Positions 1 to 64,000 of a stretch of 64,000 nt of DNA are shown here, in pieces. Under the pieces are notes generated by a model. It was not told the origin of the DNA. It searched no databases and saw only the letters and a program-made list of their open reading frames with translations. Location: assembly GCA_934746515.1 (NCBI GenBank), contig CAKVFH010000002.1, positions 1,576 through 65,575 on the forward strand. Direction: 5' to 3'. Position numbers and translations under genes: made by a program. The DNA is from an uncultured Clostridia bacterium (GTDB lineage Bacteria; Bacillota; Clostridia; Christensenellales; UBA1242). Numbering within the stretch: the stretch's first letter is position 1; the number at the start of each line of letters is the position of its first letter.

Positions 1-119
1 ATTATACCAACATAATAAACAATTATTAAAAATAAGCAATAAAATTAAATGTAATTTAAAATAGAATTGCAACAAAGAAAAGATTGTGATAAAATTATAA
101 AAAACAAAAGAAGAAGACC

Positions 120-677
120 ATGAAAAATTTTAAAGCAATAATTTTGATAATCATTTCAATTATTTTAACTCCCCTTGCATCTGCTTGCTCAAAAAATGAC
201 AGTGGCATTGATGATTCTTATGGTGATTTTGTTGGTGTTGCTTTTTATCAAAAGACCAGCGACAATCATTACGAGCGATATAGAAAATCACCAGCCCAAG
301 CAAACAATTTAATTGTCACCAAAGACAACAAAATTTCATACACAGAAAAAACTGAATCATTATTTTATATTTATAGTACAGATAAAATTACATCAAGCAC
401 AAACTCTGAAAATTTAATAACAAATACAATAAGTGAAAACTTTAAAATAGAAAGTCAAAAAATTTATTTCAACCTTGAAAGAATTAGTGAAAATACAAAC
501 ATCTTAATTTATTACATTTACAAAACATCTGATTCAACATACATGCTTTTGTTTCAAAAAGAAGTATCTGGAATTGAAAATGAAGAAACAACAATTGAAC
601 TTACAATTAAATCTGATGAGTTTAATCAAGTTGTTTTAACTTTAAGCACCAATTTAGCAAGCAGAGAAAAATACTAG
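120..677 (+). CDS. putative lipoprotein, unknown function
   Basis: 185-aa ORF with an ATG start. The N-terminus MKNFKAIILIIISIILTPLASAC has a charged head, a hydrophobic core and a lipobox-like LASAC (Cys22). The mature part is S/T/N/E-rich with no catalytic motif I recognise. Confidence 0.55.
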   Translation: MKNFKAIILIIISIILTPLASACSKNDSGIDDSYGDFVGVAFYQKTSDNHYERYRKSPAQANNLIVTKDNKISYTEKTESLFYIYSTDKITSSTNSENLITNTISENFKIESQKIYFNLERISENTNILIYYIYKTSDSTYMLLFQKEVSGIENEETTIELTIKSDEFNQVVLTLSTNLASREKY

Positions 678-694
678 GTTATTGCCTAGTATTT

Positions 695-1969
695 TTATTT
701 TTCACCATTCACAAAAACAGAATCAATTGAGCCTGCGGAAGTAAAATTTTCGCTAAAAAAATCTGAATTTAAAATCATAAATGAAGCTTGTTTTTGTGTT
801 TCAATCGACCCTTTTGTTTCTTGATCAAAACAAACATAAGAAGGATTTATAAAAATCAATTTCTGCAATAATTTTAAATATTTTAACCTAAAATCATTAT
901 TTTTCAGCATTTTTGAATATAATTTGCGCTTTTTATTTTTCAAATCAATTATAGCCGAATCTAAATTTTGAATATCATAAGACCTGTTTATGCAGAAAAA
1001 TCTAATATCACTTTTAATTAAATCTTTGTAGTTATGAAAATATTTTTGCCTAAAAATTCCAATATATTTTTTAATATATGAGTTCGTTCTCAAGTCATAG
1101 TTTTCAAACAAAAGTGTAACATCAAAATGTTTTAATTTTGAATAAATATTTTTTCTAACAATACTTGCACCAAAAAATATTGGTCTAAAAAATGATGTAA
1201 CTTTATCTTTATTTTCAATCTCTTCAAAAACAGTCAAAACTTCTTCAATCGCCTTGTCACCATTCACATCAAACAAAACTTGTTTCTTTTCATCAAGCGC
1301 TGTTTTTATCAAAAAGTTTAATTGCTCACCATAAAATTCACTTGATCCATAATGTGATTTCGTTCCAGTATATGATTTTTTTAACCATGCTTTGAGCTCA
1401 TGAACCTTGCCGTCAATCCTTAAATAATACCCGCCAAGTCTGAAATGATTTCTATATTTTCGATATGTAACACAATTGTCATCCATAACTTGTTTAGAAT
1501 GAACCAAATCAACATACGCCAAAACATCAATTTTTAAAAGTTTATCTTCAGACATTTTTTTCCAAAAAGCAAATTCTCTTTTATCAATTTTTGTTTCAAT
1601 TATGGTTGTTATACCATTTCTAACATACTCTTTTTCAAGCTCAAGATATTCATTTTTGTAAATTTCAAAATCTTGAAAATTATCATAATTTTCACCAATT
1701 TCGCTTGAATTTTGGAATTTTTTATCATGATTTGCGTTTTTTATTTTATTATCAATTTTATCAAAAACATTAGCATTAAAATCAAAAAGCGTCGGATAAA
1801 CAAACTTACCATTCAAGTCATTTGTTTTGGTATCTTTATTTTTTAATTCCAAAACTTCATCATTTCCACCAACAAAAACAACACTGCCATCGTTAACAAG
1901 CATTGCTTCACACATTTCATTATTTTCATTGTTAGTCACAATATTTCCGTTATAAAAAATCTCTTGCAT
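695..1969 (-). CDS. amidohydrolase-fold protein (YtcJ/Amidohydro_3-like) with the HxH metal motif apparently lost
   Basis: 424-aa ORF; the ATG is preceded by AAGGTGGAG. The N-terminal pattern IFYNGNIVT..AMLVNDGSVVFVG..DLNGKFVYP and the C-terminal ASFMILNSDFF..VFVNGEK are typical of the family. The position of the PGFxDxHxH motif reads PTLFDFNAN. Confidence 0.5.
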   Translation of the reverse strand: MQEIFYNGNIVTNNENNEMCEAMLVNDGSVVFVGGNDEVLELKNKDTKTNDLNGKFVYPTLFDFNANVFDKIDNKIKNANHDKKFQNSSEIGENYDNFQDFEIYKNEYLELEKEYVRNGITTIIETKIDKREFAFWKKMSEDKLLKIDVLAYVDLVHSKQVMDDNCVTYRKYRNHFRLGGYYLRIDGKVHELKAWLKKSYTGTKSHYGSSEFYGEQLNFLIKTALDEKKQVLFDVNGDKAIEEVLTVFEEIENKDKVTSFFRPIFFGASIVRKNIYSKLKHFDVTLLFENYDLRTNSYIKKYIGIFRQKYFHNYKDLIKSDIRFFCINRSYDIQNLDSAIIDLKNKKRKLYSKMLKNNDFRLKYLKLLQKLIFINPSYVCFDQETKGSIETQKQASFMILNSDFFSENFTSAGSIDSVFVNGEK

Positions 1970-1978
1970 GACTCCACC

Positions 1979-2485
1979 TTATTTAATTTCAAAATATACT
2001 CTTGAACAATTAGCCAGTCTGTAGTAATTTATTTCATCATCTGCGCAATGATTAAAATATTCTTCAATTGCATAAAATGTGCAACTGTGCGCAACCAAAA
2101 TTACATTCTCGTTTTTATCTTTATGACTGGCAATAAATTTGTCAAAAATTTCAAAATTTCTCTTCAAAAAATCTGCACACCCTTCTGGATTTTTATGCGA
2201 AAATGATTTATTCAAATAATTGTCATACCATAGTTGTTCATCTGCATTTTCAGGATCATGACCCAAAAGTTCCCTATCCTTTAACTTATCCAAATATTCA
2301 ATATCAAGTCCCAGTTTCTTTTTATAATACTCTGCAGTTTCTTTGCATCTATTTGTTGTTGAGCAATAAATTTTAGAGAACTGATAATCTTCATTTTGCT
2401 GAATCATAAGTTCACATTGTTTTTTGCCCAGTTCAGTAAGCTCATCATTTTTTGCTTCACCATGTCTAACAAACATTATAATCAT
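1979..2485 (-). CDS. histidine phosphatase (phosphoglycerate-mutase-like) family protein
   Basis: RHG motif at the N-terminus (MIIMFVRHGEA) and a second catalytic His region (ILVAHSCTF). I moved the start to the ATG at 2485, just downstream of AGGTGA; the ORF-track extension to 2542 has no SD. Confidence 0.75.
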   Translation of the reverse strand: MIIMFVRHGEAKNDELTELGKKQCELMIQQNEDYQFSKIYCSTTNRCKETAEYYKKKLGLDIEYLDKLKDRELLGHDPENADEQLWYDNYLNKSFSHKNPEGCADFLKRNFEIFDKFIASHKDKNENVILVAHSCTFYAIEEYFNHCADDEINYYRLANCSRVYFEIK

Positions 2486-2600
2486 AATATCACCTGATTT
2501 TATTTTAATAGTATTTTTATTTATTGTCAAACCATACATCAATTTTAAACTTAATACATATTTTATTTAGTTTTTCGCAAACTAACATTAGGGTGAATTT

Positions 2601-3734
2601 ATGATAAATTATTTTAGATCGTGGTCTCCATTCAAAAAGAGATACATACCAATTATTATTTCCGTTTCGGTACTTTATTTAATATCAATTATTTTAATTT
2701 TTACAATGCCAGCAATCTCCCACGATATGCTAACAAACAAAAACAAAACATCAAAAAGTGGTTGGCCTATTAGACTTTCAGCACCTTATATAGACATGTC
2801 TTCATGGGTCGACACAGCAAATGCTTACTCAATCAACGGCGCACCAAACCTAGCAAAACTCTATGATGATTCTGGATTTGCTTATTACAATCTTGGCTTT
2901 ATTCAACCAGATTCAACAAAACCACTTGAAGATGATGGAACAATTCGTTGGGGCTGGGGCGGATATTATTCGTTAAGTAAAAATGGAACAGACACATATC
3001 AATATCAAGGAATCGTCACTTCCCTTCAAAACTTAAGAAAGAAAGGTGGCGACTACGCAATTTCCATAGGCGGACAACTTGGTGATGCTCCATGGGTTGT
3101 AACACAAAACCAAAATGCACTTGAAAAATTCTATATCGATGTAATTGACACTTACGATTTAAAACGCATGGATTTAGATATTGAAGAATCAAACCAAGAC
3201 TATGGTCAAAACATTGCAAATGCAAAAGCAATCAAGGCTGTTCAAGATAAAACCAATATCGAAATCACTTTAACAATTCCAATTATGCCTAGCGGTTGGG
3301 AAACAAAACAAATCAATATTATCAAGGCATATCTTGAAAACGGCGTAAGCGTGAAACTTATCAACTCAATGACGATGTGTTATGGAACTGGCGTAAACAG
3401 CGATGAAGACTATGGCACAGCATCAGTTCGAGCAATTAAAAATTCTGTTAAACAATTAAAAAATATTTATTCAAATCTTGGCATTTTGCTTTCTGACGAT
3501 CAAGCATATTTAAAAACAGGTGCAACTTTCTCAATTGGTTATGAAAGCAATCTCTATCCTGTTTTCACAACTTCAATGGCAGCAACTATCATTGAAGATG
3601 CGAAAAAACATAATTATGGTTTAGTTTCATTCTGGTCTATGGGCAGAGATGCTCAACTTGAAACAAACAAGGCAATTTCCGAAAAGTTTACATTTTCAAA
3701 AGAACTCAAAAAATATGAAAATATCTACGAATAA
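2601..3734 (+). CDS. membrane-anchored glycoside hydrolase family 18 (hevamine/class III chitinase-like)
   Basis: 377 aa; the ATG follows AGGGTGA. It has an N-terminal TM helix (IPIIISVSVLYLISIILIF), an ISIGG strand motif and the GH18 catalytic DxDxE motif (MDLDIEES). Confidence 0.7.
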   Translation: MINYFRSWSPFKKRYIPIIISVSVLYLISIILIFTMPAISHDMLTNKNKTSKSGWPIRLSAPYIDMSSWVDTANAYSINGAPNLAKLYDDSGFAYYNLGFIQPDSTKPLEDDGTIRWGWGGYYSLSKNGTDTYQYQGIVTSLQNLRKKGGDYAISIGGQLGDAPWVVTQNQNALEKFYIDVIDTYDLKRMDLDIEESNQDYGQNIANAKAIKAVQDKTNIEITLTIPIMPSGWETKQINIIKAYLENGVSVKLINSMTMCYGTGVNSDEDYGTASVRAIKNSVKQLKNIYSNLGILLSDDQAYLKTGATFSIGYESNLYPVFTTSMAATIIEDAKKHNYGLVSFWSMGRDAQLETNKAISEKFTFSKELKKYENIYE

Positions 3735-3793
3735 AGATTTTGCTTGACAACAGCAAAAAAAACAAACATAATTAAAACACAAAGGAGAAACTT

Positions 3794-4615
3794 ATGATAA
3801 ATTTACTATACTGCGGAAATGATAAAGTTTTTGATGGTTTGATGATTTCACTTTTATCAGCATCTAAACACACTTCCGATGCAATTAGAACATATATTTT
3901 AACAATGGATTTAAGCGATGTTGATGAAAAATATCAACCTATCACAGAAAAACATAGAAAGTTTTTGGAAGATATGGTCAAGGAACAAAACAGCGAAAGC
4001 ACAGTTACTTTGATTGATATCACAGATATTTACAAATCAAGCATGCTTAATTCTAAAAATTTGAAAAATCATTTCACACCTTATGCGCAACTTCGTCTTT
4101 TTGCTGACATGATTCCTGAAATTCCATACAAAATCATTTATCTTGACACAGACACAATTTGTAATGGTGATTTGAAAGAACTTTTCAAAATTGATATTAC
4201 AGACTATGAGCTTGCTTGTGTTGACGACCTTTACAACTGGCTCAATCCATATAGATGGAAAGTTAAACACTATTTCAATTCAGGCGTGCTTTTATTGAAC
4301 ATGAAAGCAATCAGAAAAACAAAACTTTTCAAAAAATCAAGAGAAATGGTTGCCACAAAAAAGATGTTCTCGCCTGATCAAGATGCATTGAACTTTTTGG
4401 TTGAAAAGAAGCTTGTGCTTCCAAACAAATTTAACGCTAAAGACAAATACTATAAAGAAATCGTTGTTCACCACTTCTGCAATGTTAGAAAAAAACATCA
4501 TTTCTTCTTCAGAGTTAAACCATGGATGGTTGACTTGGTAAAAGAAAAAATGGATGCATACAATGATCTACTTGACGAATTTGTTGAAAGAAAAAAGAAA
4601 TTTGAAGAACAATAA
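3794..4615 (+). CDS. glycosyltransferase family 8
   Basis: 273 aa; the ATG follows AAAGGAG. It carries the GT8 signatures YLDTDT (DxD), NSGVLLLN and PDQDALN. Confidence 0.75.
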   Translation: MINLLYCGNDKVFDGLMISLLSASKHTSDAIRTYILTMDLSDVDEKYQPITEKHRKFLEDMVKEQNSESTVTLIDITDIYKSSMLNSKNLKNHFTPYAQLRLFADMIPEIPYKIIYLDTDTICNGDLKELFKIDITDYELACVDDLYNWLNPYRWKVKHYFNSGVLLLNMKAIRKTKLFKKSREMVATKKMFSPDQDALNFLVEKKLVLPNKFNAKDKYYKEIVVHHFCNVRKKHHFFFRVKPWMVDLVKEKMDAYNDLLDEFVERKKKFEEQ

Positions 4616-4619
4616 CAAC

Positions 4620-4650
4620 AAAAAAGAACTGAAATTTTCAGTTCTTTTTT
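4620..4650. terminator. bidirectional intrinsic terminator between the convergent GT8 gene and spoIVA
   Basis: Near-perfect palindrome AAAAAGAACTGAAA/TTTCAGTTCTTTTTTT with an A-run on one side and a T-run on the other. Confidence 0.75.
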
Positions 4651-4688
4651 TATTGAAGATAATATTCGGGATTTGTGCAGAAAAAATA

Positions 4689-6167
4689 TTAAAGCAAAAT
4701 ACAGATAATTCCACCCTTTCTCTCATTAACAATTTTTGTGAGAGTTTTACGCATTTTTGTTTGAACATCAACAGGAAGTCCAGCAATCTTTGAGTCGATA
4801 GATTCTTTAACAAGTTCATTCATTGGTTTGCCAAACATATTCTTGTTCCAAATTTCTTGTTTGTTTGATTCAAACTCATTCATCATGTATGTTACAAGTG
4901 AACCACCTTGTTCACCACTTCCAACAGCTGGACAAATTTCAGACTCAACATCAACTTTAATAATGTGCAAGCTTGATGCTTTTGCTTTAAGTTTCAAACT
5001 TGAATTGCCACCTTTTGTAACAATCTCTGGTTCCATCAACTCAAGATCATCAATTGTTGGACTAACAACACCATAACCAGTCTCTTTAACATTTTGAAGT
5101 GCAAGCTTAATTTTATCATATTCTTTTTTAGCAGAAACAAGCTCTTTCAAATAAGCCATTAAGTGGAAATCATCTTGAATTTCAATGCCACAAGCAGAAC
5201 TTAATGTTTTGTAATAAAGCTCACCACTTACAGGAATGTCAAAAGTAATTGTCCCGTTTGAAAGATTCATATCACTTAACACTGGCGCTTTGAAATCATC
5301 ATTTTCATCAAACATGTCAAACATTGATTGATATTCGCTAATTTTTGAGATATTTTGCGTTTTTTCTTTAATGTTATTCATGAGCTTAACAATAAGTTCA
5401 TCAGTGTAAGGAAGTGCGCGAACCCATTTTGGAAGATTGAATCTGATTTCACCAATTGGAAATTCCATTAAAACATTTCTAATAATTTCATTGATTTGTT
5501 CACCTGAAAGTTTTGCAATATCATAGTTTAGCACTGGTGAATTATATTTTTCTTGAAGACTTCTAGCAAGTTCTAAATTTTGTTCGCTTGTTGGATTTGT
5601 TGAGTTAAGCACAATAACAAATGGTTTATTTGCCGCCTTAAGTTCACTAACTATTCTCTCTTCTGCCTTAACATAAGATTCTCTTGGAATGTTTGTGATA
5701 CTTCCATCTGTTGTCACCAAAACAGCGATTGTTGAATGTTCTGTGATAACCTTTTTAGTGCCAATTTCTGCAGCTTGTTCGAAAGGCATTTCTTCTTCAC
5801 TCCATGGTGTTTTAACAAGTCTTGGCTCACCGTCATCCGTGAATCCACCCGCACCATCAATAGCATATCCAACACAGTCAATCAAGCGAACTCTCGCCTT
5901 TGCGCCTTCACCAAACTTTACTTCAACCGCTTCGTTTGGAATAAATTTTGGTTGCATAGTCATGATAGTTTTGCCAGAACCTGATTGTGGCATTTCGTCA
6001 ATTGTTCTGATTTTTTCATTTTCATTTGTAATATTATCCAAAATACCAGATTGCATGAATTTTGTTATAAATGTTGATTTGCCGGTTCTAACTGGTCCAA
6101 CCACACCTATATAAATATCACCATTGGTTCTTTTGGCAATGTCGTTATAAATTTCAAAATCTTTCAT
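4689..6167 (-). CDS. spoIVA: stage IV sporulation protein A (spore coat morphogenetic ATPase)
   Basis: The N-terminus MKDFEIYNDIAKRTNGDIYIGVVGPVRTGKSTFI contains Walker A, and the protein is colinear in length (492 aa) with Bacillus SpoIVA. The C-terminus reads ..NERKGGIICILL. I set the start at the ATG at 6167 behind AGGAGA; the ORF-track start at 6212 is TTG. Confidence 0.92.
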   Translation of the reverse strand: MKDFEIYNDIAKRTNGDIYIGVVGPVRTGKSTFITKFMQSGILDNITNENEKIRTIDEMPQSGSGKTIMTMQPKFIPNEAVEVKFGEGAKARVRLIDCVGYAIDGAGGFTDDGEPRLVKTPWSEEEMPFEQAAEIGTKKVITEHSTIAVLVTTDGSITNIPRESYVKAEERIVSELKAANKPFVIVLNSTNPTSEQNLELARSLQEKYNSPVLNYDIAKLSGEQINEIIRNVLMEFPIGEIRFNLPKWVRALPYTDELIVKLMNNIKEKTQNISKISEYQSMFDMFDENDDFKAPVLSDMNLSNGTITFDIPVSGELYYKTLSSACGIEIQDDFHLMAYLKELVSAKKEYDKIKLALQNVKETGYGVVSPTIDDLELMEPEIVTKGGNSSLKLKAKASSLHIIKVDVESEICPAVGSGEQGGSLVTYMMNEFESNKQEIWNKNMFGKPMNELVKESIDSKIAGLPVDVQTKMRKTLTKIVNERKGGIICILL

Positions 6168-6189
6168 ATAAATTCTTTCTCCTACCAAA

Positions 6190-6218
6190 TTTATATGAGC
6201 CTTATATCTCAAATATTC
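6190..6218 (-). promoter_or_regulatory. sigma-E-type (mother-cell) promoter candidate for spoIVA
   Basis: The minus strand reads GAATATT-N14-CATATAAA. The consensus is kmATATT-N14-CATACAhT, so -35 matches 7/7 and -10 matches 6/8. The element ends about 22 nt upstream of the ATG. Confidence 0.45.
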
Positions 6219-6310
6219 AAAAATTTTAAATATGTTTTTTATTTTTAGCTCAAAAATCAGCCATCTTTTTAATCATCTGTCTACACAAAAAAATTGAGTT
6301 TTTCGCTCGC

Positions 6311-6347
6311 ATAAAAAAATACTGATTAAAAATAATCAGTACTTTTT
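6311..6347. terminator. intrinsic terminator after the der-plsY-SHOCT operon
   Basis: The stem TACTGATT/AATCAGTA (8 bp, 6-nt loop) is flanked by A7 and T5 runs and lies 28 nt downstream of the stop at 6375. Confidence 0.7.
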
Positions 6348-6374
6348 ATCATTTTATTTTAAAGTTTAAAGCTT

Positions 6375-6890
6375 TTATTTTTTATCTTCATCACCAAACA
6401 TTTGGTTTTTTGCCATTTCAAATTCTTCTTCAGTTATAATATTCTTATCTCTAAAATTGCGAAGCTTCTCAAGTTTTTCTAATTTTTCGGCGATTGTTTC
6501 AGCAACTGTTTCACTTTCTTGATTAGAATTTTCTTGAGTCATTTTAGATTGATTTGATTCTGAACTATCTTGGACACTATCAGATTTTACATTTACTTCT
6601 GATTCGCTATTTTGAATTTTTACATTATTGCCATACACCGATAAATAAGCAATTATTGAAAGAAGCCCAAATGGAAAGCATGCAATTGATGCAAAAGTAG
6701 TGTAAGCTTTCATAACTTTTTTATCAACTGAATAGTTATCCATCAAGTGATCAGCTTTATAAGAAAACTTCTTTCCAGCAATAAAACAATAAATTCCAAT
6801 CGGAATAAACACAAGTGAAAAAATATAAATTGCCCCATAGATAAAGCAAAACACCGAAGTAATGTTTAACAATACTTTATTCTTCTTCAT
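6375..6890 (-). CDS. membrane protein with C-terminal SHOCT-like domain
   Basis: 171 aa. It has three hydrophobic helices, an S/E/Q-rich linker and a C-terminal KLEKLRNFRDKNIITEEEFEMAKNQMF, which matches the SHOCT pattern. The ATG lies 2 nt after the plsY stop, behind AAGGGG. Confidence 0.6.
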   Translation of the reverse strand: MKKNKVLLNITSVFCFIYGAIYIFSLVFIPIGIYCFIAGKKFSYKADHLMDNYSVDKKVMKAYTTFASIACFPFGLLSIIAYLSVYGNNVKIQNSESEVNVKSDSVQDSSESNQSKMTQENSNQESETVAETIAEKLEKLEKLRNFRDKNIITEEEFEMAKNQMFGDEDKK

Positions 6891-6892
6891 AA

Positions 6893-7552
6893 TTACCCCT
6901 TCACGCTTGTTGATTTTAATTTCTTTTTTGTCTTTTTTATAATGCTCGCCTTATTTTCTTTTCCAAGAAGCAACCTTTCAATGTTCTTTCTATGTGCATA
7001 CCAAGTGCACAAGAACAAACCAAACAAAATCAAGCAAACAATTTTTCTGTCGGTTTCTGGCAAATTTGTTTTTGCTCTGATTCCTTCAATAATTGTTAGC
7101 GAAGTCATAAGCAAAAAGCTTACAACCGAGCCATATTCAAAAATCATCCAGATTATTGCACCAATAACCAAACAAATTAAAGTTGCAACTGGGTTTGCTG
7201 CAAGAAACATTCCCATTGTGCTTGAAACACCCTTGCCACCTTTAAACCCATAAACAACTGGAAACATGTGTCCCAAAATGCTTGAGATTCCAGCAATATA
7301 GAGCATCACATAGCTATGATTAAAAATATAAAAACTTGCAAGTGCTGGCGCAAACGACTTCAGCATATCCAAAAGCAAGTTTAATGCACCAAACTTAAAT
7401 CCATAATTTCGCAGAGTGTTGGTCATGCCCGGATTTCCGCTGCCAAGTTTTGTTATGTCTTGATGTTTACTTTTTGAAATTATGCGCGCAAATGAAATGT
7501 TACCACAAAGGTACGAGATTAAAATAACCAATAAAACTTGCCACCAAACCAT
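6893..7552 (-). CDS. plsY: glycerol-3-phosphate acyltransferase PlsY
   Basis: 219-aa polytopic protein with the PlsY motifs GSGNPGMTN and FKGGKGVS. Confidence 0.9.
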   Translation of the reverse strand: MVWWQVLLVILISYLCGNISFARIISKSKHQDITKLGSGNPGMTNTLRNYGFKFGALNLLLDMLKSFAPALASFYIFNHSYVMLYIAGISSILGHMFPVVYGFKGGKGVSSTMGMFLAANPVATLICLVIGAIIWMIFEYGSVVSFLLMTSLTIIEGIRAKTNLPETDRKIVCLILFGLFLCTWYAHRKNIERLLLGKENKASIIKKTKKKLKSTSVKG

Positions 7553-7562
7553 ATTTGCCCCC

Positions 7563-8888
7563 TTATAAATCTTCTTCTTTTTTGCACTTTAATGTGATTC
7601 TGATTGGCGTGCCTTCAAAATTGAACGCTTTTCTAATGTTATTTTCAAGATATCTTAAATAATTGTTTTCCATTAAATTGATATCATTAACAAAAAGAAC
7701 AAATGTTGGTGGAACAACACCACTTTGTGTCGCATAAAAAACACGAAGTTTTTTGCCTTTTTTGTATGCAGGAGTGTTTAACAAATATGCGTCTTGCAAA
7801 ACATCATTAAGATCACCGGATGTGACAGTTCTGTGTGCATTTACCAAAACACTGTTTATTGCAGGCATAAGTTTTTCAGTTCTTTTGCCAGTGAGCGCTG
7901 ACAAATAAACTGACTTAAAATAAGACATAAATGCAAGTTCTTTTGAAAGTTTTTCTTCAAACTTATGCATTGTGTTTGTGTCTTTTTCAACCAAATCCCA
8001 TTTATTTAACACGATTAGTGATGGCTTATTTTCTTCATTTATAAAGCTTGCAATCTTCAAATCTTGATCTGAAATTTCAGTTGTAACATCAATAACAAGC
8101 AACACAATGTCTGCATTTCTAATTGAATCAAGCGAACGAATTATTGAATATCTTTCAACGGTGTTATCTTCAATCTTGCTTTTTCTGCGCATTCCTGCAG
8201 TGTCAATCAATGAATATTTTTTGCCATTATATTTAAAAGGAATATTAACTGAATCACGAGTTGTTCCGGCAATGCTTGAAACAATAACTCTTTCTTCACC
8301 AACAAGTCTATTGATTAAACTAGACTTTCCAGCGTTTGGCTTTCCAACAATTGCAATTTTAACAACATCATCTTCTTCGGTTTTATTTGTATCTTTTGGG
8401 AAATATGTGACAACTTTATCCAAAAGGTCACCGACACCTTTTCCATGCAAACTTGAAATCAAGATTGGTTCACCAAGCCCAAGTTCATAGTATTCATATA
8501 CTAAATTCTCGTCATAATTATCAATTTTATTAACAGCGAGAACAATTTTCTTTTTAGATTTTCTCAACACTTCAACAACATCTCTGTCGCTGCTTGTGAG
8601 ACCAGTTTTTCCATCAACCACAAAAATTATAACATCTGCAGTGTCAATTGCAACTTTAGCCTGCTTCACAATATTAACAGAAATTTCGTCTTGGTTTTCA
8701 AAATCCAAACCACCAGTGTCAACCAAAATAAAATTATTATCAAGCCAATTTGCACGATAAAAAATCCTGTCACGCGTAACGCCAGGCTCATCATTAACAA
8801 TAGAAATTCGTTTTCCGACAATGCGATTAAACAAAGTTGACTTTCCAACATTAGGCCTACCAACAATCGCAACAAGTGGTTCTCTCAT
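7563..8888 (-). CDS. der: ribosome-biogenesis GTPase Der (EngA)
   Basis: Two tandem GTPase domains (GRPNVGKS..DTGG..NKID and GKPNAGKS..DTAG..NKWD) plus a C-terminal KH-like domain. The ATG follows AAGGAG. Confidence 0.95.
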   Translation of the reverse strand: MREPLVAIVGRPNVGKSTLFNRIVGKRISIVNDEPGVTRDRIFYRANWLDNNFILVDTGGLDFENQDEISVNIVKQAKVAIDTADVIIFVVDGKTGLTSSDRDVVEVLRKSKKKIVLAVNKIDNYDENLVYEYYELGLGEPILISSLHGKGVGDLLDKVVTYFPKDTNKTEEDDVVKIAIVGKPNAGKSSLINRLVGEERVIVSSIAGTTRDSVNIPFKYNGKKYSLIDTAGMRRKSKIEDNTVERYSIIRSLDSIRNADIVLLVIDVTTEISDQDLKIASFINEENKPSLIVLNKWDLVEKDTNTMHKFEEKLSKELAFMSYFKSVYLSALTGKRTEKLMPAINSVLVNAHRTVTSGDLNDVLQDAYLLNTPAYKKGKKLRVFYATQSGVVPPTFVLFVNDINLMENNYLRYLENNIRKAFNFEGTPIRITLKCKKEEDL

Positions 8889-9013
8889 ATAAACTCCTTA
8901 ATAACAAGTGTATTATACTAAAAATATTGAAATTAAGCAATATATTTTTAGTTTAAAATTTTATAAATAATCTCTGACAGCTATTTGCAATTTTAAAACA
9001 TCAAAACAAAAAT

Positions 9014-9054
9014 AAGGAGCAATGCAAATTAAAAGCAATGTTCCTTATTTTTTA
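9014..9054. terminator. intrinsic terminator hairpin in the spoIIP-der gap
   Basis: AAGGAGCAATGC-N9-GCAATGTTCCTT forms 12 positions with one mismatch and one G-T. T-rich runs follow on both strands. Confidence 0.5.
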
Positions 9055-9325
9055 TTATTTTCCAGAATAACTAACCAGATATGGCTAATATTTAATAAAT
9101 TCACATTAGTTTAATAGAACCAAATATTTTTGATTTAGCATTTAGCGACTATGCGATTTTTTATAGCCGCGCTTTGCACCACACAGTGAAAACTTAACAA
9201 TTTTTAAACAAGACAAATATCTAAAATTCTATTCATGCTCTTGCGTCAGCCTATTAAATACATGCCACACTCATGCGTAGTTTTTAATTCAACTTATGCT
9301 TTTGCGCAAGCTGTAATTTTTATTA

Positions 9326-10507
9326 CTAATCCATTTTCTTCTTTTTGCCAAAAATGCCAGCAAACATTTCAGAGAAAAATCTTCCAACCTTATATCTAGC
9401 CTTTTTAGAAAAAATCAAAACAATTGCAAGTGTCACGACAACAACGCCAACAATTGAAAGCACAACAATAAGTGTTTCATTTGAATTTACTTTTGTGTTT
9501 GCTGATGAAGTGCTTGCAATGCCGGTGATTACCGATTGTTCGCCATTCGAGCCAGTTAAAGAAACATCGTTTAATGAATATTCACTCGCATTGTCACTGC
9601 CATATAAAACGACATCCAAAGTTTTTGCTAAATATTCGGTTGATGTTTGTGCTAAATCTTTTTCAATATTTTCACAACCAAATTCAAAAAGCATGGCTTT
9701 TGTTGATAATTGTTGATTATAATTTCCTTTGCCAATATAAATGTCTTTTATAAGACCTTTGTAAACAGAATCAGCATAAGATTTTATTGAATAAGCAAAC
9801 TTTTTATTTTCTTCAAAGTTGGCACTTGATCTTCCAACAACCATACGAATAGCACTCATCTGTTTGCCATTAACTTTTGTGATATAATAATCTCTTTTTG
9901 TTGAGTCTCTATGAATATCAAAAATGGCTTGTGCTCCAGAATTAAGAAGAGCCGAAGCTGTGACTTGACTTCTTGTGTAAGCGCCCGAGTTGTGTGGCAA
10001 GTGCAAGTCTTCTCTATAGATTGTTTCAATGCCAAGTTTGTTTAAATTTGAAACTAGGCTTTTACCTACATCATGGATACCGCCCTTTCCGTAAACAGAA
10101 TCCACGCCGTCTGGTGTGTAATAGCTTTCATCATTGTGTGTGTGATACACCCCAACTTTCTTTTTTGTGGCTGCACTTGCAAGTTTAGCCTTTCCACCAG
10201 CCATGGTTGTTTTTGCTGGAGAAACATTATATTCTGGCAATTTTTCATCAGAAATAAATTTTGCCTTTGCCGTTTTGTTATCATTATCAACACTGTAAAT
10301 CTCATATAATTTATTATCACCTGACAAATAATTGTCACCAACTGTTATGTCATCACCTTTCAAAAATAACACCTTTTTGTTTTCATCATAAACTGTATAA
10401 TACTTTTTATTAGTATCTGCAAAAGCCAAAGAAGAGTTCGAAAAAGGAAAAATAATCAATGCAAAAAAACTAAATACTGATGCTAAAAACAAACTAATCT
10501 TTTTCAT
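9326..10507 (-). CDS. spoIIP: stage II sporulation protein P (engulfment peptidoglycan hydrolase)
   Basis: 393 aa with an N-terminal signal/anchor. It has the SpoIIP-type motifs VGVYHTHNDESYY and AIFDIHRDS, then a C-terminal TM helix. The ATG follows AAGGAG and overlaps the upstream gene by 14 nt. Confidence 0.85.
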   Translation of the reverse strand: MKKISLFLASVFSFFALIIFPFSNSSLAFADTNKKYYTVYDENKKVLFLKGDDITVGDNYLSGDNKLYEIYSVDNDNKTAKAKFISDEKLPEYNVSPAKTTMAGGKAKLASAATKKKVGVYHTHNDESYYTPDGVDSVYGKGGIHDVGKSLVSNLNKLGIETIYREDLHLPHNSGAYTRSQVTASALLNSGAQAIFDIHRDSTKRDYYITKVNGKQMSAIRMVVGRSSANFEENKKFAYSIKSYADSVYKGLIKDIYIGKGNYNQQLSTKAMLFEFGCENIEKDLAQTSTEYLAKTLDVVLYGSDNASEYSLNDVSLTGSNGEQSVITGIASTSSANTKVNSNETLIVVLSIVGVVVVTLAIVLIFSKKARYKVGRFFSEMFAGIFGKKKKMD

Positions 10508-11294
10508 TTTTATTCTCCTTTTTATCTGTTTTTGTGCTATTTTGCGATGCTTTTGTTGTTTTTTGTCTTTTTTTGACCTGATTTGCGTTTTTTAAATCAT
10601 CAATTCTTTTATCTTCAGTGTGTGTTGGTTCTTCTAATTTTCCATTTTTCTCAGAATCATAGGTGTGTGTTTTATAGTTATAGACTTTCTTTTCTTTGTC
10701 AATTGTTGCCGACTCAATGCATCTTCCAATAAACTCACTAACCGCAACAGAAATGATAATAGCAACAATGTAAGTTGAAAATGCACCACCAACACCGAGT
10801 CCTAAAATTGATTTGTGATTCGTGCAAAGATTCACAATCCACTGAACAAGTTGAGCAAGTGTTATTCCAAACAAACATGAAACAAAAGCATTTCTTCTGC
10901 TTCTTCCAAGAGCATAAGCCACGATGCCAGCAACAATACCATAGATGTACATGTTGTCCATAACAACACTTTCTGGATCTGCTGGAAGAATCCATTCAAG
11001 ACCATAAATAATACCAGCAACCAAAATCGTTCCAATGACAGCCCTAACCAAATCTCTTGTTCCGCAAGAAATCAATAAATAAATTGAGAGAGCAAGCGGA
11101 ATTAAAAATCCACCTATTGAGAAGCAGAAATATTGTCCAATCCATATTGGTGGAATAACTAAACCAATACAGATTGCAACCAAAATAATCAGCGCCGCTT
11201 TATCTGAAAGTCGCAGGTCATCTAAAATCCTTTGACCTACACCAAACATAACTAGCACAATAATAATTAACACAATCCATAAACTAACCGACAT
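10494..11294 (-). CDS. polytopic membrane protein, translationally coupled to spoIIP (possibly DUF1614-like, not verified)
   Basis: 266 aa with about 6 hydrophobic helices and a K/E/T-rich tail. The ATG follows AAAGGAGA. The family guess rests only on the N-terminal pattern ..GVGQRILDDLRLSDKAALI. Confidence 0.6.
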   Translation of the reverse strand: MSVSLWIVLIIIVLVMFGVGQRILDDLRLSDKAALIILVAICIGLVIPPIWIGQYFCFSIGGFLIPLALSIYLLISCGTRDLVRAVIGTILVAGIIYGLEWILPADPESVVMDNMYIYGIVAGIVAYALGRSRRNAFVSCLFGITLAQLVQWIVNLCTNHKSILGLGVGGAFSTYIVAIIISVAVSEFIGRCIESATIDKEKKVYNYKTHTYDSEKNGKLEEPTHTEDKRIDDLKNANQVKKRQKTTKASQNSTKTDKKENKNEKD

Positions 11295-11329
11295 AAAAAA
11301 TCTCCTTTACATGTAGTATGTAAAAGAGA
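11295..11329 (-). promoter_or_regulatory. terminator-like hairpin whose 3' arm contains the SD of the downstream gene
   Basis: The minus-strand RNA is UCUCUUUUACAU-ACUAC-AUGUAAAGGAGA-UUUUUU-AUG. This gives a 12-bp stem (one G-U), a 5-nt loop and a U6 tract, followed immediately by the start codon at 11294. Confidence 0.6.
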
Positions 11330-11434
11330 TTGCTTTTTTATTTATAAACATACAAATTTTATTTTGTTTTAATTTTATAACCTATATTGATAATTAAGCC
11401 TAATTTTATAAAACAAATTTATAATAAGTTTCCA

Positions 11435-12277
11435 TTAGCAAAAATCTATTTCAGATTGATTAAGTTCAATTTTTTGTCCATTCATATATGACAAATAATC
11501 ACCTTTTTCAAAATGAAATATAAGTTTATAGGCGCACAAGCATTGATATTTTTTATTGAATTTTTTATTTATCTCGCTGTTGCCATATTTTTCATCACCC
11601 AAAATCGGATAGCCAATATGGCTTAAATGTGCACGAATCTGATGAGTTTTCCCTGTAACAAGTTCCACTTCCAAGATTGAAAAATCATCATCATGAGAAA
11701 TAACTTGATAATTTGTTTTTATCTGCTCAAAGCCCGGCAATTGCTCATCACTCACAAAAACCATGCTTTTTTTGTCATCTTTTTTCAAGTATGCAACAAG
11801 CTCTTCATGTGCATTCTTTGGAACACCCACAACCTTTGCAAGATAAAATTTTTCAAGTTCCCTGTTTTTTATTGCCTTATCTAGCGACTCTTTTGATTTT
11901 TCATTTTTTGCAAAAATAATCAATCCCTGTGTGTTTCTGTCTAGTCTGTGAACAGCAAACAAGTCAATACCAATTTGTTTTTCTAGTTTGGTTATCAAAT
12001 CATCACCTTGCTCAGAAATAGTTTCAATATTTCTTGGCTTAAATACAACAACCAAATCATCGTTTTCAAAAATGATTTTGATTTTATTTTCAAAAGTGTA
12101 AACCTCAACTTTGTCACCAATTTGCAAATCAATATCTTTTGAAACTCTTTTGCCATTTAATTTTATATCTTTATTTCTAATGAGTTTTTGAATTTGGTTG
12201 TATCCAAGTTTTAACTCATTCTCAACGAGTTTAGAAAGCTTTTGTTCTCTTTTATTTTCAATATATTTAATTTCCAT
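11435..12277 (-). CDS. RluA-family pseudouridine synthase with S4-like N-terminal domain
   Basis: 280 aa with the catalytic motif HRLDRNTQGLIIFAKN and the later GKTHQIRAHL motif. Confidence 0.85.
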   Translation of the reverse strand: MEIKYIENKREQKLSKLVENELKLGYNQIQKLIRNKDIKLNGKRVSKDIDLQIGDKVEVYTFENKIKIIFENDDLVVVFKPRNIETISEQGDDLITKLEKQIGIDLFAVHRLDRNTQGLIIFAKNEKSKESLDKAIKNRELEKFYLAKVVGVPKNAHEELVAYLKKDDKKSMVFVSDEQLPGFEQIKTNYQVISHDDDFSILEVELVTGKTHQIRAHLSHIGYPILGDEKYGNSEINKKFNKKYQCLCAYKLIFHFEKGDYLSYMNGQKIELNQSEIDFC

Positions 12278-12316
12278 AAATTGCTCTTTTACTAAAAAAA
12301 TCCACTTGTTTGTGGA

Positions 12317-12841
12317 TTATTTTTTATCGCTTTTTGTTTGCTTTTTAGTACCTGTAAGTTTTTCAACTTCTTCAGTTCGACCGTCTTTTAGCATTGATTC
12401 AAACTCGTTCACAAAGTCAAAGAATGTTGAAATATCTTTAAATTTTTTGTAGACAGAAGCAAATCTGATATAAGAAACTTCATCTAGATTTTTAAGCCCT
12501 TCCATAACATACTCACCAATTGTTTTTGATGAAATTTCTTCTTCCAAAGTTCCATAAACTTTTTTATCAATATTTGACACAAGCAAATCAATATCTGCAA
12601 TTGAAACAGGTCTTTTTTCACAAGCCTTTAAAATTCCAGTTCTAACTTTGTCGGTCGAATATCTTTCTCTGTTACCATTGCTTTTAACAACCATGATTGG
12701 TGTGACTTCAATTGTTTCATAAGTATTAAACCTTCTTCCACAACCAAGACATTCTCTTCGTCTTCTAATTGCATTCAATTCTTCACTCGCCCTTGAATCA
12801 ATAACCTTGCTCTCTTCAGAACCGCAATAAACACATTTCAT
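12317..12841 (-). CDS. nrdR: transcriptional repressor NrdR
   Basis: Starts MKCVYCGSEESKVIDSR with a second CLGCGRRF pair (zinc ribbon), followed by an ATP-cone region. I set the start at the ATG at 12841 behind GAGGAA. Confidence 0.92.
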   Translation of the reverse strand: MKCVYCGSEESKVIDSRASEELNAIRRRRECLGCGRRFNTYETIEVTPIMVVKSNGNRERYSTDKVRTGILKACEKRPVSIADIDLLVSNIDKKVYGTLEEEISSKTIGEYVMEGLKNLDEVSYIRFASVYKKFKDISTFFDFVNEFESMLKDGRTEEVEKLTGTKKQTKSDKK

Positions 12842-12889
12842 AAATTTTCCTCTAGCACTATCATACACATTTTTAAAAAAGATTGCAAG

Positions 12890-13255
12890 TTATTTATATT
12901 TTTTATTATCAAGCTTTCTATATCTTATAAACGACCCATTTTCGCCCTTTACACTGTTTGGATAATATTTATTTAGCACTTTTTGTTTTTTATCAAGTTT
13001 TGTCATGTTTTTCCCGTAAGGTTCTGTAAACTCAAACCTTATCAGAATCACATCATCGCCAATTCTTCTAATCTTTTCAATTGGCACAAAAATATCGTCA
13101 GATTTTTTAAAAATTCGCTTTTCGCCTGGAACAAGAAAACCATTGATTTTTCCAGTGTCACTTTCAAAAATAATATCCATAATATGACCCATTTTCGAGC
13201 CGTCCGCCAAATTTATTATTTCTTTATTTCTTAGTTCATTGTACGAAATATCCAT
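12890..13255 (-). CDS. ylmC: YlmC/YmxH-family sporulation protein (PRC-barrel)
   Basis: 121 aa. The N-terminus SYNELRNKEIINLADGSKMGHIMDIIFESDTGKINGFLVPG matches the YlmC/YmxH pattern. Its position next to sigG is the same as in Bacillus. Confidence 0.8.
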   Translation of the reverse strand: MDISYNELRNKEIINLADGSKMGHIMDIIFESDTGKINGFLVPGEKRIFKKSDDIFVPIEKIRRIGDDVILIRFEFTEPYGKNMTKLDKKQKVLNKYYPNSVKGENGSFIRYRKLDNKKYK

Positions 13256-13269
13256 ATTTTAATTATATT
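13254..13269. repeat. left copy of a 16-nt direct repeat flanking the sigG unit
   Basis: ATATTTTAATTATATT matches 14236-14251 (ATATTTTAATTACATT) at 15 of 16 positions in the same orientation. Confidence 0.6.
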
Positions 13270-13295
13270 CAATGAAAAAATCTTGTAGCACAACT

Positions 13296-13326
13296 TGCAT
13301 AAAAAAATGAAGTTTTGGGAAAGTTA
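13296..13326 (+). promoter_or_regulatory. forespore (sigma-F/G-type) promoter candidate for sigG
   Basis: TGCATA-N15-GGGAAAGTTA resembles the sigma-F consensus GyATA..GGnnAnAhTa. It lies 24 nt upstream of the ATG, and the SD is AAGGAGA. Confidence 0.4.
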
Positions 13327-13349
13327 AAAGTAAATTTAAGGAGAATTTT

Positions 13350-14123
13350 ATGGCAAATAAGGTTATAATTTGTGGTGTTGACACATCATCTCTTCCAAGA
13401 TGCAACAAAGAGACTTTGAATAATCTCATGGCTAAAATCAAGCAAGGCGACGACTCCGCCAGAGACGAATTTATTTTTTACAATATTCGTCTCGTGCTGT
13501 CTATCGTGCAAAGATTTTCATCAAGCAAAGACAATACCGACGATATTTTTCAGGTCGGAATCATCGGACTGATTAAGTCAATTGACAACTTTGATATTAA
13601 CCTTGGCGTAAGATTTTCCACTTATGCAGTTCCTATGATTATCGGCGAAATTCGCAAATTTTTAAGGGACTCAAACTCAATAAAAGTCACAAGAAGCACG
13701 AGAGACATTGCATACAAAGCACTTCAAGCAAAAGAAAAAATTCTGCGCGAAACCAACAAAGAAGCCACCGTAAAAGAAATTGCTTTAGAAACTGGACTTT
13801 CTGAAAACAAAATCGCCGATGCCATGAATGCAATCAGCGAACCGCTTTCACTATACGACACAGTGTTTCATGATAATGGCGACTCCATGCTCATTATGGA
13901 TCAAATAAAAGACTCATCAAGCGATGAGTCTATACTCGAAAAAACCGTTTTAAAACAAGCTTTAAAATCGCTTGGAAAACGCGAACAACAAATTCTTTTT
14001 TTAAGATATTTTGCGGGCAAAACACAAATGGAAATTTCTGATGAAATTGGCATAAGTCAAGCGCAAGTTTCCAGACTTGAAAAAGATGCTTTGAAAGAAA
14101 TCAAGTCAAGCGTTTCAGGTTAA
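13350..14123 (+). CDS. sigG: sporulation sigma factor SigG
   Basis: 257 aa. NKVIICGVDTSSLP.., NIRLVLSIVQRF, DDIFQVGIIGLIKSIDNFD, FSTYAVPMIIGEIRKFLRD and GISQAQVSRLEK are colinear with Bacillus SigG. It is not SigF, since there is no spoIIAA/AB context. Confidence 0.9.
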   Translation: MANKVIICGVDTSSLPRCNKETLNNLMAKIKQGDDSARDEFIFYNIRLVLSIVQRFSSSKDNTDDIFQVGIIGLIKSIDNFDINLGVRFSTYAVPMIIGEIRKFLRDSNSIKVTRSTRDIAYKALQAKEKILRETNKEATVKEIALETGLSENKIADAMNAISEPLSLYDTVFHDNGDSMLIMDQIKDSSSDESILEKTVLKQALKSLGKREQQILFLRYFAGKTQMEISDEIGISQAQVSRLEKDALKEIKSSVSG

Positions 14124-14145
14124 ACTCATAAATCAAAATCAGATT

Positions 14146-14205
14146 AAAGCATGCGCAAATCTATTTCTAACTCGATAAACTAGATATTTGCGTATGCTTT
14201 TTATT
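14146..14205 (+). terminator. intrinsic terminator of sigG
   Basis: AAAGCATGCGCAAAT ... ATTTGCGTATGCTTT is a 15-bp stem with one mismatch and a structured loop, followed by TTTTATTT. Confidence 0.6.
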
Positions 14206-14235
14206 TGCAAATATTATAGTTTTTGAAAAATAGTT

Positions 14236-14251
14236 ATATTTTAATTACATT
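14236..14251. repeat. right copy of the 16-nt direct repeat flanking the sigG unit
   Basis: See 13254-13269. Confidence 0.6.
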
Positions 14252-14270
14252 GTAATCAAGGCAAAAAATT

Positions 14271-14960
14271 TTATGCAAGTTTCATTATTGCAACTTTCAT
14301 TTTGTCTAAAATTTTCTTTTCAATTCTTGAAATGTAGCTTTGTGAAATATCAAAATAGTCTGCAACTTGTTTCTGAGTCATTTCACCTTTACCATTAAAA
14401 CCATAACGCATATACATTATCTCTTTTTCTTTTTTAGACAAGTGCTCCAAAACATAAGTAAGGTTCGAAAACTCGTCTTCTTTGTCTAGGTTTTTCGAAA
14501 CTTCATCTTTGTCACCAGACAGCACATCACTTATGCAAAGTTCATTGCCTTCAGAATCGGTGTTAAGTGGCTCATATAGAGAAACTTCCTGTTTTTGTTT
14601 TGCAATCTTTCTTAAGTGCATCAAAATTTCGTTTTCTATGCATCTTGAAGCATAGGTTGCAAGTTTTATATTTTTTGAATTATCAAAAGATTCAACAGCT
14701 TTAATGAGACCGATTGTGCCAATAGATATTAAATCTTCAATGCTAACATTTGTGTTATCAAATTTTTGTGCAGTGTAAACCACAAGTCTTAAGTTTCTTT
14801 CAATCAACTGATTTCTAGCTTCATCACTGCCAACTTTCATTTTGTTTGTCATTTCTAACTCTGCATCACTTGAAAGTTTTTCCGGCAAGATTTCACCAGC
14901 CGTTGCAATATAAAAAACATGATTTTTAACAGCAAAAATTTTATGAAGAAATTTAAACAT
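14271..14960 (-). CDS. sigE: sporulation sigma factor SigE (pro-sigma-E)
   Basis: 229 aa. ERNLRLVVYTAQKF, EDLISIGTIGLIKAVESFD, KLATYASRCIENEILM and ISQSYISRIEKKIL are colinear with Bacillus pro-sigma-E, including an N-terminal pro-sequence. The ATG follows AGGAGG, 8 nt after the spoIIGA stop. Confidence 0.92.
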   Translation of the reverse strand: MFKFLHKIFAVKNHVFYIATAGEILPEKLSSDAELEMTNKMKVGSDEARNQLIERNLRLVVYTAQKFDNTNVSIEDLISIGTIGLIKAVESFDNSKNIKLATYASRCIENEILMHLRKIAKQKQEVSLYEPLNTDSEGNELCISDVLSGDKDEVSKNLDKEDEFSNLTYVLEHLSKKEKEIMYMRYGFNGKGEMTQKQVADYFDISQSYISRIEKKILDKMKVAIMKLA

Positions 14961-14968
14961 AAAACCTC

Positions 14969-15787
14969 CTACAAAAAATCTCTATGAAGCAAGCAATCGT
15001 ATTTTCCATTATCAAAAGTTTTATCAACAATTCCAACAGCACACGAAACATCTTCGCACCTGTCTTTAAATTTTAGCGTTACATTTTTATTATCAAAAAT
15101 TGGAATTTCAAATCCAGACCCAGACACTGTGTCGCACTTAATTTTTCGACACTTAAATTTAATGAGCCAATCAATATCTTCTGATGACAAAAATTTTTTT
15201 AGTGAATCAAGCGAAACTATGATAACTGGTTTTCGTGTGAGCGGATCAACCAAACAATTGCCACTATCAATGAGACCATAAAAAGAGATATGTTTTTCTT
15301 TGATTGTTAATGACACATTTGCCAAATGTTCTCTTAAAAATTTATTTTTATTTATATTTCTCACAAACACAAAAAGCGCAAAAATGTATAAAATTATACA
15401 AAAAATGATTAAAAACTCGTGATTTTTCGGAATTTTTTGCAAAATTGTACTTTCAATTGTAACTTTTAACCACAGAGATAAAAAGCTCATCAGTCCACCA
15501 AAAGACAGCAAAATCACAAGTTCGCTAAACGCTAAAGTTGCGACTCTTTTGGGTTTAAATGAATCAGTTAAAAAGAACAAACAAAACAACTGCGACACAA
15601 CTTTTAAAAGCACGCACAAACAAAAACTTTCTATCAGTTGAACACTGACAACACTTGCGCAAATCTTTGGCACTTGCAAAAACAATAAAAATAAAAATTT
15701 GAATCTTATTTTAAAAAGCTTGCAAACAAGAAAATCTGAAACGAATTCTATAATGAATAAACTTAAAATAATATTGATTTTTTCCAT
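14969..15787 (-). CDS. spoIIGA: sigma-E processing aspartic protease SpoIIGA
   Basis: It has an N-terminal multi-TM domain followed by GLIDSGNCLVDPLTRKPV (DxGN aspartic protease motif), and sits directly upstream of sigE. The start is uncertain: the ORF-track start at 15820 is GTG, so I used the first ATG at 15787, but neither has a good SD. Confidence 0.8.
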   Translation of the reverse strand: MEKINIILSLFIIEFVSDFLVCKLFKIRFKFLFLLFLQVPKICASVVSVQLIESFCLCVLLKVVSQLFCLFFLTDSFKPKRVATLAFSELVILLSFGGLMSFLSLWLKVTIESTILQKIPKNHEFLIIFCIILYIFALFVFVRNINKNKFLREHLANVSLTIKEKHISFYGLIDSGNCLVDPLTRKPVIIVSLDSLKKFLSSEDIDWLIKFKCRKIKCDTVSGSGFEIPIFDNKNVTLKFKDRCEDVSCAVGIVDKTFDNGKYDCLLHRDFL

Positions 15788-15827
15788 GGCTTTATTATAG
15801 AAAAAACATATTGATTTCACTAAAAAT

Positions 15828-15856
15828 AAAAATGGCTATAAAGCCATTTTTTTATC
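15828..15856. terminator. intrinsic terminator after ftsZ
   Basis: AAAAATGGCT-ATAA-AGCCATTTTT is a perfect stem with flanking A and T runs, about 40 nt downstream of the ftsZ stop. Confidence 0.7.
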
Positions 15857-15891
15857 CGTTTTTACCTTTTTGTCGCTAAAAAAGTAGAACG

Positions 15892-17361
15892 CTATTTATT
15901 AAATTTTCTTCTCAAGAATGGTGGAATTTCTGCATTGTCAACTTTAACATTTGAATCAAGTCTTGCAGTTCTTTCAATATTAACTGGTTGGCTTGGTTTT
16001 GCTGGCGATGCTACTGGACGATTTACATTTTGCATATTTTGATTTTGTCCATCATAATTTGGCTGAGCTAAATTCACATTATTATTTGTGATACCATATT
16101 TTCTATCAAACTCTTCTTCCATGTTTTGCATTGGTTTGTTGCCATTTGGATTGCTGCTTAATTTATTCCAAAGATCAATGTCTGTGTAACTTTCCTTTTT
16201 TGGTTGCATGAATTCTGGTTGCATAATTGGCTGTTGAACTTTTGGTCCGGCTTCATTTTTTTCAAATAAAGACATCATGGTTGGCTTTCCTGCAACAAAA
16301 TCATTGAATCTATTTCTATCAAAATTGCCTGTGTCTTGTGGTTTAACCATGTTTGGAATTTGCACACCAGATGGTTTTTGTGCTTGTCCAGATGCAGTTG
16401 CATTTTCAAATCTGCTTCCTTCAAAACCAGTAGCAACAATTGTAACAATCATTCTATCATTGAAATTTTCATCAATTGTTGTTCCGAAAATTGTGTTAGC
16501 ATCAGGTGAAACAACTTCTTTTACAAGATTTACCGCATCATTAACTTCTTCAAGTGTTAAATCGAAGCCACCTTTGATGTTAATAATAACAGCTTTTGCG
16601 CCATTGATTGATGTTTCCAAAAGTGGACTTGCAATTGCTTGACGAACGGCAATTTCGTTTCTTTTTTCGCCCTTACCTTCACCAATGCCCATGTGCGCAA
16701 GTCCCCTGTTTTTCATAACAGTTCTAACATCTGCAAAGTCAAGATTGATAAGTGATGGTGTTGCGATAAGGTCAGAAATGCCTTGAATACCTTGTCTCAA
16801 AACTTCATCAGCATACTTGAAAGCATCAACAATACTTGTGCCTTTTGGTGCAATTGAAAGCAATCTATCATTAGGAATAACAACCAATGTATCAACACAC
16901 TTGCTAAGGTTTTTTATACCAATTTCCGCATTTGATAGTCTTGTTCTTCCTTCAAATTCAAATGGTTTTGTTACAACTGCAATGGTTAAAATTCCCATTT
17001 CACGAGCAATACTTGCAATAACAGGAGCTGCGCCAGTTCCAGTTCCGCCACCCATACCAGCAGTGATGAAAACAAGGTCAACACCACGAAGGCGTTCACA
17101 GATTTGTGCTCTGCTTTCTTCAGCAGCCTTTCTACCAATTTCAGGATCAGCGCCAGCACCCAAACCTTTTGTTAATTTTTCACCCAGCTGAATTTGCATT
17201 GAAGCTTTGCTCATCATCAGAGCTTGTTTATCTGTGTTTGCAGCAACAAAAGACGCGCTTTTCAAACCTGACGCGATCATACGATTCACAGCATTGCAAC
17301 CGCCGCCACCGACGCCCACAACCAAAATTTTACAAATAGGTGTAATATTATTTATTTCCAT
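15892..17361 (-). CDS. ftsZ: cell division protein FtsZ (with unusually long C-terminal linker)
   Basis: It has [14 protein letters not shown], the tubulin signature [13 protein letters not shown] and the C-terminal peptide IPPFLRRKF. The length is 489 aa. Confidence 0.97.
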
Positions 17362-17372
17362 AATCTACCTCG

Positions 17373-18518
17373 TTAAATTTCTAACATTGAATCCATCAAT
17401 TCTTCACTTTGAAGAAGCATATATAATAGCCCAACTTCCGATGAAAAATCAGGACCATTTATGTTTGGATAAGTTGGAGCAACCAAGTTTATCTTTCTTT
17501 TAAGTTTATTTGAAAGGATTGGCTTAATTCCCTTGATATAGTTAAAACCACCGCCAGTGAAATTTATTGGCAAAAAGTCTGGCAATGCATAAACACAATT
17601 ATCAAAGCATTTTTGAATATAGTCGCATATCATTTCAATTCTGTCGGTCGCGATTTCATTTGCAGCACTAGCCGAATATGTTTGCATGTGTCCATCGTTT
17701 CCGTCGACTTCATAAACATCTCTTGGGCCAGCTCGCCAGCCAAGAACGATTTTATGTTTCATTTTTTCCGCTTCACTGAACGAAATTTTCAAACACTCCG
17801 CAAGGTCAGCTGTTATATATCCACCGCCGAGCGAAAAGCTGTTTAAAAACAATAGTCCATTCCCCCTGAAAATTGCAACATTGGTTGTTATGTAGCCAAC
17901 ATCCACCAAAATTGAATATTTATCTCTCGCCTTTGGATCAAACAAATAAAGCCCTTCAGCAAGGTTAGCGCTAATAAACCCCCTAACCATAATTTTGAGT
18001 TCTGCAAAAATTGACTTGAACATTCCGGTAAAAGATTTTCTTGCAAGCACATACGACACAACACCTGTGATAGTTTTTGCTTTAATGCCAATAGGATCAA
18101 TAACTCTTTTTGCTCCGTCAATTTCATAGTAGATAACAGATTTGTTAATCACCGTAAACATTGGATCGCCTTCAAAATCATTGCCTGTTTCAAAAATATT
18201 TTCAACATCAAAAGGTGTTATTTTTTTATATTTTGGAAATGTTAGATTTATAGATTTTGTTACGCACGAACAAAACTCGCCAGGAACACCCACAAAAATT
18301 TCATAAACTTTTTTATCGCTTGAAATCTCTGCGTTTGAAATGCTGTTTGCAATAACAAGCTTCAAGTTCTCCGGCTCCAAAAATTCAGCATTTTGAAATC
18401 CAGCATAAAAAATCTCACCTTTACCACTAACATTAAAGGTGTTATTAACGCCACGCTCACCAATCATTGTAACGATTGAAGTTGAGCCCACATCAACAAT
18501 GGCAACTGTATTTTTCAT
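17373..18518 (-). CDS. ftsA: cell division protein FtsA-like (actin-fold ATPase)
   Basis: 381 aa with the N-terminal phosphate-1 motif VAIVDVGSTSIV, later VDVGYITTNVAI and TGGGFNYIKG. It sits immediately upstream of ftsZ. It is shorter than canonical FtsA at the C-terminus. Confidence 0.75.
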   Translation of the reverse strand: MKNTVAIVDVGSTSIVTMIGERGVNNTFNVSGKGEIFYAGFQNAEFLEPENLKLVIANSISNAEISSDKKVYEIFVGVPGEFCSCVTKSINLTFPKYKKITPFDVENIFETGNDFEGDPMFTVINKSVIYYEIDGAKRVIDPIGIKAKTITGVVSYVLARKSFTGMFKSIFAELKIMVRGFISANLAEGLYLFDPKARDKYSILVDVGYITTNVAIFRGNGLLFLNSFSLGGGYITADLAECLKISFSEAEKMKHKIVLGWRAGPRDVYEVDGNDGHMQTYSASAANEIATDRIEMICDYIQKCFDNCVYALPDFLPINFTGGGFNYIKGIKPILSNKLKRKINLVAPTYPNINGPDFSSEVGLLYMLLQSEELMDSMLEI

Positions 18519-18650
18519 AGCTGAACTAATACTTCTCCTATAATAATTTAAGTATATTCGAGATGAAAATTTATGTCAAACAAAAATATTGTCAATTACT
18601 AAATTATGTGCGAAAAGTTATATTTTTATTAAAAAGGACAGCCCTATGGA

Positions 18651-19466
18651 CTATCCTTCTTGCTTTTTTATAATACAATCATTTCCGTCAGAAATAATGA
18701 TAACCTTTTTTGATAAATCAATATTTTTAAGACTATCATCTGTTCCGGTGTAAACAATCGTTGCTTTGTATGCCTTGGTTTTCAAGTTGCTTGAACCAAT
18801 GATTTCAATTTCACAACCTGCTTCATAGTTTATGTCGCCAGACTTCATTGTTAATGTGAATGTGTCAGAAGTTTTGTTATAATCAATCGCACTCACTACA
18901 AAATAATCTTTCGTTTTTCCGTAAACACCAGCAGTTATTTCGTTCAGTTTTTGAAGTTCTGCACTGTTATTTAAAAAGTCACCAACATAAGTTTTTTCTG
19001 AAATGTATTTAACTTCAACTGTTTTTGTTTGCATGCTTTTTGATTCAAGTTCAGCCGTTGTTAAACATTCCAAAACTTTAAATTCATCATCTAAAACATA
19101 CCATTTGTCGCTTGACTCGGAATCATGAATTCTATATTTTGGTATACGCTCTGAAATATAGATGCAAACCTTGTTTGGAAACTTTCTCAAAACCTGCTGA
19201 ACCTTAACATACGGATTATTTTTTTCAATTTTGGCAACATTTGATTTCGTGTTTATGAAAAGTACAGACTTTTTATAGTCAAACTCTGCGCTTTCTTTAA
19301 CCTTATCTAAAATGCCTGTTTCAAGCCTTGTTTCGTCTTGAGCAAGTCTTGTTCTAAACTCAACACTAACACTGCCAAGTTTTGTTAAAAGATACACACC
19401 ACCAACAATAACAAACAAACTTGCCAGCACCGACACCAAAACTATCCAAAATTTTTTCCTTTTCAT
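18651..19466 (-). CDS. divIB: cell division protein DivIB/FtsQ-like
   Basis: 271 aa with a single N-terminal TM helix (FWIVLVSVLASLFVIVGGVYLL) and an extracellular domain including the ..VKVQQVLRKFPNKVCIYISER POTRA-like segment. The call is mainly positional (upstream of ftsA). Confidence 0.6.
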   Translation of the reverse strand: MKRKKFWIVLVSVLASLFVIVGGVYLLTKLGSVSVEFRTRLAQDETRLETGILDKVKESAEFDYKKSVLFINTKSNVAKIEKNNPYVKVQQVLRKFPNKVCIYISERIPKYRIHDSESSDKWYVLDDEFKVLECLTTAELESKSMQTKTVEVKYISEKTYVGDFLNNSAELQKLNEITAGVYGKTKDYFVVSAIDYNKTSDTFTLTMKSGDINYEAGCEIEIIGSSNLKTKAYKATIVYTGTDDSLKNIDLSKKVIIISDGNDCIIKKQEG

Positions 19467-19472
19467 TTGATA

Positions 19473-20723
19473 TTATTCTACCTTTTCTATATTTGCTCCT
19501 AGACTCTTTAATTTTTCATCGAAGTTATAATAACCCCTTTCAATGTGAAAAATTTCATCAACTTCAGTTTTGCCTTTTGCAACAAGACCAGCAAGCACAA
19601 GCCCCGCACCGCCACGAAGATCCGGACATTTCACTTTTGCAGGCTTAAGTTTTGATACACCCACAACAGTCGCGTAACACTCACTAACATTGATTTTTGC
19701 GCCCATTTTCAAAAGTTCTTGAACAACTTTAAACCTTGCTTCAAAAACGGTTTCATGAATAATTGATGTGCCTTTTGATATTGTTTGCATAACCAAAACC
19801 AGCGATTGCAAATCTGTTGGAAACCTTGGAAATGTTCCCGTTTCAACTTTTCCGATTGATTTTAGTCTAGAAAAATTTTCTAGCATTATTCTATCACTAA
19901 ACAAATCAATCTTGCAACCAGAATTACGCAAAAAAACTATTAGTGGCAATAAAAATTTTGGGTCAATTCCTTCAACTTCAATTTTTCCGCCACACATCGC
20001 GCCAGCCACTAAAAATGTGCCTGCCATAATCCTGTCACCGATACACTTAAAATTAGTGCCATGCAGTTTTTTAACGCCATAAATCACAATAGTTTCATAG
20101 CCAGCACCAAAAATTTTTCCGCCCATTGAATTGATAAATTTCGCAAGATCAACAATCTCTGGTTCTCTGGCACAGTTTTTTATAACAGTGATTTCTCCGT
20201 CTGAAAGCACCGCCGACATCATGATATTTTCTGTTGCACCAACACTCGGAAACGAAAGCTCAACTTCCCCACAAATAGGTTTTGAAGCATCTGAATAAAT
20301 CAAATCGTTTGCATAAGAAAATCTAACGCCAAGATTTTTAAGCCCCGCAATATGAATATCGATTGGTCTTTTCCCGATATCACAACCGCCCGGAGATGTG
20401 AAAATGGCTTTTCTATATCTCGCCAAAATTGGTCCCAACATAAAGATGCTGGACCTTAATGTTTTAGTTTCCGCCATAATAACTGAAGTGCTATTAAGCG
20501 AACCAGATATTATTAAATTATTATCGGAAATGTTGACCGTTTTGCCAAGTTTTTTTAGTATCGCCGACATTTCAATAACATCCAAATACATTGGAATGTC
20601 TCTTATAACACACTCTTCATCGCACATAATCGTTGCCGCAATAATTGGAAGTATTGCATTTTTTGCTAAATCAGCCTGAATTTTTCCAAAAAGTTTATTT
20701 CCACCATTAACTAAATATTTCAT
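19473..20723 (-). CDS. murA: UDP-N-acetylglucosamine 1-carboxyvinyltransferase
   Basis: 416 aa with the active-site Cys loop SPGGCDIGKRPIDIHI and the typical N-terminal G..L.G.I....AKNA and C-terminal IERGY motifs. Confidence 0.92.
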   Translation of the reverse strand: MKYLVNGGNKLFGKIQADLAKNAILPIIAATIMCDEECVIRDIPMYLDVIEMSAILKKLGKTVNISDNNLIISGSLNSTSVIMAETKTLRSSIFMLGPILARYRKAIFTSPGGCDIGKRPIDIHIAGLKNLGVRFSYANDLIYSDASKPICGEVELSFPSVGATENIMMSAVLSDGEITVIKNCAREPEIVDLAKFINSMGGKIFGAGYETIVIYGVKKLHGTNFKCIGDRIMAGTFLVAGAMCGGKIEVEGIDPKFLLPLIVFLRNSGCKIDLFSDRIMLENFSRLKSIGKVETGTFPRFPTDLQSLVLVMQTISKGTSIIHETVFEARFKVVQELLKMGAKINVSECYATVVGVSKLKPAKVKCPDLRGGAGLVLAGLVAKGKTEVDEIFHIERGYYNFDEKLKSLGANIEKVE

Positions 20724-20919
20724 AATTCACCTACTAATTAGATTATTCAAACAAACAAAAAAAGTTGAGTGCCCCCAACCTTTTTGTTTTTATGAATTTA
20801 GTAGATTTTTTTACTTATAATTTTGGACTAAAAATTTTTTCTTACACCAACTTTTTGAAATAAAAATTTATGTCCAATTGTTCATTTTGTGTGTATCATC
20901 TTTTGTAAATCAAAATAGT

Positions 20920-21789
20920 TTACAATTTTTTTCTTTCTTCCTTTGCAATAAAGAAAACAGCCAAAGTTCCAGGTCCAGAGTGACAACCAATAACAGGGCC
21001 CAAATGTGTTATAACAGGTTTAAGTGATGTTGTAGCTTCAATCTTTTCCTTTAACATAAGAGCATCTTGCAAACAGTTTGCGTGCGAAATAAAGCAATAA
21101 GAATAGTTTCCGTCAAAAGTTTTTTCAACCAAACTTGCAATTGATGAAATTGATTTCTTTCTTGAAATAACCTTATGCATAACTTCAAGTGTTCCAATAG
21201 TGCTCATTTGCATAACTGGTTTAATATTTAAAAGGTTTCCAAAGAAAGCTTTTTTCGAATCAATTCTTCCACCATTTGCAAGATAAGTAAGCGAGTCAAC
21301 AGTGAAAAAGTGCATGATTTTTAGCTTAACACTTTCAACAAACGCAACAAGCTCACCAATATCATCACATTTATTTGCATAATCTCTTGCAATAACACCC
21401 AAAAGTCCATGTCCTGAACAAGCGCAAAGTGAATCAACAATATAAATTTTGTTATCATGTTTTTTATTAAGTTCTTCTGCAACTTGCTTTGCAACTGCAC
21501 CAGTTCCACTCAATCCGCTTGAAAAAGCAATATGCAAAATGGGTTTGTTTTGTTTCAAAAGCTTTTCAAAATATTTTTCATAATTAAACGCATTGATTTG
21601 AGAAGTTCCAGTCTTTTTCTTTTGAATCATTTTTTCGTAAAGTTTAGACGAAACCACACCGTCGTTTTGTGTGCTAAACTGCTCACCATCAACTTCAAAG
21701 TCCATATCAATAATAGATAAATTATATTTTTCAATTTGTTCATTTTCAAGATCGCATGTTGCTTCCAATGAAATAATAACATCCAACAT
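20920..21789 (-). CDS. DegV-family fatty-acid-binding protein
   Basis: 289 aa with the GTSQINAFNYEKYF..HIAFSSGLSGTG pattern typical of DegV. The ATG follows GGAGGG. Confidence 0.85.
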   Translation of the reverse strand: MLDVIISLEATCDLENEQIEKYNLSIIDMDFEVDGEQFSTQNDGVVSSKLYEKMIQKKKTGTSQINAFNYEKYFEKLLKQNKPILHIAFSSGLSGTGAVAKQVAEELNKKHDNKIYIVDSLCACSGHGLLGVIARDYANKCDDIGELVAFVESVKLKIMHFFTVDSLTYLANGGRIDSKKAFFGNLLNIKPVMQMSTIGTLEVMHKVISRKKSISSIASLVEKTFDGNYSYCFISHANCLQDALMLKEKIEATTSLKPVITHLGPVIGCHSGPGTLAVFFIAKEERKKL

Positions 21790-21932
21790 AAATTTCCCTC
21801 CAAGTACAAATCTATTATATCTTTGAAGAACAAAAAAGTTGCTCTATTATATCAAAACACACTATACTAAAATAATTCTCACTATACCGACAAGAAATTA
21901 CACTCCACTCACAGTAGAATGCCGATTTTTTA

Positions 21933-21967
21933 TTGACAATATCTGTCAAATTCATATAATTATAACT
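21933..21967 (+). promoter_or_regulatory. sigma-A promoter giving a probably leaderless mRNA, with an inverted-repeat operator over the -35
   Basis: TTGACA (21933-21938), then 16 nt, then TATAAT (21955-21960), then 7 nt to the ATG at 21968; there is no SD. TTGACA-ATATC-TGTCAA forms a 6+6 inverted repeat covering the -35. Confidence 0.55.
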
Positions 21968-22570
21968 ATGAATAACTTAGAAAAAACATTTTCAAACAAC
22001 TTAACAAAGTATAGAACTTTAATGGGATTAAAACAATCAGAACTTGCAAAAATGATCAATTATTCCGATAAATCTATCTCGAAATGGGAGCGTGGCGAAG
22101 GTCTTCCAGATCTAAAAGCAACAATAAAACTTTGCGAAATTTTCGGAATAACCGTTGACGATATGTTAAAAGAAAACGACGACCATGACAAAAAAATCAC
22201 AAAAACTATCGTGGTTAAAAATAAAAAGCATACTTTGGTTAGCATCCTTTCAGCAAGTCTTGTTTGGTTTGTTGCAACAATTGTCTATATTTCACTTTTA
22301 ATTACACAAACACCAGGAAATATTTGGCTTACATTTATTTATGCAATACCAGTCAGCTCAATCGTTTTGCTAGTTTTCAGTTCAATTTGGGGCAACAATG
22401 TTCACCAAGCAATTTGCGTTTCTTGCATATTATGGGGCATAATTTTATCAATCGCCTTTTCAATTTCAACTAGACTAATTTGGTTTATTGCAGTCATTGG
22501 TGCAGTCTTCCAAATCATGATTATTCTTTGGTTCATCTTGAAAAAGTTGAGAGCAAAAAAATCATTATAA
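21968..22570 (+). CDS. XRE-family HTH regulator fused to a 4-TM membrane domain
   Basis: It has an HTH_3-type N-terminus (LTKYRTLMGLKQSELAKMINYSDKSISKWERGEGLPD) and then four hydrophobic helices. The ORF-track start at 21839 is TTG and runs across the promoter, so I trimmed it to the ATG at 21968. Confidence 0.8.
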   Translation: MNNLEKTFSNNLTKYRTLMGLKQSELAKMINYSDKSISKWERGEGLPDLKATIKLCEIFGITVDDMLKENDDHDKKITKTIVVKNKKHTLVSILSASLVWFVATIVYISLLITQTPGNIWLTFIYAIPVSSIVLLVFSSIWGNNVHQAICVSCILWGIILSIAFSISTRLIWFIAVIGAVFQIMIILWFILKKLRAKKSL

Positions 22571-22593
22571 TTTTTTCACACAAACACAAAATA

Positions 22594-22656
22594 AAAACAC
22601 AGACTATAAGAATCATACCTGTTTAAGGTTTTCTTAAATCTGTGTTTTATTTTTTA
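22594..22656. terminator. bidirectional compound terminator between convergent genes
   Basis: The outer stem is AAAACACAGA/TCTGTGTTTT (10 bp, perfect), with nested TAAGAA/TTCTTA and ACCT/AGGT stems. T-runs follow on both strands. Confidence 0.7.
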
Positions 22657-22674
22657 TAAAATTACTCAAATTCT

Positions 22675-23196
22675 TTATACGTTATCTTTTCCAATTAAAA
22701 TCTCAAAATAGTCTTTAAGTGAATCATTCTCACTTCTACCGTCGTAAATTCCACCAATTTCTTTTTCAATCTCAACAACTTTTCCGTCAATCATCATCTT
22801 GTAGCCATCATCATCTCGAAGTTCGTCAATCCATTTCGCATCTTTATAATATTGCAATAAAATTCCAAATACACCAACAATTCCGGAAAAATATCCAAAT
22901 TCAGTTTTTTTGTCAATTTGCTCGCTTGAGACCGCTTGTTTAAGTTTTTGCATAATCGCATCCAAGTTTTCAAGCTCGCTTTTTTCGATTTTTTCAAGAA
23001 TATTAAAAGTCTCTCTCGCCCATTTAACAAAATCAACACCATAAACCAAACATCTTGTTTCAACAAAGTTTAATTTATCTTTCTTCCCAGTCGTTATGAG
23101 TTTGTATCCTTCATCTGCTCTTTTCTCAAGTTCCTCAAAATCCAATGTCGGTTTTTTAGTTTCCTTTTTCTTTTTTAAAGCATCAAATAATCCCAT
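22675..23196 (-). CDS. hypothetical soluble protein, last gene of the HExxH-protein operon
   Basis: 173 aa from the ATG at 23196, behind GGAGAAG (the ORF-track first codon is TTG). I recognise no motif and see no TM segment. Confidence 0.5.
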   Translation of the reverse strand: MGLFDALKKKKETKKPTLDFEELEKRADEGYKLITTGKKDKLNFVETRCLVYGVDFVKWARETFNILEKIEKSELENLDAIMQKLKQAVSSEQIDKKTEFGYFSGIVGVFGILLQYYKDAKWIDELRDDDGYKMMIDGKVVEIEKEIGGIYDGRSENDSLKDYFEILIGKDNV

Positions 23197-23215
23197 CAAC
23201 TTCTCCAGTTATTTC

Positions 23216-23359
23216 TTACTTTATTTTTAAAATCTTTTGCATGATTCTATCAACCAATTCATCATCTTTTGTTGACTGTATTTCACTTTTTGAAACTGAC
23301 TCAACCTTTGTTTTATCGTCACTATCAATAACCACATTTATGTTATCGTTTTCAACCAT
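23216..23359 (-). CDS. small acidic hypothetical protein (47 aa)
   Basis: The ORF fills the gap between two operon genes, and the ATG at 23359 lies 7 nt after AAGGA. Support is weak, resting on size and position only. Confidence 0.3.
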   Translation of the reverse strand: MVENDNINVVIDSDDKTKVESVSKSEIQSTKDDELVDRIMQKILKIK

Positions 23360-23372
23360 TTTCATATCCTTT

Positions 23373-25370
23373 TTAAAGTGAATTTTCCGCTCTGTCAATT
23401 TGTTTTCCAACAGTATTTTCAAATTGCTTTGCAACACCACTCAAGTTTGTGGTTTTTTGAGACTTCAAACCAAGATCGTTTACTTTTGCAAGCAATTTAG
23501 CAAGCCCCACTTGCTGAGCGCTTGACAAATTAACACTTTCACCGTCTTTTGTGTAAACACCAGACCCCAAAATATAAGCCAGTTTTCTTACCGCTCTTTT
23601 ATTGGCCTTCAATTCTTTTATTTCATCACTTGAAAACTCTGTTGATTCAATCATAGCGATTTCAGAATCAGACATTTCCAAATTATCTGAAATGCTACCG
23701 CTTTTCATATCAATATATTTCAGCATTTTATCGTTAATTCTTTTAAATTCTCCATTGTCTTTATCGCTATCGCTAGCTGAATTGTCACCATAGAAATTCA
23801 CCATATATTTCGAAAATAACGACATAATTTTCTTGTCTTGTGTGTCGGAAGCCAAAGAAACCTTACCAAAAATGCCCTTTGAAATTCTTTTTTCATTGGA
23901 CTTTAAAAGACCATCAATTTCTCCAGCATACATTTGATATCTTTCATCTTGTTTTATAGAATTTTTAATGGTTTCAAAACTTTCTTTATCTATTTGCCCA
24001 GACTCTAAAAGTTCCATCTTCCTTTCAATCTTAACTTGTGAGAATAGTGCTTTATTGAAAACTTCTCCGTTTTTTCCCAGTTTTTTAGCGATTTTTTGAT
24101 AAGACATAATTGAATTCATTGAAAAATCTGAATAATCAGAAAATGTAATCAAAGACTTCGCAGTTAAAGCATCTATTTTTAATTTTTCACCTATAAGCTG
24201 TTCAAATTGTTCAGGCTTTAATATCTTTGAATAATCATTAAAAGCATACGCATATTTTGAATTAAGATTTTTTCCAGCATACTCTTTTTCGTTCAAACAA
24301 TTCATAGTAAAATTAGAAACATCTTCCTTGTTTCTCTTAAAGTCAACATCATTACTAATTGAATTTGTTAAAACGTTAATAAGCCTGTTATAACCATTAA
24401 ATATCGCATTTTTAAGCAAAGCTTTTTTCTGTTCAAGAGTTTTTGTTCTAACCAAAAATGCAAGAGCTTTAGAGTATTCATAAGTATTTAATTCCTTTAA
24501 AGCACCATTTTTAGATTCCACTTTTTCAACAATATCCAAAATTGTTTTTTCATCAGCAGTATAAATTTGGGCAAAATCGTTCATGAGATTTTTATTGAAA
24601 TCCGTAAACCTTTTATCTTTATCCATAACATAATTTTGTTTTAATTTTTCTCTAGTTAGAAACCAACTTGAAATTTCATCTTTCTTTTTGCTAAAAAAGT
24701 TAAAAAAACTAAATAACCCACCACTCACTGGAGAGCCATTTTTTTCAAGATCATTCAACACCGACACCGAAAATGATGCACCTTCTTTTCTTGCATCGCT
24801 TTCAGATAAAATCGTGCTATATGAAGCAAAACTTACATCAGCATAATAATCATCAAGTGAACTATATCCTTTTGGGATTTCATTATCTTTTAGATATGGA
24901 GAGAGCAAATCATGCAAAACCTTAACATCTTCTTCTCTCAATTTAAAATAATTTTTGTATGCATCAACTGATTTCTTCGATTCCGAATCTATATCAGATT
25001 GTTCTTCTACAGACATTTTATCATATTCTATCAAATGCGAATTTTGATCATAATGCTCCATTTCATGTCCAAGAGTGTTAATCAAATCACCAATTCTTGC
25101 AGTTTTTCTGACCAAAACATCATCCAAAAACGACTCATTAACTTCAATGAAATTTTCATTACAATACTGTGCATGTGTGTATTTTTCCAATTCTGCAAAC
25201 TTTAGTTCAGGAATCGCAAGCGAACAATCTGCATGTCTTTTTTCATGACAATAATTAACCATAAGCCCGCAAAACTCTTTTAACTGCTCTTTAGTCATTG
25301 TATTTTGTTCATACATCTTTATATAAGATTTAATTTTTTCAAGATATTCTTTATTTCTCTGTTCTTCCAC
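23373..25370 (-). CDS. large hypothetical protein with N-terminal HExxH (zincin-like) motif
   Basis: 665 aa; a GTG start lies 7 nt after AAGGGGG. The motif is LINTLGHEMEHYDQN (HEMEH at 25053-25067). The rest is helical-looking and K/E/N-rich, with no signal peptide or TM segment. Confidence 0.65.
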   Translation of the reverse strand: MEEQRNKEYLEKIKSYIKMYEQNTMTKEQLKEFCGLMVNYCHEKRHADCSLAIPELKFAELEKYTHAQYCNENFIEVNESFLDDVLVRKTARIGDLINTLGHEMEHYDQNSHLIEYDKMSVEEQSDIDSESKKSVDAYKNYFKLREEDVKVLHDLLSPYLKDNEIPKGYSSLDDYYADVSFASYSTILSESDARKEGASFSVSVLNDLEKNGSPVSGGLFSFFNFFSKKKDEISSWFLTREKLKQNYVMDKDKRFTDFNKNLMNDFAQIYTADEKTILDIVEKVESKNGALKELNTYEYSKALAFLVRTKTLEQKKALLKNAIFNGYNRLINVLTNSISNDVDFKRNKEDVSNFTMNCLNEKEYAGKNLNSKYAYAFNDYSKILKPEQFEQLIGEKLKIDALTAKSLITFSDYSDFSMNSIMSYQKIAKKLGKNGEVFNKALFSQVKIERKMELLESGQIDKESFETIKNSIKQDERYQMYAGEIDGLLKSNEKRISKGIFGKVSLASDTQDKKIMSLFSKYMVNFYGDNSASDSDKDNGEFKRINDKMLKYIDMKSGSISDNLEMSDSEIAMIESTEFSSDEIKELKANKRAVRKLAYILGSGVYTKDGESVNLSSAQQVGLAKLLAKVNDLGLKSQKTTNLSGVAKQFENTVGKQIDRAENSL

Positions 25371-25542
25371 TTGTTTGCCCCCTTGTTATAATTACATAAT
25401 AGCATAACATCTATTTAAAATCAATCTGAAATCATTTTATTGCAATAATTTATATGATTATCTTGAGATTATTTCAAACAAAAACATTGCAGTTTAACAA
25501 ACATTTTGTAAACACTTTTAAAAATTTTTTATAAAATCATAG

Positions 25543-25989
25543 TTATTTTTTATATTTTTTCACAAACAAAAAGTGAGATTGTGTTTCATCAAAAACAACA
25601 AAGCCAAGTCTCTTGTATAAATTTTGCGCAGGGTTTGACTTAAAACATCTCAAAACAATGTCTTGACTTTTATGTTTTTCTATAGCCTTTGTCAAAATAT
25701 CCGTTCCAATTCCCTTACCCCTAAAATCCGGTTTTAAACAAATATTATTTGGTCTATAACAATCCGAACTATTTTCACCTTCACTAAAAAAGCCAACTCT
25801 TTCACCACTTACTAAAATAATATAAGAATGAGCCGCATCTTGAACCATTAGTTTTGCAAACATTTCTCGCTGTGTTTTTTCCACCCAACCGCCATAGTAT
25901 TCATCTACATATTTTTGATAGCATAATTTTTTAACTTCATAAACAAATTCATAGTCTGAATCTTCATATTTTCTTAATTCATACTGCAT
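25543..25989 (-). CDS. GNAT-family N-acetyltransferase
   Basis: 148 aa with the acetyl-CoA-binding motif region FRGKGIGTDILTKAIE..; the ATG follows AAGGAG. Confidence 0.85.
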   Translation of the reverse strand: MQYELRKYEDSDYEFVYEVKKLCYQKYVDEYYGGWVEKTQREMFAKLMVQDAAHSYIILVSGERVGFFSEGENSSDCYRPNNICLKPDFRGKGIGTDILTKAIEKHKSQDIVLRCFKSNPAQNLYKRLGFVVFDETQSHFLFVKKYKK

Positions 25990-26343
25990 ATTTTTCGCTC
26001 CTTATTAAAATAGCCAACAAAAATTTGAACACCTTAAAATCTAATTTTACAAACTTTTACTCCAATTATTAGTTTTATGTTTTTATATCTCACAATTTCA
26101 TGCTTTTAAATATTAGCTTGTTTTGTCTCCAAAAAAATCTTTCCAGCCAGTTATCATAGCTTGTAGTGTTAATGTTTTATACACCATTCCAAACAATTTC
26201 CAAAATCCGTATTATATTCTTCTATAAAATATAATACAATAATTCATCAATTTTTCAAAATAAAAAACAGAGTTTCATAGCCCTGTCTTTAATATAGAAA
26301 AAAATTCAAATCGCCTTAAACTAGCTAAAAATAAAACCTTTAA

Positions 26344-27459
26344 TTACACCACACTTTGTTTATGCACATTTTGAACAATTCCAAGCATTGCCATAAAAAT
26401 CATAATTGATGTTGAACCGGCAGAAATAAACGGAAGCGGAAGTCCCGTTGGCGGAACCAGTCCTGTCACAACCGCGATGTTGAGTAGCACTTGAATTAAA
26501 ATTAGCGAACCAATGCCCGCGGAAAGAAGTGCACCAAAACGGTCTGGAGCTTTCTTTGAAATTTTTATGATGATTAAAAATAAGATTAGAAACAGTCCAA
26601 TGATTGCAAGTGAACCAACAAAACCTGTTTCTTCTGCAATGATTGAGAAAATAAAATCCGATTCCGAAAATGGCAAGAACAAATATTTTTGCCTAGATTT
26701 AAAAACACCTGTTCCAAACGCACCGCCCAGAGCAATGCCCAAAATTGATTGAACAAGTTGGAACCCTTCACCTTTACTAGAAGCAAATGGATCAACAAAC
26801 GCAACAAGCCTTCTAAGTCTGTATGGCTCAACCATAATCAGTAAAACAACAACAGCCAAAGCAGGCACAATCATTAAAAGAAAATGTTTTGCTCTTGCAC
26901 CACCCAAAAACAACATAACAACCATAAGCGAAGCCATGCAGATTGTGATTGACATATTTGGTTCCATAATGATTAACGCACAGTAAAGCACCCCAACAAT
27001 TAAAACAGGAAGAATTCCTTTGAATGATTTTACATTTTCACTTCTTTTGGAAAGAACACTTGCTGAAAAAACAATGAATGCAAGTTTTGCAATTTCAGAT
27101 GGCTGAAAAGTTAAAACACGCAAATTGATCCATCTAGTTGCGCCGTAGTTTGTGAGTCCAATTCCAGGAACAAAAACCAAGGCAAGCAAAATATACGACA
27201 CTATCAAAAATATCATTTTCACTTTTCCAAGTTTATGATAATCAAAAAAAGAAAAGAAAACAAAAAATATCAAACCGGCAATAATTCCAAAAAGTTGCTT
27301 TTTTAAAAAGAAAAATTTATTGCCATAAGTTATTTGTGCAGAATAAAAACTTGCGCTATAAACAAAAACACACCCAACAGTCAAAAGCACAAGCATTATA
27401 AAAAATAAATAAAAATTAAACTTTGATTTCTTCTTTAAATTCAGAGACAGAACTTTCAT
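26344..27459 (-). CDS. ftsW: SEDS-family peptidoglycan polymerase (FtsW/SpoVE position of the dcw cluster)
   Basis: 371-aa polytopic protein with the PFSESDFIFSIIAEETGF motif and GLPLPFISAGSTS near the C-terminus. Its ATG overlaps the murD end by 44 nt. Confidence 0.9.
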   Translation of the reverse strand: MKVLSLNLKKKSKFNFYLFFIMLVLLTVGCVFVYSASFYSAQITYGNKFFFLKKQLFGIIAGLIFFVFFSFFDYHKLGKVKMIFLIVSYILLALVFVPGIGLTNYGATRWINLRVLTFQPSEIAKLAFIVFSASVLSKRSENVKSFKGILPVLIVGVLYCALIIMEPNMSITICMASLMVVMLFLGGARAKHFLLMIVPALAVVVLLIMVEPYRLRRLVAFVDPFASSKGEGFQLVQSILGIALGGAFGTGVFKSRQKYLFLPFSESDFIFSIIAEETGFVGSLAIIGLFLILFLIIIKISKKAPDRFGALLSAGIGSLILIQVLLNIAVVTGLVPPTGLPLPFISAGSTSIMIFMAMLGIVQNVHKQSVV

Positions 27460-28756
27460 TTAACCCAATTTCCCTGACAATCTTTTTAAAGAAATTTCCG
27501 CGCTCTTCAAAATTTGAAAAGAAGTCAAAACTAGCACAAGCTGGTGAAAGCAAAACAACATCTCCAGGCTTTGACATCTTAAAAAGAAGATTAGTGGCGG
27601 ACTCTAAATCATCACAAATATAAATATTTTGATAATTATGCTTTTTAGCAGAAAACGCAATTTTCATACGAGTTTGTCCAAAAACTGCAATTTTATCAAC
27701 ATTTTTAGGTAATTTTTCAAACAGTTCATCAAAATCATAGCCTTTATCACTGCCACCTAAAATCAGATTGATAGGATTTTTAAAACTAGCTACCGCAACT
27801 AATGTGCTTGCAATATTTGTCGCCTTGCTGTCATTAAAAAACTCAACACCACGAATTGTTTTTACAAATTCAATTCTATGTTCAACGCCTTCAAAGCTTA
27901 AAATGCCTTTTAGCATATTTTTGTTTTCAGTTTCCAAATAAACAGCAAGAACGGAAGCTAGTATATTTGATAAATTATGTTCACCCTTAAGTTTTATTTT
28001 TGATAACGACGCAAGTCTTATTTCTTTAACATTGTCATTAAAATATATGCTTCCATTTTTTATATAAGAACCAACAACTTTTCTTTTTGTGCTAAAGTAA
28101 AAAACTTGAGCTTTTGTCTTTGGTGGGTTTTTTCTAATTATTTCATCATCACTATTCAAAATTAAATAATCATCTTTAGTCTGGTTTTTGGTTATTTTAT
28201 ATTTACATTTAATATATTCTCTCATGGTACCATGGCGATTCAAGTGATCTTCAGTAATATTTAAAATCATGGCAATATGTGGTCGAAATTTTTTGATAGT
28301 CTCAAGCTGAAAACTTGAACACTCCAAAACAAAAATTTCACTATCATTAACATCGCAGATTAGTCTTGTCACAGGAACACCAATATTCCCACCAAGCTTA
28401 CAGCCACCCAAATAATCTTTCAAAAGATAATGAATTAAACTCACAGTCGTCGTCTTTCCATTCGTTCCCGTCACAGCAATAATGTCATTATTTATTTTAC
28501 TTGCACCAAATTCAAGTTCACCAAAAAGCGCAATTCTTCTCTTTTTTAGTTGAAATATTAACTCATTATGCGGTTTTATTCCCGGACTTATAATTGCAAG
28601 CGTAACATCACACAAAAGATTATTGATGTAATCTTCATTAAATTTCCTTGCTTCTATATCTTCTTTTTTAGCAAAAAAATGATCAATATTTCGTTCAGCC
28701 AAATAATCTGAAACAGCAAGCCCACTTACACCAGAGCCAATAATCATTACTTTCAT
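27416..28756 (-). CDS. murD: UDP-N-acetylmuramoylalanine--D-glutamate ligase
   Basis: 446 aa with an N-terminal Rossmann IIGSGVSG and the Mur ligase P-loop GTNGKTTT. Its position between mraY and ftsW supports the call. Confidence 0.92.
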   Translation of the reverse strand: MKVMIIGSGVSGLAVSDYLAERNIDHFFAKKEDIEARKFNEDYINNLLCDVTLAIISPGIKPHNELIFQLKKRRIALFGELEFGASKINNDIIAVTGTNGKTTTVSLIHYLLKDYLGGCKLGGNIGVPVTRLICDVNDSEIFVLECSSFQLETIKKFRPHIAMILNITEDHLNRHGTMREYIKCKYKITKNQTKDDYLILNSDDEIIRKNPPKTKAQVFYFSTKRKVVGSYIKNGSIYFNDNVKEIRLASLSKIKLKGEHNLSNILASVLAVYLETENKNMLKGILSFEGVEHRIEFVKTIRGVEFFNDSKATNIASTLVAVASFKNPINLILGGSDKGYDFDELFEKLPKNVDKIAVFGQTRMKIAFSAKKHNYQNIYICDDLESATNLLFKMSKPGDVVLLSPACASFDFFSNFEERGNFFKKIVREIGLNESSVSEFKEEIKV

Positions 28757-28765
28757 AAATTCTCC

Positions 28766-29767
28766 TTAAAGGATATTTATCAAAATAACAACAACCCCCA
28801 CAAGCAAACTTACAAGCGAATAACCAAAAGTTATTCTAACTTCATGCACTCCCTTCTTTTCAAAATGGTGATGTAATGGTGCCATTAAAAATATCCTTTT
28901 CTTTGTCAATTTATAATATGCAACTTGCAAGATTACCGACACCGAACTAACAACAAAAACAATTCCAAGGATTGGCAAATATAATTCCATTCCAGTAAAA
29001 ATTGAAAGACTCGCAATCAAACTTCCCAGTGCAAGTGAACCAGTATCTCCCATGAATATTTTTGCAGGAAAACAATTAAACAACAAAAAGCAAAGCAGAG
29101 CTCCGCACGCAACAACACAAACCACCGATAAGTTTTTATACTCTTCAATGTTTGATACATTCGAGGCAATTACACCGCGACTGATAAATATCACCATTAA
29201 CACAAAAAACGAAAGCAAATAAACAAGTGTTGTTGATGAAGCCAAGCCGTCAAGCCCGTCAGTTAAATTTACAGAATTAGTTGTCGCCAAATAAATCAAA
29301 GCAACAAATGGAATAATCCACCAACCAATATTCACAAGCTTATTTGTAAACGGAATCAAAATCGTTCCGCCCATATTTTTATAAACATAAAAACCAGCAG
29401 CCACCGAAACCAATAACTGAAAGATTATTTTTTGATAAGGTCTTAAACCTAAATTTCTTTTAAATCTAAATTTTATAAAGTCATCCAAAAAACCAACAAT
29501 GCCGTAAGCTAAAAATAATAAAATCGTCATTCTAGCAAAGCCACTCTTCCCTTCAAAACAAATAAGTGAAATGATTGTTATTGAAAGAAGAAATATAATT
29601 CCACCCATAGTCGGTGTGCCATTTTTAAGTTTATGGCTATCAACATAATGAAGTATTGTCTGCTTAATTTTTTCTCTTTTCATAATAGAAATCACCAATG
29701 GTGAAACTAATAATGAAAAGAAAAACGCATATAAAAAATACTCCAATAATTTAAAATAATCAATCAT
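28766..29767 (-). CDS. mraY: phospho-N-acetylmuramoyl-pentapeptide transferase
   Basis: 333 aa with the motifs NLTDGLDGLA, MGDTGSLALG and PLHHHFE. Confidence 0.95.
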   Translation of the reverse strand: MIDYFKLLEYFLYAFFFSLLVSPLVISIMKREKIKQTILHYVDSHKLKNGTPTMGGIIFLLSITIISLICFEGKSGFARMTILLFLAYGIVGFLDDFIKFRFKRNLGLRPYQKIIFQLLVSVAAGFYVYKNMGGTILIPFTNKLVNIGWWIIPFVALIYLATTNSVNLTDGLDGLASSTTLVYLLSFFVLMVIFISRGVIASNVSNIEEYKNLSVVCVVACGALLCFLLFNCFPAKIFMGDTGSLALGSLIASLSIFTGMELYLPILGIVFVVSSVSVILQVAYYKLTKKRIFLMAPLHHHFEKKGVHEVRITFGYSLVSLLVGVVVILINIL

Positions 29768-29770
29768 CTG

Positions 29771-31195
29771 CTATTTCTCCAATTTTTCAATTTCATCAAA
29801 ATCGCTATATTTTGTTTTCACACCTTGCTCATCAATGTAGTCTTCAGCACCTTTTCCGGCAACCAAAATTACATCACCTTCTTTTGAATTTTTATATGCA
29901 AATTTAATCGCTTCTGCTCTATCTAAAATTATGATGTAATTACTATTCGTTACACCTTTTTCAATTTCTTTAGCAATAGACTCTCTTGACTCAAATCTTG
30001 GATTATCAGTAGAAATTATCGTTAAATCAGCATATTTTGATGATATTTCACCCATTTTTGACCTTTTTTGCGTTTCTCTATTTCCACCACAACCAAAAAT
30101 ACAATATAATTTTTTGTCTTTTACAATAGTTTTACATAACTTCAAAACATTCTCTAATCCATCTGGTGTGTGTGCAAAATCGACAATGAATAGTTTTTTA
30201 TTTATAACAATTGTATTAAGCCTTCCGGCAACCGGTTTTATTGAATTTATTAGTTTTTGACTGTCTTTGACTTTTAAGCCAATCTTTTCTATCGAAACTA
30301 TAGCTGCAGTCAAATTATAGATATTAAACCCGCCTAAAAAATTAGTTTCAAAAATTTTTCCACCTAGTTTAAAGGACTGTTTAAAATTTTTTATACCTAG
30401 ATTTTGTGCTTGAAAATCCGACTGGCTAATCATAGAATATGTAAATTTTGTTATATTTATACTCTCATAAAGTCTCCTTCCATACTTATCATCAACATTT
30501 ATCAAAGCTGCTTTTGCATGCGAACTAACAAACAAACTTTTCTTTGCATTAAAATAATTCTCCATTGTTTTAAAATAATCAAGATGATCTTCTGTAAGGT
30601 TTGTAAAGATAACCAAATCAAAAACAAAGCCATCAAGTTTATGCAAATATATTGCATGAGCTGATGCTTCCATGCAAACATATTGAACCCCATTTTGAAC
30701 CATTTTATAAAATAATTTTTGAAGCTCAATTGGATCTGGTGTTGTCATTCCTGTGTCGATTTTCTTTCCACAAAACACAGCGCCATTTGTTCCAATTACC
30801 GCACATTCCTTGCCCAAGTTTTTAAGCATATCACAAATCATATATGTTGTTGTTGTTTTACCATTTGTGCCAGTAACCCCAACAATCTTTAATTTTTTTG
30901 CTGGATTGCCGTAAAAGTTGCATGCAATTAAACTCATAGCCCGTCTAACATTATTAACTAATACTTGAGTTATTCCATGCAAATTTTTAATTTCTTTTTT
31001 TGTTACAATTGCAACAGCGCCAGACTCAACCGCGCTCTTGACAAAATTTTCACCACTTTCGTTTTTTCCGTCAATGCAAAAAAACAATCCGTCAGGCTCG
31101 ACATCTTTGTCATTATGAAACAGTCCAGAAATTTCCACAAGTGCTGATCCAAACACGCGGCATTTTACATTTTTTATAAGTTGAAATAATTTCAT
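29771..31195 (-). CDS. murE: UDP-MurNAc-L-Ala-D-Glu--2,6-diaminopimelate ligase (MurE, DNPR type)
   Basis: It has GVTGTNGKTTTT, TTPD, MEASAHA..FTNLTEDHLDYF and the DAP-specificity motif DNPRFE. I set the start at the ATG at 31195 behind AGGAG; the ORF-track start at 31201 is a GTG inside the SD. Confidence 0.92.
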   Translation of the reverse strand: MKLFQLIKNVKCRVFGSALVEISGLFHNDKDVEPDGLFFCIDGKNESGENFVKSAVESGAVAIVTKKEIKNLHGITQVLVNNVRRAMSLIACNFYGNPAKKLKIVGVTGTNGKTTTTYMICDMLKNLGKECAVIGTNGAVFCGKKIDTGMTTPDPIELQKLFYKMVQNGVQYVCMEASAHAIYLHKLDGFVFDLVIFTNLTEDHLDYFKTMENYFNAKKSLFVSSHAKAALINVDDKYGRRLYESINITKFTYSMISQSDFQAQNLGIKNFKQSFKLGGKIFETNFLGGFNIYNLTAAIVSIEKIGLKVKDSQKLINSIKPVAGRLNTIVINKKLFIVDFAHTPDGLENVLKLCKTIVKDKKLYCIFGCGGNRETQKRSKMGEISSKYADLTIISTDNPRFESRESIAKEIEKGVTNSNYIIILDRAEAIKFAYKNSKEGDVILVAGKGAEDYIDEQGVKTKYSDFDEIEKLEK

Positions 31196-31203
31196 AAACA
31201 CTC

Positions 31204-33102
31204 CTATTCAAACAAAAGCAATATTATATCATTTTCTTGAACCATGGTTCCCGGTGCTGGAATTTGTCCAGTAACAAACTCTCCATCACCTTGAACTAAA
31301 TATTGAAGTTTCGATGACGAAACTCTTGATGCTGATTGCGTCATGGTTAATCCGATGTATGTATCCAAAACAAACTTTTCTTTCTCTTCAGTGTCATTCA
31401 ATTCATAATTTTTAAATTTAAAAATTCCCGAAAAAATTTCTTTTGCAACAGGCGCAGCAACCACACCACCATAATAGGCTCCTTGCGGTTCATCTATAAT
31501 GACATAAACCAAATATTCTGGATTATCGTAAGGCGCAAAACCCATAAAAGATGCTATATATTTTCCTTGTGCTATTTTGCCGTTTTCATATTTTTGAGCG
31601 GTTCCCGTTTTACCACCAATGATATCATAGCCATCAACTTTTGCATATTTTCCACCACCTTTGCTAACAACAGAAAATAGCATTTTTTGCATCAAATTAC
31701 TCGTATTTTCGCTGAAAATCTGTTCTTTTACGGTGTTGCCACGATTATAAACAACTATATTATCGCTCGAATAAATTCTTTTTATGAAGTGCGGTGAAAC
31801 GATTTTGCCACCATTGATAACAGCCGAAAAACCAGTCATCAATTGCATTGCCGAAAGTGCTATGGTTTGTCCAAAACCCATTCTAGCTAAATCCGCATCA
31901 GTAACTGACGGCATAGGCATTAGCACAGCCAAAGCTTCACCCGGAAAATCAATTCCAACACTTGATGTAAAGCCAAACCTATCAAGATAATCATAAAATT
32001 TTTTTACGCCAATTTTTGCAATCAAGTCCATAAAAACACAGTTGCATGAATTCATTAAACCTTGTTCAAGCGACTGACTGCCATGGCCTGATCTTCTTGC
32101 ACACCTAATTGTCACGCCGTTTACGATTCGATAGCCACCACAATAGAAATAACTATGCTCTGAAGTCAAACCTTCTTCTAGCGCAATCGCTGTAACTATA
32201 GCCTTAAATGTTGAACCAGGCTCAAAAGTGTCAACTATCGTCGTCGCTCTCGACATTGAATTGAGCGCATTCAAATCATCTTTTGGAATATCATTAAGAT
32301 TGTATGACGGAAGTGTTGAGCATGCTAAAATTTCATTAGTTTTTGGGTCAGTCACTACGACCGATGCCGACTTAGCACCTGTTTCAGATACGGCTTTTGC
32401 GAGAGCTTTTTCCACAATATTTTGCACTCGAAAATCTATTGTAAGTTCTAAATTTAAACCACTAATTGCATCTTCATAGTAAGTAAGCGAGCCATCTAAA
32501 GTGTCGCCCTTTAAGTCTGCTTCAACCAAACTCACGCCATCAATACCTGTTAAATATGAGTTGTAATATGACTCAAGCCCGGCGAGTCCGTCGTTGTCAT
32601 AACCAACAAAACCCAAAACTTGGCAAAGCATTGAATCATAAGCATAGTTTCTTTCAGTGTTTGTTGTAAAGAGTATGCCTTCCTGATAGTCTTTTAAAAT
32701 TCTTTGGACTGTTGATTTTTCAATATCTTTTTTAATTTTGATTTCGCCTAACTTTGAACTTGTGATTTTTTCATAAATTTCGTTAAAATCAAGCTCCAAA
32801 TTTTCAGATAAAACCTTTGCAACCTTTTCGGAATCTTTTATATCTGCAGGTCGAACATAAACATCATAAGTTGTATAGCTTGACGCCAAAACCACGCCAT
32901 TTCTATCGGTGATTTTTCCACGAGTTGCAGTTAATGGCAAGTCGCGAAGCCATTCAGTTAGACCTTTTTTTATGTATTTATCACTGCCAATAATTTGCAA
33001 GTAAAAGAGCCTAGAAATTATGCCGACAGCAAAAAAGATTACCAGCATTGTTAATGCCAGTAATCTTTTCATCATTGAATACGCGCTATATTTTATTGCC
33101 AT
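31204..33102 (-). CDS. class B penicillin-binding protein (FtsI family; SpoVD/PBP2B-like, one C-terminal PASTA domain)
   Basis: It has a TM anchor and the transpeptidase motifs STFK (SxxK), SCN (SxN) and KTGTA (KTG), with a C-terminal PASTA-like segment. I preferred the ATG at 33102 behind GGAGTGA over 33117. Confidence 0.9.
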   Translation of the reverse strand: MAIKYSAYSMMKRLLALTMLVIFFAVGIISRLFYLQIIGSDKYIKKGLTEWLRDLPLTATRGKITDRNGVVLASSYTTYDVYVRPADIKDSEKVAKVLSENLELDFNEIYEKITSSKLGEIKIKKDIEKSTVQRILKDYQEGILFTTNTERNYAYDSMLCQVLGFVGYDNDGLAGLESYYNSYLTGIDGVSLVEADLKGDTLDGSLTYYEDAISGLNLELTIDFRVQNIVEKALAKAVSETGAKSASVVVTDPKTNEILACSTLPSYNLNDIPKDDLNALNSMSRATTIVDTFEPGSTFKAIVTAIALEEGLTSEHSYFYCGGYRIVNGVTIRCARRSGHGSQSLEQGLMNSCNCVFMDLIAKIGVKKFYDYLDRFGFTSSVGIDFPGEALAVLMPMPSVTDADLARMGFGQTIALSAMQLMTGFSAVINGGKIVSPHFIKRIYSSDNIVVYNRGNTVKEQIFSENTSNLMQKMLFSVVSKGGGKYAKVDGYDIIGGKTGTAQKYENGKIAQGKYIASFMGFAPYDNPEYLVYVIIDEPQGAYYGGVVAAPVAKEIFSGIFKFKNYELNDTEEKEKFVLDTYIGLTMTQSASRVSSSKLQYLVQGDGEFVTGQIPAPGTMVQENDIILLLFE

Positions 33103-33157
33103 TTTCACTCCAAACATTACAAAAACAACATCTTTTGTATTGTTTGTGTTTGGCTAT

Positions 33158-33841
33158 TTAGGCAAATAATTTACTGAAGAACTCACAAACATCATTAAAC
33201 CAATTTGATGGAATATCTTGACATTCGGTTTCTTTATACATTTCATCGAGATAAATTACAGCAGAATTTGTTTCATCTTTCTCCACAAAATTTTCTGATT
33301 CAGCCCATTGTCTCAAATATTCGTCATCCGTTACTAAAGTATATGTGTCCTTCGATTTTGATATGCTTTGCTCCAAGAGATTTATTTGTGCTTGCTTGTC
33401 TGCAAATGTTGATTGAATGTTGTTTGCTTTCACAAAATTAAAAGCTGTAACAAACATCAAGCACGCAACAATAACCACAAAAACACTTAAAACAATTTTC
33501 ATTCTGGTTTCCAATCTAATTCTCGATTGAGATTTAACCAAATTGACAGTTTCTTCGCTTTTTTGAATCATTGGCGCATTCATTTTCGAAACGCGCTTTT
33601 GTTCTTGTGGTTCAGCAAAGCTGTTTGAAGAAGTTGAGTCATAAGATTGCTGTTCTGTAAAATTTTGGGTGCTTGTGTAATCGTCTTTTTCGTATGGATT
33701 TACATAAGATTGGCTTGTTTGCGAATAGTCAGTTTGAGGGCTATAAGTCGTTTGTTTTTGTGTTTCATCTTCAGTTGTTGTCGACGATGATGACGACAAA
33801 TTGTTAAATAAACTATTGATATAATCGTTGTTATCAAACAT
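33158..33841 (-). CDS. FtsL-position bitopic division protein with long low-complexity N-terminal extension
   Basis: 227 aa with an S/T/Q-rich N-terminal half, one TM helix (IVLSVFVVIVACLMFVTAFNFV) and then a short coiled-coil-like segment. It lies between rsmH and the PBP gene, where ftsL normally sits. The assignment is positional. Confidence 0.5.
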   Translation of the reverse strand: MFDNNDYINSLFNNLSSSSSTTTEDETQKQTTYSPQTDYSQTSQSYVNPYEKDDYTSTQNFTEQQSYDSTSSNSFAEPQEQKRVSKMNAPMIQKSEETVNLVKSQSRIRLETRMKIVLSVFVVIVACLMFVTAFNFVKANNIQSTFADKQAQINLLEQSISKSKDTYTLVTDDEYLRQWAESENFVEKDETNSAVIYLDEMYKETECQDIPSNWFNDVCEFFSKLFA

Positions 33842-33859
33842 AACTTAACCCTCCTATGT

Positions 33860-34789
33860 TTATAATTTCTCGATAACTCGAAGCTTGGCAGGTGCCGACC
33901 TTGGATTTACCGATAACTCTTCTTGTGTTGCTTCAACCGGATGCTTTGTTATTAGTTTTGCAACTGCTTTGTGTCCACACACACAGATTGGAAAATCTGG
34001 TGGACAAATGCAACCTGTTGAAAGTTCTCTAAATTTTTGTTTTACAATTCTATCTTCAAGTGAATGGAACGAAATTATTGCAAGTCTTCCGCCAGGTTTT
34101 AGAAACTCGACAGCCTTGTCAATAAATTCTTGAAGAGCATCAAGTTCTCCATTAACTTCAATTCGAATTGCTTGGAATGTCCTTTGAACATTGCTTCTTC
34201 CGTCTTGACCTTTATATCTTGGCACCGACGAGAGAATTATGTTCTCAAGTTCTTTTGTTGTTTCAATTGGTTTTTCTTCACGAGCCTTAACAATATGTCT
34301 TGCAATGCTTTTTGCGAATTTCTCTTCACCATAGTCACGAATAACTCTGGTTAAATCTTCTTCGCTATATTCATTCACAAGGTTATAAGCTGAAAATGGG
34401 TTTGATCTTGACATTCGCATATCAAGTCTGGCATCCATTCTAAACGAAAAACCGCGTTCTGCAGAATCAATTTGATATGAACTAACGCCGATATCAACCA
34501 AAATCCCATCAACTTTGACTATCTTTAACCTTGAAAGCACTTCGTCAATGTTTTTGAAGTTATCATTGACAAAAATAACATTATCATAGTCTGAAAGATT
34601 CTTTTTTGCGGTCTCTAAAGCTTCAACGTCTTGGTCAATTCCGACAAGTGTTTTGATTTTTGCCTTTTGTTCAATCGCTTTTGAATGTCCTGCACCACCA
34701 ATTGTTCCGTCAACATAAATTCCATTATCTTTTATGTTTAACAGTTCAATGGTTTCATTTTTCAAAACGGGTATATGCGAAAATTCCAT
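33860..34789 (-). CDS. rsmH: 16S rRNA (cytosine1402-N4)-methyltransferase
   Basis: 309 aa with HIPVL, the SAM motif DGTIGGAGHS and ISFHSLEDR. Confidence 0.95.
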   Translation of the reverse strand: MEFSHIPVLKNETIELLNIKDNGIYVDGTIGGAGHSKAIEQKAKIKTLVGIDQDVEALETAKKNLSDYDNVIFVNDNFKNIDEVLSRLKIVKVDGILVDIGVSSYQIDSAERGFSFRMDARLDMRMSRSNPFSAYNLVNEYSEEDLTRVIRDYGEEKFAKSIARHIVKAREEKPIETTKELENIILSSVPRYKGQDGRSNVQRTFQAIRIEVNGELDALQEFIDKAVEFLKPGGRLAIISFHSLEDRIVKQKFRELSTGCICPPDFPICVCGHKAVAKLITKHPVEATQEELSVNPRSAPAKLRVIEKL

Positions 34790-34790
34790 T

Positions 34791-35213
34791 TTAGACTCCT
34801 AGTTTAGCTAAAACTGAAAAGTCTGTTTTTTCTTCGGTTTCTTGCATCTTATCCCAAATTTCTTCAGCCCAAATTTCCACACGACTGCCGACACCAACAA
34901 AAACTATATTTTTTGTGATTTCAGCATAAAGTGCAAGTTCCTTTGGAAGAAGAATACGACCTTGACCATCTTCTTCAGCTTCAAAAGCTGATGACAAGAA
35001 TTTTCTAACTGGTTTTTGTGCTTCTTCATCAAAGATTGAAACATTTGTCATTTTCTCATAGAGATTTTGAAATCCATCTCCCGAAAAAATCATCAAGTTT
35101 GTTCCAGTTCCTTTGGTGATTATGCTGTTGTTGCCAAGCTCGTTTTTAAACTTTGAAGGAATACGCATACGCTTTTTGCTATCAATGCTATGTCTGTAGG
35201 TGCCAATGAGCAT
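34791..35213 (-). CDS. mraZ: transcriptional regulator MraZ
   Basis: 140 aa with two DxxxR half-domains (DSKKRMRIP and DGQGRILLP). It is the first gene of the dcw block, and the ATG follows AAGGAGGG. Confidence 0.95.
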   Translation of the reverse strand: MLIGTYRHSIDSKKRMRIPSKFKNELGNNSIITKGTGTNLMIFSGDGFQNLYEKMTNVSIFDEEAQKPVRKFLSSAFEAEEDGQGRILLPKELALYAEITKNIVFVGVGSRVEIWAEEIWDKMQETEEKTDFSVLAKLGV

Positions 35214-35244
35214 AATCTATCCCTCCTTATAAGTTTATGACTCT

Positions 35245-35296
35245 ATTATAAGACCTTGCGATAAAATTTGCAACATTTTTAACCACTTTTGACCAC
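35245..35296 (-). promoter_or_regulatory. dcw (mraZ) sigma-A promoter overlapped by a 10-nt-period array of MraZ-box-like repeats
   Basis: The minus strand reads AAAAGTGGTC AAAAGTGGTT AAAAATGTTG CAAATTTTATCGCAAGGTCT TATAAT. TTGCAA-N17-TATAAT is the promoter. GTGGT, GTGGT and a degenerate ATGTT are spaced exactly 10 nt apart and run into the -35. Confidence 0.6.
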
Positions 35297-35308
35297 TTTT
35301 TTAACAAA

Positions 35309-35332
35309 GTTATTAACAATGTTGTTAATAAC
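35309..35332. promoter_or_regulatory. perfect 10-bp inverted repeat upstream of the mraZ promoter (candidate operator)
   Basis: GTTATTAACA-ATGT-TGTTAATAAC has perfect arms and a 4-nt spacer. Confidence 0.4.
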
Positions 35333-35362
35333 TCACATTTTTAGTTGTTTTTGACCACAAAA

Positions 35363-35394
35363 ATAACCAAGGCATATTTTTTTACCTTGGTTAT
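35363..35394 (-). terminator. intrinsic terminator of the upstream membrane-protein gene
   Basis: ATAACCAAGG/CCTTGGTTAT is a perfect 10-bp stem with a 12-nt loop. On the minus strand it is followed by TTTTTGTGG. Confidence 0.7.
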
Positions 35395-35428
35395 TATTAT
35401 TCTTTTTATTAAAAGCTTCCCAATTGGA

Positions 35429-36211
35429 TTACTCTTTTGCTTCTTTTTGTTCTTCAACTTTTTCTTGTGATTTAGTTATTTTTTCGTCTTCTTCCGATTC
35501 TTTTTTAACTACATTGGTTTTATTTTTATCAGTTACTTCAGATTTGATTTTAATAATTCCCTTTTTGTTAAGAATTAAAACTGCGATACTTGCAGCGTCC
35601 AAAACTGCAAAAATGATTGTAAACACAATAGCAACAATTATCCAAGCTTTAACACAAGTTTCCACATAAACAAACTTATAGCCATCGCCACTATCTGTAA
35701 CGATTTTTGTTGAAGTGATTGTTCCAATTTCATCATACTCATTTGTTTCTTGATTAACAGCATAAATTTTTCCATTTTTGATTTTGAAAGTAGATTCTGT
35801 TGTATCGAAACGACCCATATAATAGTTATTGACTGTTATCTTATCGCCAGACAAGATAATTTCCGAACTCACCTTTGTTCCTAAAATATCTGTACTAAAT
35901 TTATATTTTTTTCCATGTGGCATAACGCTTAAAACTATAGTCAAAATCAAAAATAATCCAAACAATGAAGAAAAAATAATTGGCAATAATTTTTTGCAAC
36001 CCTTTACCAAACAACTAACAAATTTGCATTTCTTTTTCTCAACAATATTTACGGATTTGCTTAAAATATAATTATCTCCATCTTTAAAAACATCTACTAA
36101 ATCGCCAACTTTTGACTTCCAGTTCACACTGGACTTTTTAACTTTCAAAACACTTCCGTCGTCTTTGCCAACAACAACTTCATCGTCAGTAATTTTTATA
36201 ATTTTATTCAT
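35429..36211 (-). CDS. hypothetical membrane protein
   Basis: 260 aa with a small soluble N-terminal domain, a TM helix, a central domain, a second TM helix and a K/E-rich tail. The ATG follows AAGGAG. I recognise no family. Confidence 0.55.
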   Translation of the reverse strand: MNKIIKITDDEVVVGKDDGSVLKVKKSSVNWKSKVGDLVDVFKDGDNYILSKSVNIVEKKKCKFVSCLVKGCKKLLPIIFSSLFGLFLILTIVLSVMPHGKKYKFSTDILGTKVSSEIILSGDKITVNNYYMGRFDTTESTFKIKNGKIYAVNQETNEYDEIGTITSTKIVTDSGDGYKFVYVETCVKAWIIVAIVFTIIFAVLDAASIAVLILNKKGIIKIKSEVTDKNKTNVVKKESEEDEKITKSQEKVEEQKEAKE

Positions 36212-36294
36212 TTACAACTCCTTTTCCTTTGTTTTAATTATAGTAGCATTTTATTTTTGTTTATGTCAAGAAAATCAAAGTAAGTCAAAAATAA

Positions 36295-36318
36295 AAACTC
36301 TCTATGATAAGAGAGTTT
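36295..36318 (-). terminator. intrinsic terminator after the engB-phosphoesterase pair
   Basis: AAACTCTCT-ATGATA-AGAGAGTTT overlaps the stop codon. On the minus strand it is followed by TTTTATTTTT. Confidence 0.6.
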
Positions 36319-37016
36319 TATAAATTGATTTCTACAGGATCATTATTGATATGATCACAAGAAGTAAAGTAATATACGATGCCGTTTTTAATCTGCTTTA
36401 GTTTACAATTAGTGTAACCATGAAGATGTCCAAAAACAACAGCAGACACACCATACTCTTCGAAAAGTTTCACAAAATCGCTGTCATTACCATTGCCGTC
36501 AAATGGCGGAAAATGTATCATGCAAATAATTTGTTCATTGTTTTGTTGAAGAACTTTTGCTGATTTTAATGATAGTTTTAGTCTTTCCACTTCCCTTTTA
36601 TAAATCTTTTCATCTTCAGGGTCAAGGGCTTTGTTTTCTTCAGGAACAGTCCAACCGCGAGTGCCACAAAAAATATAATTGCCAATTTTTATAGCATCAT
36701 TTTGAATAGCCACAATTGATTTTGGCAAGATTTCGCGAACTGCAGAAATTGATTTCCACCAATATTCGTGATTGCCTTTGATGATGATTTTTTTGCCGGG
36801 AAGAGCATCTATCCAATTAAGGTCGCTTGAAACTTCATCAATTTTCATTGCCCAACTGATGTCACCAGCAATCAACACCAAATCTTCATCTGTGACTTTT
36901 TTCTTCCAATTTGCGATAATTTTTTCGGTGTAACCTTCCCAGTTTCCGCCAAAAACATCCATTGGCTTATCGCAAGCAGTGCTTAAATGCAAGTCTGAAA
37001 TTGCATAAATTTTCAT
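36318..37016 (-). CDS. calcineurin-like metallophosphoesterase
   Basis: It has the motifs ISDLHL (DxH), AGDIS (GD), GNHEYW (GNHE) and GHLHG. The ATG at 37016 lies 1 nt after the engB stop, behind GGAGAA. Confidence 0.8.
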   Translation of the reverse strand: MKIYAISDLHLSTACDKPMDVFGGNWEGYTEKIIANWKKKVTDEDLVLIAGDISWAMKIDEVSSDLNWIDALPGKKIIIKGNHEYWWKSISAVREILPKSIVAIQNDAIKIGNYIFCGTRGWTVPEENKALDPEDEKIYKREVERLKLSLKSAKVLQQNNEQIICMIHFPPFDGNGNDSDFVKLFEEYGVSAVVFGHLHGYTNCKLKQIKNGIVYYFTSCDHINNDPVEINL

Positions 37017-37017
37017 T

Positions 37018-37608
37018 CTATTCTCCATCAACAAACTGATAAAGTCGATCAACAATAATGTCTTTTCCGTAAGCTGTTTCAGAACTGATTAAATATATAT
37101 TCTCAACACCAACTTTTAATTCTTTTGCAATATCTGAAATCTTTTTCATTCTTTCAGCTTTTTTGATCTTATCATACTTTGTTGCTACTATTGTAACAGG
37201 AATATTGTTAAAAGTGAAATAATTTAGCATCTGCTTATCTTGCTCTGTTGGCAAATGTCTAACATCAACAAGCAAAACTGCACAAACCAAGTTTTTTGTT
37301 GCTTCGATATAACTATCAATAATCTTACCCCAGCGTTGTTGCTCAACTTTGCTAGTTTCTGCATAACCATAGCCTGGAAGGTCAACCAAGACGAATTCTT
37401 TGTTGATCAAGAAAAAATTGACAAGTTTGGTCTTGCCTTGTGTTGCTGAAACTTTCGCTAACTTATTGTTATTTGAAAGCATATTTATAAAGCTTGATTT
37501 TCCAACATTACTTCTGCCTGCAAGCATAATTTCAGGCAAATCAAAACCTTTATAATCTGTAAAATCTATTTCTGATTTCAAAAATTTTGCACTTTTTATT
37601 GTTTTCAT
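37018..37608 (-). CDS. engB: ribosome-biogenesis GTPase EngB/YsxC
   Basis: It has the motifs G1 GRSNVGKSS, G3 DLPGYG and G4 TKYDK. MKTIKSAKF.. aligns with the Bacillus YsxC N-terminus, so I preferred the start at 37608 over 37620. Confidence 0.92.
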   Translation of the reverse strand: MKTIKSAKFLKSEIDFTDYKGFDLPEIMLAGRSNVGKSSFINMLSNNNKLAKVSATQGKTKLVNFFLINKEFVLVDLPGYGYAETSKVEQQRWGKIIDSYIEATKNLVCAVLLVDVRHLPTEQDKQMLNYFTFNNIPVTIVATKYDKIKKAERMKKISDIAKELKVGVENIYLISSETAYGKDIIVDRLYQFVDGE

Positions 37609-37744
37609 AATACCCACCATTTTACTTTGTTTTGTTATTATAACAAATTTTTAGCAAAATCATTTTATCACTTTTTTTTAAAAAAATCAATAGAAAGAAA
37701 AAATTATCCCAATTTTTTAGCAATTTTGGGATAATTTTGCGTTT

Positions 37745-39061
37745 TTATGCACTGATTTCTTCATCAATTTTTGGTTTTTCAATAATTGTTGGAACCACTT
37801 TCATGCTTCCTTCTTTTTCAATATCCATAACAATTTTTTGGATATTTTTGTTGCTTGGAGCAGAATACATAACAGGAAGCATTGCACTTTCAATTATAGT
37901 TCTAAGTCCCCTTGCGCCAGTTTTAAGTTCTATTGCCTGTTTTGCAAAAGCAGAAATTGCTTCATTTGTGAACTCAAGCTTTATACCATCAATTTCAAAT
38001 AGTTTTTTGTATTGTTTAACAAGTGAATTTCTTGGCTCTGTCAAAATTTTCTTCAAGGCTTTTTCGTCAAGTTCTTGAAGAGTAACGATGATTGGAACTC
38101 TTCCAATAAACTCTGGAATCAAGCCATATTTAATCAAATCATGAGGCTCAACTTTTGACAAAATTTCGTCTTCTTTAATTTCTTTTTTGGTTTTTACATT
38201 TCCACCAAAACCAAGAGTTGAGTTTTCGGTTCTCTTTTTTATAACATCATCAAGCCCAACAAATGCTCCTCCCAAAATGAAGAGAATATTTGTTGTGTCG
38301 ATTTGCAAACATTCTTGATTTGGGTGTTTTCTTCCGCCTTGTGGAGGAACAGAAGCAACAGTGCTTTCCAAAATTTTTAAAAGCGCTTGCTGAACACCTT
38401 CACCTGAAACATCTCTTGTGATTGACACATTCTCGCTCTTTTTTGCAATTTTATCAATTTCATCAATATAAACAATGCCCTTTTCAGCCTTCTTTATATC
38501 ATAGTTTGCATTTTGAATAAGTTTAAGCAAAATATTTTCAACATCATCACCAACATAACCAGCTTCAGTTAATGTTGTGGCATCAGCTGATGCAAATGGA
38601 ACATCCAAAATTCTCGCAAGAGTTTTTGCAATCAATGTTTTTCCTGAACCTGTTGGGCCAAGCATCAAAACATTGCTCTTTTCAAGCTCAACATCATCAA
38701 TATTCTTAACTTGTGACTCACCTTTCTCGGCTTGCTTTTGCTTTCTTGAAATAAAGTAGTTTATTCTTTTATAATGATTGTATACCGCAACAGAAAGAAC
38801 TTCTTTTGCCTGACTTTGACCTACAATATATTGATCAAGCTCCGATTTTATTTTTTCTGGGTTTGGCAACTCAAAAAGAACTTCTTTTTGTCTTTTTCTT
38901 TCTTCGGCATCCAAAATTTCACGGCAAATTCTGATGCAATCATTACAAATTCCAACAGTACCTGTTGGATTCTCAACGATTTCCTTGAAAGCACCACGTG
39001 GTCTGCCGCAAAATGAACAATTATTGTTTTTTGGCCCATTTGGTATTTGATTTTCGTCCAT
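37745..39061 (-). CDS. clpX: ATP-dependent Clp protease ATP-binding subunit ClpX
   Basis: It has an N-terminal zinc ribbon (CSFCGR..CNDCI), Walker A GPTGSGKT, Walker [10 protein letters not shown] and the IGF-type loop region. Confidence 0.97.
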
Positions 39062-39081
39062 AAATTCTCCTTAAAATAAAA

Positions 39082-39124
39082 TTCAAGATACGCAAAAAAA
39101 CATAGTTCTTTTGTGCATCTTGAA
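39082..39124 (-). terminator. hairpin plus U-run between clpP and clpX (possible partial terminator)
   Basis: The minus strand reads TTCAAGATGC-N21-GCGTATCTTGAA (10 bp including one G-U), followed by TTTTATTTT. It starts 5 nt after the clpP stop. Confidence 0.5.
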
Positions 39125-39128
39125 CAGA

Positions 39129-39725
39129 TTATTGTCTTTTTGCGTAAATCTTATCAATAAGACCGTATTTTTTAGCTTCTTCAGCACTCATATAGTTGTC
39201 TCTATCTGTGTCTTTTTCGATTTTTTCAATATCTACGCCGCTATTTTCAGACAAAATTTTGTTTAACAATTTTCTTGTCTTCATAATATGGTCGGCATGA
39301 ATTTTGATATCGCTTGCTTGACCTTGGAAACCACCAAGTGGCTGATGAATCATAATTTCAGAGTTTGGCAAAGCAAAACGCTTCCCTTTTGTGCCGCTTG
39401 AAAGAAGCACTGCGGCCATACTTGCAGCCATACCAACACAAATTGTGCAAACATCACATTTGATATAGTTCATTGTGTCAAATATCGCAAGGCCTGCAAC
39501 AACACTTCCGCCTGGGCTGTTGATATACATCATGATATCTTTATCTGGGTCTTTACCTTCCAAATAAATCATTTGTGCAATAATAAGGTTTGCAGTTTGG
39601 TCGGTAATTTCGTCGTTCACGAAAATAATTCTATCTTCCAAGAGTCTTGAATAGATATCATAAGACCTTTCACCGCGGTTGGTTTGTTCAACAACCATTG
39701 GTATAAGCATATCTTTTTCTAACAT
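39129..39725 (-). CDS. clpP: ATP-dependent Clp protease proteolytic subunit
   Basis: 198 aa with INSPGGSV, the active-site Ser region GMAASMAA and HQPLGG. It lies 15 nt downstream of tig. Confidence 0.97.
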
Positions 39726-39740
39726 ATATTCCCCCGAATA

Positions 39741-41027
39741 CTATTTTATATTATTCTTCTCTTTCAAAAGATTTATAACCTTTTCAGAAATAATATTGTT
39801 TTCAATTACATCCTTTTGATTTGGATTCATTGTCTTTTTAACTTCTTCAGGTTTCTTTTTCATGTTTTTAGCAAGTTCTTCAATTTTAGCATCGAAATCT
39901 TTATCTTCAACTTTGATGTCTTCTTTCTTAACGATTTCTGTCAAAACAAGAGTTGTTTTGATTTGTTTTTCTGTGTCAGCTTTTCTTGAATCACGAAGCT
40001 TTGCATCGGTCATGTTTGTGTATGCAAGATACATTTCATAGCTCATGCCTTGAGCAGCAAGTGCTCTCTTCATATCTTCAATTTCACGATTGATTTGATT
40101 GTTAATCATGCAATCAGGAACTTTAACTTCTGCATTTTTAACGATTTCTTCAACAAGTTTGTTTTCAACATCTCTTTCTGCTTGTTTTTCTTTGTCTGCC
40201 TTAATTTTAGCTTTGATGTCTTTTTTAAGCTCATCCAAAGTGTAAAATTCACTTACATCTGAAGCAAATTTATCATCGATTGCTGGAACTTGCTTTTCAC
40301 GAATTGCTAAAAGTTTAACAGCAAAAACTGCAGGCTTTCCAGCAAGTTCTTTTGCACCATAAGCTTCTGGGAATGTTACATTAACATCTTTTTGTTCATT
40401 GATTTCCATGCCAGCAACTTGATCTTCAAAACCAGCGATAAATGTGTGTGAGCCAAGTTCAAGTTCATAGTCTTTTGCGCTTCCGCCTTCAAAAGCAACG
40501 CCGTTCATTGAACCAACAAAATCAATATTTACAAGGTCGCCCATTTTTGCTTTTCTGCCAGTTACATCAACAAATCTTGCTTGTTTTTCTTGAAGTTCGT
40601 CAAGTTTTGCTTGAACTTCCTTTTCTGTTACACTAACCTTTGATTTAGCAACTTCAATGCCTGTGTATTTTCCAAGAGTAACTTCTGGAACAAGAGTGAT
40701 TGTTGCAACCCAGCTTACGCCGTCTTTGCTAACGCTTTTAACAGAGATATCTGGATAATCTACTGCATGGATATCCTTTTCTTTTTCAAGCATATCAAAA
40801 AAGCAATCATCACAAGCTTTGTTCAAAGCATCTTCATAGAACAAAAATTCGCCATAAGTTTTTTCCAAAACTTTTCTAGGAATTTTGCCTTGTCTGAAAC
40901 CATCAAGTTTGTATTTGCCTTTATTTTTTTCGTAAGCCTTTTGAACTTCAGCTTCCCATTCATCAGCATTCAAGCTAAAGTCAACGGTGATTTTTCCGTC
41001 TTTCTTTTCATTTACATTGTATGTCAT
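39741..41027 (-). CDS. tig: trigger factor
   Basis: 428 aa with the ribosome-binding signature GFRQGKIPRKVLEKTYG, a central FKBP-like region and an acidic/basic C-terminal arm. The tig-clpP-clpX order supports the call. Confidence 0.95.
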   Translation of the reverse strand: MTYNVNEKKDGKITVDFSLNADEWEAEVQKAYEKNKGKYKLDGFRQGKIPRKVLEKTYGEFLFYEDALNKACDDCFFDMLEKEKDIHAVDYPDISVKSVSKDGVSWVATITLVPEVTLGKYTGIEVAKSKVSVTEKEVQAKLDELQEKQARFVDVTGRKAKMGDLVNIDFVGSMNGVAFEGGSAKDYELELGSHTFIAGFEDQVAGMEINEQKDVNVTFPEAYGAKELAGKPAVFAVKLLAIREKQVPAIDDKFASDVSEFYTLDELKKDIKAKIKADKEKQAERDVENKLVEEIVKNAEVKVPDCMINNQINREIEDMKRALAAQGMSYEMYLAYTNMTDAKLRDSRKADTEKQIKTTLVLTEIVKKEDIKVEDKDFDAKIEELAKNMKKKPEEVKKTMNPNQKDVIENNIISEKVINLLKEKNNIK

Positions 41028-41059
41028 TATAGTTCTCCTTAATATTAACTAACACAACT

Positions 41060-41088
41060 ATTTTAATAATTTATGTGTGATTTGTCAA
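41060..41088 (-). promoter_or_regulatory. sigma-A promoter candidate for tig-clpP
   Basis: The minus strand reads TTGACA-N17-TAAAAT, about 30 nt upstream of the AAGGAGAA SD. Confidence 0.5.
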
Positions 41089-41128
41089 GATTATATGTAA
41101 AGTTACAAAAAAAGCATTGCACATAAAA

Positions 41129-41179
41129 AACGAGAAAACTTGAAATAACAGCCGAGCGCTATTATTTTATTTTCTCGTT
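41129..41179 (-). terminator. intrinsic terminator after the small-membrane-protein genes
   Basis: The outer stem is AACGAGAAAA/TTTTCTCGTT (10 bp, perfect) with an inner stem. On the minus strand it is followed by TTTTTTAT. Confidence 0.65.
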
Positions 41180-41203
41180 TTAATAATTTGGTTTAATTTA
41201 GTT

Positions 41204-41521
41204 TTAGAAAAGACACAAAAACACAATCATCATAACAAATAAAATTGCAGATAAAACAATTCTTGTTATTATCCAAGGCTTGCTTTCTTTCGATTTATCA
41301 ACAAGCAGTTCGTCATTTTCCATGATTTGTTTATCCATAAAGAATAACTTTGTTGAACAAAGTGTGCAAAGCATCAAAAATGCAGCGCCGAATAAAATCA
41401 TTGCAAGTTTCAAAATTACTAAGCTTGCAGTAAATTCAAAAATTAAAATCAAAACTGCACCAGCCAAAAGCGAAACGAAACTTGCAGTATCAAGCGTTTT
41501 TAAAATGTCTTTTTTAGTCAT
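41204..41521 (-). CDS. small membrane protein (3 predicted TM helices)
   Basis: 105 aa with three hydrophobic segments; the ATG follows GGAGAC. I recognise no family. Confidence 0.5.
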   Translation of the reverse strand: MTKKDILKTLDTASFVSLLAGAVLILIFEFTASLVILKLAMILFGAAFLMLCTLCSTKLFFMDKQIMENDELLVDKSKESKPWIITRIVLSAILFVMMIVFLCLF

Positions 41522-41539
41522 AAATTAGTCTCCGCTTAG

Positions 41540-41869
41540 TTAAAATAATGGAACAATAATGCCTGTGAAAATCATGATAATAGCAATTGTCCAAACAACC
41601 CAAATCCAAATTTTTCTTCTGTTTTTGATATATCTAACTGAAAGCAAACAGAGTGCGATCCAGCCAATAGCATTAGCAATTGCTTGAAGTGAATTGATCC
41701 AGCCAGCAGAAAGACCAAATAATTTTAATACCATTGCTAGGAACATTCCAATACCACCAATACAAACAGCAGCGAATGCCAAAACATTCATGAATCCTGA
41801 AAAACTTAAACCGCTTTTTCTAGTTGTTGTAGTTGTAGTTTTTTTCTCTTCTTTTTTTGTAGTTGTCAT
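41540..41869 (-). CDS. small membrane protein with K/T-rich N-terminus
   Basis: 109 aa starting MTTTKKEEKKTTTTTTRK, followed by three hydrophobic helices. It has a strong SD, AAAGGAGG. Confidence 0.55.
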   Translation of the reverse strand: MTTTKKEEKKTTTTTTRKSGLSFSGFMNVLAFAAVCIGGIGMFLAMVLKLFGLSAGWINSLQAIANAIGWIALCLLSVRYIKNRRKIWIWVVWTIAIIMIFTGIIVPLF

Positions 41870-41921
41870 AATCTTACCTCCTTTATAAATTATAAATACA
41901 GCATAGGTTTTGTCAAATATT

Positions 41922-42836
41922 TTACATCTTTAGTTTATTTAAAATTGCCTTAAAATATTCAGGAATATCTGCTGTAAACTCCATTCGTTTTCCTGTTGTT
42001 GGATGAGTTAGTTCAAGCTTGTAGGCGTGCAAAAGTTGACCAGCCAAATTGAATTTTTGATTCTTGATTCCATAGGTTTTATCGCCGACGATTGGATGCC
42101 CCAAAAACTTCGAATGAACGCGAATTTGGTGCGTTCTGCCGGTTTCAAGAACAAACTCAACCAAACAATAGCCAGCAAATCTTTCAACAACATTATAGTG
42201 TGTTATGGCTTTTTTGCCAATCTCCGAAACAGCCATCATTTTTCTATTTTTAGGGTCTCTCGCAATAAAAGTTTCAACCGTTCCAGAGTCTTGTCTTAAA
42301 TTTCCTTCCAACAGCGCAAGATAGTGTCTGAAGCATGAATGCTCTGCAATTTGAGCGGCTAGCGACGCGTGCGCTTTATCATTTTTTGCAATAACCAAAA
42401 GTCCTGAAGTGTCCTTGTCTATCCTGTGAACAATGCCCGGTCTTATGGATCCATTTTCACCACTCAAATGCTCAAAGTGAAACAAAAGCGCATTAACTAA
42501 AGTGTGGTTATATGCCCCTGGCGCTGGATGCACAACCATGCCTTGTGGCTTGTTGATAATCGCAAAATCATCGTCTTCATAAACAATATCAAGCGGTATA
42601 TTTTCAGGCTCTGCCTTTGAGTCAAAAACATCTTTTGAGAACGAAAGCACGATTTTATCGTCATTTTTAACTAAAAAACCTGCTTTTTGCGTTTTTTCGT
42701 TAACCAAAACCTTTCCGTTATCAATTTGAATTTTAACTTGCGACCTTGTCCAACCGGTCTCTTCCGCAAGAAAAACATCCAATCTTTCCTTGCCTTCAAG
42801 GTCTTCAACAACAATACTTGAATTAAGTTCTATCAT
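41922..42836 (-). CDS. rluD: 23S rRNA pseudouridine synthase RluD family
   Basis: 304 aa with an S4 domain, the catalytic motif HRIDKDTSGLLVIAKN and GRTHQIRVH. It overlaps the lspA end by 14 nt, the classic lspA-rluD pairing. Confidence 0.9.
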   Translation of the reverse strand: MIELNSSIVVEDLEGKERLDVFLAEETGWTRSQVKIQIDNGKVLVNEKTQKAGFLVKNDDKIVLSFSKDVFDSKAEPENIPLDIVYEDDDFAIINKPQGMVVHPAPGAYNHTLVNALLFHFEHLSGENGSIRPGIVHRIDKDTSGLLVIAKNDKAHASLAAQIAEHSCFRHYLALLEGNLRQDSGTVETFIARDPKNRKMMAVSEIGKKAITHYNVVERFAGYCLVEFVLETGRTHQIRVHSKFLGHPIVGDKTYGIKNQKFNLAGQLLHAYKLELTHPTTGKRMEFTADIPEYFKAILNKLKM

Positions 42837-43278
42837 TCTTTCCTTTGTTCCTTAAAAATAATATGCTAATGCAAAATAAAATCGCGCCGATAGTGATTGC
42901 AAAATCTGCAAGATTAAAAATCGCAAAATTCATAAATTTTAGATAAATAAAGTCTCTAACACCTTTAAAAATCAGTCTATCAATTGCATTTGAAATTGTT
43001 CCACCCAAAATTAAACCTATTGCGATTTTTTCAAATTTTCCGTTTAGCCATTTTTTTGAGCAAATCAAATAAACAAAAAATGCAGACGCAACAATTGCAA
43101 TCACAAAAAACACCCAGCTGTTGCCTTCAAACCACGAAAAAGCAACACCTGTGTTTAGGGTGCTTTCAAACCACAACAAATTGCCAATGATGCTTCTTGA
43201 TGCCGTGCCATAAACCAAAAACTTTGTTAGCTGATCAATGCCGACAATCAAAAAAGCGCAAATTAACCCAATAATCAT
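42823..43278 (-). CDS. lspA: lipoprotein signal peptidase (signal peptidase II)
   Basis: 151 aa with 4 TM helices and the motifs NTGVAFS, NAIDRL..VRDFI and FNLADFAI. Confidence 0.9.
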   Translation of the reverse strand: MIIGLICAFLIVGIDQLTKFLVYGTASRSIIGNLLWFESTLNTGVAFSWFEGNSWVFFVIAIVASAFFVYLICSKKWLNGKFEKIAIGLILGGTISNAIDRLIFKGVRDFIYLKFMNFAIFNLADFAITIGAILFCISILFLRNKGKNDRT

Positions 43279-43393
43279 AACTAAAGTGTATCACAATAAA
43301 CATAAAAAAACAACAAATAAAAAAGAGTCATGACCCAAAAATAATAATCTTTGAATCAATAACTCTTAATTTTATTTTATTTGACAAAATTTG

Positions 43394-46300
43394 CTATTTC
43401 ATATTGTATGCCGATTTATAATCTGCAAGCTTTGCTTCAATTTCTTCAGGCGAACCGCCACCCTTTATTGCAGACATAAGCGCAGCCTTTGCGGCATCTT
43501 GCTGAACACCAATACCGATTTGTTTTAGTTTGCTAATAGATTGTTTGGCAACAGCACTGCCTGGAAAATTATCTCCAATCTTTTTAAGGGTTTCTTTGCT
43601 CTTTTCTGCAACATTTTTAAGCGCTTTGTGTGGGAAAAACACCATATTGAATGTTCTTGTAACAGTTTTTAATGTCTTTTTAACGGCATCAATTGGGCTG
43701 TCTTCCAAAACACCAGGTCCAAGGCCAACAACCGTTTGAATTGCGTCATAGAATGTTGGATTTGATGAATCTGACTTGCCTGATGGAACTATAACTGAAA
43801 ATGCTGCAATTTCAAATATGATTCTTAAAATCTTATTTAAGTATTCGCTTATTCTCAAATAGTTAGGCTCAAAATAGAAATTTCCAACATTTAAAATTGT
43901 CCAAGGATTGTAAAGCGCGTTAGCAATTCTGCCAAGAGCTTTGTTACTTTGAAGATTTGCGGCAGTGAAAATTTGCATTTTATCAATAACTGGAATAATA
44001 ATAAATACAAAATTCAAACTTAAAATTATACCAAATGTTGAGAAAATCAATTGCAAATATTTTTGCATCCATTTCGAATAACTGCCACTCTTTTGAGTTT
44101 TTTCATCATCAAGCGGCATCGTCGCGCATGCAAGCGGATATATCATAATCATCAAGAAAATGTTTATTGACCTGTTTATTAAGCCAAAGACAGCAGTAAC
44201 TAAAACTTTGAAAAATACAACTGAACCAACAACCAAAACAATATAGTTTATGCTCATTGAATCAAATAAACAATTTAGATCCATTCCATACATTTTGGAA
44301 CTTAACTTCGACGACAAGCTATCTGCAAAGAAATAGCTTAAATGCAGTTTTCCATCTTTCAAAACATACACACTTGTCGTTTTGTTTGTGTAAGTTGTTG
44401 AAACTGTTGAATCATCAAGTTGCAAATCCGGCACAAGTTTCAATGGATTAAACAGACCTGAAACAAATTTTTTCACAGAATTCCAGGCACCTGAAATTGC
44501 GGAGCCAACTTTCTGGAAAACATTTTGTTTTTCTCCACTTTCTGATCCGTTTTCTTCCCCTTCAACTTCGATTTCTTCAAGTTTTCCAATATCGGAAACC
44601 GAACCATTAGAAACTAACTCAAGGTCATCACGATAAAACATAATGTTACCATTTGAAAGTCTGCGAATCGCTGTTGGATAAGATGATTTATCAAACAATC
44701 CCCTAGCTGTTATAATGCTTGCTGTCTGAATATATGTGCTAGTAAAAGCAGGGTTGCCATTCACACCAACACCAACCGCAAGTGGCAAATAGTATTCTTT
44801 TATCGAATTACTATAAAGGTCGTCGTACCCAAAACGGATTTTAACATAATTACCTGACTCATCTCTATAATAAAATTTATCTTTCAATGTGTCAGTTACT
44901 TTGCGATATGCATCGCCAATTTTATAATAATACTCTTTTGTTGAATCATAGCTTGCAACTTTTTTGTAAACTTGTCTGTCTTCATCGTAGATATAATAAA
45001 GATCAACTTTTTTGTATCTAGAACTGCTAGATTCCTTAAAATAATATATGTCTGCTTGTTTATATTCATTTGAAGCAGTTTTATAGTGATCACCATTTAA
45101 GCTCTTTTCAAAGTCATCACTAAAAGTGTTTTTATAAGCAACAACAAACTTTGCACCTTCAAACTCATCAACAGCATCTTTAACATGGGTATAGGTGTAA
45201 GTTCCACCTTTTGTATATTTGCTGACATATCTAATGTAAGAATAAGTCAAACTGTCTTGACCTAAAACGCATTTTCTCATGTTTTCATAAGAAATATTTC
45301 CAACACCATCAACAAACAATGTTCCGCTATTGCTATTCAAAAGTCTAATATTATAGCCGCTAACAACTTCTTTAAATTTATCAGCATCATTTGCGGCAAG
45401 TGACTCAAGCAGTTCTTGGATTGTTACAAAATAGTATTCTTCCATTGTGTCAAGCGCATAGCCAATAACATCTGACATAACATAATATTCATTTGCATTT
45501 GTCACAAGTTTTTTATATTTGCCTGCACCTGTTGTTGTTTCGCTATATTCGTTGCTATGATCATAATACTTATAGTAAACACTATTTCTCCAAGCTTCTA
45601 CACCTGAATCATATTTACCCTTTTCAACCGTTGTGTCCGCTAGAACAGGATCACTAAATTCATTACCTATAAAAGTTTCATTTTCATCAAAATATAATAA
45701 ACTTGGAAATTTGTCATTTCCAATCATTTGGACAGTATAGTTTATAGCTTTATCTTTATCGTCGCCTGTAAAGTTGAATTTTATTGGAATTCTGACTCCA
45801 TTTTCTGCATAAAGTCGATATTTATTCGCTGCAGAAGCTGAAGCATTGAACACTCTAGCACTCAACGACTTCGATTTTGACAAATTTGTTGCATTAAACA
45901 AAGCTTGCAACAAAACACTTGATGCCACAATAGAAACTATTGCAATAAGTGGTGTTAAAACAAGCATTAAAAATGATTTTAACACTCTTTTTAAAACATC
46001 ACCAGAAGGATTTTTCTTTGCTTTTTTATCCTTAAAAGCATCTGCCTGCGTTTTTATTATCGCAATTATTGCCGTTACAAGAATCAAAACTATCGCAATT
46101 GCAATAAAGTTTCTAATTATTGTTGTGACAGTTTCTTTGTTGTCTATCAGCAGTTTAAAAGTCATGTCCGAATTTGCTGAATCAATAATTGATGTATCTG
46201 CACTCACACCTGCTAGCTGCAGAATGTAAAAATAAATTACATCAACCATATACATGATCCACTTGCATGCAAAATACAATAGTTGCAAAACTGCTTTTAA

Positions 46301-46426
46301 AACTCTAGTCAAAATATTATCCGCTGATAAAAGCGATGAAATAAAACTATCAGAAGCCAAAAAAGCAGATGAATTATTATTCATCAAAAAATTTGGCAAT
46401 GATATAATATGATTTAAAATATTCAT
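43394..46426 (-). CDS. 1,010-aa polytopic membrane protein, short paralogue of the adjacent giant protein (VirB6-position component, family unknown)
   Basis: Uninterrupted 3-kb ORF; the ATG follows AAGGAG. It has TM helices at aa ~100-175 and ~725-880, a Tyr/Lys/Asp-rich central domain and an A/K-rich tail. Several blocks are colinear with 46445-57514 (see findings). Confidence 0.8.
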   Translation of the reverse strand: MNILNHIISLPNFLMNNNSSAFLASDSFISSLLSADNILTRVLKAVLQLLYFACKWIMYMVDVIYFYILQLAGVSADTSIIDSANSDMTFKLLIDNKETVTTIIRNFIAIAIVLILVTAIIAIIKTQADAFKDKKAKKNPSGDVLKRVLKSFLMLVLTPLIAIVSIVASSVLLQALFNATNLSKSKSLSARVFNASASAANKYRLYAENGVRIPIKFNFTGDDKDKAINYTVQMIGNDKFPSLLYFDENETFIGNEFSDPVLADTTVEKGKYDSGVEAWRNSVYYKYYDHSNEYSETTTGAGKYKKLVTNANEYYVMSDVIGYALDTMEEYYFVTIQELLESLAANDADKFKEVVSGYNIRLLNSNSGTLFVDGVGNISYENMRKCVLGQDSLTYSYIRYVSKYTKGGTYTYTHVKDAVDEFEGAKFVVAYKNTFSDDFEKSLNGDHYKTASNEYKQADIYYFKESSSSRYKKVDLYYIYDEDRQVYKKVASYDSTKEYYYKIGDAYRKVTDTLKDKFYYRDESGNYVKIRFGYDDLYSNSIKEYYLPLAVGVGVNGNPAFTSTYIQTASIITARGLFDKSSYPTAIRRLSNGNIMFYRDDLELVSNGSVSDIGKLEEIEVEGEENGSESGEKQNVFQKVGSAISGAWNSVKKFVSGLFNPLKLVPDLQLDDSTVSTTYTNKTTSVYVLKDGKLHLSYFFADSLSSKLSSKMYGMDLNCLFDSMSINYIVLVVGSVVFFKVLVTAVFGLINRSINIFLMIMIYPLACATMPLDDEKTQKSGSYSKWMQKYLQLIFSTFGIILSLNFVFIIIPVIDKMQIFTAANLQSNKALGRIANALYNPWTILNVGNFYFEPNYLRISEYLNKILRIIFEIAAFSVIVPSGKSDSSNPTFYDAIQTVVGLGPGVLEDSPIDAVKKTLKTVTRTFNMVFFPHKALKNVAEKSKETLKKIGDNFPGSAVAKQSISKLKQIGIGVQQDAAKAALMSAIKGGGSPEEIEAKLADYKSAYNMK

Positions 46427-46444
46427 CTGCTCTAGCTCCTTTTT

Positions 46445-49400
46445 TTATTCAAAATTCTTTTGGAAATCTTGTTTGAATTTTTGCATCTGCTCTTTATCTT
46501 TCTTCTTTGCTTCTTGCTTCTTTTTATCTGCTTCAGCAACTGCCGCACCTGCAGCTTTTGCTGTTACTGGGTCGATACCGGCTCCTTGAAGTGCCACTTC
46601 AATTGCTTTTTGTTCAGCTTGAATTTTGATATTTTTTACTTTATCAACCATAGGATCAACAAATTTTTCTTTTGCTGCCTTTCCAACTTCATAACCCGGA
46701 ATCATGCTCAAAGCAGTTTCTTTGGCTTCTTGCATCAAACCAAGCATAGCTTTTCCGCTGACAACAGAACCAATTTGAGCCGCTGTTTTTTCAACACTAC
46801 TCTTAACCTCTTTTGCTTTATCCAAGAACTTTCTGCTTCCTTCGCCAAGACCTGGGTCTGGAGATGAAAGGTTTCCATGGTTTGCCGTGATGATTGGTAA
46901 AATCAACTTTGGCATTCTTTCAAGAATTGAAACAGCAGTTATTACCCACAAACACCTTACAAGATTGTTGATTGTTGGATAGCTGAAGAATCCGCCAATT
47001 CCGCCAATTGAAACAATTTTGTTAAATGTTTCGACAGATACGAAAGTTTTAACACTATATATCATTGGAACAATAATCGTAAACGATGAAAATCCTATGA
47101 TATATCCAAACACACCCAGAAGCACACTTTCGATGTTTTTCTTCCAGTTTGTGTATGTTTTATTTTTTCCGTCAGGATACAACGAATTGGTAGATATAAC
47201 AAGTGGACTGGCGATAAACAAGACAATAAGATCAAATATTCTCGTCACAACACCACCCAAAGCATTTATCATAACAGGAATAATTGTGACGAATGCTAAC
47301 ATCAATAGAACCCATGTCTGTCCGCCAAACAAATAAAAGTATGAGAAATCATCAAGCACGTCAATTGCACCGAACTCATCTGATTGAAGCATTAAATATT
47401 CAACTTTCGATTGCACAAAATTTGTGTTTACATCTGACTTAACAATGGTTTTTAAATTTGTTTTGCCAGTGTAAGTTGTGGCAGAACCAATACCCTTTGT
47501 ATAAGATGTTCCGCTGACATATTTTGTGTAATTTTTAGTTGTAATCCTGCTAACAGCCTTTGAAGCATCAATAAGGTCTTCACCTGAACCAAAGTTTCCG
47601 CCAACATTTGTTCTGTAATATGTAACAGCATTGTATGTTTCAGATGAGCTTCCAATCAATCTCTTTTGTTCAATAACCAAAGGATTGTTATATTTTCTAA
47701 TTGCCGTTGGATAGCCATCGGCAGTTATAACACCTTTCATAACAACAACATAACCACCAGTATCGTAATAATCGGTTACAAAAGGTTTGCTATCATAAAT
47801 TTTTTCTAAATATTCATCATATTTGTCTGATGAATATCTGTATGAGCCTGAACCTATCAAAGGATAATATAACCCATTTTTATAGGTGCAGACTATGAAC
47901 GAGTCACCATACGCTTCATCGTAATAATCACCCGTTCTAGTTCCTGAATATTGTCTCGTTAGCACTTCTCTAGTTGGTCTGTTTTCAAGCCCAGACAGTT
48001 TTTTAACAACTTCCAAAGTGTTGTCTGACAATGTAAATACTGCTTTCAAATCACCAGTTCCAGCATAATTTTCAACCTGCGACTTATCACCATTATTTGA
48101 ATTGTAAATCTTCACAATTTCCTGATAAGTAAGTGAATTATCTGCATTTCTTGTGATGTTTGCTTTTGGAATAATTCTTCCAACTTCTTTTCCATCTGAA
48201 GAAAAGTCAATTTGAAGCCCTATAAGATTGAAAAGTGCCATATATCTAGCAGATCTTTCTTCTGGTGTTTCTGAAGTGTTTTGTTCATTATCAATAAGTT
48301 TTTGAAGAACAATTCGTTTGAAGTCTTCATAGGTTATGTCTTCAAGTTCTTCTGCATCGACTTCGTTTGAGAATAAGTAAAGTGCCACAGCAACAAACTT
48401 GTCATGGACATTGTCTTTTCCGTCAATCAAGCGATTAACAATATTCGAGTCGATTTGTGATGCCATTATTGAATATAGCATCTCTTCTATGCTTGAAGCA
48501 GTTATTGTTGCACCAGTCGAGTCAATAAAACTGCAAGAAATAGCATCAGAAATCTTTACAGCATTAACCTTTCCTGTGTCAAGATCACCAAGATTTGTCA
48601 TGAAATAAATTTCAGCTGTTTCATCAGCAATCTTTGAAAGGAATCTGCGAAGTTCTGGCCAAGTGTCTAGGTTTGTCTTTAAAACCTTGTCAACATTGTC
48701 ATAAACTTTTGATGCTTTCACAATGCCTTCAAATTCGGCTGTTGTGTATTGAGCACCAACACCAACTTTTTCAAGGAATGCTCCACCATAAACATATTCT
48801 GCAAGTCTTGATGGATCTGTGTTACTTTTGAAAGTGTAATTTTTGTTTCTAACACTAAAACTATAGCCACTTGAAACATAGTTTGCACCAAATTGCGCCA
48901 AGGTGAAAGTGATGCTTCTCTTGTACATTTGGTCAATTCTTCTTTGTGCAGTGATATATTGGTTAATATTATATTTCAAATCTTGGAATGCAGATAAAAT
49001 TGCATCAAGCTGTGTATCTGAATAATAATGAGAAGTATCACCAATTTGTCTGTCACAACCATTGTCGGTAGTTTCACCTGGAAGAGTAAACCTGATTGCC
49101 TGAAGCTCGCCAATTATTGAATCAAGTCTTTCACTAAATTCAAGAATTTTTGCCCATGATGTTTCAGTGCTTAAGTCTGCAGGAAGAAGCTTGTCTATAA
49201 CATCTTTCAAAATATCAACGATTTGGAAAGATGAATCTTCAGAGAAAGACATTCTGAAATATATTGATACACTATTATCTTTAATGAAATCCAAGTCCGC
49301 TGTAAGTGATGCATTATTATCAAACAAATCATAAGCATTTACAATTGGAAGAATACCATTATCTCTAATAGAATCACCTATACTATCTTTAAAAGTATTT

Positions 49401-52400
49401 ATTTTATCTAAAATCTCAAGAAGAGATTTTAACTTCCCAACGATACCTTCGTTATTATTATCACTGAGAGCAATTCCTGGAAGATATAATCTAACAGTTG
49501 TTGCAAATGACAAGCCTTTGTAAAGAACTAATTTTGCTTTATCCATACCTGCAGTTTCATAGTATTGATCTGCGGTGTCAATATTCTCACCCTTTAAAAT
49601 ATTCCATCTTGAAATATTTCCGTCAATATAACTTTTATATTGGCTCAAATAAATTGGTTCACCTCTTCTGCCGAGTTCATATTTAATCTCCCAATAAACA
49701 TGAATCATGTAACAGAAAATATACTCTTTGCCTGCATAAGATTCAACTTCTTGTGATTCAGAATCTATAACCTTTCCACTTTCAGAAATTGTGTAGCCAT
49801 TATTATAAATATCTTTATAGTCATTATCCATTGCTTCAATAACTTCTTTTAAAGTCAATGTATAATATAAACTACTTGAAACCACAGTGTCATAATTATA
49901 TCCAAGCTTATCGCCTGCAGTGGTTTTATCTTTATATTTGCTGTAAGCCTTTTTAAAATTAAATGTAAAAGTTGGCTGATTATTTCCGCAATATTCGTTC
50001 TCATATCGAACAAGCTGTTCAAATGTTGCATATTCAAACGAATCAATTGTGTTACCTTCTTCATCTTTAAGGTTGTTTACATAGCTATAGTATGAAGCAT
50101 AGTCACCAACCGCGCTTGCAAGATATTCACCAATTGTGTATTCTGAATAAACTCTTGTTGCAACGGTGTAAAGATACTCGCCGATATCAGATCCCAACAA
50201 TAGTGTTGCGAGATATGATTTGTATGCGCAAAGTCTTAAACTGTTAGAACCAATGTCTTCACCAAATTCTGTTGCAAAGTCATCAATAATTGGTGCAAAG
50301 CATGAATTGAAATAATCCATGAATACTTCAGCTTCAAAAACCAAAGCATTGTAACATTCTTCACCCATGAGCGATAACATCAAAGCTCTGATTGTGTTTT
50401 TATCAAACACTGAACTATATTCATAGTTTGCATAAGAGTCTGAAACTTCAGTTGCAACTGACATAAAGAATTCTGAGAGAACCAAGCCAGCGGCTGTTGT
50501 ATTTGAAGAATTTTGTCCTGAAATATACAAGCCGTTTGTGTAAGCTGATGTAAATTCACCAAGTGTATCAAGCCAGCCATCTGTTGCGAGAAGCACTCCC
50601 CAGTTGAGATCTGGATAGTAAATTTGCATATCATTCATGAGTTTTTCAACCCAAGAAACAGTTTTTATAAGTGTTTTTACTGAATATTTACCAAATCTTG
50701 AAACATTGATTCTAAAGTTTGCATCAGCGACATTTGTGTCAATATATTTAAAATAAATAACATCACCAATTTGATAAGAAATGTTGTTTTTATCTCTAGT
50801 CACTTGCATAGATCCAACATAAGTTGGATTTAGTGATAAATCTAATGTCTCATAAAGCGCTCTAAAATCGTATTTATTGATGTTTGCATCACTTGCTGTA
50901 ACAAGCCCATTCAATGTTTTTGTTGGATCAACAGTGTCAGCCAAAGTCGTTTTGAGATCTTCATATTTGGTGGCATTCATTTTAGTAGTCTTTCCAACAT
51001 AAACATCGCCATTCTTCTCAACTATGCCAGAAATATTATAAAAATTATAGTTGATATACAAATAAATTTTATCACCATCAATATAGATGTCGTTAATATA
51101 GTAGTCATCCGTCATCAACTCTTCAAAAGACATACCTTTAAACTTGTTGTGTCTGATTCCTTCTCTTGAATATTCATAAACCATGATATAGTCTAGAACT
51201 GTCCAATTTGAAATATCTTTTAGTTTGAAGTCTTCAGATGAAAATCTCAAGTTTAGAGTACCACGCTCAAGAGATGATTCACCGGTTTTTATAGCTTCGC
51301 TAACAGTTTGTGGAACATTCATAAGACCAGAATCTTTCAAAATTTCTGAATTAAGGTTAAAGTAGAAATAGTTGTCAAATTCAAGGTCTGGGAACACTTG
51401 ACTATATTCAAGTTTCATAACAAGTGTGTTTGCAGGAGCTCCCGGATTGGTTGTACTTATTGCAATATCAAGTTCATTGACTTTTGTTGTTGTCAAATAA
51501 CCCTTTAAAAACTTGTCATAGAACTCAAAGAACTTGTTATAATTGAAATAAGAACCAGTTTTGCCAGTATCAATTGCGCTAAAATCAATAACCTTTTGTA
51601 TTGTTGTGCTTCCAGAAGTTTCATCTTCTTTATATAAATAATAAGTTCTAGCTGGCACACCACCGGCATTTGCAAAAGTTTGGAAATTTGTAGCTGTAAA
51701 TGTTGTTTTTAAAACATCAGTTCCGCTAATAAGAGAAGCTTTGTCTATCCAAGACCTAGTTTTAATCTCTTCAATCTTCTCACTCATTGTCTCATTTGTT
51801 AAAATTTCATCAATTTCAAGCGACTCAATCTGCATTTTCATAAAATTTAAAGCCACTTCATCTGAAATACAAATTACCTTATTTGTTTCTACTAAACCAG
51901 TTGTGTCAATCATTTCCAAATAATAATTTTTGGTTGCTTCTGAACCAGCAGTCGGATAGATGACATTAAATTTATAAGAACTTTTTGCAGAAGTTAAATA
52001 TTTATATTGAGTTACGCCATCAACAGTTTCCGTTCCATAAAATTTACTAAGAATAACATCCATATATGTTAATCCATAGTAGTTATCGCCTTCTTTTGAA
52101 AATTTTGGAACATATACAAATGGGAACGAAATTTTAAACTCACTATTACCAAAGTAGCCATTTGAGAATGCGTAATAAATAATATAGTCTGAAACTTTCC
52201 ATGTTGTGTAATCACTAACATCAAAAGCATCCGAGAAATCAACTTTCTGGAGTGCTCCACTTGTTGCTTTCCTTAAATTTTCATTTTCAAAAGTATCAAT
52301 ACCATCCGATATGGTTACATTTCCAATCAATTTACGTTGAACAGCACATGGTTTTATGGTTGTCAAGGCATACATAAGTTTAATAACACTTGTATCGACG

Positions 52401-55400
52401 ATTTCACCTTTGTTGTTAGAAACGCCTTTAAATACATTTTTAAAATCGCCTGAAACTGGAATCATAACATAAGTTTCATTGAATTTTACATAGTATCTTC
52501 CCTGGTAAACATAAACAACACTTGCAATATATGAACCAAGGGTTGTGCCGGTTGTGTATGAAACAACAAAATCAATTATGTTCCAACTTCCAGACTGCGA
52601 AATTGGCAATGTTTTTTTCTCAAATATTGACGCCCTATTTAAATCTGTGATTTGGTCGACATCATAAATTGGATTGCCATCAACATAATGCGGAGTTTCA
52701 GCAACTTTTAAATACCAAAGCGTGTTAGATGCAACATTTGCATCTGGCAACCCAAACACGCCATAGTTCTTATTTTCTGAACTACTATACATGTTGTAGA
52801 TAATGTAGCCTTTACCACTATCATCTTTAATCTTAGTTAGTTCATAAACTCCCATGCAACTATAGCCTTTTGAAGCAATAATTGAAGATAGTGGAGAGCC
52901 CGAAACTATGCTTATAGCAGCTGTATATGTGAATAGTTGTTTTTCAAAAAGATTAAAATCACTAGGAATAATATAGGTTTCATCCACACCTTCAAAAACA
53001 TAATAGCTTGAGCCATCTGCATAATATTGATAAACATATTGATTGTTACGATTTGGGTCAATATATGCGCTAAATAAACCCATGAGTGTCCAATTTCTAT
53101 AAGTATTAGATAAGTCAGCAAGTTGTTCTACATAACTTGTTACATCAGTCTTAAAAGTTGAAAATGAACCGGTAGCGCTAATGTCAAGAGAACTATTGCT
53201 AAAATATTTTGGAGTGTTAAACTTATCAACAGTGGCATCCAAAACATTAAGGTTAAACAGTCTCCACATCATTTTTTCATATTCAGCATTAGCGAGTGTT
53301 GCGCCTGTAACATTTCCACTTGTATAAATTAACGAGACATTTACAAGACCATCCAAAATGATATACTTGTTACTTTCTTCATCATAAAGATAAAATTTTC
53401 CATTTCTATCTTCCAACAACTTACAATCGGAAATATCAGCAACTCCGAGTTGTTTTAAAATAATTTCAATTCCAGTCCAAGATGAATATGCTTCAAAATC
53501 CATATCACTAGGAGCATTTATTGCGATTGAAGAATACTCATTTTTAACACTTGGCATAGAATCTCTAACGAATGTGTCTTTATAGTAAAGATTATAAAGC
53601 AAATCAACATATTCTTCTTTTGAGAACTGACCTGTTGAAACAGAATTTGCCGCAAGTGTCTCATCATAAAACAAAATTGTATCGTTAATCTTAATATATT
53701 TTGTATTATCACCTTTAAACTTATAGATTGTATAGGTTTGTGATTGTGATGAGTTAAGAATTGAATAAAGAAGTGCATCAAATTGATTTACCGTTCCACC
53801 AAATGAAGAATACTCGCCATCTTTAGCAAATATAGAAGCTTGTTTTGAAATTAGTGAATTGGTTTCAAAATAAATCAAAGCGCTAGTTCTTGAAGAAATA
53901 CCAAGGTATAATCCGTCTTTCAATTTAATATAAGTTTCACCATTTTGGCTGTATGCGTCAAACAAATAATATCCATCACTTGTCATTGGCACATTGTTTT
54001 TAACCAAAACCATGTCAAGATCTGAATAGATTGTGTTTATAGAAAAATTCGCATTTCCACTACCCTTCAAATTTGTTGAATAATAGTAAAACTTACCAAG
54101 CGATGTTTCATCAGTAAGTGAATCTGCTGTGCTATTTGCGAAGTTGTTGTTATAGTAAATATTAAAATTGTTAAGCGTTGAAAAACTTCTTGAATTCTTG
54201 GCAAAAAGTCGATTTGTTAAAAGCTTTCCGCTATCAGTTAAACATTGTTTTAACCCTACACTAGAAATATCAACAAAATAGTCACCCACTTCCATATAGA
54301 TATTTGTGCTATTGAAAAGGCGTGTTTTATATGGATTTTCTGTTGTTGGAAGAGTTCCAGTAAGCTCAAAAATAATAAGGTCAAGATATCTCCATGTCGA
54401 CAAATCATTTGCGTTGATTTCAGGGTTTGAGTAGGTGTAATCAAGCATTGTTATGTCATTTTTAACTGCTTCTTTCTTGAGAATTTCACGAGCCAAAGCA
54501 TATTGAATGCTCTTTATGTTTGTATAATCTCCATTCATGCTATAAATGTAAGCATCCGGATTAGAAACAACACCGCCCGCAAAATCATTTTCATTAAACT
54601 CAATGTCTGAAGGGTCAAGTCCATACATTTGAACCAAAATATATGACATTAAATTTGTATTAAACCATTTTTCAACAGTATACCCCAACTCCGAAATTTG
54701 TGATTCATCAAGATAAAATGCATTGCCGTCTCCAAATCTTCCGAAGCGATAATATCTTTTGCCGTCAACTTCGTAAATAACTGAAGAATAGCCTTGCAAT
54801 TCAATCATGCCAATGTCTATGTTGATAATTCCATTGCTTGTGAGATAAATCATCAAATAATCGCCAATAGTCCAAGTTCTTGCATTGTAAGCATCAAAAG
54901 TTTCAGACAAATAGAAAACCTTTGTTGAAACAGCACTATTTATCAGCCTGTCTGTGTCAAGATTTTCCGTGTAGTTTGAAACAAGATCAACACCTGAAAG
55001 ACCAAGATTCATATTATCAAACAAATCTGGTGAAATGGTTGAAGTGATTTTAAGTTCAGATGTTTTGCTAAACTCTTCAAGGTCAAGATAATATGTTGTT
55101 GTCCCAACCTTGATAGACATGTAGTATTTTCCACCACTTGAAACTCCAATATCACCCGAAAGCCCAAACACACGAAGCGAATCTGTGGTTATTGTGTTTC
55201 CTGTTGTTCCAGAAATTTTAGTGATATAAAGATACATCAAAGCATAGTCTCTAAATGTCCATGTGTCGCTGTTATAAAAAGAAAAATCTTCAGATAACTT
55301 TGTATTCATTTTTGAATATTTCTGATAGTATGCATTTGTTTCTTTAATTTGGGTAAATGCAGCAGGTTCCGCAGTTGTAAACAAACTTCCAAGATTTCCA

Positions 55401-57514
55401 ATTCCATATTGAGCTTGATTTTCGGCTGATAGTTTATAAGAAAAATATCTTTCTCTCGCACTCGTTGTTGGGATTAAAAATGTACCATTATCTGTATTGC
55501 CTGAACCAAAGCCAGCAAAAGCATAATATGTGCCATTGATATAAATGTAATTAACACCATTGATTTTGTAAACTTCAAAATCTACACCACTGACAAAATC
55601 GGTGAATTTGTTTGTTCTTCTGAGTCCGTTTGAAAGTGAAAGATCCTTGAAATATTCATAAATCAAAACTTGTGATGTGAATCCCCAAGTATCCGAATTA
55701 TTCAAGTCAAAAGTTTTGCTATCTCTACCAGTTAATTTTAAGTTTTTGGTACCATTCTTTTGGATTGTCAAAACTGTGTTTGTGAAATAGTTAACTTCTG
55801 GATCTATTACGTCCAAAACAAAGTATGCATGACCATAATCATCAAAATATTCAGTTGATTCTTTTAGTCTATAATATGTTCCATTGAGTTTAACACAATA
55901 AAGTGTGTGCTCTTCTGAATAGGTCTTTGTGTTTGAATTATAATTTCTATAAGTCATTTCCAAAGCGTCAAGTTTTGCACCATATTTTTGCAAATCTTCA
56001 AGAGTATAATCTTCCAATGTGTTGTTTGTTGAACCAAAGGCATTTTGGAAGCGATAATATTCATAAACAATGATTTGGTCTGAATATGTCCAAGTGGTTG
56101 AATCATCAAGTCTGAAACCACTCAATCTGTTCCAGTTGTTATCATAAACAGTTGAAAGTTTCAAAAAGGCTTTTCTGGTTGCCCAAGAAACAAGATTTGT
56201 GAAATCACCTGAATCATCTCTTTCCATTTCATTAAATTTTGATGTTTCACCATTAACGCCCAAAAGTGTTGAAGCGGTTTTAAGAGCATCAGAAATTGGT
56301 GAAGTTAAGTCAAGTTTTGTTGTTAAACTTAAAGAATAAGAGTCATCTGTTAAATCTGCCGCATTTGTTGTGAGTGAAGGACTGTTTACAATTTCAGCAT
56401 TGCGATATTTGATGTTCAATGAAATATCTGAAAGTGCATTTCCGTCATTATCTATCTGTGCAGAGATATTATCAACATACTTCCAGCAGATATCTGGTTC
56501 TGACATTGCTTTGACATAATATTTGATATTATATCTTTGACAATAGTCAACAAAATCAGCCAAAACATAGTATTGTTCTCTCGTGCAGATAAAATTTTCA
56601 AAATAATCACCAAGATCTTCATAAACTGTGTTATTTATAGTGAGAGAATAGTTTTTGTAACTCTCCCATGTTCCACCAGAGTTTGTTGTTGATTTCTCAA
56701 AAGGCAAGAAACTATCGTTTGCAAAAGCACCACCGATAGCTTTTAAAATTTCTTGAGTTTTTGGGTCTTGAATTGATTTTTTGATTTCTTCATCGCTGCG
56801 AGAAGCACCAAACGCGTTCTCCATTGAATAAACATTGATTGTTATTGGAATACGCTTGTTTGCATTTGCATAAGCTCTGTATCTATTTGCATCATAAGTT
56901 GATGCTGCAAGCACATTTCCAGCAATTGTTGTGTCGCTGTAATTTCCTATCGCACGATAAAATGATGTTAAAATTGCATTAGTTCCAACAATCAGTGTGT
57001 AGAAAATAAGTGGCATTAAGAAAATTGTGACAATATTTCTTAATAAAATTTTGATTAGTTTTCCCTTTTGGTTATCGGCTTTTTGATAGCCATTTGTTGC
57101 AAGCTTATATTCTTGCATAACCATAGAAATTATTGTAAATACAATCATCAAAATGATTGCAACACCGAAAACTGCTCTGAAAATTTTTAACAAATAATCA
57201 TAATAATTTGATCCGTTTGTTGTGATAGATTTCAGACCATCAATATATTCTCCAAGCGATGTGCTTGTGTTTGTTTTTAAATCTAGTCCTAAAAGTCTTG
57301 TGAATGCAAGTTGCATTGCATCAATAATGCCTAAAACCCATTTAGTAACATACCAAATATACTTTGTAATAAAATTCCACACAACACCAAATACATTCAT
57401 AAATGTATTTGCAATTGTTCTGCCAATCATCTTAAGCCAAACCAAAGGCCAAGACGCATCAGCAACAAAATTTGCAGCACTATTTGTTAGGAATTTGCTT
57501 ACAAAATTTAACAT
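46445..57514 (-). CDS. 3,689-aa giant polytopic membrane protein with tandem Trp/Tyr-signature modules (VirB6-position component, family unknown)
   Basis: Uninterrupted 11,070-nt ORF in AT-rich DNA; across the same span the other frames give only 60-135-aa fragments. The ATG follows AAGGAGAA. It has TM helices at aa ~110-180 and ~3398-3535, an ectodomain of about 3,200 aa and an A/K-rich C-terminal tail. Confidence 0.85.
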   Translation of the reverse strand: MLNFVSKFLTNSAANFVADASWPLVWLKMIGRTIANTFMNVFGVVWNFITKYIWYVTKWVLGIIDAMQLAFTRLLGLDLKTNTSTSLGEYIDGLKSITTNGSNYYDYLLKIFRAVFGVAIILMIVFTIISMVMQEYKLATNGYQKADNQKGKLIKILLRNIVTIFLMPLIFYTLIVGTNAILTSFYRAIGNYSDTTIAGNVLAASTYDANRYRAYANANKRIPITINVYSMENAFGASRSDEEIKKSIQDPKTQEILKAIGGAFANDSFLPFEKSTTNSGGTWESYKNYSLTINNTVYEDLGDYFENFICTREQYYVLADFVDYCQRYNIKYYVKAMSEPDICWKYVDNISAQIDNDGNALSDISLNIKYRNAEIVNSPSLTTNAADLTDDSYSLSLTTKLDLTSPISDALKTASTLLGVNGETSKFNEMERDDSGDFTNLVSWATRKAFLKLSTVYDNNWNRLSGFRLDDSTTWTYSDQIIVYEYYRFQNAFGSTNNTLEDYTLEDLQKYGAKLDALEMTYRNYNSNTKTYSEEHTLYCVKLNGTYYRLKESTEYFDDYGHAYFVLDVIDPEVNYFTNTVLTIQKNGTKNLKLTGRDSKTFDLNNSDTWGFTSQVLIYEYFKDLSLSNGLRRTNKFTDFVSGVDFEVYKINGVNYIYINGTYYAFAGFGSGNTDNGTFLIPTTSARERYFSYKLSAENQAQYGIGNLGSLFTTAEPAAFTQIKETNAYYQKYSKMNTKLSEDFSFYNSDTWTFRDYALMYLYITKISGTTGNTITTDSLRVFGLSGDIGVSSGGKYYMSIKVGTTTYYLDLEEFSKTSELKITSTISPDLFDNMNLGLSGVDLVSNYTENLDTDRLINSAVSTKVFYLSETFDAYNARTWTIGDYLMIYLTSNGIINIDIGMIELQGYSSVIYEVDGKRYYRFGRFGDGNAFYLDESQISELGYTVEKWFNTNLMSYILVQMYGLDPSDIEFNENDFAGGVVSNPDAYIYSMNGDYTNIKSIQYALAREILKKEAVKNDITMLDYTYSNPEINANDLSTWRYLDLIIFELTGTLPTTENPYKTRLFNSTNIYMEVGDYFVDISSVGLKQCLTDSGKLLTNRLFAKNSRSFSTLNNFNIYYNNNFANSTADSLTDETSLGKFYYYSTNLKGSGNANFSINTIYSDLDMVLVKNNVPMTSDGYYLFDAYSQNGETYIKLKDGLYLGISSRTSALIYFETNSLISKQASIFAKDGEYSSFGGTVNQFDALLYSILNSSQSQTYTIYKFKGDNTKYIKINDTILFYDETLAANSVSTGQFSKEEYVDLLYNLYYKDTFVRDSMPSVKNEYSSIAINAPSDMDFEAYSSWTGIEIILKQLGVADISDCKLLEDRNGKFYLYDEESNKYIILDGLVNVSLIYTSGNVTGATLANAEYEKMMWRLFNLNVLDATVDKFNTPKYFSNSSLDISATGSFSTFKTDVTSYVEQLADLSNTYRNWTLMGLFSAYIDPNRNNQYVYQYYADGSSYYVFEGVDETYIIPSDFNLFEKQLFTYTAAISIVSGSPLSSIIASKGYSCMGVYELTKIKDDSGKGYIIYNMYSSSENKNYGVFGLPDANVASNTLWYLKVAETPHYVDGNPIYDVDQITDLNRASIFEKKTLPISQSGSWNIIDFVVSYTTGTTLGSYIASVVYVYQGRYYVKFNETYVMIPVSGDFKNVFKGVSNNKGEIVDTSVIKLMYALTTIKPCAVQRKLIGNVTISDGIDTFENENLRKATSGALQKVDFSDAFDVSDYTTWKVSDYIIYYAFSNGYFGNSEFKISFPFVYVPKFSKEGDNYYGLTYMDVILSKFYGTETVDGVTQYKYLTSAKSSYKFNVIYPTAGSEATKNYYLEMIDTTGLVETNKVICISDEVALNFMKMQIESLEIDEILTNETMSEKIEEIKTRSWIDKASLISGTDVLKTTFTATNFQTFANAGGVPARTYYLYKEDETSGSTTIQKVIDFSAIDTGKTGSYFNYNKFFEFYDKFLKGYLTTTKVNELDIAISTTNPGAPANTLVMKLEYSQVFPDLEFDNYFYFNLNSEILKDSGLMNVPQTVSEAIKTGESSLERGTLNLRFSSEDFKLKDISNWTVLDYIMVYEYSREGIRHNKFKGMSFEELMTDDYYINDIYIDGDKIYLYINYNFYNISGIVEKNGDVYVGKTTKMNATKYEDLKTTLADTVDPTKTLNGLVTASDANINKYDFRALYETLDLSLNPTYVGSMQVTRDKNNISYQIGDVIYFKYIDTNVADANFRINVSRFGKYSVKTLIKTVSWVEKLMNDMQIYYPDLNWGVLLATDGWLDTLGEFTSAYTNGLYISGQNSSNTTAAGLVLSEFFMSVATEVSDSYANYEYSSVFDKNTIRALMLSLMGEECYNALVFEAEVFMDYFNSCFAPIIDDFATEFGEDIGSNSLRLCAYKSYLATLLLGSDIGEYLYTVATRVYSEYTIGEYLASAVGDYASYYSYVNNLKDEEGNTIDSFEYATFEQLVRYENEYCGNNQPTFTFNFKKAYSKYKDKTTAGDKLGYNYDTVVSSSLYYTLTLKEVIEAMDNDYKDIYNNGYTISESGKVIDSESQEVESYAGKEYIFCYMIHVYWEIKYELGRRGEPIYLSQYKSYIDGNISRWNILKGENIDTADQYYETAGMDKAKLVLYKGLSFATTVRLYLPGIALSDNNNEGIVGKLKSLLEILDKINTFKDSIGDSIRDNGILPIVNAYDLFDNNASLTADLDFIKDNSVSIYFRMSFSEDSSFQIVDILKDVIDKLLPADLSTETSWAKILEFSERLDSIIGELQAIRFTLPGETTDNGCDRQIGDTSHYYSDTQLDAILSAFQDLKYNINQYITAQRRIDQMYKRSITFTLAQFGANYVSSGYSFSVRNKNYTFKSNTDPSRLAEYVYGGAFLEKVGVGAQYTTAEFEGIVKASKVYDNVDKVLKTNLDTWPELRRFLSKIADETAEIYFMTNLGDLDTGKVNAVKISDAISCSFIDSTGATITASSIEEMLYSIMASQIDSNIVNRLIDGKDNVHDKFVAVALYLFSNEVDAEELEDITYEDFKRIVLQKLIDNEQNTSETPEERSARYMALFNLIGLQIDFSSDGKEVGRIIPKANITRNADNSLTYQEIVKIYNSNNGDKSQVENYAGTGDLKAVFTLSDNTLEVVKKLSGLENRPTREVLTRQYSGTRTGDYYDEAYGDSFIVCTYKNGLYYPLIGSGSYRYSSDKYDEYLEKIYDSKPFVTDYYDTGGYVVVMKGVITADGYPTAIRKYNNPLVIEQKRLIGSSSETYNAVTYYRTNVGGNFGSGEDLIDASKAVSRITTKNYTKYVSGTSYTKGIGSATTYTGKTNLKTIVKSDVNTNFVQSKVEYLMLQSDEFGAIDVLDDFSYFYLFGGQTWVLLMLAFVTIIPVMINALGGVVTRIFDLIVLFIASPLVISTNSLYPDGKNKTYTNWKKNIESVLLGVFGYIIGFSSFTIIVPMIYSVKTFVSVETFNKIVSIGGIGGFFSYPTINNLVRCLWVITAVSILERMPKLILPIITANHGNLSSPDPGLGEGSRKFLDKAKEVKSSVEKTAAQIGSVVSGKAMLGLMQEAKETALSMIPGYEVGKAAKEKFVDPMVDKVKNIKIQAEQKAIEVALQGAGIDPVTAKAAGAAVAEADKKKQEAKKKDKEQMQKFKQDFQKNFE
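51155..56107 (-). repeat. protein-level tandem module array inside the giant ORF
   Basis: About 10 copies of a [D/N][S/T]xTW-x3-DY-hh-Y-hY signature occur every ~130-170 aa, each followed by a G-x-YY / YYxh strand-like motif. The Trp codons have upper coordinates 56092, 55687, 55261, 54874, 54394, 53479, 53092, 52585, 52201 and 51205. Confidence 0.7.
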
Positions 57515-57537
57515 TTGTTATGTTTTCTCCTTTTGGA

Positions 57538-60228
57538 TTATTTTGCGTCGTCTCTGAGTTTTTCGAATAAGTTTCTAACTCTGTCGTTAACCAAGACATC
57601 GACATTTGTTCTTGAGTAAGGACTTGTCATCAAGAACGCCCTACCACGAGGGTTTGTACAAATTGTGTCTTGCTCTTTTTCGTTGATTTTTCCGGCTTTT
57701 TCATAAAGAACAACCAAGTCGGTGATATCTTGTGGAGCAAGTGAGAAGATGAGTGAATATTGACAAGCATTGATAATAGCCATTGATTTTCTTGCAATTT
57801 CAGGCGAACCAGTAAAGTCTTTGATGTTCTGTGTGATAACAATTTGAGAACCTTCATATTTTCTGATACGTTTTGCCATTTGTTGCATGAAGTCAAGAGC
57901 AACGGTTTTTCTAGGATCGATGAATACATGGGCTTCATCGATAACTACAATAACTTTTCTTTTTGTGTGGAATCTCGCGTTGTAATCCTTGTTATTGATA
58001 ACTTCGTTGTTAAGCCAACGCATAACCAAAAGCATTTGCGCATTTGCAACAGCGCCGGCATTATTTGCAAGAAGTGATTGGAAGTTAAACACGATGAAGT
58101 TTTCTGCTGAAGAAATTGTTGATGGACCATTCCAAAGAACCGCGTTTCTTCCGCCTTCAGCAAATTTATTAAGATAGATTTTCAAAATCTTATAGTTGTT
58201 TCTGTTATAATCATCTGTTGAGTTTTCATAAAGCTCACAAATGTAGTTGTAAAGGTCTTGCATGATTGGGAACTGCTCTGGCTTTACATTTTCAATTTGA
58301 GTTGAATTTGTGATACCAAACTTACCATAAAGCTCTTTTAATGCTTCATTCAAAAGTTCCATGCCGTCCATTGTAATACCATCAAGAATCATTCCGAAGA
58401 ATGTTTCCAAGAACTGCATGTGCATAGCAAGAGCAACATTACCGCCACCTGCTTCTTCATCGTCTTGAGAAGCATTAACTTGAAGTGGATTGATACGACC
58501 TTCACGAGCAGAACCTACATCAATAACTTTTCCGTACATATTTTTAGCAATGATGTCATATTCTTTTTCAGGGTCGAGAATGAAGATTTTACTGTTATCA
58601 GCAGCAAGGTTTGCAAGGATTGATTTGGTACAGAATGATTTACCGCAACCAGATTTACCCATGATAACCATGTTTGAATTGATACGCTCTTTGTCTCTTT
58701 GGAAGAAATCCAAAAATACTGGTTCAGAGTTCATACCAACATAGAAGCCTTTAGGGTCTTGAATAGCATCTGAAACAAATGGGAAAATTGCTGCAAGTGA
58801 TGAAGAATTCAAACCTCTTTCAAAACGACGAAGTTTCATACGTCTTGAAACATTGCAGTTTGTGAAACCTTCTTTTTGTTTTCCGAAAAGGTCGTAGCAT
58901 CTAAAACCTGCACGAAGAACTTGTGTTCTAAATGCTTTCTTTTGTTCTTGTTCAACCATCATATAGATGTTTGTATCCAAAAGCATTTCTGAACCTTGCT
59001 TAATATAGGTTAAAAGCTCTGTCAAAGTTTTTAAGTGGGTTTCATTTTCCAAAACCGCAGAAGCCTTTGCACTGCCTTCAGAACCCGCCATTCTAACATT
59101 GATGATAGCCTTATCCAAACGCTTTTCAGCTTCATCTTGACCAACTGGTTTAAACTTAACGCAAACTTTGGCGCCAGGAACAGAGAAGAATGCTCTTCCC
59201 CAAGCATTTGGAACAGACAATGGATATTCAGAAAGTTGGAATACTGTTTGCGCTTTTCCATCAATTGAAAGTCTGTTTAAACCAAAGGTAACTTTGTCTG
59301 GAGCAACCCAGTCCAAAAGTTCTTTTGGATCAAGTTTTTTAACATCTCTTTCATCAAAATTCGAATTATAAAAACTCTTTAAGAAAATTGCTGTTTGGTT
59401 TCTGTCAAGAATTTTTGGTTCAATTGCACCGCCAGAACCACTTTCAATTGTGCTTGCTGCAAAGTTTACAACTTGCAAAAGGTTTTTAATGTTTTGACAG
59501 AAGAACGCAATATACATGTGGTCTTTGATAACAGGAAATTCACTGTCAACATTCATTTGCTCAAGGTTTTGAATTCTGGCTTCAGCGATTTCAAGTCTTG
59601 GTCTAGCTTCGTTAATGTTTGTTGAACCATTTCTAACTGAATCAAGAATTTCTTCTCTCTTTTTGCATTCGTTGTCAATGTAGTTATCAAAAACCATAGG
59701 TCTTGAAAATTTGTAAATTGCACCAAGTTCATCTGTGCCGATTGTCTTGAATGCATTTTCCAAAGTTTCAATATATGAATTTTGTCTGGTTTCAGAAATC
59801 AAATAAAACTGGATTGAGTTAAGTTCGATTGCTGCACCAAAATATTCTTTGTAATCAATAATACCGATTTTTCTCTTTTCGTCGTAATCTTGTTCCAAGA
59901 TGCCAATGTATGGGAAAAGTGCTTTTACGTCTTTGTTTGAGCCAGAAGATTTTTTCATTCTTTTGTAGGTGTTTATACCAAAGAAATATTTAAACAAATC
60001 ACCCACTTGATTATACATTTTTACGCCTGGTTCAAAACTCATAAAAAGAATACCAAAAACAAGACCAGTGACACCAGTTAGTACAAGTTTTGTTACAGTC
60101 GAAAAACCACTTGTCCAAGCAAGTGCAAGAATAATAAGTGCGAATAAAATGACAAAAATGTCTCCAAAATTCAAACCCTTAATAAACTCAACTTTAACTT
60201 TAGTTGACTTAGGTATCATTCTCTCCAT
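57538..60228 (-). CDS. VirB4/TraE-like T4SS ATPase with N-terminal VirB3-like membrane hairpin
   Basis: 896 aa from the ATG at 60228, 9 nt after AGGAGAA (the ORF-track start at 60306 is TTG). It has two TM helices near the N-terminus, Walker A GKSGCGKS (58636-58659), ILDPEKEY and Walker B VIVVIDEAH (57928-57954), then ..QIVITQNIKDF. Size and motif order fit VirB4-class members of the FtsK/HerA superfamily. Confidence 0.75.
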   Translation of the reverse strand: MERMIPKSTKVKVEFIKGLNFGDIFVILFALIILALAWTSGFSTVTKLVLTGVTGLVFGILFMSFEPGVKMYNQVGDLFKYFFGINTYKRMKKSSGSNKDVKALFPYIGILEQDYDEKRKIGIIDYKEYFGAAIELNSIQFYLISETRQNSYIETLENAFKTIGTDELGAIYKFSRPMVFDNYIDNECKKREEILDSVRNGSTNINEARPRLEIAEARIQNLEQMNVDSEFPVIKDHMYIAFFCQNIKNLLQVVNFAASTIESGSGGAIEPKILDRNQTAIFLKSFYNSNFDERDVKKLDPKELLDWVAPDKVTFGLNRLSIDGKAQTVFQLSEYPLSVPNAWGRAFFSVPGAKVCVKFKPVGQDEAEKRLDKAIINVRMAGSEGSAKASAVLENETHLKTLTELLTYIKQGSEMLLDTNIYMMVEQEQKKAFRTQVLRAGFRCYDLFGKQKEGFTNCNVSRRMKLRRFERGLNSSSLAAIFPFVSDAIQDPKGFYVGMNSEPVFLDFFQRDKERINSNMVIMGKSGCGKSFCTKSILANLAADNSKIFILDPEKEYDIIAKNMYGKVIDVGSAREGRINPLQVNASQDDEEAGGGNVALAMHMQFLETFFGMILDGITMDGMELLNEALKELYGKFGITNSTQIENVKPEQFPIMQDLYNYICELYENSTDDYNRNNYKILKIYLNKFAEGGRNAVLWNGPSTISSAENFIVFNFQSLLANNAGAVANAQMLLVMRWLNNEVINNKDYNARFHTKRKVIVVIDEAHVFIDPRKTVALDFMQQMAKRIRKYEGSQIVITQNIKDFTGSPEIARKSMAIINACQYSLIFSLAPQDITDLVVLYEKAGKINEKEQDTICTNPRGRAFLMTSPYSRTNVDVLVNDRVRNLFEKLRDDAK

Positions 60229-60315
60229 AAATGTAAATTCTCCTATATATAATAGTATATAACTTTCGCGTTTTTCAAGCAAATATATACTTGCATTTTG
60301 TGACAAAAATATGCT

Positions 60316-62661
60316 TTATTTTTTATTTTTTGCCAGTGTTACATCACCAATTTCGACATTCATTGATTTTAATTTTTTAATTAAATCACTTTCAATTTTT
60401 GTGAGTCTTTGATTATATTTTTCAAGTTCATTTATAATCGCTTCTTCATACGATTTTGCAGGGCCTTCCATTTGAGATTTAAAGAATTTTTGAGTCTTCT
60501 TTAAGTCACGAATATTCGAACCAAAATCATCTTCAAGTTTGTCTTCAAGTTTTGCAATATAATCGATAATCTCTGTGCAATTTGTGCCAGCAAAAGTAGC
60601 TTTCATATTTTGAACTTGGTTTTTAAAATTCATAATGAAAGAAGCAACAATCTTTTCAATTTGTTTTCCTTCAATTGTGCCCTTTTCAATGTAATAAACT
60701 TCACCAAAAGCATCAACAGCAGGAAATGCGTATTTGTCAAGCACACTCTTTGAAGTGTTGAATGAAACTGCTTTGCTGGACTCTGAAGTGATTGCCTTGC
60801 TGATTTGCTGTGAAGCAAAATTATTTTCAAACGAAACCTTTCTTTGCATCGCGCTGTCAAGGGACGATTTGATAATTGCCATCTTTTTATTGTGCGAGTT
60901 GATGTCTTTGATAATCTTCTGCATTTGATTGTTATTTTCGTAAGAATAAGGCTTGCTTGTATAAGATTCAAGGTTTTCGCTGAGCTTATCCACAACAGAT
61001 TTTTCATAGATATATTTTGCATTCAATTCTTTCACTGACTGCAAAATTCGTTTGTATAATTCACCCTGCTCTTGACCTAAAGTGTCAACCACATTTTTAA
61101 TTTCTCTTGAAGCGATTTTTTCATCACGATCAATCAATATGCCACTGAGTCTTTCAAGTTTTTCTGTTCCAAGCGAGAAAAATTTGTTTCTATGCACAGT
61201 TTCTTCAAGTTTTTCAATGCGATCTGCAATAAACTTTTTAAGTTCGCTTTTCTTTGAACTTTCGGATTTTTTATCAAAATTTTTCTTATCTTTTTGAATG
61301 TATTCTGTGAACTCTTTTTGCAGATTAGAGTTTAAACTTTCAAATATACTTTCATAACCAATCAAATCTTCACGAAGCGATATGTTTTTAAGTTCTCTGT
61401 CGTATTCTTTAACCTTCATCGCGTCAAGATTTTTCTCTGTTTGAGTTTTTGCATTTGTTAATTGCTTGCCCAAAAATCCAGTGCAAACAGAAACTGACGC
61501 TGGAATATAAAATGAACGATATCTTAATCTAAAATTCACCTTTCTGAGTTCTTCATCAAATTGTTTTTCAATTTCATGTTCTTGCACAGAAATTGGGCTT
61601 GAAGAAAGATTTTGACTTCTAAAAGAAAGTGCGTTGCTAACCTTTTGATTATAAAGCTTGTCTGCGATTTCTGGGAAATTTTGTTCAAATTCAATGGCAA
61701 ATTGTCTGCCATTGCCCTTATAAAACTTAACGAAATTGTCAAATTTTTCACGCATAACATTTAGTTCAATTAGTCTAGCCTTATTCTTTTCGTCTCTTGA
61801 TTCGTCAGTCTTTGTTTTTGAGAATAATTCACTCCCCTTAACGAGTTTCATTTTATTCATTTGAAGACCTGAAGCACTTACAACTGACTTAACTGTTGTG
61901 AACTTTTTTGATCCGTTTCTATATGAAGTTTGATTGTTTAAGAAACCATATTTTTCCAAATATGTTTCCATTTTTTGTTTACTGTCTTGCCTAACCTTTG
62001 TTTCAGCAACTCTTTGAAGTTTATCAAGTTTTTCAGCAAACATTTTAATTCTAATTTTTATTAAAGCTTTCTTTTGATCATCTGTTAAATTTTGAAACTT
62101 GAATTGATCGCCAATAACATTGCCGTTTTTGTCAAGCTGTCTATCGTACTCTTTTAAAAAGTATTTGTTAGACATTCTGTCAAGATTGATACTTGCAATT
62201 TTGCTGAAATAGGTTTCAATAAAATTGTTAAAATTAGGTCCAAATTCAATCCTGTCGTTTCTAATAGCTTTTGTTGAATTATATCTTTCAATTTGTGCTT
62301 CAATTTCTTCCAGATTTTTCTTATGAAGTTCTTTAAATTTTTCAGGAATAGTTCTTTTAAAAGTGTCTCTTTCCAAAGGTATTGAAGAAAGAGAGCCAAC
62401 ATCTCTTAAAAATGATACAACTATATTTTTATTTTTTGGATAACTAACCATAGTGTAGTCATTCAAAACTACACTATAGTTATCCAATTCTTTTAAAGCT
62501 TGTTTTTTCAGCTGTTCCTGTCTTTTTTGATAGGCTTTCTTTTCTTCTTCAGACATTTGTTCGTAGTTTTTTGGCAGCTTAAAATCAATGACTTGCCTAC
62601 TCAGCTCATCAATTTGTTTTTTTAGCTGTTTAATTTCTTCTAAAATTTCTTCATTTTCCAT
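60316..62661 (-). CDS. 781-aa soluble K/E-rich, coiled-coil-looking protein
   Basis: Uninterrupted ORF; the ATG follows GGAGAT. There is no TM segment or signal peptide, but there are long heptad-like K/E/L/I stretches. I recognise no enzymatic motif. Confidence 0.7.
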   Translation of the reverse strand: MENEEILEEIKQLKKQIDELSRQVIDFKLPKNYEQMSEEEKKAYQKRQEQLKKQALKELDNYSVVLNDYTMVSYPKNKNIVVSFLRDVGSLSSIPLERDTFKRTIPEKFKELHKKNLEEIEAQIERYNSTKAIRNDRIEFGPNFNNFIETYFSKIASINLDRMSNKYFLKEYDRQLDKNGNVIGDQFKFQNLTDDQKKALIKIRIKMFAEKLDKLQRVAETKVRQDSKQKMETYLEKYGFLNNQTSYRNGSKKFTTVKSVVSASGLQMNKMKLVKGSELFSKTKTDESRDEKNKARLIELNVMREKFDNFVKFYKGNGRQFAIEFEQNFPEIADKLYNQKVSNALSFRSQNLSSSPISVQEHEIEKQFDEELRKVNFRLRYRSFYIPASVSVCTGFLGKQLTNAKTQTEKNLDAMKVKEYDRELKNISLREDLIGYESIFESLNSNLQKEFTEYIQKDKKNFDKKSESSKKSELKKFIADRIEKLEETVHRNKFFSLGTEKLERLSGILIDRDEKIASREIKNVVDTLGQEQGELYKRILQSVKELNAKYIYEKSVVDKLSENLESYTSKPYSYENNNQMQKIIKDINSHNKKMAIIKSSLDSAMQRKVSFENNFASQQISKAITSESSKAVSFNTSKSVLDKYAFPAVDAFGEVYYIEKGTIEGKQIEKIVASFIMNFKNQVQNMKATFAGTNCTEIIDYIAKLEDKLEDDFGSNIRDLKKTQKFFKSQMEGPAKSYEEAIINELEKYNQRLTKIESDLIKKLKSMNVEIGDVTLAKNKK

Positions 62662-62703
62662 TAACCTATCTCCAAAGTTTTATTTTGTGATATTTATTAA
62701 CTG

Positions 62704-64000
62704 CTATTTTTTCTTTTTGCTTGCAGCGTATTCTCTTCTGAGACTAGCAATCTGTGATTCTAACCTGCTTATTTTTGAAGCAAGTGCTGCATTGTGATTG
62801 CTATAGATTCTATTTGCAATTGTTGGGTCGTTTAATCTCTTGTCTACATTTGTTTCAACCAAAACTCTAACATCATCACCATTAAGGAAATTATTAAATT
62901 GTTGTTTAACAGTTGTTTTTGTTATGTTTTTGATTACAGATTGGAGTTTCTCATCAGTTTCCAGTTTGCTTGTGAGATCTCTCATAAGATCGTCAACATC
63001 AGCATTTTTGTCGGTTTTTACACCCATCATTTTCTTAAGAACACCCTTAAGAGAATCTTTCATTTTTCCTGCAAATGTTGGGTTTTGATATTCAAGATTA
63101 TCAATCGTTCTGCTGTAATTAGCAAAGTTAGCCGTATCGGCAAATTCAAATTTTCCTGCTTTATTTTTCTTCAAAAGTTCATTCGTTCCCAATTTTTCAC
63201 GAAGCTCATCAATATGATCATTGATGTATTTGTTGACTTGCTCTCTGGTCATCTTTTTAAATCTTTCTTCGAACAAGTTGCTGTCTTGGTTTAAAAGTTC
63301 CCTTTGAATGAGTTTCTTAAATTCTGCATCAGTATAGAACTCACGAATCATTGTGTTGACGAAAATTTTCTTCATTACAGGATTGTTGATAACATGATTT
63401 GCACGAGCTTGACGATATCTTCTTCTGTCAAACATGTGTTCAGGTCTGTGAGCACCAACTTCAATGAGTCTTTCTCTAACAGGCTCGCCTTGTCCAGATC
63501 TCAAGAATGCACTGATTTGCGCTTGAGTTAGACCCATTTTAACATCATAGTTTGTTGCAGTGCTTGAATTAGAAATAATTTTCTTTTCAAACAAATCATT
63601 AAGTTTTGCTGTGTCAATTTTGTTTCCTTTAACAAATTTTTCATCCTTCAAAACTTCTTTAATTCTTTGAGATTTTTCAGTATTTGAAAGTCTTTCAAAA
63701 TCAATACCACTAGATTTCAAGTAATCTTTGATCTTTGTGAATGTTTCTTGATTTTGCGCAGAACTTAACACAGAAACCATTGCTCTTCCGGTAAATTCAG
63801 CATTATTCTTTAATGCTTGAACTTTGGCATCGAAGATTTCTTTTTCGCTTGCATTTGGATTGTTGTTTGACAAGATTCGTCTGATAGACTCACTATCATT
63901 GATGAGTGTTACATTTCTGAACAAGTTTGCAAACTCTTCAGAATTTTCGTTATGTCTGTAGTATTGTTGAAGCATTGATTTATTTGCAGAATATTCGCCT
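62704..64000 (-). CDS. soluble K/E/N-rich protein, 5' end outside the window
   Basis: The reading frame stays open from the stop at 62704 to the window edge; there is no in-frame stop between the ATG at 63975 and 64000. At least 423 aa are visible. No TM segment or recognisable motif. Confidence 0.6.
   Translation of the reverse strand, partial: GEYSANKSMLQQYYRHNENSEEFANLFRNVTLINDSESIRRILSNNNPNASEKEIFDAKVQALKNNAEFTGRAMVSVLSSAQNQETFTKIKDYLKSSGIDFERLSNTEKSQRIKEVLKDEKFVKGNKIDTAKLNDLFEKKIISNSSTATNYDVKMGLTQAQISAFLRSGQGEPVRERLIEVGAHRPEHMFDRRRYRQARANHVINNPVMKKIFVNTMIREFYTDAEFKKLIQRELLNQDSNLFEERFKKMTREQVNKYINDHIDELREKLGTNELLKKNKAGKFEFADTANFANYSRTIDNLEYQNPTFAGKMKDSLKGVLKKMMGVKTDKNADVDDLMRDLTSKLETDEKLQSVIKNITKTTVKQQFNNFLNGDDVRVLVETNVDKRLNDPTIANRIYSNHNAALASKISRLESQIASLRREYAASKKKK

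What the first reader, a model, noticed from the sequence alone, without database searches (positions are those of the whole stretch)
43394..64000. Candidate undescribed T4SS-derived envelope system: VirB4-like ATPase plus two giant paralogous polytopic proteins plus K/E-rich soluble proteins
Seen: five co-directional ORFs are separated by only 18-87 nt. They are 62704-64000+ (open at the window edge), 60316-62661, 57538-60228, 46445-57514 and 43394-46426. The third encodes an ~896-aa ATPase with Walker A GKSGCGKS, ILDPEKEY, Walker B VIVVIDEAH and an N-terminal two-helix membrane hairpin; this is the layout of VirB4/TraE-class type IV secretion ATPases. Established: in Gram-positive conjugation modules (ICEBs1 conE-conG, Tn916 orf16-orf15, pCW3 tcpF-tcpH), the gene after virB4 encodes the polytopic VirB6-like channel component. 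Here that slot holds two paralogues of 3,689 and 1,010 aa. Each has TM bundles at both ends, huge Tyr/Asn/Thr-rich central domains (about 3,200 and 530 aa) and A/K-rich tails. The 20.6 kb in view shows no relaxase, VirD4-type coupling ATPase, cell-wall hydrolase, VirB8-like protein, integrase or flanking repeat, and the composition matches the flanking core genes. Inference: this is a domesticated or divergent T4SS-like machine whose membrane component has been enormously expanded. It might be a surface fibre, adhesin or contact-dependent apparatus rather than a plasmid-transfer channel. I cannot tell from sequence alone whether this family has been described.
Basis: partly seen in the sequence, partly recalled or inferred. 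Interest (0 to 1): 0.9.

Follow-up and report, generated by a model that had tools for sequence, protein, structure and literature searches.

The report
Chromosomal secretion machine with giant proteins
An uncultured group of gut Clostridia carries, at a fixed place in its chromosome, a complete type IV secretion machine related to the one on mycoplasma mobile elements. Its membrane-channel protein has been triplicated and enlarged to as much as 3,800 residues, which suggests a conjugation machine taken over for a cellular job.

Summary
Five tightly spaced minus-strand genes encode a VirB4 ATPase, two paralogous polytopic giants (3,689 and 1,010 aa) and a coiled-coil protein. The ORF cut by the window edge is not a separate soluble protein: it is the tail of a third giant paralogue of 3,839 aa.

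A contig 95.6% identical to the window (L035) shows the rest of the cluster, about 36.7 kb. It adds a VirD4-type coupling ATPase, two VirB2-like pilins and a membrane-anchored surface protein.

Curated models place the ATPase, pilins and giants closest to the mycoplasma ICE genes Mbov_0397, Mbov_0395 and Mbov_0396 (the CDS16-CDS17 region), in the same order.

It is not an ordinary ICE. I found no relaxase, integrase or flanking repeats. The cluster sits between murI and lspA in every species checked. The two ATPases are 79-84% identical between species whose neighbouring housekeeping proteins are only 39-60% identical. The giants have diverged to 26-47%.

Most likely this is a vertically inherited monoderm T4SS. 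Its VirB6-like subunits would also form the wall-spanning and surface contact structure. The substrate is unknown.

The closest analogues are the relaxase-less T4SS of Patescibacteria and the VirB6 expansions of Rickettsiales. I found no published description. Verdict: new variant of a known kind, interest about 0.7.

The parts
43394..46426 (-). Paralogue C, 1,010 aa. VirB6/CDS16-like polytopic protein: three N-terminal TM helices, an ectodomain of about 530 aa, a C-terminal TM bundle and a helical tail. Last gene of the cluster.
   Evidence: NF045848 MMCAP2_0566_fam scores 85.7 bits (cutoff 90) and NF045889 Mbov_0396 scores 65.2 (cutoff 70). Paralogy to giant B is shown. The AF2 model has pLDDT 77.5 and pTM 0.70. 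TM scan. The family has 1,111 representatives at 50% identity with E<=1e-3. Orthologues in two other species also lie directly before lspA.
46445..57514 (-). Giant B, 3,689 aa. Same N- and C-terminal TM modules as C, separated by a Tyr/Asn/Thr/Ser-rich ectodomain of about 3,230 aa.
   Evidence: It has no Pfam domain at E<=0.1. Orthologues are 26-47% identical and occupy the same position after virB4 in about 20 species. The gene has 33 TGG codons and no TGA, so code 11 applies.
49955..50722 (-). Conserved module of about 250 aa inside the giant B ectodomain (residues 2265-2520). Its motif is NW.QKLMND..V.YPDLNW..L.ATDGW.DTLGE. Function unknown.
   Evidence: Dense invariant columns across 15 orthologues. 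It is also present at 26-35% identity in 14 other family members. It has no Pfam or PDB relative. The AF2 model is helical but only pLDDT 61, and Foldseek found no match.
57538..60228 (-). VirB4-type T4SS ATPase, 896 aa, with a fused N-terminal two-helix (VirB3-like) membrane hairpin.
   Evidence: NF045975 VirB4_plasma (Mbov_0397 family) scores 566 bits over profile positions 3-893 of 894 (cutoff 590). NF045971 CD1110 scores 156 bits. Pfam gives P-loop_TraG, DUF87 and AAA_10. PDB 4AG5, the VirB4 C-terminal domain, matches at E 1e-53. TM hairpin at residues 24-63.
60316..62661 (-). P781: K/E-rich helical protein of 781 aa with no TM segment. It is a detached piece of the cytoplasmic tail of giant A.
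   Evidence: No family hit and no TM segment. It aligns to the C-terminal 700-780 aa of single ORFs of more than 3,290 aa in L006, L012, L014, L016 and L018, and of P0122, P0154 and P0157.
62704..64000 (-). C-terminal 432 aa of giant A, the third paralogue (3,839 aa in L035). The rest lies beyond the window.
   Evidence: P0146 is 94% identical to the 2,358-aa gene call in L001 and 93% identical to the upstream TM-domain fragment. The gene is L035 10001-21520. NF045848 scores 95.3, above the cutoff of 90, at residues 1002-1170. DNA identity between L035 and the window is 95.6%.
42823..43278 (-). lspA (signal peptidase II). This is the conserved downstream border of the cluster, not part of the machine.
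   Evidence: TIGR00077 scores 97 bits. The same order, giant B, C, lspA, rluD, is seen in L036 and L037.

Best explanation
The window holds the downstream two-thirds of a nine-gene cluster of about 36.7 kb. The cluster is fixed in the chromosome and encodes a monoderm type IV secretion system.

Components shown:
- A VirD4-type coupling ATPase.
- A VirB4 ATPase with a fused VirB3-like hairpin.
- Two VirB2-like pilin proteins.
- Three paralogues of the mycoplasma-ICE CDS16 (VirB6-like) polytopic protein. Their extracellular loops have grown to about 530, 850 and 3,230 aa.
- A signal-peptide, C-terminally anchored surface protein.
- A coiled-coil protein that in other species is the cytoplasmic tail of giant A.

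Proposed mechanism (inferred):
- The TM modules of the three paralogues, together with the pilin-like hairpins, form the membrane translocon. VirB4 and the coupling protein dock onto it.
- The giant ectodomains replace the missing VirB1/VirB8 cell-wall complex. They span the peptidoglycan and project from the surface as a fast-evolving contact or adhesion structure.
- The coupling protein feeds a cytoplasmic macromolecule through this channel to a contacted cell.

The cluster is inherited vertically at one locus and has no relaxase, integrase or att sites. It therefore serves the cell rather than a mobile element. I lean towards protein or other non-self-mobilising cargo exchanged with neighbouring bacteria or the host, but the substrate is not determined.
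For: Component identities:
- VirB4: NF045975 scores 566 bits over the full profile, with Walker motifs, and PDB 4AG5 matches at E 1e-53.
- T4CP in the contig 95.6% identical to the window: Pfam T4SS-DNA_transf 154 bits plus TraG-D_C and TrwB_AAD_bind; NF045973 scores 251.3, above the cutoff of 250.
- Pilin-like genes: NF045849 scores 42.2 (cutoff 40) in L031 and 37.2 in L035; PF18895 also hits.
- Giants: NF045848 scores 95.3 for A (cutoff 90), 85.7 for C and 52.9 for B.
- The gene order pilin, TM protein, VirB4 mirrors Mbov_0395, 0396 and 0397.

Topology:
- Two to three N-terminal TM helices, an ectodomain, then a C-terminal TM bundle.

Fixed locus:
- holA, M28 peptidase, rpsT and murI lie upstream in four species.
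- lspA, rluD, tig and clpPX lie downstream in three (window).

Conservation between species:
- T4CP 79-84% and VirB4 80-83% identical.
- murI 39-50%, M28 peptidase 40-45%, holA 57-60%, rpsT 73-82%.
- Giants 26-47%.

Breadth:
- The same A, VirB4, B, C architecture occurs in a second clade whose ATPase is about 61% identical.

Absences:
- No relaxase, integrase, VirB1 or VirB8 model hit any cluster protein.
- No junction repeat of 16 bp or more.

Host: it is walled, with murA, murD, murE, mraY, ftsW, a PBP and murI.
Against: - No function was tested and no substrate or effector was identified.
- 'VirB6-like' rests on gene position and on homology to mycoplasma CDS16, which is itself only proposed to be VirB6-like (PMC12857230). 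The AF2 model of paralogue C has no Foldseek match in the PDB (best E 0.75).
- A relaxase could be encoded elsewhere in the genome, or be too divergent to detect. Mycoplasma ICEs also lack a recognised relaxase yet do conjugate (PMC6030558).
- The coupling protein belongs to a conjugative family (CD1115), which favours DNA as cargo.
- Nothing shows directly that the ectodomains cross the wall.
- The upstream part of the cluster comes from a 95.6%-identical contig, not from the window itself.
Confidence: 0.55

Rival explanations
1. A chromosomally fixed conjugation apparatus dedicated to DNA. The T4SS would export or transfer chromosomal DNA, by Hfr-like or mycoplasma-chromosomal-transfer-like 'sex' or by DNA release, using a relaxase encoded elsewhere or an unrecognised one.
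For: All recognisable parts belong to conjugative families: Mbov_0395, 0396 and 0397 from mycoplasma ICEs and the CD1115-type T4CP with its TraG-D_C domain. Mycoplasma ICEs drive chromosomal transfer without an identified relaxase (PMC6030558, PMC12857230). Nearly all known Gram-positive T4SS move DNA (PMC12857230).
Against: No relaxase, SSB, primase, partition or oriT-like feature was found in or next to the cluster in four species. ATPases conserved as strongly as a ribosomal protein, at a fixed locus, are not what facultative sex systems usually show. The comparable relaxase-less T4SS of Patescibacteria is thought to be co-opted for other functions (PMC12102498).
Confidence: 0.25
2. A surface-fibre or adhesin assembly system. 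The giants themselves would be the product. The two ATPases would serve only to insert, extrude or remodel these enormous membrane proteins, and nothing would be translocated to another cell.
For: About 8,500 of the cluster's 11,785 residues are in the three giants. Their ectodomains evolve fast like surface antigens or adhesins. Giant A carries a helical tail of about 1,950 aa, and P781 is a detached piece of it that could engage the ATPases. More distant homologues of the ATPase sit beside other giant or coiled-coil proteins without any CDS16-like partner.
Against: A VirD4-type coupling protein with its substrate-recognition domains is retained at 79-84% identity. In known systems this protein exists to recruit cargo. 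Pilin-like subunits are retained too. No T4SS is known to work purely as an assembly chaperone.
Confidence: 0.12
3. An ordinary integrative conjugative element, or a recent remnant of one, whose relaxase and integrase lie outside the sequence examined.
For: The core genes are homologous to ICE genes.
Against: Both borders are housekeeping genes, and they are the same in every species examined. No integrase, DDE transposase or relaxase was found. No att-like repeat was found. Composition is uniform. All giant ORFs are intact across about 20 species. Divergence is heterogeneous: ATPases about 80% and giants about 30-45% identical. That pattern fits long vertical descent rather than recent spread.
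Confidence: 0.04

Closest known systems
Mycoplasma integrative conjugative elements (MICE, e.g. ICEA of M. agalactiae and the ICE of M. bovis). Conjugative module: CDS15 (Mbov_0395, pilin/VirB3-like), CDS16 (Mbov_0396 / MMCAP2_0566, 8-TM VirB6-like), CDS17 (Mbov_0397, VirB4), plus CDS5 (VirD4).
   Same: The VirB4 is homologous over its full length: 566 bits to the Mollicutes-specific model against 156 bits to the C. difficile-type model. The TM module of the giants and the pilin-like proteins hit the Mollicutes ICE models. The gene order is the same. A VirD4 is present. As in MICE, no VirB1, VirB8 or recognisable relaxase is present (PMC6030558, PMC12857230).
   Different: The host is a walled Clostridia lineage, not a wall-less mollicute. 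There is no DDE transposase (CDS22), no inverted repeats and no CDS14 lipoprotein. The locus is fixed between core genes and inherited vertically. The CDS16 homologue is triplicated and carries ectodomain insertions of 530 to 3,230 aa, where the NCBIfam CDS16-family models are only 306 and 322 positions long. The T4CP is of the CD1115 (Clostridioides) type. The ATPase score falls just below the equivalog cutoff (566 against 590).
Chromosomal, relaxase-less T4SS of Patescibacteria/Saccharibacteria, essential for epibiotic growth of Southlakia epibionticum (Wang et al. 2023; Quinonero-Coronel et al. 2025, PMC12102498).
   Same: It is a monoderm T4SS derived from Gram-positive conjugation machinery. 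It is chromosomal and lineage-wide, and most clusters lack a relaxase. VirB4 and a T4CP are retained. VirB2-like pilin genes (PF18895) occur in tandem. It is inferred to have been co-opted for a non-conjugative role.
   Different: It belongs to a different phylum. Patescibacterial loci have VirB1-, VirB3-, VirB6- and VirB8-like genes of ordinary size. No giant VirB6 paralogues are reported there. Here there are only two pilin genes rather than arrays of up to 11, and no evidence yet of an epibiotic lifestyle.
Rickettsiales vir homologue (rvh) T4SS with duplicated, extended VirB6 paralogues, e.g. Anaplasma phagocytophilum VirB6-4 of up to 4,322 aa (PMC7648143, PMC2653234).
   Same: It is a chromosomally fixed, vertically inherited T4SS with several tandem VirB6 paralogues carrying huge hydrophilic extensions. 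It is not associated with self-transfer.
   Different: It is a diderm, VirB/D4 (MPF-T) system with an outer-membrane core complex, and it is an effector translocator in obligate intracellular bacteria. I tested no sequence relationship to the giants here. The Anaplasma VirB6-4 extensions are described as C-terminal (PMC7648143), whereas here the main expansion is an extracellular loop between TM blocks.
Gram-positive ICE and plasmid T4SS of the MPF-FA/FATA classes: ICEBs1 ConE/ConG, Tn916 Orf16/Orf15, pCW3 TcpF/TcpH, pCF10 PrgJ/PrgH.
   Same: The MPF-FA 'extended VirB6' proteins are already 700-900 aa (PMC12857230). A VirD4 is present.
   Different: Those systems are on mobile elements with a relaxase, an integrase or replicon, a VirB1-type hydrolase and VirB8-like proteins. 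None of these was detected here. Here the VirB6-like proteins are four to five times larger and triplicated.

Membership tests
Type IV secretion system (monoderm / Gram-positive minimal set) | VirB4-family ATPase | tested here: met
   NF045975 scores 566 bits over the full length. TIGR00929, NF045971 and Pfam P-loop_TraG also hit. PDB 4AG5 matches at E 1e-53. Walker A and B motifs are visible in the sequence.
Type IV secretion system (monoderm / Gram-positive minimal set) | VirD4-type coupling protein (T4CP) | tested here: met
   It is not in the window. In the 95.6%-identical contig it is L035 6311-8269 (-). Pfam T4SS-DNA_transf scores 154 bits, with TraG-D_C and TrwB_AAD_bind. NF045973 scores 251.3 against a cutoff of 250. 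Orthologues are present in three more species.
Type IV secretion system (monoderm / Gram-positive minimal set) | VirB6-like polytopic channel subunit | tested here: inconclusive
   The giants hit the CDS16-family models: NF045848 scores 95.3 (cutoff 90) for A, 85.7 for C and 52.9 for B. CDS16 is only 'likely VirB6-like' (PMC12857230). The AF2 model of C (pLDDT 77.5) found no PDB structure, VirB6/TrwI included, at E<0.75.
Type IV secretion system (monoderm / Gram-positive minimal set) | VirB3-like small membrane hairpin (free or fused to VirB4) | tested here: met
   Two TM helices occupy residues 24-63 of the ATPase, ahead of the soluble domains. Two separate 2-TM pilin/VirB3-like genes also lie upstream.
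Type IV secretion system (monoderm / Gram-positive minimal set) | VirB1-like peptidoglycan hydrolase and VirB8-like (NTF2-fold) wall complex | tested here: not met
   No hydrolase (SLT, CHAP, NlpC/P60, LytM) or VirB8/TcpC/PrgL model hit any of the nine cluster proteins in Pfam or NCBIfam. Divergent domains hidden in the giants cannot be excluded.
Integrative conjugative element (ICE) | Integrase/recombinase (tyrosine, serine or DDE) and excision junction repeats | tested here: not met
   No recombinase was found in the cluster or in 4 kb or more of flanks in four species. The longest match between the two junction regions is 14 bp, and it lies inside coding sequence.
Integrative conjugative element (ICE) | Relaxase (MOB) and DNA-processing genes | tested here: not met
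   No relaxase model hit. The protein of about 700 aa next to the T4CP has a signal peptide and a C-terminal TM anchor, so it is a surface protein and not a relaxase. The rest of the genome was not searched.
Integrative conjugative element (ICE) | Variable presence or insertion site; composition or phylogeny discordant with the host | tested here: not met
   The murI and lspA borders are the same in all species examined. GC content is uniform. The ATPases are more conserved than the flanking housekeeping proteins, while the giants are much less so.
Mycoplasma ICE (MICE) conjugative module | CDS17 / Mbov_0397-family VirB4 (NCBIfam equivalog NF045975) | tested here: inconclusive
   It scores 566.3 bits against a curated cutoff of 590. 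The alignment covers the full length and this is by far the best family, but the score is just under the equivalog threshold.
Mycoplasma ICE (MICE) conjugative module | CDS22 DDE transposase, terminal inverted repeats, CDS14 lipoprotein, mollicute host | tested here: not met
   None was found in the cluster or its flanks. The host has a full peptidoglycan and dcw gene set and uses genetic code 11.

The most novel reading that the evidence does not exclude
This is a lineage-defining, non-conjugative T4SS of a walled Firmicute clade. Under this reading the conjugation machine was captured by the chromosome. Its VirB6 subunit was triplicated and inflated into surface fibres of thousands of residues that cross the wall. 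It now mediates an obligatory cell-cell interaction, either effector or nutrient exchange with other gut bacteria or with host cells, as proposed for Patescibacteria. It would be a clear case of a dedicated, vertically inherited effector or contact T4SS in classical Gram-positive bacteria, with a new solution to crossing peptidoglycan.
Probability: 0.35. Interest if true: 0.85.

Novelty: new variant of a known kind. Interest (0 to 1): 0.7.

Why it matters
A 2025 review (PMC12857230) calls it a long-standing open question whether Gram-positive T4SS have evolved into dedicated non-conjugative machines. It cites only the S. suis 89K island and the Patescibacteria system as examples.

This cluster is a candidate from abundant, uncultured gut Clostridia of humans and livestock. 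It is fixed in the chromosome, and its two ATPases are about as conserved as ribosomal protein S20.

It also shows that the 'minimal' mycoplasma ICE transfer module has close relatives outside Mollicutes. In addition, it offers an extreme natural experiment on what an extended VirB6 can become: three paralogues totalling about 8,500 residues.

The fast-evolving ectodomains are likely major surface antigens or adhesins of these gut bacteria. All of these proteins are currently annotated only as 'hypothetical' or 'DUF87 domain-containing'.

Tried and rejected
- **Exact look-up of the truncated edge ORF:** not on record.
- **The search for homologous proteins with the C-terminal TM fragment of giant A from L001:** no hits. 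The gene is split there by an assembly gap and was never called.
- **JGI metagenome scan with the N-terminal module:** the first alignment was too divergent. The second found pattern matches but no true relatives.
- **Structure route to function:**
  - The AF2 model of paralogue C is usable (pLDDT 77.5), but Foldseek against the PDB gave nothing below E 0.75.
  - The conserved ectodomain module of giant B folded with only pLDDT 61 and also gave no match.
  - A profile search of the PDB with the B-ectodomain alignment gave only a chance ferritin hit.
- **Pfam on all three giants, P781 and the surface protein:** no domain.
- **The protein of about 700 aa next to the T4CP:** considered as a relaxase candidate and rejected. 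It has a signal peptide, a Tyr/Asn/Thr-rich body and a C-terminal TM anchor.
- **Mollicute host with code 4:** rejected. There are 33 TGG and no TGA codons in 3,689 codons, and full peptidoglycan genes are present.
- **att-like flanking repeats:** none of 16 bp or more.
- **Promoter and terminator scan of 43000-46600:** uninformative.
- **Taxonomy beyond 'uncultured Clostridia':** not resolved. Looking up RGIG MAG names in the catalogue paper's supplements found nothing. TANB77 (PMC11680825) is only an untested guess. That paper's 'conserved pilin' belongs to a Tad-type pilus unrelated to this cluster.

Full report
**1. The observation**

All five ORFs are real and lie on the minus strand:
- 43394-46426 (1,010 aa)
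- 46445-57514 (3,689 aa)
- 57538-60228 (896 aa; a longer TTG start at 60306 is possible but not used by gene callers)
- 60316-62661 (781 aa)
- 62704 to beyond 64000

The gaps between them are 18, 23, 87 and 42 nt, which points to one operon. An uninterrupted ORF of 11 kb in 32%-GC DNA cannot be chance. It contains 33 TGG and no TGA codons, so the standard bacterial code applies.

The ATPase carries the quoted Walker A and B motifs and an N-terminal hairpin of two TM helices at residues 24-63.

The 3,689-aa and 1,010-aa proteins are paralogues in two separate modules:
- an N-terminal module, residues about 37-340, E 4e-17
- a C-terminal TM module, residues about 728-986, E 1e-12

Between these modules lie central regions rich in Tyr, Asn, Thr and Ser.

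Downstream are lspA, rluD, two small ORFs, tig, clpP, clpX and ysxC. GC content is flat across the window. No tRNA or Rfam element is present.

**2. What the parts are**

- **ATPase.** Pfam recognises only the ATPase (P-loop_TraG, DUF87, AAA_10). NCBIfam is more informative. The ATPase aligns end to end (profile 3-893 of 894) with NF045975, the 'Mbov_0397 family ICE element conjugal transfer ATPase'. It scores 566 bits against a cutoff of 590. The C. difficile CD1110-type VirB4 model scores 156 bits. The only PDB relative is the VirB4 C-terminal domain 4AG5 (E 1e-53).
- **Giants.** Both hit the models for the membrane protein encoded next to virB4 in mycoplasma ICEs: NF045848 (MMCAP2_0566 family) and NF045889 (Mbov_0396 family TM protein). 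That protein is CDS16, an 8-TM protein essential for ICEA transfer and regarded as the likely VirB6 equivalent (PMC6030558, PMC12857230).

**3. Beyond the window edge**

An exact-match look-up of the 781-aa protein returned contigs of the same organism. In L001 the upstream reading frame is broken by an assembly gap that sits inside a repeat.

A representative-library search with the 1,010-aa protein returned P0146, 3,839 aa. P0146 is 93-94% identical to both fragments on either side of that gap. Its contig L035 is a 327-kb scaffold, 95.6% identical in DNA to the window over 11.3 kb. L035 gives the whole cluster:

- holA, a 191-aa protein, an M28 peptidase, rpsT(-) and murI(-) as the upstream flank
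- a 709-aa surface protein (-) with a signal peptide and a C-terminal anchor
- a VirD4-type coupling protein of 652 aa (-)
- a pilin-like gene of 99 aa and another of 110 aa
- giant A, 3,839 aa
- P781
- VirB4
- giant B
- in the window, C followed by lspA

The supporting scores are:
- **Coupling protein:** it passes the curated cutoff of NF045973 (251.3 against 250) and has the Pfam domains T4SS-DNA_transf, TraG-D_C and TrwB_AAD_bind.
- **Giant A:** it passes the cutoff of NF045848 (95.3 against 90).
- **Pilin-like genes:** they hit NF045849, the 'Mbov_0395 family pilin-like conjugal transfer protein', at 42.2 (cutoff 40) in L031 and 37.2 in L035. They also hit PF18895 T4SS_pilin.

The order pilin, TM protein, VirB4 is therefore collinear with Mbov_0395, 0396 and 0397.

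The window's edge ORF is the C-terminus of giant A. P781 is fused to the end of that protein in many other species.

Giant A has this layout:
- the family N-terminal module
- an ectodomain of about 850 aa
- the TM module at residues 1,002-1,170
- three repeats of about 230 aa that contain glycine-rich TM hairpins
- a helical tail of about 1,950 aa rich in K, E, A and Q

**4. Is it a mobile element?**

No model for a relaxase, integrase, DDE transposase, VirB1 hydrolase or VirB8 hit any cluster protein.

The only unassigned protein next to the T4CP is clearly a surface protein.

The two junction regions share nothing longer than 14 bp.

The cluster occupies the same place wherever I could see the borders:
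- The upstream flank, holA, M28 peptidase, rpsT and murI, is identical in L031, L033, L034 and L035.
- The downstream flank, lspA, rluD (then tig, clpP and clpX), is identical in the window, L036 and L037.

A scan of species-representative genomes found the ATPase at 77-92% identity in about 20 uncultured 'Clostridia' MAGs from human, mouse, ruminant and bird guts. The order giant, (coiled coil), VirB4, giant is conserved in them.

Identity between species:

| Protein | Identity between species |
|---|---|
| T4CP | 79-84% |
| VirB4 | 80-83% |
| rpsT | 73-82% |
| holA | 57-60% |
| murI | 39-50% |
| M28 peptidase | 40-45% |
| pilin-like proteins | 47-64% |
| surface protein | 32-40% |
| giants | 26-47% |

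This is the pattern of long vertical descent. The motors are under very strong constraint and the exposed parts evolve fast. It is not the pattern of a recently spreading ICE.

A second clade, with an ATPase about 61% identical, has the same pilin, pilin, A, VirB4, B, C layout.

More distant homologues of the ATPase (38-46% identical) also sit among housekeeping genes. Their neighbours include PFOR, LeuS, the CCA-adding enzyme, HflX, UvrA, SecY, RpoA and GroEL. They lie next to other large or coiled-coil proteins, and no ICE genes are visible.

**5. The giant family**

The 1,010-aa protein has 1,111 relatives at E<=1e-3 among representatives clustered at 50% identity. They are 800 to 4,833 aa long and share the N- and C-terminal modules. 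None carries a name from any source.

The AF2 model of paralogue C (pLDDT 77.5, pTM 0.70) shows:
- three long N-terminal helices
- a mixed alpha/beta domain at residues 188-720
- four or five further long helices
- a helical tail

This fits an 8-TM CDS16-type core with the ectodomain inserted after the third helix. Foldseek found no PDB relative, so the VirB6 assignment stays indirect.

Giant B contains a strongly conserved module of about 250 aa (window 49955-50722) that recurs in other family members. I could not assign it a fold or function.

**6. Mechanism**

Shown:
- The parts list.
- The topology, at prediction level.
- The fixed locus.
- The conservation pattern.
- The host is walled: murA, murD, murE, mraY, ftsW, a PBP and murI are present.

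Inferred:
- The TM modules of A, B and C, together with the pilin/VirB3-like hairpins, form the translocon on which VirB4 and VirD4 act.
- The ectodomains substitute for the absent VirB1/VirB8 wall complex and form the wall-spanning, surface-exposed contact structure.
- The T4CP delivers a cytoplasmic macromolecule to a contacted cell.

The absence of DNA-processing genes and the vertical inheritance make self-transfer unlikely. I favour a cellular, non-self-mobilising role with confidence 0.55. The main rival is DNA-specific chromosomal transfer (0.25). Two weaker rivals are a pure fibre-assembly role (0.12) and an ordinary ICE (0.04).

**7. Comparison with known systems**

- By homology the core is closest to the mycoplasma ICE transfer module. 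It fails the defining mobile-element features of that family.
- By biology it most resembles the chromosomal, relaxase-less T4SS of Patescibacteria, which has tandem pilins (PMC12102498, PMC12857230).
- By architecture it parallels the Rickettsiales rvh system, whose VirB6 paralogues reach 4,322 aa (PMC7648143).

Full-text searches for a description of this Clostridia system found none. Public annotations say only 'hypothetical protein' or 'DUF87 domain-containing protein'.

**8. Verdict**

The system has a coupling protein and pilins, there are three giants, and the core matches a curated ICE family.

I classify it as a new variant of a known kind. It is of real interest to T4SS and gut-microbiome specialists, and I score it 0.7.

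Caveats:
- The upstream third of the cluster is taken from a 95.6%-identical contig, not from the window.
- The taxonomy is unresolved beyond 'uncultured Clostridia'.
- The function is wholly inferred.

Noticed in passing
L001 2700-2880; L035 14000-15900 (giant A, outside the window): Giant A contains three near-identical repeats of about 230 aa (about 690 nt) that encode glycine-rich TM hairpins. The L001 scaffold has an N-gap exactly there, and several other assemblies end inside this gene. As a result the gene is often split or left uncalled, and the 2,358-aa gene call in L001 is an artefact of the gap.
   Followed up: partly
window 49955-50722 (-), residues 2265-2520 of giant B: This is a strongly conserved, mostly helical module with many invariant Trp, Asp, Gly and Asn positions. 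It sits inside an otherwise fast-evolving ectodomain and is shared with 14 other family members. It has no Pfam, PDB or Foldseek relative. It may be a candidate for the missing wall-processing or receptor-binding activity.
   Followed up: partly
L026, L028, L029, L030, L025 (ATPase 38-46% identical): More distant homologues of this VirB4-like ATPase in other uncultured Clostridia sit singly among housekeeping genes, for example directly after the SecY to RpoA ribosomal region in L030. They are followed by an unannotated or coiled-coil protein of 870-890 aa, or by an unrelated giant of more than 3,300 aa. No CDS16-like partner, T4CP or pilin lies within 10 kb.
   Followed up: partly
L039 (ATPase about 61% identical): A second, well-populated clade has the same layout: two pilin-like genes, giant A (2,799 aa), VirB4 (919 aa), giant B (2,057 aa) and C (at least 1,262 aa). 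NCBI names its ATPases 'DUF87 domain-containing protein'.
   Followed up: partly
L035 8564-8863 (pilin-like, 99 aa): The first pilin-like protein also matches positions 64-115 of the MMCAP2_0566 (CDS16) profile weakly (E 0.029). This hints that the pilin/VirB3-like hairpin and a hairpin of the CDS16 family may be related.
   Followed up: no
window 41204-41521 and 41540-41869 (-): Two small ORFs (105 and 109 aa) lie between rluD and tig with no NCBIfam hit. Two small genes (105-128 aa) lie in the same position in L036 and L037; I did not test whether they are homologous to the window's ORFs.
   Followed up: no
window 23373-25370 (-): A 665-aa ORF lies next to the dcw cluster (mraY, murD, ftsW, murE, a SpoVD-like PBP, rsmH). 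It has no NCBIfam hit at E<=1e-20.
   Followed up: no
L031, L033, L034 and L035, gene next to the T4CP (e.g. L035 4156-6285, -): This is a protein of 680-744 aa with a signal peptide, a Tyr/Asn/Thr-rich body and a C-terminal TM anchor. It is co-oriented with the T4CP. It is only 32-40% identical between species and has no family assignment. It is probably another exposed component of the system.
   Followed up: partly

Follow-up and report, generated by a model that had tools for sequence, protein, structure and literature searches.

A repeat array of apparently ancient origin in a giant VirB6-like membrane protein of uncultured Clostridia

The locus considered here raises the question of whether a Trp/Tyr signature that recurs along a very large open reading frame (ORF) marks a genuine repeated domain and, if so, how old its copies are, what kind of protein carries them and what they might do there. 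The window (the whole stretch of 64,000 nucleotides that was analysed) contains this ORF on the reverse strand:

46445..57514 (-): giant ORF of 3689 aa; VirB6-like membrane protein into which ~3170 hydrophilic aa are inserted

The original prediction described about ten tandem modules, each with a Trp/Tyr signature that is followed by a Gly-x-Tyr-Tyr motif, and all 16 strings quoted for them, of which ten are Trp signatures and six are G-x-Y-Y strings, occur in the ORF at the places assigned to them.

Evidence for a repeated domain

The Trp residues of the ten signature copies lie at aa 475, 610, 752, 881, 1041, 1346, 1475, 1644, 1772 and 2104, which gives Trp-to-Trp spacings of 135, 142, 129, 160, 305, 129, 169, 128 and 332. 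The array extends over aa ~451-2210 (window 50885-56164); it had been placed correctly at 51155-56107, with limits that were slightly too narrow. The copies are as follows, with bit scores taken against a profile of 337 orthologue copies from which the window protein was left out:

55754..56164 (-): Module 1, W475, aa 451-587; 61.8 bits; hhalign probability 99.4
55334..55753 (-): Module 2, W610, aa 588-727; 57.8 bits; hhalign probability 99.4
54932..55318 (-): Module 3, W752, aa 733-861; 62.9 bits; hhalign probability 99.0
54452..54931 (-): Module 4, W881, aa 862-1021; 63.4 bits; hhalign probability 99.1
54020..54439 (-): Module 5, W1041, diverged, aa 1026-1165; 12.4 bits, iE 0.002; hhalign E 6.5e-6 (core motif)
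53195..53521 (-): Module 6, W1346, degenerate, probable only, aa ~1332-1440; hhalign E 2.4e-3
52823..53167 (-): Module 7, W1475 region, degenerate, probable only, aa ~1450-1564; hhalign E 4.4e-4 at aa 1451-1473
52286..52609 (-): Module 8, W1644, degenerate, probable only, aa ~1636-1743; hhalign E 8.6e-4
51857..52270 (-): Module 9, W1772, aa 1749-1886; 44.0 bits; hhalign probability 97.6
50885..51274 (-): Module 10, W2104, aa 2081-2210; 69.6 bits; hhalign probability 99.3

Six copies are strong (W475, W610, W752, W881, W1772 and W2104). Compared segment by segment with Smith-Waterman alignment, with shuffles as control, they reach z values of 3.5-9.5 in 14 of the 15 pairs, the pair W475-W881 giving 1.4, and an HMM built from them finds six copies at conserved positions in 16 of 16 fetched orthologues. 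The claim that the signature marks a genuine repeated domain is borne out by the mutual significance of these six, and also by Module 5 (W1041, 12.4 bits), whose orthologous copies in the relatives L010 and L021 score 30-33 bits. The W1346, W1475 and W1644 sites were not detected in the window protein by sequence-profile search (-2.9 bits for Module 6), and rank 8th to 10th when profiles are compared with profiles (E 4.4e-4, 8.6e-4 and 2.4e-3), match 11 of that scan standing at E 0.6. Each of these three weaker copies, which had also been predicted, aligns with an orthologue copy of 22-26 bits: Module 6 occupies the same position as L021 1354-1478 (26 bits) and L007 1371-1460 (11 bits), Module 7 is orthologous to L006 1489-1595 (25 bits), with an ambiguous core-motif register (aa 1451-1473 or W1475), and Module 8, with E 1.6e-3 when a close-relative alignment is used, is orthologous to L012 1661-1767 (22 bits). 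As judged from sequence, the giant carries a previously undescribed ~135-residue domain in seven clear copies, along with three that have decayed. The suspicion that the two double-length gaps (305 and 332 aa) hide further degenerate copies was not upheld, as profile comparison found none in them (E 0.39, the same as in control regions).

The module consensus is h-x-[LF]-S-x2-F-[DN]-x2-[DN]-x-[ST]-T-W-T-x2-D-[YQF]-[IFL]-[IL]-x-Y-[EL]-[YF] ... N-G-x-Y-Y, after which the C-terminal ~50 residues are unconserved, and Tyr, Asn, Thr and Ser are abundant in the module (Y 8.9%, N 7.7%). The predicted Gly-x-Tyr-Tyr motif is recovered as NGxYY, 53 residues past the Trp, where 103 of 132 copies have Tyr in column 73 of the profile.

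With such a composition, it has to be asked whether the signature could be a product of chance or of compositional bias in a Tyr/Asn/Thr-rich, low-GC protein that has no true repeated domain. Three of the ten sites are indeed individually insignificant in the window protein, and a self-BLAST of the whole giant returns the identity match only. Against this reading, (i) the six strong copies score 44-70 bits with an independent, orthologue-only profile, while the module HMM reaches 2-7 bits at most on shuffled proteins, (ii) a strict motif regular expression has no match when run on about 60 further large ORFs from these loci, paralogous giants included, and (iii) the copy positions are kept in about 40 orthologues. 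Together, these tests refute an origin by chance or composition, whose probability we regard as practically nil.

The fold of the module is less clear. Two AlphaFold models, made with alignments of window sequences only, are of low confidence (pLDDT 44.7 and 42.0), and both place an alpha-helix on W-x3-D-Y-hh-Y, followed by beta-hairpins around NGxYY. The fold may thus be alpha+beta, if these models can be trusted at all, and the beta-rich character proposed at the outset is not established. A Foldseek search of the PDB with a low-pLDDT model returned nothing (best E 0.37, TM 0.12).

Age and distribution of the copies

The nearest neighbour of each copy is the copy at the same position in another protein (132 of 132). 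Copies at the same position are 25-38% identical between species, and those at different positions are 19.8% identical within one protein and 19.5% between proteins. This strict grouping by position points to duplications that are older than the protein family: the copies appear to derive from ancient tandem duplication, each having since evolved as its own positional orthologue. At the DNA level, where similarity between modules had been suggested as a way of dating the duplications, no repeat was found in the gene beyond a 61-nt core at 61-72% identity; in these sequences, nothing suggests recent amplification. The array is laid out as five tandem copies (aa ~451-1165), three decayed ones (aa ~1332-1743) and two more (aa ~1749-2210). 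Module amplification, originally proposed as the way in which the gene grew, stands as an ancient event only. The array makes up ~48% of the protein, and the size of the giant is more aptly put down to an insertion of ~3170 aa that a VirB6-like membrane protein has received.

Orthologues of the giant are colinear, 2900-4700 aa long and 28-48% identical to it. The ectodomain diverges fast, the giant being 47% identical where the neighbouring VirB4 is 91% identical. Across 15 orthologues, identity to the window residue is ~15-40% in the repeat region, and the most conserved stretch of the ectodomain lies outside the repeat:

50015..50617 (-): most conserved ectodomain stretch, aa 2300-2500; 55-73% identity in 15 orthologues

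Searches of family databases agree with the original view that the domain is novel and unlike RHS/YD, cell-wall-binding, Ig-like, cadherin or SLH repeats. Specifically, the whole giant matches no Pfam family at E<=1, and no Pfam family is matched at that threshold by more than two of 109 module copies (Cadherin_4 matches a single one, E 0.052); the RHS/YD, CW_binding, SLH, Big/Ig-like, cadherin, ChW and GW models recognize neither the giant nor the set of 109 copies. The repeat region has no match in NCBIfam or PHROGs, and no significant PDB sequence was retrieved with the C-terminal membrane domain, with the repeat region as a whole or with the module profile, the best hint for the module being an insignificant one (3hzb, 'carbohydrate binding protein', E 0.12).

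When the module profile was run against 1.84 billion (1.84e9) representative proteins, 44 matches were obtained, of which 43 are colinear orthologues or fragments of the giant; the remaining one, P0050 (E 1.6e-4), has no similarity to the giant. Among these representatives the module is therefore confined to one protein family. A pattern scan of IMG/VR viral contigs and JGI metagenome contigs found no relatives of the module. A further homologue search with aa 440-1060, or with a 17-orthologue alignment of modules 1-4, returned none from an index that evidently holds no full-length giants, as the conserved aa 2280-2530 retrieved six short fragments only from the same index. Two other identities were considered and rejected, namely a phage tail fibre or prophage structural protein (no PHROGs match, no IMG/VR relative and housekeeping flanks) and kinship with the giants of Hodor megaplasmids, which are different proteins with S-layer/MBG domains, sortase-anchored and encoded on plasmids (PMC12934698).

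The membrane scaffold and its gene cluster

The giant is hydrophobic near its two ends, and its neighbours in the cluster are encoded on the same strand:

56885..57379 (-): aa 46-210 of the giant, its N-terminal membrane half; hydrophobic segments ~27-71, 115-133 and 153-171
46886..47374 (-): aa 3381-3543 of the giant, its C-terminal membrane half; 4-5 hydrophobic segments, then a Lys-rich tail
57538..60306 (-): VirB4-type ATPase, 922 aa, two N-terminal TM; adjoins the giant upstream
43394..46426 (-): mini-paralogue of the giant, 1010 aa; same split membrane scaffold, ~500-aa insert, no modules
60316..62661 (-): cluster protein of 781 aa, matching no family
62704..64000 (-): 3' portion of a longer gene of the cluster, open to base 64000 and off the window end

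The 322-position profile of NCBIfam MMCAP2_0566_fam is matched by the N-terminal half (aa 46-210) over positions 2-151 (E 4.1e-9) and by aa 3381-3506 over positions 187-294 (E ~4e-9); the C-terminal half also matches ICE_Mbov_0396_TM positions 169-290. The overall scores (52.9 bits for MMCAP2_0566_fam, cut-off 90; 44 for Mbov_0396, cut-off 70) are both below the curated thresholds, and the two profile halves matched in order indicate homology to the MMCAP2_0566 family rather than curated membership. TIGR02783 TrbL_P matches weakly (18.5 bits, E 1e-3, below its cut-off of 128.85), and Pfam TrbL/VirB6 gives no match at E<=1. By hydropathy, the giant has 7-8 hydrophobic segments in all, those of the C-terminal half lying at 3402-3420, 3429-3447, 3464-3482, (3491-3509) and 3513-3543, and none is found between aa 200 and 3350. 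The features of an extended VirB6 are thus present, that is, five or more hydrophobic helices (by hydropathy), a large hydrophilic domain (~3170 aa between the membrane halves) and a VirB4 neighbour (23 nt apart, an arrangement found in 16 genomes). Of the 19 residues of a loop on the cytoplasm side, 4 are K/R, compared with 1 of the 24 that follow TM3, and the C-terminal tail has 26 K/R in 129 residues, so that hydropathy and charge bias, read through the positive-inside rule, predict an outward-facing insertion. As the membrane segments correspond to the two halves of a CDS16-like protein, the modules would sit within this predicted outward loop. A stalk or fibre role for them, as first proposed, would be plausible, with the array being part of a membrane protein's insertion and not a free-standing fibre protein.

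The VirB4 ORF scores 566 bits with NCBIfam VirB4_plasma (Mbov_0397 family; cut-off 590) and matches Pfam P-loop_TraG. Its start was taken as TTG. The 1010-aa paralogue comes closer to the curated thresholds than the giant does (MMCAP2_0566_fam 85.7 bits, cut-off 90; Mbov_0396 65.2 bits, cut-off 70) and aligns with it by BLAST on both sides of the insertion (aa 37-338 to 40-339 and aa 728-986 to 3401-3645); neither the module profile nor the regular expression has a match in it. Related genomes have a second giant upstream, to whose C-terminal part the 781-aa protein corresponds; the C-terminal 330 aa of these upstream giants are a domain like this protein and not a membrane domain. The product of 62704..64000 is 40% identical to aa 1345-1765 of a 1769-aa ORF in L005.

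The intergenic gaps of the cluster are 18-23 nt, which indicates that its genes form one operon. The cluster is shared by the related genomes of uncultured gut Clostridia that were fetched, 16 of which have the downstream giant. The cluster is followed downstream by lspA, rluD, tig, clpP and clpX, SpoIVA, SpoIIP, PBP, Mur ligases, FtsW and FtsZ are encoded in the window, and GC is uniform across it; from this gene content the locus looks chromosomal and native to the genome of an uncultured, spore-forming gut Clostridia bacterium. No hallmarks of integrative and conjugative elements (DDE transposase, TraG/VirD4) were seen in the window, and no relaxase or coupling protein (VirD4/TcpA) was found among the window's cluster ORFs or when ORFs farther upstream were scanned in L005, L011 and L026, the upstream end of the cluster lying beyond the window.

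The lack of a relaxase or coupling protein among the ORFs scanned, together with the housekeeping genes around the locus and the membrane-domain scores under curated cut-offs, could be taken to mean that the giant is a general surface or envelope protein, that VirB4 is an incidental neighbour or part of a decayed element, and that the modules are unrelated to type IV secretion. However, the VirB4-then-giant order is kept in 16 species-level genomes with VirB4 intact (77-91% identity), in each of two paralogues both scaffold halves match one and the same conjugal-transfer family and are correctly ordered, and the short gaps speak for a single operon; a decayed element would not hold 11-kb ORFs open across species. 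We therefore consider this reading very unlikely.

Possible roles and comparison with known systems

The explanation that we put forward, to which we would give an even chance of being right as a whole, is that of an ancient domain array in the outward loop of an extended VirB6-like protein of a system resembling type IV secretion (T4SS), acting as a spacer. In this explanation, the giant would be a homologue of the Mycoplasma ICE CDS16-like/MMCAP2_0566 protein, regarded as a VirB6-like channel subunit, and the array would fill the first half of the ~3170-aa insertion between the two membrane halves. The modules, whose aromatic core is invariant while the surface varies, may form a rigid spacer or scaffold that carries the loop through and beyond the peptidoglycan wall, so that variable surfaces, along with conserved domains farther out (aa 2300-2500 and 2850-2950), would be exposed to a partner cell in T4SS-like transfer.

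The same conserved aromatics (W, Y, F and NGxYY) could instead constitute a binding site, in which case the modules would be ligand-binding units (for carbohydrate, peptidoglycan or a partner-cell surface) rather than passive spacers, and their copies would let the T4SS-like apparatus adhere multivalently, either to a target cell or to the wall of its own cell. A composition rich in Tyr, Asn, Thr and Ser, as in the module, is common in bacterial carbohydrate-binding repeats, and the variable C-terminal half of the module and the fast-evolving ectodomain fit diversifying pressure. Mycoplasma ICE mating, moreover, requires a surface lipoprotein, CDS14 (PMC6030558). However, no carbohydrate- or cell-wall-binding Pfam family emerges across the 109 copies and the sole PDB hint (3hzb) is insignificant; the invariant residues are hydrophobic or aromatic, a pattern typical of a folding core, and the decay of three central copies would be unexpected if every copy were an active site. 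Ligand binding is accordingly regarded as possible but rather doubtful.

Repeat domains without annotation are often discovered in surface proteins restricted to one clade, and this one, taken alone, is such a case, known from sequence. Here, it would represent an extended-VirB6-type extension in a Gram-positive setting with a defined repeat architecture, for which about 40 orthologues and a natural 'mini' paralogue without the large insertion are available for comparison, and in which a conserved core and a variable surface are sharply contrasted. The giant may thus offer a tractable system for studying how a monoderm T4SS crosses a thick wall and recognises partners, and the new domain family could be used for annotating giant proteins in gut metagenomes.

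Among Trp/Tyr-marked repeats of extracellular Firmicutes proteins, the SLH, CW_binding_1/2, ChW and GW families are alike in kind but absent from the 25 Pfam families listed for the 109 module copies. Their repeat units are roughly 20-90 aa long, against ~135 aa for the module. The spacing of 8 residues from F to W in the module core presumably resembles the start of the SLH motif, which we treat as a lead only. In monoderm conjugation systems, PrgH, TcpH and ConG, the VirB6-like proteins of the MPF-FATA class in Gram-positive bacteria, are polytopic proteins encoded beside a VirB4 homologue, like the giant, and are roughly four to five times shorter. We know of no repeat array in these three proteins, and no sequence match of the giant to any of them was obtained. 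In an account of Patescibacteria, the PrgH profile is taken as the VirB6 of MPF-FATA (PMC12102498).

The same account describes a chromosomal, VirB4-centred, MPF-FATA-derived T4SS in which no relaxase was detectable, and it proposes co-option to a role in cell contact other than conjugation; a term search of it found no giant VirB6 with the module (PMC12102498). The chromosomal VirB4-centred cluster is shared with the present locus, where the absence of a relaxase covers the visible part of the cluster only; phylum and lifestyle differ. By analogy with this co-opted system, it might be speculated that a clade of spore-forming gut Clostridia has fixed a chromosomal, Mycoplasma-ICE-type and apparently relaxase-less T4SS, duplicated its VirB6 (2-3 paralogues per locus) and expanded it to 3-4.7 kaa, with fast-evolving ectodomains for which the new domain supplies part of the material, as a contact-dependent interbacterial or host-directed device, with the array as a wall-spanning, partner-recognising arm; we consider this unlikely.

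The closest relatives of the scaffold are the Mycoplasma ICE proteins CDS16, Mbov_0396 and MMCAP2_0566, which have ~300-320 aa and 8 TM. Both halves of their profile occur in order in the giant and in the 1010-aa paralogue, and a Mbov_0397-type VirB4 adjoins, whereas the giant has its ~3170-aa insertion between profile positions ~151 and ~187, a walled Clostridia host and a locus that looks chromosomal. In the mycoplasma element ICEA, CDS15, CDS16, CDS17 and CDS19 are required for transfer (PMC6030558).

In overall design, the giant is reminiscent of the extended VirB6 proteins, for example the Rickettsiales VirB6 paralogues, of which Anaplasma VirB6-4 reaches up to 4322 aa; they are polytopic, with five or more hydrophobic helices and a very large hydrophilic domain, and their genes lie beside VirB4 with several paralogues per cluster (PMC12857230; PMC7648143). 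The role of the hydrophilic extension in these proteins is stated to be unknown (PMC12857230). The giant differs from them in that its module has no Pfam, NCBIfam or PDB-sequence match, its membrane domain is matched by the Mycoplasma ICE family and not by Pfam TrbL/VirB6 (TrbL_P E 1e-3), its host is Gram-positive and spore-forming, and its hydrophilic part is inserted centrally, splitting the membrane domain in two, and is not only a C-terminal extension.

The tandem module and its copies

The repeats described in the original prediction lie at residues 470-2120 of a giant protein, encoded by the following ORF:

46445-57514, minus strand: giant ORF, 3689 aa

Each motif string quoted for the repeats was found at its reported place, and the ten Trp residues that mark the modules are located at aa 475, 610, 752, 881, 1041, 1346, 1475, 1644, 1772 and 2104 (modules 1-10, each copy being named here after its Trp); Trp-to-Trp distances came out at 128-169 aa, apart from the two long gaps (305 and 332 aa), as originally given. 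In local alignments with shuffled controls, copies W475, W610, W752, W881, W1772 and W2104 resemble each other significantly (z 3.5-9.5 for 14 of the 15 pairs) except in the pair W475-W881 (z only 1.4), and the other four copies (W1041, W1346, W1475 and W1644) gave no significance by pairwise local alignment with shuffles. An HMM built from the six copies recovered six copies at equivalent positions in all 16 of the orthologous giants from other genomes, and its iteration gathered 108 and then 337 copies, with maxima of 2-7 bits for shuffled proteins. When the window protein was left out of the profile, the six copies scored 44-70 bits and W1041 12.4 bits (iE 0.002). When the module profile was compared with an alignment of the orthologous giants (hhalign), the top ten matches were exactly the ten predicted sites (best E 5e-21), including W1041 (6.5e-6), the W1475 region (4.4e-4), W1644 (8.6e-4) and W1346 (2.4e-3), and the eleventh match had an E of 0.6. 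For each of the three weakest sites, another species has a positionally orthologous copy of clear significance:

L021 (related locus), 1354-1478, 26 bits: window protein aa 1336-1440
L006 (related locus), 1489-1595, 25 bits: window protein aa 1450-1564
L012 (related locus), 1661-1767, 22 bits: window protein aa 1642-1743

As a control, about 60 further large ORFs from the same loci, among them paralogous giants of >3300 aa, were scanned with a strict regular expression for the motif, and none matched. Chance is excluded as the source of the signature, and the copy tests, the orthologues and this control together lead us to accept seven copies as solid and to regard three as decayed but probably real. 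As an observation the original prediction stands; as an interpretation it is supported in part.

The consensus of 132 copies, which come from 22 full-length proteins, reads h-x-[LF]-S-x2-F-[DN]-x2-[DN]-x-[ST]-T-W-T-x2-D-[YQF]-[IFL]-[IL]-x-Y-[EL]-[YF] ... N ... G-[YV] ... N-G-x-Y-Y, with Ser in profile column 9 (122/132 copies), Phe in 12 (123/132), Thr in 19 (113/132), Trp in 20 (131/132), Asp in 24 (129/132), and Tyr in 29 (111/132) and 73 (103/132); the final ~50 residues of each module lack conservation. Therefore, the signature proposed originally, TW-x3-DY-hh-Y-hY, is correct, and the conserved motif also reaches ~11 residues further upstream.

The suggestion that the double-length gaps may hide degenerate copies did not hold, as none is detectable in either gap (hhalign E 0.39, the same as in control regions). 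The 332-aa gap is partly an insertion of ~120-150 aa that is shared only by the window protein and its nearest relatives and does not resemble the module:

~51700-52100, minus strand: insertion between modules 9 and 10, aa ~1800-1950, alignment occupancy 0.15-0.38

Modules 9 and 10 are spaced by ~305-336 aa (505 in one case) in this group, and by ~180-210 aa in distant orthologues.

Module family and history of the copies

Known repeat families are excluded as the identity of the module, as originally supposed. The whole giant has no match in Pfam at E<=1 or in PHROGs, no Pfam family was matched by more than two of 109 single copies, and neither the module profile nor the whole repeat region significantly matched PDB sequences. 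In an HMMER search of 1.84 billion representative proteins, a seven-copy profile made from window sequences only gave 44 matches, 43 of which are colinear orthologues of the giant or fragments of such; the colinear orthologues are 2900-4700 aa long, share 28-48% identity over aa 1-3688 and carry 6-9 module matches apiece at conserved positions. The 44th match, P0050 (E 1.6e-4), has neither BLAST similarity to the giant nor the module. When IMG/VR and JGI metagenome contigs were scanned for the pattern, no module turned up. The module constitutes a new family of domains.

Growth by module amplification was the proposed history of the gene, and it stands as ancient duplication, with neither recent amplification nor concerted evolution in evidence. 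Copies cluster strictly by position rather than by species, the nearest neighbour being the same-position copy in 132 of 132 cases; identity is 25-38% between species at the same position, and copies at different positions share 19.8% when they lie in one protein and 19.5% when they lie in different proteins. At the DNA level similarity is confined to a 61-nt core (61-72% identity), as protein conservation predicts. The duplications are thus older than the entire family.

The gene cluster and related loci

More of the interest lies in the context of the giant than in the repeat. Its gene stands in a tight, operon-like row with intergenic gaps of 18-23 nt, followed by lspA, rluD, tig, clpP and clpX. 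The order is, with the giant between the last two entries:

62704-64000, minus strand: gene listed as 423 aa, open to base 64000 and running off the window end
60316-62661, minus strand: 781-aa protein
57538-60306, minus strand: VirB4 ATPase, 922 aa, NCBIfam VirB4_plasma 566 bits (cut-off 590)
43394-46426, minus strand: 1010-aa protein, a 'mini' paralogue of the giant directly downstream, MMCAP2_0566_fam 85.7 bits (cut-off 90)

VirB4_plasma is the Mbov_0397 family of Mycoplasma ICEs. Two transmembrane segments lie near the N-terminus of the ATPase (aa 50-92), which, in a spore-forming Clostridia host, scores 566 bits with the Mycoplasma ICE model against 156 bits with the Clostridioides CD1110-type model. 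The cluster genes examined include neither a coupling protein nor a relaxase; upstream, the cluster extends beyond the window. The wider window has a uniform GC of ~32% and carries sporulation, wall and division genes:

4689-6212, 9326-10507, 15892-17361 and 26344-33117, minus strand: spoIVA, spoIIP, ftsZ, ftsW, two Mur ligase genes and a PBP transpeptidase gene

By gene content and composition, the source is thus the chromosome of a walled, endospore-forming Firmicute, to which the cluster is native in composition.

A query with VirB4 returned 27 loci, all in uncultured Clostridia genomes, from sheep, goat, buffalo, deer or human (Hadza) gut samples or from MAGs without a host in the title; an orthologous giant follows VirB4 in 16 of them. 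In many of them VirB4 is also preceded by a second giant (>3300 aa), whose C-terminal part corresponds to the separate 781-aa gene of the window; this gene and the larger one at 62704-64000 are second-giant material that is split in the window, and likewise in L005, the closest genome. Examples of the unsplit form, all open at the locus start, are:

L007:1-9924, L013:2-9886 and L017:3-9902: second upstream giant ORFs, >3300 aa

Also in L005, an upstream 428-aa ORF (L005:1224-2507) weakly matches Mbov_0395, 'pilin-like conjugal transfer protein' (E 0.006, 16 bits), which hints at a further component shared with Mycoplasma ICEs. In L019, a mouse-gut genome, the orthologous giant occupies two overlapping ORFs (L019:10163-16360 and L019:16303-20088; 2066 and at least 1262 aa); a frameshift, pseudogene formation or an assembly error could account for this break. 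The genes uvrA, htrA, a thyX-like gene (weak match, below cut-off) and hflX flank the cluster of L026, a distant relative (VirB4 40% identical), where VirB4 is followed by a giant ORF of >3300 aa (L026:12675-22673) from which the W-module is entirely absent. Therefore, giant post-VirB4 proteins seem to be a wider habit of such systems, with differing ectodomains.

The giant diverges much faster than VirB4 (47% versus 91% identity in the closest genome, ~30% versus ~82% in others). Its least-conserved parts are the decayed central modules, and its best-conserved parts are aa 2300-2500 and 2850-2950:

50015-50617, minus strand: top-conserved ectodomain stretch, aa 2300-2500, 55-73% identity across 15 orthologues

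This stretch, which looks helical by eye, is a candidate functional domain; it had no family match, and only short fragments were returned from a large word-indexed protein database.

The array within a VirB6-like scaffold

Two parts of the giant match the 322-position profile of MMCAP2_0566 'conjugal transfer protein' (E ~4e-9 each): aa 46-210 correspond to positions 2-151 and aa 3381-3506 to positions 187-294. It also matches the ICE transmembrane family Mbov_0396 in parallel, and TrbL_P weakly (E 1e-3). Hydropathy gives 7-8 hydrophobic segments, all at the two ends and none between. In the 1010-aa paralogue the MMCAP2_0566 match is split in the same way into N- and C-terminal membrane halves, and BLAST shows homology to the first ~340 and last ~250 residues of the giant; its insert is only ~500 aa, without W-modules. 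Mycoplasma ICE CDS16 is characterized in a recent review as an eight-helix protein, 'likely the VirB6-like component' (PMC12857230), and ICEA transfer requires CDS15, CDS16, CDS17 and CDS19 (PMC6030558). We infer that Mbov_0396 is CDS16 from its locus tag, which adjoins Mbov_0397 (VirB4/CDS17). The split match, the VirB4 neighbour, the hydropathy and this literature argue that the giant is best described as an extended VirB6-like protein, in which a loop, predicted to face outward, carries a ~3170-aa insertion whose first half is taken up by the repeat array. Charge bias would place this insertion outside and the tail, probably cytoplasmic, inside:

46445-46835, minus strand: Lys/Ala/Glu-rich tail, aa 3560-3689, 26 K/R in 129 residues, ending in KKKQEAKKKDKEQMQKFKQDFQKNFE

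Structures were predicted from alignments of window sequences, with seven rows for module 2 (pLDDT 44.7) and five for modules 3-4 (pLDDT 42.0). The two-module model has a helix over W-x3-D-Y-hh-Y in both modules, the module-2 model a mere three-residue helical turn there, and both have beta-hairpins around NGxYY; a helix at the signature with hairpins at NGxYY is thereby only hinted at. Foldseek found nothing in the PDB (best E 0.37). The beta-rich fold and the fibre suggested originally are thus conjectural.

The array may serve as a semi-rigid scaffold on which the loop passes through the peptidoglycan wall, so that the distal conserved domains and fast-evolving surfaces would become available for cell contact during a T4SS-like process. 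Five tandem ~135-aa units, ~280 residues past the last N-terminal helix, would by our estimate have roughly the length needed to cross a Gram-positive wall. In the main rival reading, the modules would be units for multivalent binding. What the analysis shows is a conserved, ancient, family-specific repeat within the hydrophilic insertion of a VirB6-like scaffold adjoining VirB4. 'Extended VirB6' proteins have large central or C-proximal hydrophilic domains whose role is unknown (PMC12857230), and the giant is a new variation on this theme.
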